This document shows, one piece after another, positions 1 through 64,000 of a stretch of 64,000 nucleotides of DNA. Each line of letters starts with the position of its first letter. Position 1 is the stretch's first letter. The notes beneath the pieces are model-generated. The model saw nothing but the letters and a program-made list of their open reading frames with translations. It was not told the origin of the DNA and searched no databases. Source of the DNA: Neoechinorhynchus agilis (taxonomy: Eukaryota > Animalia > Acanthocephala); the NCBI GenBank assembly GCA_051530055.1, contig CM121342.1, positions 15,825,480-15,889,479 on the forward strand. Direction: 5' to 3'. Position numbers and translations under genes: made by a program.

Positions 1-590
1 CATCAAAGTCACACGGTGCAGCATTTTACCATTACGATTCAAAATCTTTTAAAGGTTTAACACTTATTAGAGCTTTTGGGGAATAAAAACCTATATAGAC
101 CGTTCTTTATATAATAAACTGTATTTTATTCCGCAAAGAGATTTGACCATCGCATGACTAAAACGAACGAAGTATATAAACCCCGAAAGTTCCATCAAAA
201 CTAGTAATCATAGAGCCGCAATTGAATAATGAAATTGTATTTATAACCGTATCAGCGAACAGAGTTCTAGAGAAATGATGATGCATGTAATTTTGTAGAT
301 TTATTGTAGTTAAAACCAAATTGCATCAATGAACTTTCAAAAAATATAGCAAATATGCATAGCTTGTATTTCTATTGATTGGAAATAGGAATCGATGAGA
401 AATACTCGCTATACCAAAAACGTAAGCAAATATTAGGAAATGAATTTCTGTCTAGTGATGAAATATCGGCTCAGTTTTAAAGGAACAATCAAACTTATAC
501 ACCAGAATCACTGAAACCACATCAGATAGAGATTTTAAAACTACTAAACTACTCTTATAAACTCACTTTCTACTCTTTTCCCGGCAATAA

Positions 591-710
591 TTTCAGAATA
601 CTATTAAATCTCATTCAGACATCCATATCCTTCTTTCGTGTTGTTTCCTATTTCAGAATACTATTAAATCTCATTCAGACATCCATATCCTTCTTTCGTG
701 TTGTTTCCTA
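591..710. repeat. Perfect 60-bp tandem duplication (2 copies)
   Basis: 591-650 and 651-710 are identical (TTTCAGAATACTATTAAATC...GTTGTTTCCTA). Confidence 0.95.
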
Positions 711-917
711 AGACAAAATCGAACGTTATTCTTTCAGCTTCACGGAATCGTTTCGATTAAAAAAATTGGCTAAACATTAATATTGATATCTGCTTTTTAA
801 ATTGATTCCCCTGTGATTCTGGGAAATAAATCGAAGAGCTTCGATTTAAGTATGAGAAACTGGAAACTGAATGTCGATATCCTTGATTTTTAATTTAATA
901 TTTCAATATCATAGAAA

Positions 918-2217
918 ATGTTCACCTCGCATCATGTGCGGCGTCTATTTTCGTCCAAACCTGCTGTTTTGAAAGCTGCTCTCTGCATATTTCGTCAACG
1001 ATTCGTTGCTCCTCCAATGAATGAAATCGAACGTGATTATCACAACCTTCAACTGCAACTCGAATTGGAAAATAGCTATCTGTCGGACCATGAACTACGA
1101 TTAACCAGGGAAAGGTTTTGTGTGTGATAAAAGCGAAGGAAAATCATGCTTAAAATCTCCATCGTGATTAGAGCTTCATCGGAAAAGGGTGAAAGTTTAG
1201 TGGACGCTAAAACAGAAACCGGCCTTGATTTTGAACATAAGAGGCAATGCAGACTAAATACAATCTTAAGCACTCTAAACAAAGGTTTGTTTTAACTGGA
1301 GATTGCAGTAAAAATTCATATTGTCTAGATAAAAATTCTGACTGTGATAAATGTGATCCCTTACATGCACACTCTTTTCCTGTTGGCTGAATTTTTACAA
1401 ACCAAATAATTACATAGAGTGCGTCACTTGACAAGTGTGCTGGTTGGCTATATTTAAACCAATCACGCTCACATAGCAAAGCGAACTCTTTCATGTACGA
1501 AATTATCGATGTCGATATGTAAGGTACCGGGGTATATGATCAGGATCATTGTTTAGGTCTTCACCCGGTAAATATTTATTTTATTAAGAACGTTTCGACC
1601 CTCGTCGTGTTCATCATCAGTTTGTTCATCTATTAATAACTAACAAACTAATGATGAACCCGACGAGGTTGGAAACGTCTTCAAGAAAAAATTATTTACC
1701 GGGTGTAGACCTAAACAATAATCCTGAAATTATCGATTATAGCTACATACAAGGTGCCCTAAACGAGGAAAAGAGTGGAATAAGGCATTCAACTCGAAAA
1801 TTAATATTAATGGAACGCACAGAGAATTTCTATCGATTGCCTGAAGTTCAGCTTAATTCGGACGAAATGTTCCGCCAGGTACTGTCTGTACGTTTAGCTA
1901 ATCTGTAATTTATTTGTTTTTCATGCTATTGAACGATGGATTGTCGATAATAACAAATCATTCGGACGGGTTCATATGCTCGGTAACTGTCCCGCTGCTG
2001 TAATCAAATCTCCCAATGACGCAGTACTTATTATTTTTACACCTTCTCTTCTAAAAAGGATGCTGTTTAGACTTTTATTTTCAAGGCATTTGTTAACGAT
2101 CCATACGAAATTTTGAAGAAAGACGATTATTGTTGGTTTTGCAAAGATGAACTAAAGATAGAGATGGTGGATAATACAACAAGGGCCATATTATTGGATC
2201 TGTTCATTGACTTGTGA
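918..2217 (+). CDS. MRPL46: Mitochondrial ribosomal protein L46, 5 exons (about 918-1114, 1172-1284, 1754-1878, 1925-2023, 2071-2217)
   Basis: AALC..R..VAPPMNEIE...LELENSYLSDHELR, LPEVQLNSDEMFRQ-AIER, MLGNCP, FIFKA and DYCWFCKDEL match MRPL46 motifs in order. Reading phases are consistent except intron 3 (see findings). Confidence 0.8.
1541..1726. repeat. About 85-bp inverted repeat in MRPL46 intron 2; each arm carries a degenerate Penelope-type minimal hammerhead motif
   Basis: 1541-1626 is the reverse complement of 1642-1726 with a few mismatches. The core reads CTGATGA-T-GAACCC-GACGA-GGNTC-GAAAC-GTC/GTT. Confidence 0.75.
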
Positions 2218-2950
2218 AAATAATTCTCTATGAAGTGAACTACGAATTTCTTAACCTTTGTTTGAGGTGTGCTGAGTAGTTTTTACGACTAAATGTTCAC
2301 ATCAAGCGGCGTTTTTAAAAACTACGAGAAATTTGCGTTATTTATATCGCTATCCAAAAGGGTTCTAAATACATCACGTTAAATAGTCGACGAGTAAACA
2401 TTTATTTATTTCAAATGATTGCCATTTAAACGCGTTATACAAGTTCGACGTTCTCGGAATGCAGATTTGAAGGAAAATCGGTTTCGAATGAACACAGTTT
2501 AATGTGTTATTTGCTGCCTCCAAAAAATCACGTTCAAGATGTAAAGATTCAATGGCCCAGTAATTCGAGTCGTCAAAGCCGTTTCTGCACGGTCACTAGT
2601 TTAAAATATTCTGTCTCCATCGTCTCTGGCCGCCTAAGATTCGAGGATTCGTCAAGGTCTCCCACGCATATTACCGAGATAAGGTCTCGTGATCCCAGAT
2701 CACAATTGTCCATGACAAAACTAGAAGTTGAGACGATGGTGACGGTTGCAGCGGTCGCCAAAGTCCCAGTCTGTTCTCCGCTAATTCTGGATAAACGCTG
2801 AGGACGTTTACAATAGCCCCTTTTGCTTACTAATGTTCAGAGCTCCTGAAAGATCTTTCCAATAACCGTGGCGGAGAAAAGCCCTCGAACTCACAACCGG
2901 CATATTTCTGCAACGCAGTCATCTATTTTAGATTTTCCCATTACGAAAAA

Positions 2951-4716
2951 GTTGGGTTTCTGGATTTCATTACACAAAACGCGGCAATTTAATCGGAATC
3001 CTATGGCGCAACGAAAATCCAGTTTTGTTGGTGGTTACATTTTAGAAAATAAAACAATACTTTAACCCATTAGATTTGGTCCAACATTTGTTCAAGGCAC
3101 AAAAAATGAAGTGCAACTGAGGAAAGAAGATTGTGGGACTTAAAAAGAATATTACCAAACTGATTTAACAATGTTCATTTGTAGACAGAAACTCAGTATT
3201 TACATTTTTGACATTGAATCATTAAAACGAATTTAGAGCATTTTTGAGCGGAGAATGGATTGCTCATTCAATGAAAACGAAACTGCCGTGAATGAGCTAA
3301 TTAAAAAATGAACAGCCTAAAAAAACCTCAAATGTTTTATATTTTGTTAAACGGCATTGAATCGTGCGTTTGACGACATTGAAAGGACGGTAAGCCGGGT
3401 TGGGTTCCTGGATTTCATTACACAAAACGGAACAATTTAATCGGAATCCCATCACGCAACGAAAATCCAGTTTTGTTGGTGGTGACGTTTTAGAAAATAA
3501 AACAATACTTTAACCCATTAGACTTGGTCCAAAATTTGTTCAACGGTACAAAAAATGAAGTGCAACTGAGGAAAGAAGATTGTGGGACTTAAAAAGAATA
3601 TTACCAAACTGATTTAGACAGAAACTCACTATTTACATTTTTGACATTGAATCACTAAAACGAATTTAGAGCATTTTTGAGCGGAGAATGGATTGTTCAT
3701 TCAATGAAAACGAAACTGCCGTGAATGAGCTAATTAAAAAATGAACAGCCTAAAAAAACCTCAAATGTTTTATATTTTGTTAAACGGCATTGAATCGTGC
3801 GTTTGACGACATTGAAAGGACGGTAAGCCGGGTTGGGTTCCTGGATTTCATTACACAAAACGGGGCAATTTAATCGGAATCCCATAACGCAACGAAAATC
3901 CAGTTTTGTTGGTGGTGACGTTTTAGAAAATAAAACAATACTTTAACCCATTGGACTTGGTCCAAAATTTGTTCAACGGTACAAAAAATGAAGTGCAACT
4001 GAGGAAAGAAGATTGTGGGACTTAAAAAGAATATTACCAAACTGATTTAGACAGAAACTCACTATTTACATTTTTGACATTGAATCACTAAAACGAATTT
4101 AGAGCATTTTTGAGCGGAGAATGGATTGTTCATTCAATGCAAACGAAACTGCCGTGAATGAGCTAATTAAAAAATGAACAGCCTAAAAAACCCTCAAATG
4201 TTTTATATTTTGTTAAACGGCATTGAATCGTGCGTTTGACGACATTGAAAGGACGGGAAGCCGGGTTGGATTCCTGGATTTCATTACACAAAACGGGGCA
4301 ATTTAATCGGAATCCTATGGCGCAACGAAAATCCAGTTTTGTTAGTGGTTACATTTTAGAAAATAAAACAATACTTTTACCAATTAGACTTGGTCCAAAA
4401 TTTGTCCGAAGATACAAAAAATGAAGTGCAACTGAGGAAAGAAGATTGTGGGACTTAAAAAGAATATTACTAAACTGATTTAGACAGAAACTCAGTATTT
4501 ACATTTTTGACATTGAATCACTAAAACGAATTTAGAGCATTTTTGAGCGGAGAATGGATTGTTCATTCAATGCAAACGAAACTGCCGTGAATGAGCTAAT
4601 TAAAAAATGAACAGCCTAAAAAACCCTCAACCGTTTTATATTTTGTTAAGCGGCATTGAATCGTGTGTTTGATGACATTGAAAGGATGGGAAGCCGGGTT
4701 GGGTTCCTGGATTTCC
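2951..4716. repeat. Tandem array of about 430-450-bp units (about 4 copies)
   Basis: GTTGGGTT(C/T)CTGGATTTCATTACACAAAAC recurs near 2951, 3400, 3832, 4264 and partially at 4699, and the units are highly similar. Confidence 0.92.
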
Positions 4717-5643
4717 TCTGCCTCTACAGCGGTTTTTCAAATGCTTCATGTTTTCGAAGTGACGTAACGTTTTGAACAAATTCAAGACCGTTGTACTGAT
4801 TTCGTCTTATCCCGTTTTTATTTATTAGATACTGAATTTGAAACTCAATTATGCGCTTTTTTACACGCGCAATGCCGCAACTGATTATAAAATTATTTCA
4901 AATAAACTAGATTTGAATGATAAATAAAATCGACTATTGTTTGTTGAAAAGTTCGTAGCGATTTGGAGGGCGTGTTTGTGTCCTTCAAAAATTCGATTAT
5001 ATTCTCGCGAGCTTTCGTATGGCTGGAGTTGTTTGAAAAATTTAGAGTGTGAAAAATAGGGCAGTATGTTGCTAATTAAATAAAATTTCTTTTTGTTTAT
5101 TTTGATATAGGCGCATTTTTCATTGTCTCATTGTGCGTCATTGTGGGTTGTAATAGACCACCAATGGGTACGAATCCACAACGAGTTTTATTGTGAATGA
5201 AACGAAATTTGCCTAACATTGTCTTGGTCATTCAAAACAAAATCACATTTTTCAGTAGGCCACAACATAATTGATGGTTGGAAGTGAAGATCGAATTACG
5301 ATTGTTGGAGTAAAAATTAAGAGATAAGATAAATTTATGTGATCAATGAGATAAATTCACTAACATCTTTTGTGAACTCGTACTCAAAGGTGAGTATGAA
5401 TGTTCGTTTTCATTGTCAAGCATTTGGATTTCCAGAATTCAAGACGAATTAATTTTGTTTGAAAAACGTAGAGACAAAATTAACGTTATATTATGCGGCA
5501 CATGTCACAATTCATGTCCTAAATCTCTATCTGATTACAAACTATCTCTCCTCTTGTTTACCGTTCCAGACGATCAGCAGCAGTACTACAGATTCCATTT
5601 GATTAGTTGCCAGTCTAGAGAAACCGTTTTCTGTGCACTCCCG

Positions 5644-6957
5644 ATGAATACGACTCCTTCAAATCTAAAGATGAATGGACCTACAACGAATGATCAACTC
5701 AAACGATACGCTAAAATCGCGTTAGTTGTCGCCTTGTACTGGTTTGATTCTGGCACCGTCGAGCGAAACAAATTTAAATGAATCTAAACAGGTTTACGTC
5801 AATTGGAATGGTTTTTGTGAACAAATATTTGCTCACTGATTACGATAGTGTAAGTCTTTAAAGTATTTTTGAGCAACTACATTAAGGAACGTTCGTTAGA
5901 TTCCAGAAGCACCTCTTTTTATAACTTGGTTCCAATGCGCACTCAGCGTCCTATTCTGTTATCTCATTCAATTCCTAATCAAACTGAACTCATCCAGATA
6001 TTTTAATTCAATTACGCCGATTTCTTTTGACATTTCCACAAGTCTAAACGTCCTCCCAGTTTCCGTGTTCTTTGTCGCCATGATGTCCTTCAATAATCTT
6101 ACACTCAAACACATGAGTGTTTCTTTTTACATGGTCGGTCGATCTCTAACAACCGTGTTCAATGTGGTAAGTTATCACCTGAGAGATATTGAGAGTATGC
6201 GTAACGAAATTAATAGGTTTTATCATATCTAATCCTAAAAAGCAAAATTTCCAGAAAGACGTTGTTGGCTTGTGCGATCGTCATAAGCGGATTCTTTATT
6301 GGGATCGATCAGGAAAGTCTCTTAGGTTAGTCAGATAGTTTCAGTGCACTCAAAAAAAACCGTCCAAGGTACATTGACCCGTACTGCTGTGGTATGCGGC
6401 GTTATTTCGTCTGCATGCGTTGCACTCAATGCAATTTACACTAAAAAAGTCTTGGTAGTTGTTGAAGGAAGTGTATGGCGATTCACATATTTTAACAACC
6501 TCAATGCGACGTTTCTTTTCCTACCTCTAATCATATTCAACGGAGAGCTTAAATTGGTGACCGAAGTGTTACCAATACTTTACGTCTCTCACTTCTGGCT
6601 GCCGATGGTGGTCGCAGCATTTTTGGGATTTTGCATGAGTTTCGTAACAGGACTTCAAATCACAGTTACTTCACCTTTAACTCATAATATCAGTGGTACT
6701 GCTAAAGCTTACGCTCAGACATTCAAGCTGAAATCTTAATCGTCGTCAGTATTGAGATTTCTGCACTATTGGCCGTTATAGCTTATCGAGAAAGTAAAAC
6801 TTTTCTTTGGTGGACCAGCAACCTTCTTGTTCTGGGTGGATCTGCCTATTATACTCATGTAAAGCGACGGGAGATGGAAAAGGAGCAAGCTGGAATAGGA
6901 GGTGATGTTGAAGTTATTGTTAATGAAATTGATGATGACAAGAGTCAAAAACCATAA
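5644..6957 (+). CDS. SLC35C1: GDP-fucose transporter, multi-exon
   Basis: IALVVALYW|[69 protein letters not shown] and [14 protein letters not shown] are present. The start is ATG 5644 or 5671. Confidence 0.92.
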
Positions 6958-7125
6958 ATGAGTAGGAGCTTTTACTGGAGTTTTATACCACTAAGAAAAA
7001 TTCATTTTTCGACTTCTATGAAGGTGCAGATTTTGTAATATTCTCAAAGTAAGTTTGCGCTTTTTGCGCGTTTATCTCTTGGTTTTCGTCCGTCAGATGA
7101 GGATATTAATTCAATATTTGTTAAC

Positions 7126-10100
7126 AGAGATTAGCAATTCCGATTTTCTGAGAACGAGAAATGTGCACGTTCATTGGTACTGATTTAGTGAATTAAAGAG
7201 AACACAAAATGAGTACAAAGACAAGTGCGCGTGTTCTTATGTCGAATTCCGATTTCCTTTCTGAGAACGAGAAATGTGCACGTTCATTGGTACTCGATTT
7301 AGTGAATTAAAGAGAACACAAAATGAGTACAAAGACAAGTGCGCGTGTTCTTATCTCGAATTCCGATTTCCTTTCTGAGAACGAGAAATGTGCACGTTCA
7401 TTCGTACTCGATTTAGTGAATTAAAGAGAACACAAAATGAGTACAAAGACAAGTGCGCGTGTTCTTATGTCGAATTCCGATTTCCTTTCTGAGAACGAGA
7501 AATGTGCACGTTCATTGGTACTCGATTTAGTGAATTAAAGAGAACACAAAATGAGTACAAAGCAAGTGCGCGTGTTCTTATGTCGAATTCCGATTTCCTT
7601 TCTGAGAACGAGAAATGTGCACGTTCATTGGTACTCGATTTAGTGAATTAAAGAGAACACAAAATGAGTACAAAGACAAGTGCGCGTGTTCTTATCTAGA
7701 ATTCCGATTTCCTTTCTGAGAACGAGAAATGTGCACGTTCATTGGTACTCGATTTAGTGAATTAAAGAGAAGACAAAATGAATAAAAAGCAAGCGCGCGT
7801 GTTCTTATGTCGAATTCCGATTTCCTTTCTGAGAACGAGAAATGTGCACGTTCATTGGTACTCGATTTAGTGAATTAAAGAGAACACAAAATGAGTACAA
7901 AGACAAGTGCGCGTGTTCTTATGTCGAATTCCGATTTCCTTTCTGAGAACGAGAAATGTGCACGTTCATTCGTACTCGATTTAGTGAATTAAAGAGAAGA
8001 CAAAATGAGTACAAAGACAAGTGCGCGTGTTCTTATGTCGAATTCCGATTTCCTTTCTGAGAACGAGAAATGTGCACGTTCATTCGTACTCGATTTAGTG
8101 AATTAAAGAGAACACAAAATGAGTACAAAGACAAGTGCGCGTGTTCTTATGTCGAATTCCGATTTCCTTTCTGAGAACGAGAAATGTGCACGTTCATTGG
8201 TACTCGATTTAGTGAATTAAAGAGAAGACAAAATGAGTAAAAAGCAAGTGCGCGTGTTCTTATCTAGAATTCCGATTTCCTTTCTGAGAACGAGAAATGT
8301 GCACGTTCATTGGTACTCGATTTAGTGAATTAAAGAGAAGACAAAATGAATAAAAAGCAAGCGCGCGTGTTCTTATGTCGAATTCCGATTTCCTTTCTGA
8401 GAACGAGAAATGTGCACGTTCATTGGTACTCGATTTAGTGAATTAAAGAGAACACAAAATGAGTACAAAGACAAGTGCGCGTGTTCTTATGTCGAATTCC
8501 GATTTCCTTTCTGAGAACGAGAAATGTGCACGTTCATTGGTACTCGATTTAGTGAATTAAAGAGAAGACAAAATGAGTAAAAAGCAAGCGCGCTGTGTTC
8601 TTATGTAGAATTCCGATTTTCTGAGAACGAGAAATGTGCACGTTCATTGGTACTCGATTTAGTGAATTAAAGAGAAGACAAAATGAATAAAAAGCAAGCG
8701 CGCGTGTTCTTATGTAGAATTCCGATTTCCTTTCTGAGAACGAGAATGTGCACGTTCATTGTACTCGATTTAGTATTAAAGAGAACACAAAATGAGTACA
8801 AAGACAAGTGCGCGTGTTCTTATGTCGAATTCCGATTTCCTTTCTGAGAACGAGAAATGTGCACGTTCATTCGTACTCGATTTAGTGAATTAAAGAGAAC
8901 ACAAAATGAGTACAAAGACAAGTGCGCGTGTTCTTATGTCGAATTCCGATTTCCTTTCTGAGAACGAGAAATGTGCACGTTCATTGGTACTCGATTTAGT
9001 GAATTAAAGAGAAGACAAAATGAATAAAAAGCAAGCGCGCGTGTGTTCTTATGTCGAATTCCGATTTCCTTTCTGAGAACGAGAAATGTGCACGTTCATT
9101 GGTACTCGATTTAGTGAATTAAAGAGAACACAAAATGAGTACAAAGACAAGTGCGCGTGTTCTTATGTCGAATTCCGATTTCCTTTCTGAGAACGAGAAA
9201 TGTGCACGTTCATTGGTACTCGATTTAGTGAATTAAAGAGAAGACAAAATGAGTAAAAAGCAAGTGCGCGTGTTCTTATGTCGAATTCCGATTTCCTTTC
9301 TGAGAACGAGAAATGTGCACGTTCATTGGTACTCGATTTAGTGAATTAAAGAGAAGACAAAATGAATAAAAAGCAAGCGCGCGGTGTTCTTATATAGAAT
9401 TCCGATTTCCTTTCTGAGAACGAGAAATGTGCACGTTCATTGGTACTGATTTAGTGAATTAAAGAGAACACAAAATGAGTACAAAGCAAGTGCGCGTGTT
9501 CTTATGTCGAATTCCGATTTCCTTTCTGAGAACGAGAAATGTGCACGTTCATTGGTACTCGATTTAGTGAATTAAAGAGAAGACAAAATGAGTAAAAAGC
9601 AAGTGCGCGTGTTCTTATGTAGAATTCCGATTTCCTTTCTGAGAACGAGAAATGTGCACGTTCATTGGTACTCGATTTAGTGAATTAAAGAGAAGACAAA
9701 ATGAGTACAAAGACAAGTGCGCGTGTTCTTATGTCGAATTCCGATTTCCTTTCTGAGAACGAGAAATGTGCACGTTCATTGGTACTCGATTTAGTTAATT
9801 AAAGAGAACACAAAATGAGTACAAAGACAAGTGCGCGTGTTCTTATGTCGAATTCCGATTTCCTTTCTGAGAACGAGAAATGTGCACGTTCATTGGTACT
9901 CGATTTAGTGAATTAAAGAGAAGACAAAATGAGTAAAAAGACGCGCGCGTGTTCTTATGTCGAATTCCGATTTCCTTTCTGAGAACGAGAAATGTGCACG
10001 TTCATTGGTACTCGATTTAGTGAATTAAAGAGAAGACAAAATGAATAAAAAGCAAGCGCGCGTGTTCTTATATAGAATTCCGATTTCCTTTCTGAGAACG

Positions 10101-11480
10101 AGAAATGTGCACGTTCATTGGTACTCGATTTAGTGAATTAAAGAGAACACAAAATGAGTACAAAGACAAGTGCGCGTGTTCTTATGTCGAATTCCGATTT
10201 CCTTTCTGAGAACGAGAAATGTGCACGTTCATTGGTACTCGATTTAGTGAATTAAAGAGAAGACAAAATGAATAAAAAGCAAGCGCGTGTGTTCTTATAT
10301 AGAATTCCGATTTCCTTTCTGAGAACGAGAAATGTGCACGTTCATTGGTACTCGATTTAGTGAATTAAAGAGAAGACAAAATGAATACAAAGACAAGTGC
10401 GCGTGTTCTTATGTCGAATTCCGATTTCCTTTCTGAGAACGAGAAATGTGCACGTTCATTCGTACTCGATTTAGTGAATTAAAGAGAACACAAAATGAGT
10501 ACAAAGACAAGTGCGCGTGTTCTTATGTCGAATTCCGATTTCCTTTCTGAGAACGAGAAATGTGCACGTTCATTCGTACTCGATTTAGTGAATTAAAGAG
10601 AACACAAAATGAGTACAAAGACAAGTGCGCGTGTTCTTATGTCGAATTCCGATTTCCTTTCTGAGAACGAGAAATGTGCACGTTCATTGGTACTCGATTT
10701 AGTGAATTAAAGAGAACACAAAATGAGTACAAAGACAAGTGCGCGTGTTCTTATGTCGAATTCCGATTTCCTTTCTGAGAACGAGAAATGTGCACGTTCA
10801 TTGGTACTCGATTTAGTGAATTAAAGAGAAGACAAAATGAGTACAAAGACAAGTGCGCGTGTTCTTATGTCGAATTCCGATTTCCTTTCTGGAACGAGAA
10901 ATGTGCACGTTCATTCGTACTCGATTTAGTGAATTAAAGAGAACACAAAATGAGTACAAAGACAAGTGCGCGTGTTCTTATGTAAATTCCGATTTCCTTT
11001 CTGAGAACGAGAAATGTGCACGTTCATTGGTACTCGATTTAGTGAATTAAAGAGAACACAAAATGAGTACAAAGACAAGTGCGCGTGTTCTTATGTCGAA
11101 TTCCGATTTCCTTTCTGAGAACGAGAAATGTGCACGTTCATTCGTACTCGATTTAGTGAATTAAAGAGAAGACAAAATGAGTACAAAGACAAGTGCGCGT
11201 GTTCTTATGTCGAATTCCGATTTCCTTTCTGAGAACGAGAAATGTGCACGTTCATTCGTACTCGATTTAGTGAATTAAAGAGAACACAAAATGAGTACAA
11301 AGACAAGTGCGCGTGTTCTTATGTCGAATTCCGATTTCCTTTCTTGGAACGAGAAATGTGCACGTTCATTGGTACTCGATTTAGTGAATTAAAGAGAAGA
11401 CAAAATGAGTAAAAAGACAAGTGCGCGTGTTCTTATCTAGAATTCCGATTTGCTTTCTGAGATCCGGAAATGTGCACGTC
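7126..11480. repeat. 114-bp satellite array (about 38 monomers)
   Basis: GAATTCCGATTTCC recurs at 7244, 7358, 7472 and onward, giving a 114-bp period. Monomers are degenerate at both ends. Confidence 0.97.
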
Positions 11481-12870
11481 GGTTGACCATGGATCTTTTA
11501 GAGATTTTTTTATCTATTCATTGCCTTGTAATTAATTCTATTCAAAAAATGATACGAGCGATTCTCATTACTACAATGCGCGATACTTCAGTAATGGAAT
11601 GTGAGTTGAGTTTAAAGGTTTTCGTAATCAGATTTCTTCATTATTGCGCGTACAAACTTGAGCACCTTGATAATGTCGGTATTATCCGACGAAATATCGG
11701 AAGTAAATTTTGGTGGAAAAACTTCCAAAAGAAAGTATAAATGGTTTATTTAATGACAATGTATTGATTTGTCTTTAATTATATTCAAGAACGTGATTTG
11801 ATCTGCATCAGAAATAATGTAACAAAAACGCTTAGTTAAACTACGATCAATTATCACAACTATAATTCGCGATACTTAGGTAAGTGAACGTAAGCATAGT
11901 TTAAAGATTTTTGTAATCGGACTTCTTTATTATTGCCGTTACAGACTAACTTTTGATGGACTGAAATACATTGACTTTCTTTAATTCGATTGAAAAACCG
12001 AGATTTTATCGGCATACGGAGTAAAGTTACAAAAATCGCTTTTTTAAATTACAATCGATTCTGACAAATACCTAATGACTATAATTTGATAATTGAACGT
12101 TGAAAACATTTCTTGCTTAAGTTTCTTCAATGTGACTATATTTTTTTCGATCAAAGATTTGTGCGAATTAGCGAAGACGTCACGTCTTTCCGTCATACAG
12201 CGCCGCAAATTACCTCATAAATTTCGTCAGTGCTACCCGGCAGCATGTATCAGAAAGTGGTGGATTCGCTAGACCTTAATTGGTTCCCTTTCCGTGTTTC
12301 CCTGGAAGCTCTTGCGCGTGTCCTAACGCGGCGACGTACGCGCAAAGTTTATGCAGTTGCCTTGTACTGGACGCGACTCTGTTTAACGCATAAATGGAAG
12401 GCATTAAATTTGCGATCAGTTGCTTCCCGATCACGTTACCATCTCCACGTGTTATGCCTATGGAATTGTTCGTTCACATGACGAATTTGTTGCACTACTT
12501 TTATTTTACCATTACTTATTAGCTTCATTCTTTGATTCTGACCGTATATATTTCGATAAGCTGGAAGTGCGTTTAAGAGTGCGAGTTAACCTAGATTTTT
12601 ATGTTTTCAAAAAACGCTTTTTTATATCCTTGTTCTTATCGCATCTTCGAAAAAAATTGAAGGACGTTTCAGCGTACAAATGTTTGACGCTCTCACGAAG
12701 TTTCATATTACAAGTGCATTTCTTATTTCTAGAGTACATGCATGCTCTAGTGACGAAATTAGGGAGTTTGTCGAAATGTTCAAAACAAATTCTTTATCCT
12801 TATTTTATACTTAATCAGCGATTTGCTCTCTGTTATTTAAAAAAGATTTAACTACTTTTTACAGATCGAA

Positions 12871-14724
12871 ATGCCACGAATGCGGAATACTGGCGCCTCA
12901 ACCGGATTGAACGGTCAGCAGCAGAAGCGACGGGAACGACAGCAACGTCGACGTAAAGTAGAAGCTTCAGCCTTTTCTCCTAAGGAAATGCTAGATCGCT
13001 TCGCAGGAATACGTCGACGTCGAGTGCAAGAAAAAATGGCACCAGATTCGCCGGAAAAGCTTGTTGAACATGAAATATGCAAAGAGATTGACGTTGTCAA
13101 GAGTCGCCTTGAAAGTGATGCTTCCCCAAAGGATGCATTGTATCCATCGGTGGATGAATCTACCGATCGGTGCGAAAAGCGAATAATAATATATCGTCCC
13201 GAGGATCCATGTAAGGAACGTGCACGTTCAGAACAGTTGCTCAACAAAGACTTTCAGTCAAAGAAAAGGCCGCTTTCTCTTCGTAGTACTGCCGATGACG
13301 AATCTGGCCAAAATCCCCCTGTTAAAAAGACTAGTAAGGTATCCAGTAAGCTGTTGTCGAAGGTCAGCGTTGTGAGCAGTGAAGATTTCAACCTGTTGAA
13401 AAGTCAGCTGATTGCACGATATAATAATTTAGACCGTCAAGATGACCAATGCAATCAACCAAAGAAGGCGTATGAACAGTATGCAGATTTGGTCAGGAAA
13501 AAAAGTGTACCAAAGCTTAATAAACACCCGGCATCATCTGTAGAGCTCCCATTACCCTGTACTTTTGCTCTATTACTCACGATGTTTAAACGAATTGACG
13601 CTATACTTAGTTTTCAATATGTACGTCATCGTGAAGTTCCTTTTAAGGAAATTCAACAAGCTGTTGGACGTATGAGTCCACGTATTCGTCTTCGGCTATC
13701 ACATTTGGCCATGATCCGAAGACTTTTTGCACATGCGTATCAATATGGATTGAAGCGAGTAGATAACAACGAAAAAAGTATCGAAGGAGATTCTGTTACA
13801 TCTGATGGAAAACGACATCATCTAACCTTAACATTCGGATTCGACGGAACAAGAGACTATTTTGAAACCAAATTGCGCTTATTGGGAACTTCAGAGGATC
13901 CAGATCGTGGATGGGGTGACGATCGATTAGAAACGCTTCTTCGAAACGCTGACAACGCATTTGCTCCTGGATTTTTGGCCCGAAGAGCAGACATATTTCA
14001 TGAGCTTTTGCTGCGAGAAGCAAAAAAACTCCATGGGCTCTTTCTTGAGAAGCGAGGCATTTGTGATCGGTCAGTTGAAGTAAAAAGGTGGCACCCGGAG
14101 TTTGTGCTGAGTGACATTCCGTTTCCTGAACAGGCGCAAATGCCGGAAATCCAAGACCACGAGATTGTATCCAATGGAACCAAGCTATTCGAACTTGCCA
14201 AGGCGATTAGCTCAATGAAGACACGTGAAACGATTGAGAAAATAAGTAGGGAGTGCTCTGTTCCACGATCGTCTACTCCGATCAGTTCCGATATTCCTGA
14301 AGATGTGATCAAAATCGTTGGATATCGTGAATCCAAAAGGAAAGTTGTGGAATCTTGGAAAGAAACTGAACAATATCAGTTGATGAAATTGAAGAAGGAG
14401 CTTCCTTCAGTTGCCATGAGTATTCATGAATCGTTCGAGAAGAAGAGTGCCCGTGTTTTAAATTATGAACATATTCAGAATCAAGCAATATTCCACAATC
14501 AGCGTCTATCGCATGCTGCATTTGCAGACATCGCTGAAATAATTTTGCGCGATTTTGATGGTTGGATTTATATGATAGAACTTAGAAGTGGCCAGCGTTA
14601 TTTCAAGCTCCGAAGAAATGTTCAGCGTTCAGAGTTTAAACAAATGTTAAAATCTTGGATCACCAAATACAACGCCGGTGTAAAAGAACATCCGGAGTTT
14701 GTGTGTTCGATGCCCGGAATATGA
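12871..14724 (+). CDS. CDT1: DNA replication licensing factor Cdt1, single exon, 617 aa
   Basis: LPLPCTFALLLTMFKRIDAIL, FKEIQQAV...LSHLAMIRRLFAHAYQY and KRWHPEF match the Cdt1 geminin-binding domain, followed by a plausible C-terminal winged helix. Confidence 0.85.
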   Translation: MPRMRNTGASTGLNGQQQKRRERQQRRRKVEASAFSPKEMLDRFAGIRRRRVQEKMAPDSPEKLVEHEICKEIDVVKSRLESDASPKDALYPSVDESTDRCEKRIIIYRPEDPCKERARSEQLLNKDFQSKKRPLSLRSTADDESGQNPPVKKTSKVSSKLLSKVSVVSSEDFNLLKSQLIARYNNLDRQDDQCNQPKKAYEQYADLVRKKSVPKLNKHPASSVELPLPCTFALLLTMFKRIDAILSFQYVRHREVPFKEIQQAVGRMSPRIRLRLSHLAMIRRLFAHAYQYGLKRVDNNEKSIEGDSVTSDGKRHHLTLTFGFDGTRDYFETKLRLLGTSEDPDRGWGDDRLETLLRNADNAFAPGFLARRADIFHELLLREAKKLHGLFLEKRGICDRSVEVKRWHPEFVLSDIPFPEQAQMPEIQDHEIVSNGTKLFELAKAISSMKTRETIEKISRECSVPRSSTPISSDIPEDVIKIVGYRESKRKVVESWKETEQYQLMKLKKELPSVAMSIHESFEKKSARVLNYEHIQNQAIFHNQRLSHAAFADIAEIILRDFDGWIYMIELRSGQRYFKLRRNVQRSEFKQMLKSWITKYNAGVKEHPEFVCSMPGI

Positions 14725-14979
14725 TATTGAAAGTATCTGTATTTGAGTTGTAATGTGAAATAAGACGAAGCGCAAGAAAATTCGTCGAATTGTAGAGCTT
14801 TGGGAATAAATCGATGATTGTATAAAATGGACAGGACGTTTGTGACTTTTTGTTATCGGCACTCCTGAAATGTAGGAATTGGTTTGTTTCTAGCAAGTCT
14901 TGTAGTGTATTTGATTAATTCTCCACTTTTGTTTAAAACTAAAAAATATTGCGCAATTAATGAATTAAAGATTAATTTA

Positions 14980-15700
14980 ATTAATTTTCGGCCTGAGCGT
15001 GGGCCTTGTTCAGATATCTAAAACACGTCATTTTACAAACATTTGTCCTTTAGGACGTATATCAGGTGGAAGGCGCAGGTGGAGTTTGTAATCCGCCTTA
15101 TTGTGCGTAAATGTACGCGTTGTTTGTATTAAAATGGCCTCCATCGTTGTTCTGTCTCTACGGTTGTTACATTTTGCTAGAATCTCAGTGGCACCAAAAT
15201 TGATCTGATGATCATTTTCAATCACGCGGTGTACAATCGCAAAGCTTGTATCCATTTTTCTGGACACAGTTCTGCGATGTTCGTTGAGCCGTCTCTTTAT
15301 ATTGTTCGTTTGTCCTACATACGATTGATCACAGTCCATGCAGGGGATCCTATAGACGCACTCGTTTATATTGTCCACTCTTTTAGGTTATAACAAATTA
15401 TATAGTGTTTGTCCCCTTTTGGAATACATAATACATTCCTTCTTCATATCGAGTTGCTTGATCAATGTTTCTATATTGGAATTCCACCTATCATTTATGT
15501 AAGGAATTTCTATATATCGTGTCTGCATTCGTTGAAGATCCGATATCCCGATTTTTTATAGGTTCCCTTCCGATCATTTGTTGAGTATCTTTCAATGTTC
15601 TTAACATTAATTTCTTCGGATAGCCACCACTTTTAAAGATATTCCATAATCTATCGAGTTCGTTATTGAGGCAATTCAAGTTCGAGCTATATCGTTTGTG
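14980..15700 (-). mobile_element. Penelope-like element 3' part (RT thumb, GIY-YIG endonuclease, hammerhead-like tail), decayed
   Basis: LNNELDRLWNIFKSGGYPKKL is followed by VYRIPCMDCDQSYVGQT..IKRRLNEH...MEAILI. Downstream lies CTGAACA-A-GGCC-loop-GGCC-GAAA at about 14985-15013. Confidence 0.88.
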
Positions 15701-16940
15701 ACAAAATAGCGAAGTGCGTGCACGACAGCTTCGGCTCCTCAAGGCGTACAGCAACCCGGTTGAACCGGGCGGAAAAGTTCGCCGAGATCCACTGCAAGAC
15801 GTTTGCAAAGAATCTTTGCTGCAAGACGCCGAAGTGTCGATCCTATAGTGATGGGACGAATGCCATGGTCTATCTTTTTAAGGGCACAGGGTGAAGGACT
15901 GAAAAACAATTGAATTGCGACGGGAGGCAATTCGTCACCAACGAACTGATCAACGAGGCTGGCCAATCTATTCGAAATCTCTGAGCGGCTTCACCCACGG
16001 AGAAAGACAACATGTCCTTGAGGTGTTGAGGCCTAAGCCCGTCTAGCCCATGACCGGATCTACTAGCAAAGGAGGATATCGCCGAATTGGGTTCCTTTAC
16101 AGAGCAGAGAGACTTCGAGGCAGCGATTGCGAAAGTTCGAAGTTTTGGTGCTTCCGATGGAGGATGTTTTTGGTTCAGGGTTTCGAGAGTTTCCTCATTA
16201 ACCTGGGCAAATACTTCCGAGGAGGAAAGGATGCGAACAGCTCCTCGGATATCACCATCCGCAATTTTCGAGAATGCGCGTTCCCCTATGGACTTGACCG
16301 GAAAATTACCGTGTGTAGGGTGTTCTGTAGGCCCGCGATAGGTAGCTCGAATTGCGTCTGAAAAGAGTTGATCGAAGAAAGCGACTCTTTCTTTAATTGA
16401 ACTGACCAACGATCCCTTAGAACTGTCACCAGCGCGAAGAACCAGCCTGGGAAAAGCGAAGAAACGTGTCCATGCAACGGAAGACCTGTTCTCTAAGCAA
16501 TCCCTAAGCAAAGCTCTAAATGACTTCGTCATCTGATACCGAGCGCTCTTTGGGATCCGTTTCAGGATGTTCCTGGGCAGAACGCGCAAGATGTCAGGGA
16601 ATGGCGTGGAAATGACCTGAGGCACTGGGGCATTCCGATGAGGTAGTGGGTCCGAGATGACAGACCTTGGGGCGGGAGGAACCAGAACAGCGGGATCTGA
16701 AGGGACCGTGCATGCGAACTAACCCGGATTTGTTGAGGCAATAAGAACCACCACACTCCAAACAAAAACCTTTCAGAGAAGAGGTAGCCTGGAGGTTCGA
16801 TACCTCGGCGTGTTGTTGTAAAGCTGTTGCGTCATCATCATTGAATTCAACGTCGTCCGGTTGTCGTGTGATGGGTGATGATGGTTGAAAATGTTCTGAG
16901 GAGGAGTCCAGAACAATATTAAAGAAAACGGGCATCAGGC
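15695..16940 (-). mobile_element. CRE-clade (R2-superclade) non-LTR retrotransposon 5' part, truncated and frameshifted
   Basis: Zn-finger CLECGGSY...GLVRMHGP..RCSGS, then GDIRGAVRIL, LNQKHP, GLDGLRPQHLKD and ALKKIDHGIRPITIGSTLRRLAAK...PVQPGCCTP*GAEAVVHA, which are CRE-type RT N-terminal motifs. Confidence 0.8.
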
Positions 16941-17124
16941 AGCACCAACAACTATATACTTGTAATGTTTTCGTATTCTGATTAAAGCTTCTTAAAAAAT
17001 TACGTGCTTATACATGTAAAGCTGAATTGTTTTGTATCTTTCAAAGTGTTTGATCAATTCAATGTTATGTTTTGTACAACAACTGAAGTATAATTGATCT
17101 CTAACGAAGACACGAGTTCACAAT

Positions 17125-18445
17125 ATGAATATGCTCGTTTTGATAACCTTTGCCTTACTTGTTGAAGTTCAGCGATTCGAACTCATCTTATCTCAGGTTA
17201 TATGTAGGCATGCAGCAAGACATCCGCTAATGCACGTTCCGGACGAAGATGATGGAAACTTCAACGTTGACAACAAGAGCAAAATTGGACGTTTAACGGA
17301 GATTGGAGTTAAGCAGGCTTATCAAGTGGGGGAATACCTGAGAAAACTATATGTCAAAACCCAATTCCTGTGTGGTCACTATGAACCAAAGCAAGTCAGT
17401 GTGTTTTCTACAAACTTTTCAAGAACAATAGAAACAACTAAAGCTGTAATGTCTTCATTATTCGAGTTCAATCAAAATGTACCTTATTCCACCTTCGAGT
17501 TTGATTGTGGCGTAAATTGGAGCCTCAAATGCCCTGCATACAACAAATTCAGAGATGCTTTAGACCAAGAAACGTTTGCCGAAGATGGGATTCTGAACCA
17601 CACCGTACTTAATGTCCTTGATCTTTTGGGTCGAAAAGTGAACAAATCAATAACTATGGAGGTTTTATACGATCTAGAAGATATGTTGAGCATCTGGTAG
17701 AATTCTTGCTAAATGGCAAATTAAATATACAGCCAACAAGACACAATACCAGTAGTTTCGAATGTTTTTTCCATGCAGCATTGTATTACGTTTCATGTGA
17801 GTTGATTAAAATCGAACAAATGAACCTCATAAAAAAGTTTATGACTGAATTTTTTAATTTACAACTTAACGACGATCCCATTTACGGCTAGCTTTGTTTT
17901 TTCCGCATTTTCTTTCAAAATGCCATTTACTAGAATTTACCAAAGAGCTCGGTAATAATATATCCCGTCCTTGGGCTAACCAAACCATAAGAGATGTTTT
18001 GCAATTCGTCAACAAGGTTTCCTGTGAACAGTTTTTAAAAGATCGTGAAATGCTAAAGCTACGAATCGGCTCACAATTACAGTACATCTTGAAGCTTTTC
18101 AAGCGTTCACTAAAAACAAAAATGGAAAAGTTCATCTTTTTTGCCGCCCATGACATTTCAATAAAGTCGTTATTATATCTTCTTGGAAGTAAAGCAATCA
18201 AGTACAGAAAATTAGAATATTGCGCCTTTTTGCGAATGGAACTTCACCGATCTAAAGATGGAACTTATTTCTTTAAATTCTATTTTTTCCCCGGAAATGA
18301 GGATGAGGACTTGAATATCCAAAGAAATGAAATCGACGCAACGATGGACATTTGTGGATATGATCGCTGTTCGGCCGATGTTATGTTTAAGAATCTCAGC
18401 GACGTCGTTTATCTTGACTACTATAAAGAGTGTCACTCATTTTAA
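17125..18445 (+). CDS. Secreted or lysosomal histidine acid phosphatase (ACP2/ACP3-like), about 3 exons
   Basis: Hydrophobic N-terminus, RHAARHP (RHGxRxP variant), GRLTEIGVKQAYQVGEYLRKLY, STNFSRTIET and the AAHD catalytic dyad. There is a short GT-AG intron at about 17697-17733. Confidence 0.88.
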
Positions 18446-19139
18446 AGTAGTAAGATCACGTCTATGAAGTTGAAGAGACATAGCAAAAGCAAATAAAGCG
18501 CTTTTCAGTAGTTTTTGTAACATTTACAGGGAAAGCTTACTTACCAATAGACAAATTCGTTATTTGTCGATATAGTCTTTATTCTCTGTGACTAGCTTGT
18601 ATCAACAAGAATTGTTTTTGTTCAACTTTAGCGCAAAAATGACTAATCTTTACAGTTCAGTCTCACACGCATTCAAAGAACGTAAATTTCGCAGGTTCTC
18701 AAGAGCCTATTCGCGAACCGCAGTTGAAATTTTTTAGCACTAATTACGACACCGTTAAATCTCAATGAATATCGTTTGGGATCTAAAGAGAATGGTATCA
18801 GATCAAGTAAGTGATGGTTCTAGTTTAGAGACAAGAGCATGGCATAATCAAGAACATATTACGAATCAGGTCATAGATATTCAAGAAATCCTCCGCATTC
18901 TACGAAGACAAAACCAGCGTATGTTGGACGACGACTCGGATCAAGCCGAACCGATCGATGTTCACTTAGAGAGGGAAGTGTTTAGGAATCTAAACATGGC
19001 AGAATGATTATCGCTAACCGGGTGGGGATGGGAACGATGATAAATATCGATATTTATTCGGACAGGAGGAGAAGAGAGTCCAGAAAACGCTGGTTGGTGG
19101 GAAGAGATATTTGATGACTTTTCTGAGAATACCAGTTCA

Positions 19140-19334
19140 GTGACAAACAGTACAGGATATCTATCTTCGTTTTTAAAAAGAGTCCGTATTGCAATGATAG
19201 CTCTTCGACGTGTTCTGACTCCAAGACGACGGTTGCGAACACGAGATATGATTATAATCGGAATCGGGATATTCGCAGCTTTGGGAATTTTGACTACATG
19301 CCTAGTGCTTTATTCAAATTTCTGGAAGCGATAA
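19140..19334 (+). CDS. Possible last exon of a small single-pass membrane protein, perhaps spliced with 18765-19007
   Basis: Basic stretch followed by a 23-residue hydrophobic segment (IIIGIGIFAALGILTTCLVLYSNF) and WKR*. No recognisable family. Confidence 0.3.
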   Translation: MTNSTGYLSSFLKRVRIAMIALRRVLTPRRRLRTRDMIIIGIGIFAALGILTTCLVLYSNFWKR

Positions 19335-19526
19335 AGAAATCGAAGGGAAAATATATAACTTATTTGTTTATATTGTTTCAAAATTTTGATTATTTGGGAT
19401 GCTGTTTGGGATTGTAATCATTCAAATATCAATCGTACGTACAGTTCGTTTTAGTTGAGATTTGAGCACACTTTGTAATTGCATTACTCATAAATACATC
19501 AAGATCGAAGTTTATTCGTTTCCCGT

Positions 19527-21822
19527 TTATTTCTTACCCCACCAAAGATTCTTAACCAGGCCACTCAAAAGTCCTCCACCTTCCTCTTCTTTTTTATCTG
19601 GTCTAACGGTCGGCGGAGACGGAATTCGAATTTCGTCGAGTGCAAGATCAAATAGAAGAGGCTTAAATGGAATACAAGTGAAATCAGGAAGTAGACCTCT
19701 AGATAATTTATCCTGATCGACTCCTGTCGTCTTCACGCGAACTGTCTCAGCAAGACAATCCACTGACTTTGTAATTGAATCTGTTTGGCTAATTCGATTT
19801 ACCTTCTCAGAACAATGTACGTTTACACTTATTGCAACAAGCACGACCCCCTTCTCAGCTTGACGTAATCCGTCTTTTAAAGAGGAAACAAAGTCGAAGA
19901 TTGTGATCACTCGAGTAACCTTTTAGGAATTAGTGTCGAACATAAACAACCGAATAAATACACTAACAGACTGGTTTGAAAAGTAATCAATTGCATTTTT
20001 CAAGAGTGATTTTGATTGATTAAACAGTGCCAGCGATTTTTCGCAGTCATCGTCTTGTAACCAATTGGTAAGAATCAATAGCCTACAAGGGTAAGATAAG
20101 TACAAAAGGAGTATTCCGACAGATACCTCAAAGCCTGAAGTCCTTCTAACGTCATTTTTGAAGAGATATAAAGCGCCTCGTTTTGTTTAACTGGAGGTAA
20201 TTCTAAAATCTCTCCACAATACTGAATAGCGTGTCCATAGACGTTCGCAACATCCTGAGCACGCCGACTGGACATCACCTTTTGTTCGGGGCATTCAACA
20301 GCACTTAAACGATCTTCACATACAAATAAGAGGCGTTCAATCGACATTCGCAGTCTCATGAACCGGAGATAAAAGAAAGCTGCAAGGTTGGGATTGGACT
20401 GCGAGATCTTTCGCCAGTGGAAATCAGTATAAGTCTGACGCGTATAACATTGATAATCATGATCTCGTTTAAGATCATCTTTTAGAATCTGAATGGCGTT
20501 CACGATCACCTTAATGGCGCCTTCAACCATTTTAAAGGCAGTTTCTCTGTCCGATTTTTGATTTCCAACGCACACATTCTCCACTTCTACGATTTTCATC
20601 ACTGCCATTCGAACTTTACTGTTTCGAATAGGAATAGTCGTCGACATCCATTGAATTTCATGTCCAGATCGTCCGTGCTCTTCCATTTTCTCAGCCTGAG
20701 CTTCTATTAAAGCTTCTATCATTTGAGCAGTAGTATCGTTGCCACTGGCGAATTTTAGAAGCTCGTCTAGGTTCTGACTTTGAGACTCGCTTGTCTGATA
20801 AGCGCAATATCGAATATTTGCTGTGAATGGAGATATAAGGCTATCGTAGATGTCCGCTTCACTTCGATATATACTAGAAAGCTTTTCATATATATGCCTA
20901 AGGAGTTATTTAAGATAAAAATTAATAATCAATAATTTACTTGGCTTTGTTGAGTGATTCAAGGCACAAAGACCAATCGGCATTGTCGAATAACGCATCG
21001 CATTCTTGTCAAAAGAAGAAATTACATGAGGAATTTATAGTTTTGAGAATAAAGGACAAAACAATTAATTTTTTGCGGTAATCAAATGTGAAATAATTTT
21101 GCGAAGACGACATTGAACGTTGCTTTAAAGATGCTTGTCACTTCGCTAATATAAAAATGGCGGTAAAGCTTTCTCCAAAAGGAGAAAAATTCTTGGTGTT
21201 GAGCCTCACTCTGCCCATGGTATTAATAACAAGAACGAATACTATAGTAGCGCTCCATGTATCCACGAATGATAAGCTTGGCATTCTAGTTTGGTCTTCA
21301 CGGTGCACTTCAATGAGTTGCTTATTTTCTCTAGATTTTCAGCGTTTTCTACGGCTTTCTTAAGTCGTCTATTGGATCGATGTTTTAGCCGACTACTGGC
21401 ATTAGGTGACTGTAATTCTTGTTTCAGTTGCATTGCGAATGACCACGCCCTCTCTGCTTCCATTAAGAATATTAGTAAAACCTTGATGGAAGAAGTGCTC
21501 GGGCGTTCTGCTTCCAATTCAGGCTTGGAAAACTTCTTATTTGTATGAATATTCGTCATTTTTAAGTTCTGTCTTAGATTCCGCAAACGACGGGAGCAGT
21601 ATTTTCTGTTACAATCACGAATATTAGCTAAACAAAAGTATTCCGAACCGGTATCTTTGAAAATCATCGTGTCTAAGTCCATGCGCTTGCCGAGCTTCAA
21701 TCACTGACATCGACACTAAAATCATAAGCGAATAGGGTAGTTAAAACAACGGCACTCAAATAACCGTTTAAATTCTCCTGTTGCACATCATCGATTTTTG
21801 GCTCCAATTCAAGACTATCCAT
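19527..21822 (-). CDS. SRP68: Signal recognition particle subunit SRP68, multi-exon
   Basis: EARQAHGLRHDDFQRYR|KYCSRRLR, LMEAERAWSFAMQLKQE, KTKLECQAY, NIRYCAY and C-terminal IPFKPLLFDLAL are present. ATG is at 21822. Confidence 0.93.
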
Positions 21823-21908
21823 TAGATTAGGTAAGGTTTAATCTGAAAACTAAACGTCCACTATTGTGCAAATTAGCTCAAAATGAACACGTAGCCATTT
21901 AGGTTTCG

Positions 21909-22187
21909 ATGCAAAATTTTCAAAACGCATTTAAAGCAGAATCTTCTAATATTTTAGCGGATTTCTCTGAAGTAGCTAACCTGAATCTACTTGATGCGAG
22001 CATGCAACGTTCAAGATATCTCCTAAACTTGGTAGCAGAACTTTTTCAGTTAAATGCGATTCGTTCAAAAATAGATTGCTCATCAAGCAAATCAGACACT
22101 CTCTCACATGAATATCGGCATGTCAGAGTGTCTAAGATTTCGCAGGTTTTCGTGGACCTAGAAAAATTAGTAGCTCTCTGTAAATAA
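21909..22187 (+). CDS. Uncharacterised 92-aa ORF, head-to-head with SRP68
   Basis: ATG-initiated helical-looking ORF starting 87 bp from the SRP68 ATG. No motif recognised. Confidence 0.3.
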   Translation: MQNFQNAFKAESSNILADFSEVANLNLLDASMQRSRYLLNLVAELFQLNAIRSKIDCSSSKSDTLSHEYRHVRVSKISQVFVDLEKLVALCK

Positions 22188-23114
22188 GATTTAAAATATT
22201 CATGTAGAGTACAATAAAGAATCAGATGACAAGCTATGTTCTTTTGCCTGCCATTTCGCTGGAAAAGTCACTCGAAAAGGAACAATTGAAATTGAGCACT
22301 ATTTTATTCGGTTAAGCATGATTAAACGGCACTTAAGAGGAAATATACCTTTTATTGTGATGTTGTTCACCCATTCCGATCACTAAATATGAAGATAGCC
22401 TCCTTTTGAATAATTTCTATTTTTCTTTAACAAATACTACCACCATCCGAGCGAGCAGTCGCTCATAGATTTACTAAATGGTGAAAGGATCAAATCAGCG
22501 TCGCTCGCGGCATTTCTTCGTTTTATTGCGATGCTAAAATTCTGGAGGAAGAAAGCTTTCCCGTGAAAATCCATCGGAATTTACGGAAAGAAAAACAAAA
22601 ATTCCAATGGCTAAAAAATCGCACAATCGCAAAAGCACGTTTCCAGAAGCAGAACTGAATTGCCTTTGGATTAATAGCGTGACGTAATTTATTTCAGTGA
22701 ATTCTTTCATACTAATACCGGAAATTCAACTCTGTTCCAGGACAGATTCCTGAAAGTTGGATGACGCATGTCGAGTTATTTGAACAGTGCCGTTCTGTTA
22801 TAAAGTGTCAAGCGATTTTTCTGATAAAACATTCGCCGGTTGATCTTGGATTAAAAAAAATCAACGGGGAAGTTGTGGTATTAACTTCCTTCCCTCGGAT
22901 TGACAGCGCGAAAAAATGTGATGAAAATGCAGGATATTGACGAAGATCAAAATTACGGCGTGATTCACATTCTCCTTGCGGGATGTTCATATTTGCGTTT
23001 AATCGCTGTCAGTGACTCAGTGTTCACAACAGCGCCTTTAATATGACTCATTTCGTTCTGGCGACAGACCGAGCTTAAATACCTCGTTTGCTTTAAGATT
23101 CTGTGCAATCAAAG

Positions 23115-26100
23115 ATGGCATCAGCTGAAGCGACGTTTGGACAACAACGACCGTCAGTCAAATTCATTGACCATTTTTGGGTATGTAAACTTGTGCGTTT
23201 TACTGATTTTCCTGCATTCCAAAGAAGGCAGGATTCTTCTTTTAAAATGAACGTACACTCCGGCCTTTTCTCTACTTTGAAATAAGATGCTTGAAACATT
23301 TTTTGATCCACAAAAACTGACGTGGTTACTTTTGTTCATTTAAAAACAGGGCGAACGGAACCGAGGATTTGATGAGTTGATTCTCAATTTTAAAAAGAGT
23401 TACCAATCAAGTGACGAGTTCCACAAATTCGTACTTGAAAGGTTCGTTTACCAATATTCCCAACATGTCGTCGTCAGCAAAGCAATCTAGTGCGAACATT
23501 CAATCTCAGTGTAGTCGACTTTTTGGTCGACTTTCCAGTCAATTGACCAAGTTTAACGCTACGACATGCTTCTTCCCAATGACTCAGCTCCTAAAAAAGT
23601 TCATTGACGATGTTGTCAGTGTACATGACAAGACTAATGAAGAATATCAAAACTTGGCTGAATGGGTGGCCGTTTATAACTCCGAGAAAAAAGATAAACA
23701 ACGAAGCGTCAAGGAATCCGAGAGCAGAACGGCTGATCTTATCGCCATTCTTAACAATACGCTAAACAGTTTAAACAAGGTAGGAATTCGGCCGAATGTT
23801 GAGCTATGTCATTTTTATCGATACGACAAATTTTTTTCTTTGAGGCAGAATAGGATTTTTAAACATTCTAGTTTCAGTAGGTGGCATACTTAGCACATGG
23901 AACAAATCGCGATTTTGTATTTTTTTAGGTGGACACAAATTTCTTTAAGAGTCTGATTGAATATAAGTAGCTTTGTTTTACATCATTATTTTTTACTTTG
24001 ACTTAAAAAAATGCATAGTGGTAGCGATGATCAAACTGAACAAAGTCGTCGTGCTTTACACTAGAAAAAATGCGAAGTATTCGATTTTTTCACAATATAT
24101 ATTGTATATTCAGAAGCGTTAATTGATGTGACTAGTTCGACGGTTCACACTATTGCTCCAAATATCCTCATCGGTGCAACTGAGACATTTCAAAAACTTC
24201 GGTGACCTGAAAATGGAACTGATTTATTTCTAAATGTGTATAAAAATAGCATGTACTCTGGATCATATTAGAACGGAATTTCTCAAATCCGCAATCTGAG
24301 TTGTGCACCTATTAACAACTTATATAGTGGTATTTTTTAATAATAAAGGTAAAAGGTCAATACGAGCTCTATTTGAGCGATTACCGTCGACAGACGCAGA
24401 ATGGTATCGCCAGTGGCATTGCTCATTCAGCAAGCACAAAGGCGATTGATAGAACGGAAAAGAAACTGAAATCAGCCGGTACGTGCATGGTTGCTTTAAG
24501 ACATTCTTAGTCCTTTGTGTGAACAGAAGAAGAATACCGGAGTTTAATTAATAAGTTTAATGCGGCCCGAGATGAGTTCGAGGTGAAGTTTGGCTATACA
24601 TGCAATGTGAGCAAATTTTGCTTTATATAAAGCACAAAAAAGGAATATTTATTTTAGAACTTCCAGGAAATTGAAGAGCAGCACTTGTCAAAGATGAAGA
24701 ACTTCGCTCTGACATATTCCGAATGCATATCTGCTTGTGCTCAAGGAATCAAAGATGCAGCACACAAATTCGCATCCGCCTGTGATGAAATTACGCTGGA
24801 TGAGATGCTAAAGGTTTTCGTGGATAGCAAAGCAACTGGCACTGAGCGACCACGCGAACTCCGATTTGAAACGGCTTCTGTACCAGTCACTGAAAGATCC
24901 CGGGAAAACATGCTTGATTGGTTATTTCCGGGCAAAGATTCAAAAAAGTTAATTGCTGGAAGTTTGATTGATTCCACATCTCCAACTCCTATTCTTGGTG
25001 AGTGTATTATATACGTGAAACAGTACCTTAATGGGAACTCGTTTAAAAGGAGAAAGAGCGACACCGGAAATGAATGCCGCCACTTCAAATACAACCCAAA
25101 CCTCGTCAATCAATGATCCTTTTTTCCACTCATTATTCCTAGGTATGTTTACGCTCTTTTTTTCGGCCGAATGCATCTCGATTTCTGTTTGTTATTTTTG
25201 GGCTTATAGTACTGCTTTAAATTTGGCGTGTTTTTCAGTAACCATCCTGGAGAATACTTGTTGGACCTCTATTGATTGAAAAATGGGAGCAGGTCTAATT
25301 GCAGGTTCGTTTTGTATGCGAACTTGTTCATACAAAAAGTAAAAGGCTTCACTCAATACTTTCTAGCTGGGGATTTAGTTTCGTAAATTGCTGCTAATAA
25401 ACGTTTGGTCATAGAAAAAGGAAACTTACATTTTGATTGGTGTTTCCCTAGCTGTCCATTTGATCCGAGAAGTCATTTTTGGGCATAAGAAAGCAGCGTG
25501 AATTCGGTCTTCTGAACACAGTTTTGTATTAATTCCCCCACGTGCAGGCTTCTTTAAAAGCAAAGATAACAACGACAGTGCAATGAGTTCAATGTCCAAT
25601 TTACGAAAAAAGCACCGCTTTCGCAAATCTAAAGCAAAACGCAATTCATCTGAAAATCAAGGCAACGCCGAGCATGTTGAAGAACCACCTCAACGTCCTG
25701 CCACATCAGCTGAGCTCTATGGACCAGAAACAATCCAGAGCTCGTACTCATTGTTCCGGAATAACGCTACTCGGTCATCCTCATTGTCATCCGGGTCACC
25801 GAAATTCGGTCGAACAGCTCTTGAAAATTGGCCGATTAGAGATTCTAGTGACGCTATAGTCAATGATTTCCAGGAAACACCATCTCGTAGTCGAAGTCCA
25901 AGCATCCAAAGTACATCTTCGTCAAATGATTCCTGTGGTCACGACGAACCTGACATTGGTACCCGTCTCCGCTTCACTATACAACCTCAAAACGAAATTA
26001 GTAAGGCGCCTAGCACAGAAATGGTATTTTATAAATTATCTGAGCCACCACGATCCAGACTCAGCCGCCCTGCTACAGCCTGGCAGCAGAAACAACATTA

Positions 26101-27578
26101 CTATGATCCGTACGAGAAGAACTCAGAGAATTCACGATGTCGATCAGCCCTTCCATCCGGATCATCCATCCGCCCTTCCGTCAATGGAAAACAATTTCCA
26201 ATGCAATTTGATGAACTGAGGCGAAACCCAAGCGAGGCAACGCTATGTCCAGATGAATGTCGAATGAATGTAAACGACGATCCCTACATTGGAAGCGGTG
26301 GGGACGATGCATTTCAACCAGGTCGTCCAACTTTTGATTGGTCATTTTCAAGATGCAATAGTAGAACAGATTCAGTTTCAAGTAATCCTGATGATTCGGC
26401 CCTTTCGCAACCATTTATTGTTAATGTTCCAGTAAAAATTCACGTTGGATATATTCACACAATAATCGCCGCAAATAAGGTCTAAATCTTCAGCTTGATT
26501 AACTGTTAAATTTTCATTTTTTGTGAATGTGATCCGTGCTTTTTAGTGTTATATCACATAAAGATCAAAACCGAGAGGTTTTTAAGTTTGATTTTAATTA
26601 AAATATTAAATAATCAGCCGCTTATCGATTGCAGCATCTTTTTGGTACCTATGTCTTGAGTATGAATTTACACATTTAACACTTTTTCTTGCCTTCATGA
26701 GAAATTCTCTGGAAGTTTACTTATTACATAGTGTCTAAGCACTTTGAAACTCTTACCGTTAAAGTTATTCACCATCCAAACTGAAGATTTTCAATTGTAA
26801 GCAATGCGTCGCAGCGTGTTTCAGCTTTTCCGCAATAACCGTTGAACAGCTCATCCGATCGGATTTCCTACTTACCTCTCCACCTCTTCGATTTTCCGTG
26901 AAACGCACCGACCATGTTCAAAAGGCAATGATAAACCAGAATCTACTCACTGAATTGCCCGAATCACTGAATAGTTCCACATCTTCTTATGTTTTAAATT
27001 CAATGGCGATGCAACGTAAACTGAAACACAAAATCCGAGAATCGAAATCGAATGTAGTTGTCGAGCTGATCAAGTACGAAATCGAATCACCTCGCGATTT
27101 TGTTAACTATTTTATGCTTCGAACAAAAAGAATTGATATTGTCAAATGGAGAATTAGTCTTTTAACTTGTATATACCCTGCAATGAAGCAGAATTTGTAC
27201 TCACGACGGATCTGCGAGGTTCATTTAGGATTTGACCCATTATCAATTTTGGCTTCGAACCAACAAGACTTTGTGCTTCACAGCAATTACGCACAATGGA
27301 CAGTCCGCGAGATGAACGCTATCACTGAAATGCCTGGGTGGTATGGAGCGCATTTGGATATTCATTTAGACGAAGGATATCGGTTCCGACAGTGCTGGAT
27401 TGATTTGGATTGTGACGTGAATGAAAGTGATTGGAAGAGGGAATGTGTAGCAAACGAACTTGCTTCACTCCTTACACCACTTAATATTATCTTGTCTGAT
27501 GACTGCTGGGAGTATTTCAATATTGTGAATGTTAAACTGAAAACAAGGGGACGAATATATCTTGAATTAGATCAGTGA
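23115..27578 (+). CDS. FCHO: FCHo1/2-type F-BAR plus mu-homology-domain endocytic protein, multi-exon
   Basis: FIDHFW|GERNRGFDELILNFK..SSDEFHKFVLE (F-BAR start), FVDSKATGTERP, a Ser/Pro-rich linker (25583-26485) and a muHD-like exon (INQNLL...VELIKYEI) at 26898-27578. Confidence 0.85.
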
Positions 27579-28199
27579 CAATCGAAGGAAAAATAAAACA
27601 TAATAGCTCAGTGAAATCAAAGATTATCAAGAAATAAAAGATGAGGGTTGTAAATGCGATTTAAAAACTGAACGGTAGATAAATTACATTATCTATTTTA
27701 AAGTTTCGAAAAGGTTAGTGGGTCATCTTTGTCTTAAGCTGGTCGCCAGATTATTGCACTTTCGAGAAATTAGGGAAACATAATGTTAGCTAAGATTGAT
27801 TTTTATATAATGGATATGTTGCTTGTGAATTGTATCAATTCATTCTTTTGAAAATTTGCGTTGCACCGGTGAAATAGTGGCGTTATGTGATAAAATTTAT
27901 GCATAGTAACTTCCTTAATCGAAAGATTGGACCAAAAATTCACGGTTATTCCATTTAATGGTTTGCCAAATTAGCAAAAAAAGCACTGACGCGTAATTAT
28001 GATTCTACTGAATTCGAAATCGAACTATAAAATTGATACCTTTCTTAATAAAAAATGCCTTTTAAGTTTTTCACAACGTAGTGCCCTTTGTTTAAAAACA
28101 ACTGTTTAGCAAACGACTTATCAGTTCTTATAACAGTAAGGTTTGTCAAACAACGATAGCGAATCGTCAATTTACAATGTACGTTTTGGGATAATTGGT

Positions 28200-30526
28200 T
28201 TATCCGTTATATTCACGACTGCTTGATCTGTCAGTAAGACATTCAATGGGCACAATAGCTCCTTCGGCGTCCGTAATGATAGTATTTTGCCGAGGTACTG
28301 GAATTAATTTCCCGTTTCTACTACTCAAGCCTTCTTCGTTGTTTTGATCAACACAAATCGAATTCGAATCAATTACTCTTGATTGAAGCTGCTCGCCACA
28401 AGATGCACAATAGATTCTAAGTGCATACGCAGGCTCTCCGTATCTATACAGATCGACGCCTAAGTGTTAGTTTATTTTTCAATACGGAAAAATGAGTACT
28501 CAATCCTTACCCCTAATCTCGTCCTCAAATGAAAATCTATAATTTTGTGAGATGGAAAAGCAAAGAAATAAAACGATAATGAGGATTGAGGTCCATAGAA
28601 TAATGACCAGACAGGCACACGTATTCCATAGTAGGATCCACCAGCCATTTTTGATTGCCCTTATTCCGAGATGCGAGATCGTAACGTAATGATGTCCGCC
28701 ACTTAGGACCTTTAGTCCGCTGACCAGGAGCATTCCCACTAGACCTCCAGATAAATGTGCTATTTTTATAATTGAAAATGGATATTAATATTTGCCAAGT
28801 CGCATACCAGAGCACGTATCGGCAGGATCGTCTATTCGTAGCTTGGATGTCGCCTTGCTGAATAAAATGTAAATCGGAGGTACGATTAGACCAGAAATGA
28901 CTGACGCCCATGGCTCGTACACAGGCGCACCACTTGATACCGACACCTTTATCCAGGGGTTAGTATGTATTTGAATAGAAATAAATTACCATTCCAGCGA
29001 TCACAGAGTTTGACAAAGATAAATGAAACCTCCGCTTAAGTCGTGATCCATGCATGGACCAGAAGTTTGTGAGAAGATAAAATTCTAGTCCGCTTGTTGA
29101 CCCAGCTATGATTGTGTTATAGGCGCCGCGACCGATTATGTTGAGATCGGTAATCGAAGATTGAACATTGGTACAGCAATTGAGGCTTAGGAATCCGTAA
29201 TAAATGAGGATGTGGCCGATTGTTTGAATCGGCATATTGTGACCAAATAGTGGTAACAAACGAGGAATAAATCTGCCATGCCGTGGACCGAGAAACCAGG
29301 TACCGACAAGGCCAGCAACACCGGATGTGAGAAAGATGACTGAAGACCCACATGAGTCCTGTAAGAAAATTAATTCAGAAAAGAATTTAGAAACAGGTCT
29401 CCTATTAGACTATAAAGGCATATCTTGGCAATACATCTGCAGTGTGCACCAAAATGGGCATTAAACCGAATGTCCTAAACGCATTACGAATCGGGCGTTG
29501 TGAGAAAGCAATGATCAAAGTGATTTTCATTGTATTATTTATTGACCACTTAGGATTGAATCTAAAAAATTCAACATCTAAGCGTTTCCGTAAAAAGGAG
29601 CACACTCTTGAGACCTTTGTCCTTCATGATTAAGAGGTTTCTGGGACCTTGAATGATAGCTCGCCTATGTTTATCTAAGGCAATCAATATTATGACATTT
29701 CTCCCTTCTATTTATCTCTCAGAATCTTTAAGAGCACGCGACGTCTATTATGATCTCACAGGAATAAGCCGATTATCAATTGTATTCAATTTTAAAGTGC
29801 TGCGGCGACATTCAATATAATCCCTGAGGCTTCATAAAGAGAAATACTTACGGTTGCTCCAAGCTTATTTAGCCATCCATGGGAACTCCACATCCAATGA
29901 CAAATGACTGGATATACAAATGCTTTTAAGGCAACAAATTAGAGGCAATTTGAATTAAAATGACCAAACCTGTTATAAGACTGCAATAGACCACACTGCC
30001 ATAAACTTTGAATCGCTCAGCAAATGCGGAACTGCTGCTCATTGCAACAAGTAGCGCAAGTGTTGTGTGAAAAAATACATGATTGTATTTATCGTAGCTT
30101 GAATCAAATACGGCTTCATTGAGGTTCTTGGTGAACCAATAGCCATGCCCAAGCATTCCATTTGCGGGGATCCCGAAGGCAAAAGCGTATCCGACGCCCC
30201 AGAAGCATAGATTTGTAATGGCTAAGGTGGATCTATAAGGAAGATTCCCGATACAAAAGTGTGCTAACTAAGAAAGAGAATAAGCCTGAAGAGTGTATGT
30301 ACAGCATTTTGGCTTCTTATTGATCCACATTCCACCAGACTGTATCCGGCAGTCATTGCTATGTTAGGAAAAAAGTGAACACTTGGTTGTAGTCGGTTTG
30401 CAGACCTAAGATTGAAGTAGAGCGAAACAATTGGAGCAGTGTGTATCCTTCGCTGATTAGACTATTTACTTCCTGATCGATGTGAGCGGCTGTTAGGTTA
30501 TTGGACGTCAAATTGTGCTGAGCCAT
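28200..30526 (-). CDS. Amt: Ammonium transporter (Amt/MEP/Rh family), divergent, about 8 exons
   Basis: GYSLVECGSIRSQN, FWGVGYAFAFG, AFAER, FVYPVICHWMW..GWL, LGPRHGRF, LRIDDP..AHLSGG and GVDLYRYGEPAY are present. The introns checked are all GT-AG and in phase. Confidence 0.9.
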
Positions 30527-32234
30527 TTGTGCTAGAAACGGGTTAATATAAGAGCAACGACGGCGCGATACGCTTCAAATGAGGCTCCTGTATTACTTTC
30601 ATCAACCTTATCGGCGACTATCTTTTTCTTTCTAGACTTTTTGTACATTCGCACACTCCTTCACGAACACACAATAATAGAGCTTCCCACTAGGAGTTCT
30701 GATGGTGGATAGACAGACAAAAAACGCAGACTTGATCAATGGGACAAAAGGCCGTCTTTAGGAAAGTGTCAAGATTACGATCCATAGACCCGATGCCCAA
30801 GAACCAGTTTATCACCGCTTCATGAGGAGAAGGAATCTACTGATATTTCGATTAGGCAAACGGGGAGATGTTTTCGCAGCTTCTTTGGGATTCATCCGAG
30901 TCTAATAATAAAGCAGGAATACCTACCGGTGGGAGCTTGTGGCTGATACACAAAGATTTGGCGTGTGTACGGTTTCTTTTCCTTCGCATACCCGTGGATT
31001 CTTATTCTCTGCTGATCTGCCACGTGCTCTGCCGTTCGTTTATGTCTGCATGCAAAAGTCCATCCTTCGGTTGGTCGCACAAACGGTGTTTAGTTTTGCA
31101 GAAAAAGTCTTCTTCCATGCAGTGTCTATCCGTACTTCTTAGGCCCTTCCTGGTGTTACACAAGATGAATTCCTTCTGCAGCTTTCCCTAAGATTAATTA
31201 TGTGGCGAAAGATGGACAGAATCTTTGCTGGCTAAAGAAAAAACCCGTTGTGTCATGTCATAAAAAATCAATGTGACATTTGAACCCTTTCAGATGGTAA
31301 CGGGGACATTGGATATTTACTTACCATAACTGTAGTATGACGAATCTTCTTTTTAATCTCGAATTTCCCTGCCAATGCTTCATACGCAGTCGTAAACAAA
31401 CACGTCCTTCTAATCCGGATCATTGATTCGAACTTCGCTTATCTTGCATATGTGAAACTCGTATCTTAAACTAAATTTTCCCCTCAAAATTTTGAAAACA
31501 TGACCACCGGGCACTTTGAGCCCGCTAAAATACTCTTGTGGTGCGGTTCAAACAATATTCGATCTCGACTAAAGCTTTTTGATGACAATTTGTTGCTTAA
31601 GGGAACTAAAATGTGTTCAGTCGTGCGTCGTTTTTAGAACTTTTAATCGGCCCAAACTACTTTGCTTTAAACACCTTATTAGTCCCAAGTGTTTTCATAA
31701 AAGCTTTTGATATTTTATTCAGAATAATATTCGAAACATTAATTTGCGAATACTTTAATTTACAACTTCAATGGATAACGGGCAATTCGTACTGCAACAT
31801 TAATGATTTTACTCTTCTCGCTTCCAATACCATTCCAACATTTTTGCACAATGTTTTAGGTTTTTCAAATAGTGAAAAAACACTGACAACGCTCAAAACA
31901 ACCATCGCCCTACTAAATTCCCGGTGTTCAAATCATTTCGTTTGTTTAGGCAACGCGAATCAATCGACTAAAATAGGGTTTTATAAAATGCAAAGAACTA
32001 GAACGCCATTGACATTAAATGGCGGGTTACAAAATTATCAGTCGTGGAAAAGGCCTTACTTCAACACAGAATATACGTAACCGGCTAGCCAGACTTAAAA
32101 AAATCACGAATAATTTAAATAATTAAGTATCAATGTGTGGCCTTTTATCACGACTGATAATTTTTCGAGCACACAGGCCACCGATCTGGTTCGGAGAAGT
32201 AATTAAATCACTCAATACACTGGACCATCCGGTA

Positions 32235-32403
32235 TGAGTTTGTACATTCCTCCGGATTCTCAGATACCTCCAGTAGGCGGGACTCATCAGTGAGTTCCTC
32301 CCTTCAGTGGTATTTCGTAACCTTTGGTTGTGCGTCATTGGCGGTAACGGATTCGAACCAGTTGACCCTTAACTGGGATCAAGGGCATCCCGTCGAATAT
32401 ACA
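32235..32403 (-). mobile_element. Small dispersed TIR-bounded element with tRNA-like core (copy 1)
   Basis: Begins TGAGTTTGTACATTCC. It shares CCCTTCAG..GTATTTCG..TTTGGTTGTGCGTCATTGG and the B box GGTTCGAATCC (minus strand) with the copies at 38.7, 54.2 and 57.0 kb. Confidence 0.7.
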
Positions 32404-32580
32404 TTAACGGTTTCGATGAGGAACATTTCAATCACAGTATCAACAGCTAAATTTAGTGGAAAAAGATGTTCTTTAACCTCTCAAAATGGAAGGTGATATT
32501 ATCTTTAGGTTGAATTTTAATTCGATCCCATGAGCACGCAAGCAGAAAAATTTGTAACAAAAAGGACACTTTACAAACGT

Positions 32581-32835
32581 TTAATATGCCCGGTCCGCCA
32601 TTCCTTCATTGACTGCTTTATTGAACAGATCTGCCTGCCTCCCTTCATTTGAACATCTAAGAACGATACTTCGATTTTGACCTCTTGTTACGTATTTTGA
32701 AAAAAGTTCAGGATTTCGTAACTTTGTCTCAGTAAGACATTGGATAGCAGCACGAGCGCATTCGACGGCTATTGAATCAGGGGTCGTGAAGTTATGATCT
32801 CTAACTACAAGCGCTATCTTGTAATCCTTGTCCAT
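32581..32835 (-). pseudogene. Truncated copy of the PTH2-like gene (C-terminal deletion)
   Basis: Identical to 63016-63253 up to NEGM. It then lacks the VATTV...GVGPD...DKITG segment and ends ADRAY*. Confidence 0.8.
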
Positions 32836-32959
32836 TTAAAAACCAGCAAAAAAGAACTCCGAGTCTGTGTCACTCACAAAATCACGAAAGTTGATTTGTT
32901 GCAACTCGTGTCCTGGAAGAAGCATATGAGATTTTTCTGAACTATTTAATACTCCACTG

Positions 32960-33790
32960 ATATATGAACACTCGGAAATTATCCGATCCCTAACCAAAGG
33001 CGTATTTCAAGGTGCTGTGCTGTCACCACTTCTCTTTAATATATCCCTAAACGACCTCAAACCTCTCTCCTCTCATTCTAAACTTTTCTTATATGCCGAC
33101 GAATTCACCCTCATCACTCAATCACTATCACACCTCCCAATCCTTTACCTCTAACGATATCACACACCTAAAAGACTTCTGCACCAATCACAAACTCCAT
33201 CTCAATTTCTCTAAATGCTTCAAAATGATCCCTTAATTCTCCCTAAACCCTATATCCTCCCCGGAGCTTCTAGATGACATCATACGAGTCACCTTCCTAG
33301 GAATTATGGGTTTACAATTTTAATCAAACGTGAAATGGAAATCGTACATTACTCTCTATCTCAAGCTCAATACCTCTAAAATTTATCTCCTCAAACGCCT
33401 CCGAAATTTAATAACCGCTTCACCCGATCTCTCCAAATTTTACTTCAGCTTTATTTTACCTCCCGCACCTACGGTCATCCCGTATTTTGCAACCTATCCA
33501 AATCTCAAATCCGTCCTCTTGAAATGTTTCATAAAAGAGCATCTAAAATTTGCACAAGTAACTCTCCCCTTCTCACCGAATGCCTTGATACTATTTTCAT
33601 AAAACAAAAACGCCTATCAACCCTACCATCACAATTTCTACCGCATATCGCCCCATTTTAACACGAGCATAAAACTCGTAATCCTAGTTCGTTTCATCCT
33701 TCTATACCTCGTACCTCCCTATACCTATGCTCCTTTTTCCATGCTGCCCAATCTTCTCGGATATCATAACTTGAAATGAACCTGGGGAGA
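32960..33790 (+). mobile_element. Decayed L2/CR1-type non-LTR retrotransposon 3' fragment
   Basis: GVFQGAVLSPLLFNISLNDL, YADE and LKW..YI....SKIYLLKRL occur with stops and frameshifts. A sibling copy lies at 51620-52440. Confidence 0.8.
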
Positions 33791-34060
33791 GACAAACCTT
33801 ACAAGCACTCCTGCAAACAATATCTGCCAGTCCCCACCAGAACGGACATAGCAAGACCTGATATTTCCACCCGAAATTTCTTAAACACAAAAAATAATAA
33901 AACGTGTTATTATAAATCCACTGATTTACGAACACTCGGAAATTATTGGCATGGAAAATTAAAGGAAACCTATCATTGGCGTAGTTGTATCCATGGAAAC
34001 TGAAAACAGCAACCCATTCGCATGAGCGAGTAGGACTCGTCCAATCAAGAGAAAGTTCAA

Positions 34061-37000
34061 ATGTCGGTTCCAGTAAATGCAATGGTCAATCGACTCTTGA
34101 CCTATTCCGCATGCCTCTTAGAATGTGGAAGGTGCTATTTGGAATCCGCTAACCTTCAAGTTGAATTCTTTGAAATGGATCGAAGTCAGGATAGAGCAGA
34201 TCAGGAAAACAAAGCGAAAAGGAATCGGCAGGAGGAAGCAGAGAAAACCGAAATCGAAGAGGAGCTTAAGTTTATGAGGGAAGATACCAGCATTGCCGAA
34301 ATTCATTTGAAAAACACTGTCCATGAAAATTGTGATCAAATGAATAGCAGTTCTTTACCGATTTGTCACTATCACTTAGGAGCAGGGCACAAACTGGAAG
34401 TTGCACAAAGAGCGGTGCAATCGTGCTGCCAAATGGTCAGCAGATTGATCCGCCAGATCAATGCCATGAGGCGCACGGATCCCTTGAAGGCAATTCAGCT
34501 TGAAATTGAAACGAAACAGGCTCAACTTCTATTCATTGAGCAATTCAATAGGTTCTTCGAACCAGATGATCTTTTTCGGTATTGTCAGAATAACGAGAAT
34601 TTAAAAGATCAAGTTGATGAACTCGAAGAAAAATTGAATTGTGCGTTCTTAGCACTCGAAGGAGTAAAGACCGCCGAAGAGACTGCGTGTCTTTTGCCAA
34701 CTTGTGAAAGCATTTTACTTTCGATGCAACGAATTCTCGAGACTTTCCTGGAAATAAGGAATGAAGTAGACCAAAAGATCGATGAAAAAGAACAGGAGTA
34801 TGTTTTGTCGACAATTTGAATTTAATTCCAAAATCTAATTAATAGATTCATGTTTGACGCCGGTATTAAACAATCGGCGGATGGTGAAAGTTTAAGTAAA
34901 TTTACGAGATATTGTGTATTTTTATCTCAAATGTTTTTTTAGCAATGGACTACACGATTGTGGTTACCAACGGAGAAGGCGGAATGGAAGTGGATGATGA
35001 GACAAAGACGTATCCGATTTTGCTTAGACTTTTTGGCAAAACTGGAGTAACTCATTATTTTAACCTTAGCAGCTCTTTAGCGAAGAATGAATTGTTTAAA
35101 CCAGAAACCGGCGTTCAATTCCAGTTTAATGGTCGGTCAATAAACACAATCGAAGGCATCGAGATATGTGAATTTGACGGATGGGTAAAGAAATGGGGCA
35201 TCTCAAGCATACAAATACTTTGGAATGATAAAGGAGAACAGCTATCTGAAATGTAAGAAATTCAGCACTTAAGTCGGCAATAAAACGTAAACTGTTTAGA
35301 TTTTCGATAGATACAGACATCGAACCGAGCGATAAAAACTCCATGATCAAGGTATTCATTACAAAAGAAGGCGGGCTGAGCGACCATCTGCCAAACCAAC
35401 GTAAACTCCTCATATTTTCAGTTCTCTAAAACTGAAACATGCCTCTTCCTTTTAGTTTCAGAATCGTTGGAAAACCAAAAGCATGCTAACCACCTTAAAG
35501 GTTTGTTAAAGCTGTTGATCAAATTTAACTACGGTTCAAATTTTTAAGCTGGCTACACTCACCTTGTCCATCTTGGAACATCTTCAGGTCGAATGGAAAA
35601 GTCAACGAGACTGCAACTCACAGTTTATTCGAATTGCGCCAAAATCACAGAACTCATTAATCTTCATTGGAACGAAGGGCGATTTGGCAAAAAGGACGAA
35701 GATGCCGTCTATTTTAAATGGCCTCGGATTAAGAAGGTTTTTAGCTGGGTTGGAGAGAATCTTTGACAATATTTTGAACAGATTAGGGCCATAGATTTGT
35801 CAATCAACGAAACGCCGAAAAGCAATCTGAAGTGTTCATACGTAAAGATAAGAGATTTATCCAACGACACAGAATACCAGTAAGTTCTCTTTTGATGGCG
35901 AATTAATCAAAATTATGTGTAGATTTCCGATTGCAAAAACATTGACAGAAAAACCGGAACGTATTAGTCCGTTCTTAGCACTCGGGAAAGGTAAGGACTT
36001 CTTCTATGCAACTTTTGGCACCGATTCATTAGGGAACACGAGATATCAAGTTCACATAAAGACGGGAAATCGAGACACCCGTGGATTTGAAAGGAAAAAA
36101 CAAATTGTTTATGTGAACTTTTGTTCTCAACAAATAAAGGGCGAACTTCTCATACTACGAGCCAATGCCGTGAATCCGGAGCCATTTAGGCGCGATCAAG
36201 TAGACGTATTTAAGGTTCACAACGTTCGACAAGTTCCCGAAATGACCGAATTGGAGGTATGGCACAACGGTTCCGAAGGAGATTCTTGGTACTGCGATTG
36301 GGTCAAAATAGAAGACATTGAAACGAAAACAGAAACAAAGTCAATTGCACTTTCGTCAATAGTCGATTAAACCGAAAGTTTAGATTCGAAGTAAAGAAGG
36401 TCCTTATAAATAAAGGCGAACGGAAAGTTGGTAAAGGTGTTTTGGTGAAGGCAAACAGATCAGCACTATTTTGTGATGAATATCGTAAGCTTGGCTTATT
36501 TGAGAGAACATTCGAGCATTTGTATTTCAGTAAAGAAATTACAGAGAATGAAAATTGAGAAGGAGGGGAAAGAATATTATATTGTAACTGTGCGAACCGG
36601 GGATCGAGGAAACGTTGATTTTGACGGAAAAATCTTTATTGTCCTGCATGGTGACAAAGGATCATCTGAGATGCTGCGATTATCAGATTCAAAGACTGGC
36701 GGAAGTCCATTTTCAAGATTAAAGGAGGACGTATTCGTTTTGGACAGAATAGACGCTGTAGGAAAGGTGAGAATTTTGGTAGCCATAAATCCAAAGAATA
36801 CTTTGATTGTTGTAAATTAGATAAAGAAGATTGAACTGATGATTGAAGACAGATCAAGGAACGGTTGGTTCTGCCAAGGCATCGATTTAGCCAATTGCGA
36901 CCACGAACATCTTCTGCGGTTGGTATTTTAAGGGTTTGTTTTATATAGCACGAAAGTAGGTTTCCGGTTAATCGTTGGTTGGGCGATAGTAAATTCGGCA

Positions 37001-37600
37001 AAGAAACGAGAATGGTTCTTGAAGAGAACACGAAGCCTAAATTTAGAAGGACGAAATCTGCCACTTTTTCGAAAACGGATTCAGGTAAACCTGTCCAAAA
37101 CAAAATATTGGAAAAATTCAAACCATTTAATATTCCTCAAACAGATAAAGAAAATATTGGAAAACGATCTGGACATAAAAAATCGGTGAAAGTAATAAAG
37201 AATGGCACCCAAATCAAAGGTGTAAATACTTTTTATCATCAGTAAAGATTACCTCATCATAGAAAGTCAAAACGAATCAGAGCCATCCTCTCAAGGGACA
37301 ACCAACGAATCCAAATCAAAGAAGTCAAGAAAGAGGTTCTTTGATAGGAAAAAGAAAGGAACGTTGAACGAAGATGAAGAGGGGGTTAGGAAAGGTAACA
37401 AAGGTAAATTTTTAGAAGATTTGCTGCGATTTGAGATATTCTTCAATTCTTTAAAAATTCTTGCAGAAAAGGAAAAGAATGATTTAATACACAAGAAACA
37501 AAAGAAATCACTAGCCAAGGATTCCACTTCAGAAAACGAAATCCCACTGCAAGAAAAGTCTAAGAAAGGAAACAAAGTATCGGCCAAAAGTAAGTGGTAA
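34061..37600 (+). CDS. Coiled-coil plus at least 3 PLAT/LH2 domains (LOXHD1-like) with a Lys-rich tail, multi-exon; 3' end uncertain
   Basis: PLAT motifs YQVHIKTG...FRRDQVDVF...LEVWHNG...WYCDWVKIED and YIVTVRTGD...VFIVLHGDKGSSE..L...F....DVF are present, with a third degenerate PLAT at 34940-35250. Confidence 0.75.
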
Positions 37601-37998
37601 AGTCGAAAGAGCACATAAACTTGGTGATTAATCGATCGATTTACAGACTCGATAATGAAAAAGTAGCTGTCTTCATCGCTCGGAAAGTCCAGAGCTAAAT
37701 ACGTATTCGATGAAATTAATTTTTTCTGTATATTTCAGACACTAACAAATCGATAGATCAGCCACTAAAAAAATTGATTTGCAAATGCGTTTCATTTCTA
37801 TTTTTAAACAGATAAATCTAAGGCGAAGAAAAGGAAGAAGAAGATTGACGTAATTGATGAATCCCAATAACCAAGGAACGAAAGTGATTCTGGAACTTCA
37901 AGAATAATTTTTTGTTGACTGATATTATTTTGAGGTTTTGAGAGAATGGAGGAGGCAGCTGTGAACATGACATCCAGTGGCTAAACGGAAGATTTATC

Positions 37999-38453
37999 TT
38001 AATCGCTTTGATAATAATCATAATCTTCCTCGTAGACGATTGCAGAATCCACGTAGACCTGCGGTTTGTTTTTCTTTTTCGCTTTTTTGGTACTTTTCAT
38101 TGACTTCTCGAATTTGGCAAGTTTGCTGGTGGCAAAAGATTGAAAGTTAGCATTAAGTTTCTTAAGAGTTTCGCTTGATAATCCGCTCGCCATATTTTCG
38201 ACGAGTTCGAGCAGGAAACCAGCAAAATCACTGACATTTCTACTTGAACGATCTCTGAAGATTGCGGATTGCGAGAGATCGTTGAATGCATACCTGAATC
38301 GATAGATTGATTTGAGCTAATCTTTTTGAGACCGGACTCCAAAAGTGCTCCGTACTGTTCAAATTCATGATCAGTAACCAAGAACACGTCATCAAGAGTT
38401 TCAACGCTGTACACTGAAGAAACGTTTGGTTCGGATTTTTCATTCATCTGCAT
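37999..38453 (-). CDS. Possible small spliced gene of unknown function (ORFs 38097-38453 and 37999-38193)
   Basis: Two overlapping ATG ORFs with protein-like composition. No motif recognised. Confidence 0.3.
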
Positions 38454-38725
38454 TTATACTTTTTAAATAATTTTGAAATAACGAATCGATATAACCAGTT
38501 TTAAATCGCACCGAGCAGAACGATGGCAAAAAATAAATCCGAGAATTTGATTTCCGCTAACAAATCGATGTTTAAACAAACATCGGAGAGAATAAAGAAG
38601 TTTTTGTGAGTCGTTCTCTGAATCTTTGCATAGCAATGCAATAAAAATCATTAAAAAGTAAAGAACGGAAAACGCCGTCAAAATTTGTTTTTTCTTTTTA
38701 TTGATGTGAATTATTTTAGCACTTT

Positions 38726-38853
38726 CCTCCAGGAGGCGGGACTAATCAGTGAGTTTCCTCCCTTCAGCGGTATTTCGTCCCCTTTGGTTGTGTGTCATTG
38801 GCGATCGTGGATTCAAACCCTTCGACCCTGAGAAACTACGAAATGTACAAACT
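38726..38853 (-). mobile_element. TIR/tRNA-like element copy 2, internally deleted and truncated on one side
   Basis: Has the shared body plus GGATTCAAACC, and ends GAAATGTACAAACT. Confidence 0.7.
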
Positions 38854-39243
38854 AAGCTGACGAAATCGGTTTGCTAAACCGCATTTGTAATTGGATCTTT
38901 AATGCGAAACAAATCAATGTCTACCAGTCGGATACTTAAAAAAGATCAAATCATGTTAAATCCTTTTGAGTAATCCCAATAAAACCTAAACTCGAAATAA
39001 CTGAACAAAAGTACGGATGCTATTTGATTATTAGTTCGAATTCCGGCTTTGGGTTTCGGCAAATAAAGATGGAAGAATGCTATATTCAATTTTTAAAGTT
39101 CTCCCGTTATTTAATAATCGTCTTTTTTCCTGGGCATCTTTGTTAAGTGAACGAATGTTGTTCCTTTCAAAATGCCGATTTTGTTTGAGTAAAAATGAAA
39201 TTTTAGGCTAACCCTTCTGAAACAGACAGAAATTATCCCGTTT

Positions 39244-40005
39244 TTATGATGTTATAAAGTAGAAAATATAGTAATTGTTGCCGCGTTCAGCAGTCGCGTA
39301 AAGATCGTTTCCATCGCTGAACAAAATGCGAAAATTTGTGAGCATTAGATCATTGTTCCTGTCGTCGTCACATTTACCGAAAAGTTGAATGTTCAGTTTA
39401 TAGAACAATTCTCGCTCGAGTTCCTTTACGTCAAATACCCGTTGTAAGGGTCGGCCCAAATCTTTTTCCAGCCGAGCTGGACGTTGGAAATAATATTCCA
39501 TGTTGCAGGTTGGTTCCACGCGACAAGCCTTAAGAGCATCTCGGAAGGAGATTCTGGTGAAGGTTGGAACTTTATTAAATCCGTTCAAAGGAGCTACTGG
39601 ATCTTCCAACTCCCATTCATATGCAACCAATGTATCAAGCCGTTCTCTAGATCCGAAATAATCTTTGGGAGCCAAGTTTAAGGAAAACGCGTACTCGTCC
39701 GGACCACCTTGATTTATTTTCCTGGTACGTACTTTGTCAACGCTGGTTTCCCCAATCGGCACAGACTTTATTATCTCATCAGTCAACGGAATACAATTGC
39801 AGGTAAAGACGCCCGACTCATCCATTGCCAAGACGCAAATGGTATCGTCTATTACCATTAGTTCGTGATCCTCAAACTGTTTGCGAATTTCAGCAAGTGC
39901 AGTATCTACGTTCTCAATAGGTTGCGCCATTGATTTATCGTCTGAAAAATCTAATACACGTGACTTATTGGCACTTTTCTGGAGTGGGATTTTAGTTCGC
40001 CTCAA
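39244..40005 (-). CDS. Intronless 253-aa ORF of unknown function
   Basis: 762-bp open frame in AT-rich DNA with globular-looking composition. An identical protein is encoded at 55846-56607. Confidence 0.65.
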   Translation of the reverse strand: MRRTKIPLQKSANKSRVLDFSDDKSMAQPIENVDTALAEIRKQFEDHELMVIDDTICVLAMDESGVFTCNCIPLTDEIIKSVPIGETSVDKVRTRKINQGGPDEYAFSLNLAPKDYFGSRERLDTLVAYEWELEDPVAPLNGFNKVPTFTRISFRDALKACRVEPTCNMEYYFQRPARLEKDLGRPLQRVFDVKELERELFYKLNIQLFGKCDDDRNNDLMLTNFRILFSDGNDLYATAERGNNYYIFYFITS

Positions 40006-41147
40006 GTGGTGGACAAAAGGTCCGCTAAGTTTTAACTACTATAACTCTTTAAGGAAACCTTATTGAACACTAGAAACGTGTGCCCTTTCTAGGACATGAG
40101 AGGTGAGTGACAAAACTTTCGATTTCCGTCGAATTATAGACGTGGCTCTTACCATTCTCAACCTTCGCTCAATTAATCTTAGATCGCTTTTCAAATGAAT
40201 CCCGCGATAAGTACATGGATGCCTTCTCACAATCATGCTTTATAAGTGTACCAAACAAAATATTTTGTCATTTGGTCTCGTTTTGCACCTCGTAGTTTTT
40301 GTTTTGCACAGCAAAAACGAGATGTTAAAAAACACCGAAACTTCTCTGTCAATTTTGAACTAGTGTATTTACTATTCCGGATATTAATCTGATTTTTTTT
40401 GCTTGGCCAACTGCTTTCGCCAATTCTATTCATTTGAGGTACTCCGAATCATTATGAACGCATAACTATTTTTTAGAAAACCCTTCAAAAAATATTTAAT
40501 GCTAATTACTTTTTGTGACTTTGCGCTCTTCTTTTGCCATATTGATCGCCTAAATTTTTGTTGCGCTTCCGAAATCGGAACAGATCTTTCAATGGATTCG
40601 ATCGTGGCAGGCAAGACTTTTTTTATGACATCGTCAGTTTCTTAGCTTTTTTAAAGAGACTGGCGGTCAAATTTAATTACTATAAAGGATACTTTGCCCT
40701 TTTAAGAAGATTATAGATTATAACTACACTTGTTTATGATTTAATGCTTTCAATCAAGATTTTTGTTGCACACAATAAATTTGTTGAAAATGTGGAAATG
40801 ACACGAAGTATATTGGTTTTTAGACAAATTGTTAATGTAAATAAAAAAGTTTAAAGTCCTGTAAAGTACAGCAAGATTTAGGAATCAATTTCAATAAGAA
40901 TCAAATACACACAAAATCTAGGAAGATCCGTTCATATCCGGTTTGGTCGAGCCTGTTCGAATTGTTGCCATGAGCAACTAATGATTGAAGCCAAATGTCA
41001 TAGGACTTTTGAGTTCGTTACGCAAAGTCATATGAAGCGCCGTATGGGTTTTCTTTCCATGAAAGCAAGAATTGCATAATATCAATTTACCTGCAACGAC
41101 CGAGCTCTATTCCCAAATTAAGAAAAACTCCATTGCGTTGCTGCGAA

Positions 41148-44100
41148 ATGTTCGCTTTTTTAGGCCTATTCTTTATATTAGTCAGGAGTGATGATTTTCC
41201 TGGCAAACTGTTCAAAACGAATAGGTAATTGTTCTCACTTATGCCATTCGGATAACGCGCAATTTTCAATAGTCAAAAATACCTTATTCTCGCACCTAAA
41301 GTTTTATACGTTTAAATGAAGTGCCAATCAAAATTGGTGTTTTGATCGCAAATGAGAATTGGCAGGCTGTATCCATCAATGCATATATTGAAGATCAAAA
41401 TGGCCACCTTTTGTACAAACTCGATTCTGAGATTATCAGACCATTCGAACCAAGGACATTTGAGCTTTTGATGGTGGATAAGAACTCGATTCAATCTTTA
41501 AAGTCCGGAATCTTGAAATTGATATTAAGTGGACGGTGCCAAGAATGCTTAGGCATAATTGCGGCATTACTTGAGTGCTTATGTTAGTCATCATTTCACG
41601 CGAGATCGATCCCTTATCGTAAATTAGAAATGCGACAGTAATTAACTGAAACTTTATTATCGCTTTCGTTAATTTTTAAAGGGTTCGTTTATCGGATATT
41701 GTTGCTTAATCGTGATAAAACGGAATGAAAAATAAACCTAGAACAAAATCTGAAAAACCCAAATTCGAAATTGTACCACGTCCTGAATTTTCGGTTTCCG
41801 GTGATCTGAATCTATTTTTTGGATCTATATCAAGTAACGCTGCTCGATAATGCAAGACAACATTATTGAGGAAACTATAACCGTTCAATTATATGGCGCA
41901 AATCTGATGCTTATTATTCAGACTGATAGGAAACTGTACAAACAGGGGGACATAGGTAGCTTGCACTCTTGTCTGTTATTTATCCTTTCGGTTTTTAGTT
42001 TCACTCAGATGTTTGGTTCTATACTCTGATGAGCTAATTGGATATCAAGGACCGATTGTTTTGGCTGTTACGGTATTCTATATTGTAAATACTAAAAAAT
42101 CATCACACATAGTTCTTAGGATCCCGGCGGTAATGTCATTCGATTGTGGGACGACGAGGAAACTAAAGCAGGTGAGTTTTCATCCTTCACAAATCGTAAA
42201 CTTTCACACAACAATAGGGGTATTTTCTGCGGATTTCCAAATCCCTCTTATGACTTCCATAAATGGAAACTACTCAATCGAGTGCCGTGCCCACGATGTG
42301 GTCGCCACTGAAACAGTTGAAGTTATTAATTTTTGTTAGTGCAAGCGATTTTCATTGTACCTGCTAAATCATTTTTCTAGATCGGAAAATAATTGGCCTT
42401 TACATCTATTGTCCCAGTTACCTATTCATTAGATCGTCACATGAACAAACAATTTCTAATGTAGTTCTTCCGATCATCGTCCAGACCATGTACGCAAACA
42501 ATCATCCAGCAGAAACGATATTGGAAATTACTGGCTATTGCTCTGTTTATCAGAAAGCATCCACTAAAGCAGCAATTATTTTCAATTATACGGTTAACGG
42601 GGTATGTTCGTTATAAGAAAAATAACGCAACTTATATCTGTCCGGCATTATATCCGCTGCTTCTTTTCCAATACACACCCACTAAAAGTGTTTAAAAATA
42701 AGGCACACTTTGAAAGTAGTGAATACTTGCTATTTCGCTCTAAATGGTTGTGTTTGTAATTTTATTTTAATCTGCATTTTGGATATTGGATGGTCTCACT
42801 CATTTAGATCATTGGTGAATACTCGATCGAAATACCGATCGGTGCGATATTAGAAATGTATGAGGAAAACAACGAATGTCAGTTTTTGCACGTCTCAGTA
42901 ACAGCAGTCGATCCATGGTATTTTGAGTCCATAAAAGTTTCCAGGACAGTAGAGCTAAGGAAACGAACAATCGATATTGAACTCGTAACTCAGTGTAAAT
43001 ACTTTCCGAATTATGCGAATCTGATTTGGGTAAGCTACATTATCTGAATCCATTCTAAATATCGACAAATCATGAAAAGTTTAGGATATTGGGAATGCAG
43101 GATTCTCTTAATACTTTCAATCTGGCCTATGAATGGTCTACTGAACTTCAAGTACTTTCACTTCAAAACATTACGAGCAATTCTAGTTCTGGAGTTTCTC
43201 AGACGCTTGGAGATGGAACCTTCTCTTTCTTTGAGTTCATAGGACCATTCGAAGTAGACTATTTCGACTTGGTTGCAATTCTTATGCTCGATGATTGGAC
43301 CATGAGGAAAACTTTTGTTTGCAAGAAACAACCATTGGACCACAGATTTATTTCACTCAGAATTACTTCAGATTTGATGGCACAATATCCAGTCAGTTGC
43401 CCATTTATGTGTTTGTCTTCTACCACATGCGTCCAGATTGATTACCCAATATCAATCGAATTGAGTTCAAAGGAACCGTTACTAAAAGCTTACTACACCG
43501 TTTGTTCCTATTGAGCAACTTCGAATCGGAATCGATGCTGACCTAACCACTTAAACTCTAGTTAATGAGCCAGATTAAAAATTCAAAATGTTGACTTTTC
43601 AGCTAAAGGAAGATGTAAAATTGCAGTTCACATAAGCCTAAAGTCGTATTTGTATTCGTACTGGTCAGCATCGATCTCGATTTTACTTAAACATTACAGT
43701 CACATTTTAAGTCGGACATCTAAATTAGGTTATTTCAAGGGGACAGATTTTAATATTTGAAGAAATCGAAATCCTGCATTGCAAAACTGTGGCCTACCTT
43801 CAATTCATCACTAGTGCTATTATGGGTCCAATGGCAAGAATACTCGTGATCGGAATCCGCCAATCAACCGACGATGATGTGTTTTTATCGAACAGCGTTA
43901 GCATACATGTTGACAATTTCAGACAAACTTCAAAAGAGAATCGAATATTTAACGTTGAACTTGTGAAAGCGAAGGACATTTCTGGTCGTACTATAGAAAT
44001 CCACGCACACGGATCGCAAATCGAGTTCGATTGCGGATGGTGGTCATTTTGGTCTAAAAATGAGCACCAACACCAAGTTATAGATGATCTTAAATCGCAG

Positions 44101-47100
44101 GTTCATGGACGCGAATAGTTTCTTGCGACTCAAAACTCTCCCATATTCTCAGGTTCTAAAGCTTCAAAGGCGAAATGACTTGGCAGCCATTTGGCCATTA
44201 ACTCCGTTCCAGTATTCGACTTTTGATGTTCCAATCGAACATCAATTCAGTAAAGATGGAATCTTTCTGAGGACTATCGCTATTCAGAATAATCATTGCC
44301 CGGGTGAAATGTTTAAATGCCGACAATCTGGAATGTGTATCGATTCGTCTTTTGTCTGCGATGGAATATCAGATTGTCCGTTATCAAATGATGACGAAGA
44401 TGAGTGCGGTAGGTCTAAAACTTCATTTTAAATACGGTTTGAAGCACTTGGTTTCTCTAACCCGCTGACATCAACACGAACATCAAGAATCTACCCCCGT
44501 CTGAAATCCATTTCGAAGCCAAATCTCTTATCGTTCACCTAATTCGTGTGAAACAAAAACTTCTATTTGTTCAAAGGCGATAATGACACCATTATATTTC
44601 GACCGTGGAGCAAGAAAGTGACATCAAAAGATTTTGAAGATGATTTTTTGTGGATTGAAAGGCCGTGTGGTCCATGGTACCCAGAAGGTCGTCTTCAGGT
44701 CATCAAATTTGAATTACCTAAATCCATCGATCGTCACTGGATTAGTGGGTTATACTCTTCCGTCCGGCAACCACTTCAATTTATTTCCGATGAAATGCAG
44801 GTTTGTCCCATTTGATTAAATTTGGCTCGCTTCGTTTAATTGGAATTAAATTTCTACATGGTTTGTTCTGCACGAAATGATTTTGGCCGCCACTGCTCTT
44901 CAGAAATAAGCGCAAGAAATAGTCTTAGGTTATCACAAGATTGTTAAAACGCCGTTACGTCTGGGATTTTGTCTTCATTTTAAAAATTTCCTACGTTGTG
45001 TGGGACTCAGTGCGGTTGAGGTTGTAGTCCCGATGTTATTCTACTGTTATAAATGAACTGAGCCAGTTAATGTATCTTCTCGTTTTGTTCAATGCTGCTA
45101 TTCGCTTATGTGAACAGTTTAATCCACGCGACCTTCGACCTTTTGACGCCACGATATCACTACCCCCTTTGGCGAGGTTTGGTGAAATTGTTTCAGTCCA
45201 AATAGATGTGACAAACTGGACGTCTGATGATATAGAGGTAAGAATTAAAGGCTTTCATATAAGTTTTATTGGAGTCGAAGACCAGGTTTTGGTCGTTCTA
45301 GAAAAAAGTTACGGTTATTCAGTTGTAAGTTCGATGGGTGATGGCTTAATGGTGGTTTCGCCTGAGTCAAAAGACCACCACCTCGTTTTAATAGTGAGTA
45401 CTATGCCTATTCGTGGCAGATATCATGGCATTTCGTTTTAGATGTACGGAAAATCAAGCAGAAGGACGTTCATACCAATTAAACCCCAACGATTGGGCGA
45501 GGTAACAGTAATCGTTAAAGCATATTCAGCTATCGGATTCAGTCGAACGGAGCAATCAATCAAAGTAGAGGTATACTTGACCTTGTATGCAATCTTTATA
45601 GTCAAAAGTTTATGTAGTCTGAAGGAGTTGAAGTGCGCTTTCACACATCTACCCTCATAAGTCTGATCAATAAACCTAATCAACTAGTTGACTTTTCCTT
45701 GAATATTAGTCAAAATCATCAACTCCCTCTGAATTGGTATTACGAACACGTGCCGGATTCTATTAAATGCGAACTGATGATTACAGGTAACTGGATACTG
45801 AAACAAAGATTATTAAGTTATTTTTTTAATTCAAATTTCACTGTCTAAAATGCTTACGAAAATCTTTTGAATAGCTTATATAACAGGTCTAAAAGTCACG
45901 AATAACAAATAGAAGACTTCTGCCTAACATAAATAATCTCCATAACGCCATGCTTTGATATAAACAGGAGATGTAAATGGCCCAATGGCATTACCAACGG
46001 ATATTAAGCATTCGCTAGATCTTATCATGATGCCACTGGTGGATCAAGCCGTTTTCCGCTACGCCCAAAACCTTTTTTCATTGGGTTATTGCAGAGGAAG
46101 TGCAAGGACGATAGCAACTTGTGATCCGGATGAATACATTTGTGCAATGGCTGATGCCTTGTCGATGATAAGTAGATTTTTAAGAGAGGATGGATCTCTC
46201 GATGGAAGCCTCAAGTACGTCTTAGCTATGAATGATCCTCCATATTTTTCGTGTTCTGGTATTATTAGGTTCACACTACTGGTTATTATACTTTTTGGAG
46301 ACACTCGTCTGCTTTATCCAAATATTGAGCAAACATCAACGTGCGGATTTACACTCGATCCTGGTATGATTTTAAAGTTGGAGCACTTTATTCTTGGCGC
46401 AGCAAATGATTTCGATGACCTTACGAAAGTTATGATTTTCATGTCAAAACTAAAAATCCCATTGCACTTCGATTGCCCAAAGAATCAGAGTGGGAACTGG
46501 ATAGATTCCATTTATTACTACTCCATTTGTGCCCTAGTTTCAAAACAAAACCGCAACGAGTTTACTCGCCATGCAATAGAAAAGCTCAAGAACATATCAG
46601 ATGTACCGTTGAAGCCTCACCCTGATTCCAGAGTTCCAAGATTATATCCCTTACAGATAACTGAGCCTCCTTCGAACTTCATACTTGCACTGGCGTTCCT
46701 TTTAAATGGAAGTGAGATTTTTCTAAGGCGGATGTGAAGATTAGCACGGAGCATTTGCTTTGTCATTCGAGCACCATGGTTTGAGCTTGATATATATAAT
46801 AATTTACTGGCACGTTGTCCAATCATTCATGTGTGCATTTGTTCAATTTCGCTTGTTCAAGTTTCTGAGAACAAAAGCGCTGTATAAAGGCTTATCAGTT
46901 AGACCTCCAAAAAGACAATGATCCATTCCAGTCATTTCTATATTCAGTTATTTATGAATGGATATTGTTCTTTCTATTAAATGTCAAGGGGGAAATTTCG
47001 TTAAGTGAAGGCACCCCGCATTGTTCAAGATTATCTAAAGATCTTTACGGTCAGCGGCGAAAAACATCACCACTAGGTGATTGAATTCTATTACTAAGCC

Positions 47101-48758
47101 TGGACAGGACTAAGAAAAATCCCACATTCAACACAATCTCTCTTGGAAATGGACAATCATTCGGATGCATTGAACGTGGTACGATCCCTTGTTCGTTTCC
47201 GGTCTAAATTCGACGGATATGGTGGTGTTATAGAGACCGTGATAGCTCAAAGATCTATCTTAAAATACAGCCTCGGTTCGGCGGACATTCATGCCAAGTA
47301 TAGACTCCAATTTACATTCAATCATAAGCCCGATCAACGTATTGTGATTGAAGACTCTTCTGTTATGCGTATTTGGCGAATGGCTTGTGATTGGACTTTG
47401 CCTTATGTCAGAATTGAAGGCATGGGTACAGGTCAAGCAGTTGTGCAGATGAGTTTGACAAAGAACGTTCAATATGAATGGCAATTAAGACAAGACAATG
47501 ACGAGCGACTTCAGTTGAACGTCAGCGTAGTGGGAAGTCACAGAAACTTTAGTCGACTTCTTTACACACCGTGCTTTAGCTGGTAAGTTTAGCTGCTCGT
47601 TTATTGTAGACTTTTGGTGCTTTCGCTCTTTTACCAATGTACATTTTAAGTGCTTTATGTTTCATCGTTTCAATGCATGTAAGTTTTTCTTATTTGAAGG
47701 ATCTCATTTTCAGTAAGTTATATCTTAAGATTCAGCAAAAGACAGGTATACTTGAACTTATTTGAAGAGTCTTAACCTGTTTTTCATATCGCTAAAATTC
47801 TTTAAATGGAACCTAACTGCTAGACTAGGTCGTACACTTCATTCTCTCCCTCTCACTATTGAAGCCCCACTCTGTCCGCTGATCGTTCGACGTCACTTTA
47901 TCATGATTCTTTCCACACGCACACAGTTACGTGCAGTCTCTTTTTTTTATCAAATCAAACCTGAACGACGCGCAAACTTTTCCACTCACAGTTTCTCCCA
48001 ATGCATTGGTCGTCGGATCGCTTTTGAACTACGGATTCCAAGTGGGTACGTGATTGATCAGGGTCGACTTGGTGAAAACGCCTGGTGGGACTATAACTCT
48101 GGACTAGTTAGCTTTGTGTTCAATCACGTTAGTATATTGGCAATTAATGCACAGAGCGAATTTCAAATTTTTAGATTTCAAACAATGAACAATGCTGGAC
48201 GTTCAAAGCCGATCGTCTTGTTCCAGTAAGCAACCTGACAAGATATTATTCTATCAGAGCTTTCGATTTAAATGAGCCAAGTAAGAAATTTGTGTACAAA
48301 TCACTTTTTGTTCTCTAAAGCAACTACAGTGAAAAAAAACTGAGTTTTGAACCTTTCTTGTTTTTTCGTAATACTTCCATGAAACATTAGTGTTAATTCC
48401 GTATCTACCATCCCCTCGATTATTAGTAGTGACTTAACCTTATTCTCCTTTATTCACAAGAGATCCCTAAAAAATGGAGGAAAATTTGCTCTTTTTGGCG
48501 CGCAATTTCGCCGGAAGAATTTTTTCTTTTGCACACGTGCATGGCATTTTCGCATACTACACGGTGTTTTCGCTAGGTTTCGCGAGGCGTTCAGTGTACA
48601 CAGTGCGTAGTTTGTACGGTCTGGACGTGTGTCAGTCATGCGGAAGCTACCAGTGTCCGTACTGTCCATTCTACGCATCCACTCAAACCATCCAGTCGTC
48701 ACTTATAATCTTGGTTCTGATCATGTTATTGACGGTGTTAGGTAAGATAAAAGAGTGA
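41148..48758 (+). CDS. Mcr: Macroglobulin complement-related protein (Mcr/TEP6 type), many exons
   Basis: Signal peptide MFAFLGLFFILVRS, then YLILAPKV, an LDLa module (CPGEMFKC..CIDSSFVCDGISDC..DEDEC), GDVNGP..MPLVDQAVFRYAQNL at the thioester position, ELRIPSGY, CWTFKADRLVPVSNLTRYYSIRAFD, and LDVCQSCGSYQCPYC with a hydrophobic C-terminus. This is the Mcr architecture. Confidence 0.88.
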
Positions 48759-48805
48759 GAGTGTTTATTTGTGTGTGTGTGAGTGAGTGTGGAACCGCAA
48801 CACGG

Positions 48806-50063
48806 TCAAGTGTACCTCCGTCTCGGGTAGCCATACTTTATCTTCAATGGAGGAGCAGGGTAAATTCTGCATTTGAAATGGACTCTTCTCTCTGGATGTT
48901 TTGTGTCTTCAATATCTAAACACAAAAAGAAGTAGAGCGAATTCTCGAACACAGAGGAACTTACAACAGTCGGCAAACATCGCCGAACCCGTAGAGGTCC
49001 TTAGAACTCGGCTACTCGTAGAATTACACTTGATTTTCCGTTTTTGCTTCTCGAACAGCTCACTCTTAAGATGTTCTGTTTCCCTGTCGTTGTCGTCAAC
49101 GCCTTTTGAAATTCCATTGGCTCTGAACTTAGGTTCTTGATCACAAGCGATGTTGAGCGTATGAACGACATGTTCAGTCGACTGGAAAGCGTACTCGATC
49201 TCGTATGTAGGCACCTGCACAGTATGTTTGATTGAGCTGACCAGTGGTTTGTGTGAGTGCTGCTGATCGCCGTAGAAGACGTAGTCGTTTAGTCCGTATG
49301 ACGGCGCTGATTTCCTCGGTCGTTTCTGCGGTGGGCGAACGGGTAAGACTCGGTGGTTAGCGGAGTTTAGAAACCGGTGCAGACGGCGTGAGATAAGGCA
49401 GTTTGTTCGAACTTGACTTCGAGGCACCCACCGCCTGTAATTGCCGCCATCGCTGCTTGCTTCGTCATCTCCACAGTCCTGATCGGATTCAGTTGCGTCT
49501 GAATCTATGCAAGATCGAAGATGGACGAAACCCGCCGTGTACTTGGGTCTACGTTTTGCGTCCTTGAATCCCATGTGATCTCGCTGAATTCGTATGATTT
49601 GCTGGATTTGAATTTTACGGACGCATTCGGCACATTGGCGTTCAGCGGTGCCAATAAATTCAGCCGCGGTTTCTGTTACATTCTCATTCGAGTGCTGGCT
49701 CGGTTGTGGTGACACCGAGGCTGATGGTAAAGGAGGAGGAGACGGTAGACTGCACTCGTCCTCCCGGCACCTTTTAATTGGAGCAGCCGACAACAAAAGT
49801 AAGGCTGCTGCCTCAGTGGCCGTTGTGGTTCGCCTTCCAGCAGCACTCACAGCTCTTCTCCCGCGTTTCAAAAGACGACGGCGGTGCGGGTGCTGTGGTT
49901 GTTGCAATATACTCAAAAGCTCCAGTTCTTCGCTTAGACTTTGGGCGCGTCCTAAACACACGACGAAGACGACGGAGAGAGATTGCGAGTGACCGATTGA
50001 CGCACGGAGAGATGCAAAGGCGGCGAGAAGCGCGTGCGCAAACAGTTGCGACCGCGCGCGCAC
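48806..50063 (-). CDS. Possible KANSL1/NSL1-like chromatin protein; start uncertain; in-phase intron at about 48916-48965
   Basis: DSDATES acidic motif and SYGLNDYVF...VQVPTY resemble KANSL1 DSDxTxSS and FDINNIVI...ILTPSW. This is weak by-eye similarity only. Confidence 0.4.
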
Positions 50064-50570
50064 CGTTTGTGTGACGTCATATGAAGCATCGAGGAAAACT
50101 TAAAAAGTGACCTTGTTGTGGTGAAGAGACTTGAACACAGCCGCCGCCGACGCCGCTGTATGCGAGACAACGCGCGCGCAGTGCACGAACGCGAGTGCTG
50201 AGAAGCAAATTTTGTGCGTGTGCGCGCGCATTGACGTCGCCGGCGACATGCACGTGTGCGGATGGCAAAGGCATTTGTGTGAGCGACGACGGCGACGACG
50301 ACGCTGAAAGCTGGACGGCTTCGTGCGACAAGTGCGTTTGGCGAACCTATCGAGCACGGATGATGAGTTACCATGGAAACGCATACACAGACAACGCGCG
50401 CACACACGGAGCGACTAACATTTATACGCACCCACGCGCGCGTTGATGACGAGAATCGAGTACGAGGGTTCGAGACTTGGGGTGAAAAGCGCGCTTAGTT
50501 GCGGCCCGAAAGGAGGCGTTTTCTGGAAATGCTTATTTCGCGCCATCGTCTTTGCTGTGTTGCCGCGAGA
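49960..50570. promoter_or_regulatory. GC/CpG-rich island-like region at the 5' end of the KANSL1-like gene
   Basis: Dense CGCG, GACG and CACA tracts against an AT-rich background. Confidence 0.45.
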
Positions 50571-51072
50571 ATCTGTTTTTGTTTCCGTCCACTCACCGCG
50601 TTTTGTATTTCCTCTGGGCATCTCGTAAGACCGACAAAGAATGTGTTGCCTAGTCTTATTCTAATTGAACGATGAAAAGTGGATCTTTTCAAAAGTTACA
50701 CACTACTATCTACATTATTTTAAACTGTTGTTCAGTATTGACGTCAACATCACTTTTAAAGTGCGCAGATAACATTTGTAGTCAATAATAAACTGATTAG
50801 AGGCATACACGCACACGTCGATGTAAAGACAAGGTTATGACGGAAGATACTAGCGTCTTCCCTAGGTTTCATTTTGTTATTGGAGTGAAGTTTATTGGAA
50901 AACATAAGCTACGGTAGTTTACGCCGATACAATTTCGATCATCCTCCGTTGCGCAACCGGGTGGGCTCGAACCAGAAGAGTGTTTTAGATGGGTGGTGGA
51001 CGTCACTAAAGTTGACGTCTGAAAAGGGAAAGCATCTTGTAGCGCCAGTATTTGATGTAACAGTTTATATGT

Positions 51073-51142
51073 CTAGGTCTTCACCCGGTAAATAATATGT
51101 TACTGAAAACATTTCGAACCTCGTCGGGTTCATCATCAGTAC
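51073..51142 (-). repeat. Third copy of the hammerhead-like repeat found at 1541-1726
   Basis: TAGGTCTTCACCCGGTAAATA...TTTCGAACCTCGTCGGGTTCATCATCAG. The minus strand reads CTGATGA-T-GAACC-CGACGA-GGTTC-GAAA. Confidence 0.75.
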
Positions 51143-51619
51143 TAAAAAACAAGTGCTGAAATGGTTATTCTGATCTAACATGCGTTTATATTTGATTGTA
51201 GCTACATTTTGTTAGCCATGAAGACAGAGTTTTTAACCTCGTTGTTCATTCATATCCGGTTTTTGTACCTTATTAAGAAGGCTACATGAAATAAGCGTCG
51301 AAAATTATAATGTTCACTCGCTAAAACCATTTATGGGTCGTAACTGATCGCGTACCTAGTTCGCAATTTTGTTAGTGCGATATTCGACGATATCATCTTT
51401 CGCATCTTGGAGTGCTTATGTTCCACCAATCTCGTCTTCAGATTCCGACATGTTTGTCCATTGTAATTGCTGTTCCATTTCTGGGAAATAACGTATCCTA
51501 TCTCACAGAAAGGTCAAAAATAATAATAACACGTTTTATTTGTTAAAGTACAAAGAATAGGACCCATGTACCTTTGTGTTCTCATGAACACTCGAGTTGT
51601 AATAGGATAAATCAATATG

Positions 51620-52440
51620 CCTGTTGATTTTGGAGTGGATTACGAGTCCGGTCGAGTGGGAAGGTCAGCGCGGGTGGTTATTGTTTGCAGGAGCGCTTGT
51701 AAGGTTGGTCTTTTCTCAGGTTCATTTCGGGTCATAATATCTGAGAAAATTGGACAGTATGGGAAAGGAGCGGAAATATTGCGAGATGCGGGAGAATGAA
51801 ATGAATTAAGTGTTGGGCTTACATAAAAAGAAGAATAAAATGTGCTAAAAATTGCGCTGGTTGGGTTTAGGGGCGTTTTGATGGTTTGTTGAAAATCTTT
51901 TAAATGCATTCGGCGAGAAGGGGAAGTCAACTGTGTAAATTTTAGAGGCTCTTCCATGAAACGTTTCAAGGTGATGGATTTGTGATTTGGAAAGGTTGCA
52001 AAAGACGGGATAATTGTACGTTAGGGAGGGTATCATAAAGCTGTAGTAAAATTTGGAGAGATCGGGCGAAGGGTTACCTAAATTGTGGAAGCCTTTGCGG
52101 AGGTAAATTTTAAAGGTATTGCGTTATATGGAAAGTGTAATATGCGAGCCCCATTTAACATTTGATTGAAATTAGAGACCCAGAAATCTGAGGGAAGTGA
52201 TTCGCCGGATGTCATTTGAAAGATCAGGTTAGGATGTGGGGTTGCGGAATAATGAGAAGATAAACTCGAAGCATTTAGAGAAGTTCAGGTAGAGCTTGTG
52301 ATTGGTGCAAAAATCTTTGATGAGGATGATTTCGTTAGATGTTAATTAGAGGGAGAGGTGTGCAGGTGATTGAGTGATGAGGTGGGATCGTCGGCATATA
52401 AGAAAAGTTTAGAGTGAGACGAGCGAAGCTTAAGTTCGTT
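51620..52440 (-). mobile_element. Decayed L2/CR1-type 3' fragment, same family as 32960-33790
   Basis: Clear nucleotide similarity to the reverse complement of 33050-33800, including the 3' ...CTTACAAGC(A/G)CTCCTGCAAACAATA tail. Confidence 0.78.
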
Positions 52441-52559
52441 TAACAAAATATTAAAAAGAAGTGGTGGAAGGACGACACCTTGAGCGACGCCTATGGTGAC
52501 TGGTTGTGTGATCGAGGATAAAGCTCGGCAATGAATGTATTGTTGGCGATTTTGAAGAT

Positions 52560-53320
52560 AAAAGGCCAGTCAATCTATCTGCCAAGCGTTTAGACCGAAA
52601 TTGTAACAGACTTGAAGGAACAGTGAATGGTCTAGGAGTCGAATGCTTTTGATAAGTTAAATTGCATGAGACGGGCAACGCGAGATTGATTATTGTCGAG
52701 GTTGATCGCGGTGGCTGACTCCGGGGAAACGCAAGCGCTTGATTAAATGCAATTTAGCAGTGGCTTTTGCTACGATGGCATTAATGTGAATGTCCCATTT
52801 GAGGTTGTGTTGGAAGATTAGGCCCAGAACGCGAAGCGATGTGACGCGTTGGATATCGAGAGGGAGCATTGGAATATCAGTCCTAGGTTTTCGAAGCGAC
52901 GGAATAAGTTCATAAGATTTGGAGAAATTAATTGAGAGTTGATGGGTGGTGCAAAAATCGTGATGGAAGAGCATGGGTTATGATGGTTAGGTCGTCCGCA
53001 TAAAGGAAATATTTAGCGAACGTTTAGAGGGGTGTAAGGTCGTTGAGGTAAATATCGAACAGTAAGGGCGATAGTATAGCTCCTTGTGGCACACCGCAAT
53101 GTATGGGAAGCTTCGTTGAGCAGGTATTGCCGCATTGAAAATATTGCGACCGGTTAGCGAGGAAAGAAGTGAGCCAGCTTATTTGTCAGGGTAAGAAGCC
53201 AAATTTCTCGCAGGCCTTAACGAGAAGATCGTGATCTACAGAGTCAAAGGCCTTGGCAAGATCCACCTGTATGAGGGGACAAGCGATAGACGGTTCCTGG
53301 TCAAGATTGCGCAGGATCGA
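52560..53320 (-). mobile_element. Second L2/CR1-type RT fragment
   Basis: VDLAKAFDSVDHDLL, GVPQGAILSPLLF and LGLIFQHNLKWDIHINAIVAKATAKLHLIKRL are present. Confidence 0.85.
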
Positions 53321-53322
53321 AT

Positions 53323-54496
53323 CGTGCGCGCGGTGCGTGCATCCATCGTTAGTGTCCGTTTTGTTTAATAAAAGCCAACTGAGGGCCATCACAATTTATT
53401 AAACAAAACTATTCCTATGACGACTTACAATTCCGATATGGATTACAAGAAGGTGATCCATAATTTGTCGCTACCGAGCGAGCTCAACGTCTCGAAGCCT
53501 TCATGGCGTCTTGAACGATTCAACGTATTGCCTCATGAGGAGGGAGCGTTGAGGAAGTACAAGTTATGGAGACGGAATTTCCAACACCTTCTGAAATCAA
53601 TCGATGGAGGTGTTTCTATCGACACTCTACTTCTGAACATAGACGCGGGCGTTTACGAATTCGTCGAAGAGGAGACCTCTCTAGATGATGCTCTGAAAAC
53701 TTTAGAACGTTTATTCCTAAAAGAAAGCAACGAAATCATAGCCAGGTATTTCTTGTCCATACGAAAACAGGCAGACAACGAAGATATCGACCAATTTATT
53801 CAATCCCTCCGATCGTTGGCTAAAAATTGTTATTTCAAAAATGTGTCCGCTGAGGAAGCTCGGGACGATTTCCTTCGTGATTCGTTCATTGCTGGACTGA
53901 GATCTGACGGACGACAGGATTTTGCGGTGGAAGCTACAGTTATCGATGTTCTCCTATAGTATCCGATTCCGACCCGGTAAAGACAATTTGAGTGCGGACG
54001 CACTATCGAGAAATGTATGTGCGTCAATGAACATATCGTTCAATAAACTAAAAGACGTTCAGCGGTCTCTCGGCCATCCCGGAAACACTAGGCTACTCCA
54101 TTTCATTCGACAGCAAAACTTACCGTTCGATTTGAATGACGTGCGAAAGATAACCGCAGAATGTCCCATTTGCTGCCACTTGAAACCTCGCTTTTTCAAA
54201 CCTCAATCGAGCTTGCCCTTCAGCGGTATTTCGTCCCCTTTGGTTGTGCGTCATTGGTGGCAACGGATTCGAACCACTGGACCCTTAATCGGGATCACGG
54301 GCATTAGTTCACTTGACCACTTCGACACAACTACGGAATGTACAAACTCAGCCAATTTTATATTTATTAATTCAAGGCCATTGAGTTAGGATTTTGGAGG
54401 TATCTGAGGATCCGGAGGAATGTACAAATATAAAACTTCCCACGTGCGCGCGGTGCGTGCATCCATCGTTAGTGTCCGTTTTGTTTAATTAAAGCC
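53323..54496 (+). mobile_element. Internally deleted Ty3/Gypsy LTR retrotransposon (gag, RNase H end, integrase Zn-finger) between 54-bp direct repeats
   Basis: Gag RKQADNEDIDQFIQSLRSLAKNC.F...LRDSFIAGLRS, then YSIRFRPGKDNLSADALSR and GHPG...CPIC. Direct repeats lie at 53323-53376 and 54443-54496. Confidence 0.85.
54216..54350 (-). mobile_element. TIR/tRNA-like element copy 3, with the best-preserved Pol III A and B boxes; an opposite-orientation end fragment lies at 54395-54428
   Basis: The minus strand has A box TGGTCAAGTGA (54309-54319) and B box GGTTCGAATCC (54265-54275), 33 nt apart. The copy ends GGAATGTACAAACTCA. Confidence 0.72.
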
Positions 54497-54546
54497 TGTG
54501 GTGGCTCGCCTAATTGATCCCAAAATTGATCCCGAAATCGTCGGTC

Positions 54547-54702
54547 AACTTTAGGTGCGAGAATAAGGTATTTTTGACTATTGAAAATTGCGCGTTATCC
54601 GAATGGCATAAATGAGAACAATTACCTATTCGTTTTGAACAGTTTGCCAGGAAAATCATCACTCCTGACTAATATAAAGAATAGGCATAGAAAAGGGAAC
54701 AT
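54547..54702 (-). pseudogene. Duplicated 5' end of Mcr (exon 1, intron 1 and 30 nt of exon 2)
   Basis: Reads MFPFLCLFFILVRSDDFPGKLFKTN|SQKYLILAPKV, then switches to unrelated sequence at 54546. Confidence 0.8.
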
Positions 54703-55845
54703 TTCGCAGCAACGCAATGGAGTTTTTCTTAATTTGGGAATGGAGCTCGGTCGTTGCAGGTAAATTGATATTATGCAATTCTTGCTTTCATGGAAAGAAA
54801 ACCCATACGGCGCTTCATATGACTTTGCGTAACGAACTCAAAAGTCCTATGACATTTGGCTTCAATCATTAGTTGCTCATGGCAACAATTCGAACAGGCT
54901 CGACCAAACCGGATATGAACGGATCTTCCTAGATTTTGTGTGTATTTGATTCTTATTGAAATTGATTCCTAAATCTTGCTGTACTTTACAGGACTTTAAA
55001 CTTTTTTATTTACATTAACAATTTGTCTAAAAACCAATATACTTCGTGTCATTTCCACATTTTCAACAAATTTATTGTGTGCAACAAAAATCTTGATTGA
55101 AAGCATTAAATCATAAACAAGTGTAGTTATAATCTATAATCTTCTTAAAAGGGCAAAGTATCCTTTATAGTAATTAAATTTGACCGCCAGTCTCTTTAAA
55201 AAAGCTAAGAAACTGACGATGTCATAAAAAAAGTCTTGCCTGCCCACGATCGAATCCATTGAAAGATCTGTTCCGATTTCGGAAGCGCAACAAAAATTTA
55301 GGCGATCAATATGGCAAAAGAAGAGCGCAAAGTCACAAAAAGTAATTAGCATTGAATATTTTTTGAAGGGTTTTCTAAAAAAATAGTTATGCGTTCATAA
55401 TGATTCGGAGTACCTCAAATGAATAGAATTGGCGAAAGCAGTTGGCCAAGCAAAAAAATCAGATTAATATCCGGAATAGTAAATACACTAGTTCAAAATT
55501 GACAGAGAAGTTTCGGTGTTTTTTAACATCTCGTTTTTGCTGTGCAAAACAAAAACTACGAGGTGCAAAACGAGACCAAATGACAAAATATTTTGTTTGG
55601 TACACTTATAAAGCATGATTGTGAGAAGGCATCCATGTACTTATCGCGGGATTCATTTGAAAAGCGATCTAAGATTAATTGAGCGAAGGTTGAGAATGGT
55701 AAGAGCCACGTCTATAATTCGACGGAAATCGAAAGTTTCGTCACTCACCTCTCATGTCCTAGAAAGGGCACACGTTTCTAGTGTTCAATAAGGTTTCCTT
55801 AAAGAGTTATAGTAGTTAAAACTTAGCGGACCTTTTGTCCACCAC

Positions 55846-56607
55846 TTGAGGCGAACTAAAATCCCACTCCAGAAAAGTGCCAATAAGTCACGTGTATTAG
55901 ATTTTTCAGACGATAAATCAATGGCGCAACCTATTGAGAACGTAGATACTGCACTTGCTGAAATTCGCAAACAGTTTGAGGATCACGAACTAATGGTAAT
56001 AGACGATACCATTTGCGTCTTGGCAATGGATGAGTCGGGCGTCTTTACCTGCAATTGTATTCCGTTGACTGATGAGATAATAAAGTCTGTGCCGATTGGG
56101 GAAACCAGCGTTGACAAAGTACGTACCAGGAAAATAAATCAAGGTGGTCCGGACGAGTACGCGTTTTCCTTAAACTTGGCTCCCAAAGATTATTTCGGAT
56201 CTAGAGAACGGCTTGATACATTGGTTGCATATGAATGGGAGTTGGAAGATCCAGTAGCTCCTTTGAACGGATTTAATAAAGTTCCAACCTTCACCAGAAT
56301 CTCCTTCCGAGATGCTCTTAAGGCTTGTCGCGTGGAACCAACCTGCAACATGGAATATTATTTCCAACGTCCAGCTCGGCTGGAAAAGGATTTGGGCCGA
56401 CCCTTACAACGGGTATTTGACGTAAAGGAACTCGAGCGAGAACTGTTCTATAAACTGAACATTCAACTTTTCGGTAAATGTGACGACGACAGGAACAATG
56501 ATCTAATGCTCACAAATTTTCGCATTTTGTTCAGCGATGGAAACGATCTTTACGCGACTGCTGAACGCGGCAACAATTACTATATTTTCTACTTTATAAC
56601 ATCATAA
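55846..56607 (+). CDS. Duplicate of the intronless 253-aa ORF
   Basis: Translation identical to 39244-40005. Confidence 0.65.
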   Translation: MRRTKIPLQKSANKSRVLDFSDDKSMAQPIENVDTALAEIRKQFEDHELMVIDDTICVLAMDESGVFTCNCIPLTDEIIKSVPIGETSVDKVRTRKINQGGPDEYAFSLNLAPKDYFGSRERLDTLVAYEWELEDPVAPLNGFNKVPTFTRISFRDALKACRVEPTCNMEYYFQRPARLEKDLGRPLQRVFDVKELERELFYKLNIQLFGKCDDDRNNDLMLTNFRILFSDGNDLYATAERGNNYYIFYFITS

Positions 56608-56997
56608 AAACGGGATAATTTCTGTCTGTTTCAGAAGGGTTAGCCTAAAATTTCATTTTTACTCAAACAAAATCGGCATTTTGAAAGGAACAACATTCGT
56701 TCACTTAACAAAGATGCCCAGGAAAAAAGACGATTATTAAATAACGGGAGAACTTTAAAAATTGAATATAGCATTCTTCCATCTTTATTTGCCGAAACCC
56801 AAAGCCGGAATTCGAACTAATAATCAAATAGCATCCGTACTTTTGTTCAGTTATTTCGAGTTTAGGTTTTATTGGGATTACTCAAAAGGATTTAACATGA
56901 TTTGATCTTTTTTAAGTATCCGACTGGTAGACATTGATTTGTTTCGCATTAAAGATCCAATTACAAATGCGGTTTAGCAAACCGATTTCGTCAGCTT

Positions 56998-57125
56998 AGT
57001 TTGTACATTTCGTAGTTTTTCAGGGTCGAAGGGTTTGAATCCACGATCGCCAATGACACACAACCAAAGGGGACGAAATACCGCTGAAGGGAGGAAACTC
57101 ACTGATTAGTCCCGCCTCCTGGAGG
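56998..57125 (+). mobile_element. TIR/tRNA-like element (duplicate of copy 2)
   Basis: Mirror of 38726-38853. Confidence 0.7.
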
Positions 57126-57397
57126 AAAGTGCTAAAATAATTCACATCAATAAAAAGAAAAAACAAATTTTGACGGCGTTTTCCGTTCTTTACTTTTTAA
57201 TGATTTTTATTGCATTGCTATGCAAAGATTCAGAGAACGACTCACAAAAACTTCTTTATTCTCTCCGATGTTTGTTTAAACATCGATTTGTTAGCGGAAA
57301 TCAAATTCTCGGATTTATTTTTTGCCATCGTTCTGCTCGGTGCGATTTAAAACTGGTTTTATCGATTCGTTATTTCAAAATTATTTAAAAAGTATAA

Positions 57398-57852
57398 ATG
57401 CAGATGAATGAAAAATCCGAACCAAACGTTTCTTCAGTGTACAGCGTTGAAACTCTTGATGACGTGTTCTTGGTTACTGATCATGAATTTGAACAGTACG
57501 GAGCACTTTTGGAGTCCGGTCTCAAAAAGATTAGCTCAAATCAATCTATCGATTCAGGTATGCATTCAACGATCTCTCGCAATCCGCAATCTTCAGAGAT
57601 CGTTCAAGTAGAAATGTCAGTGATTTTGCTGGTTTCCTGCTCGAACTCGTCGAAAATATGGCGAGCGGATTATCAAGCGAAACTCTTAAGAAACTTAATG
57701 CTAACTTTCAATCTTTTGCCACCAGCAAACTTGCCAAATTCGAGAAGTCAATGAAAAGTACCAAAAAAGCGAAAAAGAAAAACAAACCGCAGGTCTACGT
57801 GGATTCTGCAATCGTCTACGAGGAAGATTATGATTATTATCAAAGCGATTAA
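57398..57852 (+). CDS. Duplicate of the possible small gene at 37999-38453
   Basis: Identical ORF translations. Confidence 0.3.
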
Positions 57853-58250
57853 GATAAATCTTCCGTTTAGCCACTGGATGTCATGTTCACAGCTGCCTCC
57901 TCCATTCTCTCAAAACCTCAAAATAATATCAGTCAACAAAAAATTATTCTTGAAGTTCCAGAATCACTTTCGTTCCTTGGTTATTGGGATTCATCAATTA
58001 CGTCAATCTTCTTCTTCCTTTTCTTCGCCTTAGATTTATCTGTTTAAAAATAGAAATGAAACGCATTTGCAAATCAATTTTTTTAGTGGCTGATCTATCG
58101 ATTTGTTAGTGTCTGAAATATACAGAAAAAATTAATTTCATCGAATACGTATTTAGCTCTGGACTTTCCGAGCGATGAAGACAGCTACTTTTTAATTATC
58201 GAGTCTGTAAATCGATCGATTAATCACCAAGTTTATGTGCTCTTTCGACT

Positions 58251-61200
58251 TTACCACTTACTTTTGGCCGATACTTTGTTTCCTTTCTTAGACTTTTCTT
58301 GCAGTGGGATTTCGTTTTCTGAAGTGGAATCCTTGGCTAGTGATTTCTTTTGTTTCTTGTGTATTAAATCATTCTTTTCCTTTTCTGCAAGAATTTTTAA
58401 AGAATTGAAGAATATCTCAAATCGCAGCAAATCTTCTAAAAATTTACCTTTGTTACCTTTCCTAACCCCCTCTTCATCTTCGTTCAACGTTCCTTTCTTT
58501 TTCCTATCAAAGAACCTCTTTCTTGACTTCTTTGATTTGGATTCGTTGGTTGTCCCTTGAGAGGATGGCTCTGATTCGTTTTGACTTTCTATGATGAGGT
58601 AATCTTTACTGATGATAAAAAGTATTTACACCTTTGATTTGGGTGCCATTCTTTATTACTTTCACCGATTTTTTATGTCCAGATCGTTTTCCAATATTTT
58701 CTTTATCTGTTTGAGGAATATTAAATGGTTTGAATTTTTCCAATATTTTGTTTTGGACAGGTTTACCTGAATCCGTTTTCGAAAAAGTGGCAGATTTCGT
58801 CCTTCTAAATTTAGGCTTCGTGTTCTCTTCAAGAACCATTCTCGTTTCTTTGCCGAATTTACTATCGCCCAACCAACGATTAACCGGAAACCTACTTTCG
58901 TGCTATATAAAACAAACCCTTAAAATACCAACCGCAGAAGATGTTCGTGGTCGCAATTGGCTAAATCGATGCCTTGGCAGAACCAACCGTTCCTTGATCT
59001 GTCTTCAATCATCAGTTCAATCTTCTTTATCTAATTTACAACAATCAAAGTATTCTTTGGATTTATGGCTACCAAAATTCTCACCTTTCCTACAGCGTCT
59101 ATTCTGTCCAAAACGAATACGTCCTCCTTTAATCTTGAAAATGGACTTCCGCCAGTCTTTGAATCTGATAATCGCAGCATCTCAGATGATCCTTTGTCAC
59201 CATGCAGGACAATAAAGATTTTTCCGTCAAAATCAACGTTTCCTCGATCCCCGGTTCGCACAGTTACAATATAATATTCTTTCCCCTCCTTCTCAATTTT
59301 CATTCTCTGTAATTTCTTTACTGAAATACAAATGCTCGAATGTTCTCTCAAATAAGCCAAGCTTACGATATTCATCACAAAATAGTGCTGATCTGTTTGC
59401 CTTCACCAAAACACCTTTACCAACTTTCCGTTCGCCTTTATTTATAAGGACCTTCTTTACTTCGAATCTAAACTTTCGGTTTAATCGACTATTGACGAAA
59501 GTGCAATTGACTTTGTTTCTGTTTTCGTTTCAATGTCTTCTATTTTGACCCAATCGCAGTACCAAGAATCTCCTTCGGAACCGTTGTGCCATACCTCCAA
59601 TTCGGTCATTTCGGGAACTTGTCGAACGTTGTGAACCTTAAATACGTCTACTTGATCGCGCCTAAATGGCTCCGGATTCACGGCATTGGCTCGTAGTATG
59701 AGAAGTTCGCCCTTTATTTGTTGAGAACAAAAGTTCACATAAACAATTTGTTTTTTCCTTTCAAATCCACGGGTGTCTCGATTTCCCGTCTTTATGTGAA
59801 CTTGATATCTCGTGTTCCCTAATGAATCGGTGCCAAAAGTTGCATAGAAGAAGTCCTTACCTTTCCCGAGTGCTAAGAACGGACTAATACGTTCCGGTTT
59901 TTCTGTCAATGTTTTTGCAATCGGAAATCTACACATAATTTTGATTAATTCGCCATCAAAAGAGAACTTACTGGTATTCTGTGTCGTTGGATAAATCTCT
60001 TATCTTTACGTATGAACACTTCAGATTGCTTTTCGGCGTTTCGTTGATTGACAAATCTATGGCCCTAATCTGTTCAAAATATTGTCAAAGATTCTCTCCA
60101 ACCCAGCTAAAAACCTTCTTAATCCGAGGCCATTTAAAATAGACGGCATCTTCGTCCTTTTTGCCAAATCGCCCTTCGTTCCAATGAAGATTAATGAGTT
60201 CTGTGATTTTGGCGCAATTCGAATAAACTGTGAGTTGCAGTCTCGTTGACTTATCCATTCGACCTGCAGATGTTCCAAGATGGACAAGGTGAGTGTAGCC
60301 AGCTTAAAAATTTGAACCGTAGTTAAATTTGATCAACAGCTTTAACAAACCTTTAAGGTGGTTAGCATGCTTTTGGTTTTCCAATGATTCTGAAACTAAA
60401 AGGAAGAGGCATGTTTCAGTTTTAGAGAACTGAAAATATGAGGAGTTTACGTTGGTTTGGCAGATGGTCGCTCAGCCCGCCTTCTTTTGTAATGAATACC
60501 TTGATCATGGAGTTTTTATCGCTCGGTTCGATGTCTGTATCTATCGAAAATCTAAACAGTTTACGTTTTATTGCCGACTTAAGTGCTGAATTTCTTACAT
60601 TTCAGATAGCTGTTCTCCTTTATCATTCCAAAGTATTTGTATGCTTGAGATGTCCCATTTCTTTACCCATCCGTCAAATTCACATATCTCGATGCCTTCG
60701 ATTGTGTTTATTGACCGACCATTAAACTGGAATTGAACGCCGGTTTCTGGTTTAAACAATTCATTCTTCGCTAAAGAGCTGCTAAGGTTAAAATAATGAG
60801 TTACTCCAGTTTTGCCAAAAAGTCTAAGCAAAATCGGATACGTCTTTGTCTCATCATCCACTTCCATTCCGCCTTCTCCGTTGGTAACCACAATCGTGTA
60901 GTCCATTGCTAAAAAAACATTTGAGATAAAAATACACAATATCTCCTAAATTTACTTAAACTTTCACCATCCGCCGATTGTTTAATACCGGCGTCAAACA
61001 TGAATCTATTAATTAGATTTTGGAATTAAATTCAAATTGTCGACAAAACATACTCCTGTTCTTTTTCATCGATCTTTTGGTCTACTTCATTCCTTATTTC
61101 CAGGAAAGTCTCGAGAATTCGTTGCATCGAAAGTAAAATGCTTTCACAAGTTGGCAAAAGACACGCAGTCTCTTCGGCGGTCTTTACTCCTTCGAGTGCT

Positions 61201-61790
61201 AAGAACGCACAATTCAATTTTTCTTCGAGTTCATCAACTTGATCTTTTAAATTCTCGTTATTCTGACAATACCGAAAAAGATCATCTGGTTCGAAGAACC
61301 TATTGAATTGCTCAATGAATAGAAGTTGAGCCTGTTTCGTTTCAATTTCAAGCTGAATTGCCTTCAAGGGATCCGTGCGCCTCATGGCATTGATCTGGCG
61401 GATCAATCTGCTGACCATTTGGCAGCACGATTGCACCGCTCTTTGTGCAACTTCCAGTTTGTGCCCTGCTCCTAAGTGATAGTGACAAATCGGTAAAGAA
61501 CTGCTATTCATTTGATCACAATTTTCATGGACAGTGTTTTTCAAATGAATTTCGGCAATGCTGGTATCTTCCCTCATAAACTTAAGCTCCTCTTCGATTT
61601 CGGTTTTCTCTGCTTCCTCCTGCCGATTCCTTTTCGCTTTGTTTTCCTGATCTGCTCTATCCTGACTTCGATCCATTTCAAAGAATTCAACTTGAAGGTT
61701 AGCGGATTCCAAATAGCACCTTCCACATTCTAAGAGGCATGCGGAATAGGTCAAGAGTCGATTGACCATTGCATTTACTGGAACCGACAT
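58251..61790 (-). CDS. Duplicate multi-PLAT (LOXHD1-like) gene
   Basis: Mirror of 34061-37600. One visible amino-acid change in a PLAT exon is KWGISS versus KWDISS. Confidence 0.75.
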
Positions 61791-62060
61791 TTGAACTTTC
61801 TCTTGATTGGACGAGTCCTACTCGCTCATGCGAATGAGTTGCTGTTTTCAGTTTCCATGGATACAACTACGCCAATGATAGGTTTCCTTTAATTTTCCAT
61901 GCCAATAATTTCCGAGTGTTCGTAAATCAGTGGATTTATAATAACACGTTTTATTATTTTTTGTGTTTAAGAAATTTCGGGTGGAAATATCAGGTCTTGC
62001 TATGTCCGTTCTGGTGGGGACTGGCAGATATTGTTTGCAGGAGTGCTTGTAAGGTTTGTC

Positions 62061-62891
62061 TCTCCCCAGGTTCATTTCAAGTTATGATATCCGAGAAGAT
62101 TGGGCAGCATGGAAAAAGGAGCATAGGTATAGGGAGGTACGAGGTATAGAAGGATGAAACGAACTAGGATTACGAGTTTTATGCTCGTGTTAAAATGGGG
62201 CGATATGCGGTAGAAATTGTGATGGTAGGGTTGATAGGCGTTTTTGTTTTATGAAAATAGTATCAAGGCATTCGGTGAGAAGGGGAGAGTTACTTGTGCA
62301 AATTTTAGATGCTCTTTTATGAAACATTTCAAGAGGACGGATTTGAGATTTGGATAGGTTGCAAAATACGGGATGACCGTAGGTGCGGGAGGTAAAATAA
62401 AGCTGAAGTAAAATTTGGAGAGATCGGGTGAAGCGGTTATTAAATTTCGGAGGCGTTTGAGGAGATAAATTTTAGAGGTATTGAGCTTGAGATAGAGAGT
62501 AATGTACGATTTCCATTTCACGTTTGATTAAAATTGTAAACCCATAATTCCTAGGAAGGTGACTCGTATGATGTCATCTAGAAGCTCCGGGGAGGATATA
62601 GGGTTTAGGGAGAATTAAGGGATCATTTTGAAGCATTTAGAGAAATTGAGATGGAGTTTGTGATTGGTGCAGAAGTCTTTTAGGTGTGTGATATCGTTAG
62701 AGGTAAAGGATTGGGAGGTGTGATAGTGATTGAGTGATGAGGGTGAATTCGTCGGCATATAAGAAAAGTTTAGAATGAGAGGAGAGAGGTTTGAGGTCGT
62801 TTAGGGATATATTAAAGAGAAGTGGTGACAGCACAGCACCTTGAAATACGCCTTTGGTTAGGGATCGGATAATTTCCGAGTGTTCATATAT
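62061..62891 (-). mobile_element. Duplicate L2/CR1 fragment
   Basis: Mirror of 32960-33790. Confidence 0.8.
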
Positions 62892-63015
62892 CAGTGGAGT
62901 ATTAAATAGTTCAGAAAAATCTCATATGCTTCTTCCAGGACACGAGTTGCAACAAATCAACTTTCGTGATTTTGTGAGTGACACAGACTCGGAGTTCTTT
63001 TTTGCTGGTTTTTAA

Positions 63016-63366
63016 ATGGACAAGGATTACAAGATAGCGCTTGTAGTTAGAGATCATAACTTCACGACCCCTGATTCAATAGCCGTCGAATGCGCTCGTG
63101 CTGCTATCCAATGTCTTACTGAGACAAAGTTACGAAATCCTGAACTTTTTTCAAAATACGTAACAAGAGGTCAAAATCGAAGTATCGTTCTTAGATGTTC
63201 AAATGAAGGGAGGCAGGCAGATCTGTTCAATAAAGCAGTCAATGAAGGAATGGTTGCTACAACGGTAACTTATCCAACTGGAATGGTTGATCTGAGCGTA
63301 CTTGGCGTAGGACCGGATACCCGTTTACGAATAGATAAAATTACCGGACATCTTAAACGTTTGTAA
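63016..63366 (+). CDS. PTRH2: Peptidyl-tRNA hydrolase 2-like protein, full-length fold with divergent active site
   Basis: YKIALVVR...AVECARAA...NPEL...GQ...VL....SVLGVGPD....IDKITGHLK matches the PTH2 fold end to end. Confidence 0.75.
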   Translation: MDKDYKIALVVRDHNFTTPDSIAVECARAAIQCLTETKLRNPELFSKYVTRGQNRSIVLRCSNEGRQADLFNKAVNEGMVATTVTYPTGMVDLSVLGVGPDTRLRIDKITGHLKRL

Positions 63367-63584
63367 AGAGTCTTTTCGGTTACAAATTTTTCTGCTTGCG
63401 TGCTCATGGGATAGAATTAAAATTCAACTCTTGCACTTAAAGATAATACCGTTTTCTATTTAGAGAGGTTAAAGGACATCTTTTTATTGGAGACATTTTT
63501 CAAATTAATTACCGATAGAAAATCCTTTGGGTTAGTCAAAGTATAATTGTGGTGAAAATACTCCGGGTAATAGCAAATTTGATT

Positions 63585-64000
63585 TATTTGAGATATTTCG
63601 CGAGGTGACCTCGCCCCGTCAGTCATCTTAAAATATGTTTTACCCATATAGGTTTTAAGCTCGAGTGCGCGGGATCGCCAAACCCGAAGTTCGGGGTCAA
63701 TTATCCGTCCATGATTTTAGTATTGATTTTTAACACGTCGCTGGCTGGGAGTTTCAAGCTAAAATTAGCTTTATTTCCTTCCATTGTGTTGAACACAGCG
63801 ATGTGTAAGGCCTCCAAAACAAGACGTCCTTTTAAGTTTTGCTCTATTTCTATAAAGTTGGTGCCACCAAAATCCGCTCGATGCTTACATGTCTCTTGAT
63901 GATTTGAGATTGCCGACGAATGCTCAAATCGACTGCAGGCTTGCTTATGTTTGTTTGTCCGTGCATTCTATATATCCCATGAGTCGGCTCAGTTTTGCCC
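63585..64000 (-). mobile_element. Penelope-like GIY-YIG 3' relic with a downstream hammerhead-like motif
   Basis: The minus frame reads NKHKQAC..FEHSSAISNHQETCKHRADF....IEIEQNLKGRLVLEALHI. It is followed by CTGACGG-G-GCGAGG-TCA-CCTCGC-GAAA-TA-TC at about 63590-63622. Confidence 0.7.

Follow-up and report, generated by a model that had tools for sequence, protein, structure and literature searches.

An 84-kb inverted duplication in the genome assembly of the acanthocephalan Neoechinorhynchus agilis and the mispaired PTH2 copies within its arms

Primate and mouse sex chromosomes carry large, gene-bearing palindromes (P1 to P8 on the human Y and others on the X). The locus described here, from Neoechinorhynchus agilis, resembles these palindromes as described in the literature in having inverted arms of tens of kb that are >99.7% identical around a unique spacer (~13 kb), in mirroring whole genes, and in showing structural change concentrated near the center. 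It differs from them in that its arm genes are of housekeeping types (CDT1, SRP68, and PTH2), its identity is stepped and not uniform, and its assembly was derived from pooled animals.

With the MMBIR/FoSTeS and DUP-TRP/INV-DUP rearrangements, the locus shares one non-homologous junction between unique sequences, a single-copy segment between the arms, and point substitutions clustered beside the junction; the other end may likewise have been resolved in pre-existing inverted repeats (a satellite in this case). Unlike in those systems, no microhomology or inserted bases are demonstrable in N. agilis, and the direction and order of events are ones that we infer.

In the bdelloid rotifer Adineta vaga, the palindromes of the 2013 draft genome were later attributed to erroneous scaffolding of phased haplotypes (PMC8494291). 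Both species belong to Syndermata, both assemblies used non-inbred material, and both place mirrored gene copies on one scaffold. In N. agilis, however, the copies are not separated by a scaffold gap, the second arm abuts distinct sequence on either side, and the outer 25 kb are identical instead of allelically diverged.

Extent and gene content of the inverted duplication

We analyzed a window of 64,000 nt from chromosome CM121342.1 of N. agilis (Acanthocephala; GCA_051530055.1), one of the three chromosomes of a compact, 46-Mb genome. Positions past 64000 (extended coordinates) carry the window numbering onward using the DNA of the same GenBank record. An initial annotation of the window had described an 8.7-kb gene-bearing palindrome with a 13.2-kb spacer. 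The inverted repeat, its genes, and the unique spacer, including its length, were borne out, but the size and the edges were not: the arms continue outward, and the 8.7-kb mirror repeat accounts for only the innermost quarter of an inverted duplication that spans 84 kb (CM121342.1, 15,832,617 to 15,916,344), contains ~10 genes, and is located ~460 kb from the chromosome end (Table 1). The left arm (7138 to 41303) is 34,166 nt long, and the right arm (54547 to 90865, extended coordinates), which is truncated by the window end, is 36,319 nt long. Around the spacer, the arms are >99% identical (outer block, 100%; inner block, 99.76%). The record is tiled without a break across extended positions 1 to 95015 and contains no N runs or gaps there, although a gap may have been closed.

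Table 1. Features of the inverted duplication and its spacer (window numbering; positions beyond 64000 are extended coordinates)
Feature	Position	Strand	Remarks
Outer block, left arm	7138-32602		Mirror is 90865-65404, beyond the window
114-bp satellite array, 38 copies	7145-11479		4.3 kb; outer end of left arm; TRF
CDT1	12871-14724	+	Outer block; gene call with Pfam, both copies
Histidine acid phosphatase	17125-17700	+	Outer block; gene call with Pfam, both copies
SRP68		-	Outer block; gene call with Pfam, both copies
GMIP-like FCH protein	from 23115	+	GenBank ACOME3_008439 (left), ACOME3_008453 (right)
Ammonium transporter	about 28200-30526	-	Outer block; gene call with Pfam, both copies
Left PTH2 remnant	32460-32835	-	84-aa ORF; Pfam PTH2 positions 1-75 of 115 only
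Inner block, left arm	32598-41303		Left arm of the initial annotation; 99.76% identical to 63253-54547
Decayed non-LTR retrotransposon reverse transcriptase (RT) fragment	32930-33840	+	Pfam RVT_1, 32.8 bits (cut-off, 29.6)
PLAT/LH2-repeat gene, 953-aa model	34061-37870	+	Mirror 61790-57981 (-); PF01477
98-aa gene model	38097-38447	-	Mirror 57404-57754 (+); gene call; no Pfam match
291-aa gene model, includes 253-aa ORF	39244-40236	-	Mirror 55615-56607 (+); gene call
Cluster of 5 substitutions	41108-41238		TEP promoter, exon 1, intron 1; just inside inner boundary
TEP-family gene	41148-48315	+	ATG 41148; 48-nt intron 41225-41272; 3' end approximate
Single-copy spacer	41304-54546		13,243 bp; no inverted match inside
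Spacer contents	41304-54546		TEP body; G+C-rich 48.9-50.4 kb; retroelement debris 51.6-54.5 kb
Two decayed non-LTR RT fragments	51643-53395	-	Pfam RVT_1 on three ORFs; similar to arm copy
LTR-retroelement debris adjoining right arm	53323-54546	+	Gag-like ORF; weak integrase zinc-finger ORF
Inner block, right arm	54547-63253		Inner end is truncated TEP promoter, exon 1, and start of exon 2, plus unrelated sequence
Intact single-exon PTH2, 116 aa	63016-63366	+	Right arm only; gene call; Pfam E 3.6e-13, positions 1-114 of 115
Right-arm-only island, 2,150 nt	63254-65403		In-window part 63254-64000

Regarding the genes of the inner block, the 252-aa ORF is the first exon of the PLAT/LH2-repeat gene (Pfam PLAT was found on the ORF at 35915 to 36370); a homologue search and a PDB search with this 252-aa ORF returned no match. 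The 291-aa model and its 253-aa ORF have no relative in Pfam or PDB, and exact-product look-ups for the 252-aa, 84-aa, and 180-aa ORFs retrieved no record. The RT fragment of the left arm is 75% alike to a spacer copy at 51679 to 52519 (blastn and tblastx). Coding sequence in the window takes the form of sparse, short ORFs with GT-AG introns of 43 to 56 nt, and the window contains no tRNA or Rfam matches.

Stepped divergence, PTH2 paralogues, and junctions

Alignment of positions 32598 to 41303 with 63253 to 54547 (8708 columns; 99.76% identity) revealed 18 substitutions, of which 11 are transitions and 7 transversions, along with three 1-bp indels (two in T runs); the differences are scattered, as originally described. 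The 252-aa and 253-aa ORFs are indeed identical in translation between the arms, the two substitutions in the latter being synonymous. Thirteen of the substitutions are spread over 8.5 kb, while the other 5 fall within the last 200 bp (Poisson P, ~1.7e-5 for a single 200-bp window and ~7.5e-4 when corrected for 43 windows). This substitution-rich end, which the initial annotation had also noticed, produces 5 amino acid differences in a mirrored antisense 61-aa ORF (41090 to 41272) and 2 in the TEP signal peptide. The arm differences look like real variants, given the excess of transitions over transversions and the synonymous nature of the two changes in the 291-aa gene.

The outer block contains no substitutions, satellite array included. 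Positions 7138 to 32508 (25,371 nt) equal their mirror base for base, and identity resumes to 32602 after the only difference, a 2-nt indel at 32509. Divergence is strongly nonuniform, with all 18 substitutions located within the inner 8.7 kb (binomial, 2e-11), and it proceeds in steps from 0 (outer 25.4 kb) through 0.15% (inner block) to 2.5% (last 200 bp). Finding no outer-block substitution at the core rate has a P of ~1e-17; taken at face value, the sequence therefore rejects a single-age copy subject to uniform mutation.

The right-arm-only island consists, in order, of 89 nt of PTH2 coding sequence, a segment (A'; 63343 to 63485) that is 84.6% identical to 32460 to 32594, 1.6 kb of unique sequence, and a segment (B1) that is 91% identical to 32598 to 32887. 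The right arm thereby carries a PTH2 pseudogene, 1.6 kb, and an intact PTH2, and the left arm is the deletion hybrid of this layout. The left PTH2 combines the 3' part of the pseudogene (32460 to 32594, without 86 nt of coding sequence) with the 5' part of the functional gene (32598 to 32835); its match to the right-arm pseudogene ends at 32602 and its match to the functional copy starts at 32598, so that the two overlap by 5 nt.

These relationships bear on the diverged edges that the initial annotation had placed around a homogenized core and taken as a sign of an older duplication. Homology with indels does exist outside the 8.7-kb core, in that 32460 to 32594 matches 63485 to 63343 at 84.6% and the right side has 89 additional bases, but the two segments are paralogues and not mirror partners. 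The true mirror of the left segment lies at 65543 to 65407 (extended coordinates) and is identical save for one 2-nt indel. The edges are mispaired tandem PTH2 paralogues, and the argument from them to an old duplication therefore fails; the claim of diverged edges around a homogenized core should not be carried forward. The literal model, in which an older duplication has decayed at its ends to leave an 8.7-kb palindrome with margins at 32455 to 32597 and 63330 to 63485, has the 84.6% similarity in its favor. Set against the 100% arm identity for 25 kb past those margins, the identical true partner of the left segment, and the tandem-paralogue nature of the match, we regard it as extremely improbable and in effect refuted. 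A LINE fragment or independent transposon copies were also considered for the diverged edge and rejected, the segment being PTH2 coding sequence and the arms continuing beyond it.

On the inner side, the breakpoint maps to exon 2 of the TEP-family gene. Whereas the left arm is contiguous with the body of this gene, the right inner end holds a truncated copy of its 5' part, with exon 2 (...CCTAAAGTT) joined to a retroelement leader (GACCGACGATTTCGG...). No homology or microhomology is visible across this right inner junction (54546/54547). The outer boundary coincides exactly with the start of the left satellite array, at its first base. The whole left 114-bp array is repeated identically in the right arm, where it sits head to tail within a longer array that extends at least 4.1 kb further, past one irregular truncated monomer. 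The outer junction is consistent with resolution in pre-existing inverted satellite repeats; the satellite also favors misassembly.

Origin of the structure

The assembly was prepared from ~50 pooled worms (ONT coverage, ~90x of the 46-Mb genome) by hybrid MaSuRCA/Flye assembly, purge_dups, Hi-C scaffolding (instaGRAAL), and gap closing (TGS-GapCloser); duplicated BUSCOs amount to 1.8 to 2.7%. A literature search found no paper citing the accession GCA_051530055.1. We consider that the structure is probably a real inverted segmental duplication, either recent or homogenized, that was produced by template switching and that we infer to be present on a single chromosome. The main competing explanation, which we judge possible but rather unlikely, is an assembly artefact in which a single-copy locus is represented twice, its second arm stemming from a different haplotype among the pooled worms. 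That arm would have been inserted behind the spacer by way of a real but allelic junction (e.g., a 13-kb spacer inversion polymorphism) or a chimeric join, and the assembly path would exit through the satellite array, an easy site for a false join. Pooled worms, a multistep pipeline, and the A. vaga precedent (PMC8494291) point in this direction. So do the 25.4 kb of exact identity, satellite included, which suggest one consensus written twice; the 0.2% SNVs, homopolymer indels, and one 2-kb indel, which are typical of alleles; and the rise of divergence toward the spacer boundary, as in standard and inverted haplotypes near a breakpoint. However, no N run or gap occurs over 95 kb, and two independent false joins would be required, including one that links unique, non-homologous sequences at 54546/54547. 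BUSCO duplication is low, and the haplotype carrying the deletion would be null for PTH2. Writing 25 kb of single-copy sequence twice into one contig is, to our knowledge, not normal behavior for a repeat-graph assembler. A haplotig would also stay allelic beyond the arm; the right arm has distinct sequence at both ends and is therefore not a simple alternative haplotig, a candidate that we rejected on its non-allelic flanks and the lack of a gap. A fold-back chimeric-read artefact was rejected as well, the center being 13 kb of unique, non-palindromic sequence.

A real palindrome might instead be old, with recurrent gene conversion between its arms maintaining their similarity, as in the primate X and Y palindromes. 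This scenario is a subcase of the explanation that we prefer, not an exclusive rival, and we think it unlikely. Under this scenario, conversion would work efficiently along the long outer block but poorly in the 8.7-kb block enclosed by the 2.15-kb heterology and the spacer, and it would be at its weakest over the final 200 bp. In its favor are the divergence steps of 0, 0.15%, and 2.5%, with their face-value rejection of a uniformly mutating single-age copy. On the other side, its sole evidence of age, the diverged edges, is paralogue mispairing; besides one indel, no arm-specific transposon insertion or decay is found between the arms; and the identity values may be technical because the exact identity of 25.4 kb plus satellite would correspond to a repeat consensus used twice. 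The contrast of 0 versus 0.2% across the island fits conversion blocked by heterology, but it would equally fit a very recent copy made from a homologue or assembly behavior. Arm-to-arm conversion is thus neither demonstrated nor excluded. The sequence is compatible with three origins for the identity of the outer 25 kb: youth, consensus collapse, or conversion-type homogenization that halted at the 2.15-kb heterology. We likewise hold it doubtful that the structure is a genuine population-wide, arm-homogenized 84-kb palindrome in which the 2.15-kb heterology, a product of the loss of PTH2 from one arm, splits a perfectly homogenized outer block from a diverging inner one. Were this the case, the locus would offer a natural snapshot of heterology stopping conversion and starting palindrome decay, and it would be the first validated palindrome in Syndermata, where earlier reports were artefacts. 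The N. agilis genome paper gives no sex-chromosome assignment or karyotype. For a real palindrome, flipping of the spacer, as the initial annotation proposed, is possible in principle.

Returning to a real duplication made by template switching, we propose that rightward replication or repair synthesis through the spacer left its template in the LTR-retroelement leader at 54546 and resumed on the opposite strand at the border of TEP exon 2 and intron 2 (41303). Approximately 36 kb would then have been copied backwards, i.e., the TEP 5' end, two unknown genes, the PLAT gene, PTH2 and its pseudogene, the ammonium transporter, the GMIP-like gene, SRP68, the phosphatase, CDT1, and 4.3 kb of satellite, and synthesis would have rejoined the chromosome through homology inside another array of this 114-bp satellite, one in inverted orientation. 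Two features associated with template switching are present: a non-homologous breakpoint junction between unique sequences and a mutation cluster adjoining it. The five substitutions may stem from error-prone synthesis near the switch or from poor homogenization at the end of homology. A later loss of 2.15 kb from the left arm, by annealing or unequal exchange between 290-bp direct repeats (PTH2 and its pseudogene), would have destroyed the left PTH2 copy, a loss that could be tolerated because the right arm retains an intact PTH2. That the arm in the ancestral context could lose its only intact PTH2 is more readily understood if the same chromosome bears a second copy, which speaks for a real duplication.

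If the duplication is real, it is the first documented large palindrome in an acanthocephalan, duplicating ~10 genes, including CDT1, SRP68, and PTH2. It would show a clear scar of formation, with a breakpoint in a gene exon at one end and in a satellite at the other, together with early asymmetric decay (loss of PTH2), and would provide a usable case for studying the origin and homogenization of inverted duplications outside sex chromosomes. If it is an artefact, ~36 kb and ten GenBank gene models (roughly ACOME3_008448 to ACOME3_008456) are spurious duplicates, and expression analyses that drop multimapping reads under-count these genes.

The TEP-family gene and retroelements of the spacer

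The spacer gene had been named Mcr in the initial annotation. This name is reasonable as a description of architecture only. Features shared with Drosophila Mcr (TEP6) or vertebrate CD109 are a TEP N-terminus (YLILAPKV.., ..IQTDRKLYKQGD) and a lost thioester motif; a thioester region colinear with that of CD109 and an LDLa module in the middle of the protein may be further ones. The N. agilis gene differs in its very weak similarity, the lack of any Pfam A2M-family match, a putative LDLa module below the cut-off, and a frame problem at the arm boundary. A PDB phmmer search matched CD109 over ~200 residues (E, 6.5e-5), colinearly across the thioester region, and gave a second weak colinear stretch. 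The motif GCGEQ is absent, MPL--VDQ being aligned with MPYGCGEQ of CD109. The putative LDLa module (~44300 to 44420) matched Pfam Ldl_recept_a with an E value of 3e-4 and 21.3 bits, below the cut-off of 24.1, as well as several LDLa modules in PDB (E, 0.002 to 0.1). A concatenated TEP query found no relative among 5.8 billion proteins. Exon 2 encodes ...SQKYLILAPKV and runs into the arm boundary, where the reading frame requires a 56-nt intron (41301 to 41356) or a frameshift. A prokaryotic reading of the window, with Mcr as methyl-coenzyme M reductase, was rejected on the sparse short ORFs, the GT-AG introns, and the lack of tRNA and Rfam matches in the window.

The integrase zinc-finger ORF in the LTR-retroelement debris matched Integrase_H2C2 at an E value of only 0.044. 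The same debris contains 54-nt direct repeats (53323 to 53376 and 54443 to 54496) and a putative PBS-like sequence, TGGTGGCTCGCC, located 47 nt ahead of the right-arm junction.

Extent and gene content of the inverted repeat

Neoechinorhynchus agilis is an acanthocephalan parasite of mullets, and the window lies on a chromosome of 16,375,937 bp (CM121342.1 of GCA_051530055.1; window position p is record position 15,825,479 + p). ORFs in the window were sparse and short, and neither tRNA nor Rfam matches were found in it. The inverted repeat reported in the initial annotation was present. Its inner block showed 99.76% identity over 8708 columns. The 18 substitutions comprised 11 transitions and 7 transversions; of three 1-bp indels, a pair lay in T runs. 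The 252-aa and 253-aa ORFs indeed had identical translations in both arms. The palindrome size of 8.7 kb given there was wrong, as were its "edges," because the window cut the structure. The GMIP-like protein matched a mirror copy in reverse orientation to the right of the window, in L002, a locus of the same GenBank record. The window, L002, and two further loci of this record (L003 and L004) tiled perfectly, with no N, up to extended position 95015. Positions 1-19394 of L002 and 4151-21737 of L003 exactly matched window 13115-32508 and 7138-24724, respectively. Beyond the inner block, the mirror runs another 25.4 kb outward with zero substitutions, taking in a whole 4.3-kb satellite array; the sole arm difference in this outer block was a 2-nt indel at 32509. 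Arms and spacer together span 83.7 kb, approximately 460 kb from the chromosome end.

Features of the inverted repeat and adjoining sequence (window positions; extended coordinates, for DNA right of base 64000, are record positions minus 15,825,479)
Feature	Position	Description
Left arm	7138-41303	34,166 nt
Right arm	extended 54547-90865	36,319 nt
Inner block	32598-41303 / 63253-54547	
Spacer	41304-54546	
Island, right arm only	extended 63254-65403	2,150 nt
Island part 1 (going outward)		89 nt
Island part 2 (A')		84.6% to left 32460-32594
Island part 3		1.6 kb unique DNA
Island part 4 (B1)		91% to left 32598-32887
114-bp satellite, left	7145-11479	38 copies; higher-order periods 227 and 341
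114-bp satellite, right	L003 1-8492	at least 75 copies
433-bp-unit tandem array	2951-4715	~3.5-4 copies, 92-97% alike
190-bp self-complementary element	1540-1727	85% hairpin
Half-copy related to the 190-bp element	51065-51140	in spacer
Short dispersed repeat	32239-32388, 38726-38829 (mirror 57019-57125), 54216-54428	85-97% alike

From outside to inside, the arms carry CDT1, a histidine acid phosphatase, SRP68, a GMIP-like FCH protein, and an ammonium transporter. Further inward are PTH2 with a pseudogene (right arm) or a hybrid remnant (left arm), a decayed LINE reverse-transcriptase fragment, a PLAT-repeat gene (953 aa; its first exon is the 252-aa ORF), two genes of unknown function (98 and 291 aa), and, innermost, the 5' part of the spacer gene (TEP gene), from its promoter through exon 1 into the beginning of exon 2. 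Both arm copies are annotated in GenBank (e.g., the left and right GMIP-like genes as ACOME3_008439 and ACOME3_008453, respectively). Given that gene models differ between base-identical copies (window 12871-27578 versus L002/L003; CDT1, 617 versus 578 aa; SRP68, 427+162 versus 559 aa; GMIP-like, 939/682 versus 932 aa), annotation of the duplicated region is unstable, probably owing to multi-mapping RNA-seq reads. The short dispersed repeat, with copies in both the outer and the inner block of the arm and in the spacer beside the right arm, is probably SINE-like or part of a retroelement.

The PTH2 island

Segments 32460-32594 and 63485-63343 are 84.6% alike, and the right side has an additional 89 bases. 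The initial annotation had taken these outer segments for the diverged margins of an older duplication. This pairing joined a left pseudogene tail to a right functional-gene tail, which are paralogues in tandem rather than mirror partners. The older-duplication inference therefore falls, the true mirror partner of 32460-32594 being identical to it. In the right arm, an intact single-exon PTH2 at 63016-63366 consists of the first 238 nt of the arm core, the 89 nt, and A', and matches Pfam PTH2 profile positions 1-114 of 115 (E 3.6e-13). B1 and the true mirror of 32460-32594 form a neighboring frameshifted pseudogene with 86 nt of coding sequence missing. The left-arm PTH2 is a hybrid, pseudogene-like up to 32602 and functional-gene-like from 32598, and is cut off at profile position 75. 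Annealing or unequal exchange involving the 290-bp direct repeats would be expected to yield such a hybrid and to delete 2.15 kb.

The spacer gene and the arm boundaries

The TEP gene body lies within the spacer. The gene starts with a signal peptide and a 48-nt intron, followed by SQKYLILAPKV... and later by ...IQTDRKLYKQGD. Its product is colinear with CD109 but only weakly similar (E 6.5e-5), has MPLVDQ where CD109 has PYGCGEQ, and contains an LDLa module scoring slightly under the Pfam cut-off. Regarding the earlier name Mcr, "Mcr-like" is fair for the architecture; the strong divergence of this lineage leaves TEP/Mcr membership weakly supported.

The arm ends three bases past the last codon of YLILAPK. 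The frame of the left copy requires either removal of a 56-nt GT-AG intron (41301-41356), which starts within 3 nt of the inverted-repeat end, or a frameshift of 1-2 nt within a T run. The intron is plausible because introns of this species are very short (43-56 nt; window 5644-6739 and 41225-41272), with donors including GTTTGA and GTTAGT; the frameshift is considered because the skipped bases read ...IRLNEVPIKIGVLIAN, resembling the first strand of the TEP MG1 domain. Short introns are consistent with a compact 46-Mb genome. In the right copy, unrelated sequence follows at the same exon 2 point, with a PBS-like motif belonging to LTR-retroelement debris 47 nt away, and no homology was found across this join.

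Elsewhere in the spacer, 48909-50446 is G+C rich (~46%) and of low complexity, with no Pfam match. Both strands carry long ORFs that overlap, including one of 384 aa on the minus strand, and the stretch may or may not be a gene. The 190-bp element at 1540-1727, with its related half-copy in the spacer, looks like a miniature inverted-repeat element.

At the outer limits, the left arm adjoins unique sequence (a nucleotide-sugar transporter gene), and the right arm runs into at least 4.1 kb of further 114-bp satellite. A single truncated monomer is the junction of the duplicated and extra parts. The 433-bp-unit array lies just outside the left arm, upstream of the transporter gene.

Status and proposed origin of the duplication

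The inner 8.7 kb held 18/18 substitutions (binomial 2e-11). Because 39 substitutions were expected in the outer block at the core rate and none was seen, a single-age copy with uniform mutation is excluded, if the sequence is taken at face value. As noted initially, substitutions occur in the innermost part, with a significant cluster of five in 41108-41238 (Poisson 1.7e-5 for one window; ~7.5e-4 corrected for 43 windows). The five differences described in a 60-aa ORF were reproduced in the antisense ORF 41090-41272; in the real frame, these substitutions alter two signal-peptide residues. The uneven divergence between outer and inner blocks would fit conversion-type homogenisation that the 2.15-kb heterology halted, a copy taken from a homologue differing only near the TEP gene, or the way the assembly was built. 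The initial interpretation is partly supported: the inverted duplication is borne out in the assembly, but the evidence offered for its age and for conversion is not.

We lean toward a real inverted duplication and regard an assembly artefact as a possible but less likely alternative. Exact identity over 25 kb, satellite included, resembles a collapsed repeat consensus written twice, and the inner-block differences and island indel resemble alleles. The source was a pool of ~50 male and female worms, sequenced with ONT R9.4 (4.17 Gb), Illumina, and very little HiFi, and processed through a multistep hybrid pipeline (MaSuRCA hybrid assembly with Flye, purge_dups, instaGRAAL, manual curation, and TGS-GapCloser) into a 46.2-Mb genome with three large scaffolds and 1.8-2.7% duplicated BUSCOs (PMC12690905). 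Moreover, published palindromes of a related rotifer, Adineta vaga, were later shown to be scaffolding artefacts of phased haplotypes (PMC8494291). However, there is no gap over 95 kb, the second arm is non-allelic at both ends, and an artefact would need two independent false joins, including one linking unique sequences that share no homology. Loss of the sole intact PTH2 in the left ("original") arm is also easier to understand with a real second arm on the same chromosome. A real duplication may be of recent origin or old and maintained by conversion, as both fit; if validated, it would be a further example of an already known kind of structure.

For a real duplication, the contiguous TEP gene at the inner end of the left arm suggests that this arm keeps the ancestral context there, and the right arm appears to keep the PTH2 region in its ancestral form. 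Replication or repair synthesis may have switched template at the TEP inner junction to the opposite strand, copied that strand for 36 kb, and returned through the satellite, within inverted arrays of this one repeat; the left arm would have undergone its 2.15-kb deletion later. This scheme would fit the single non-homologous junction, the satellite-resolved far end, and the clustering of substitutions beside the junction.
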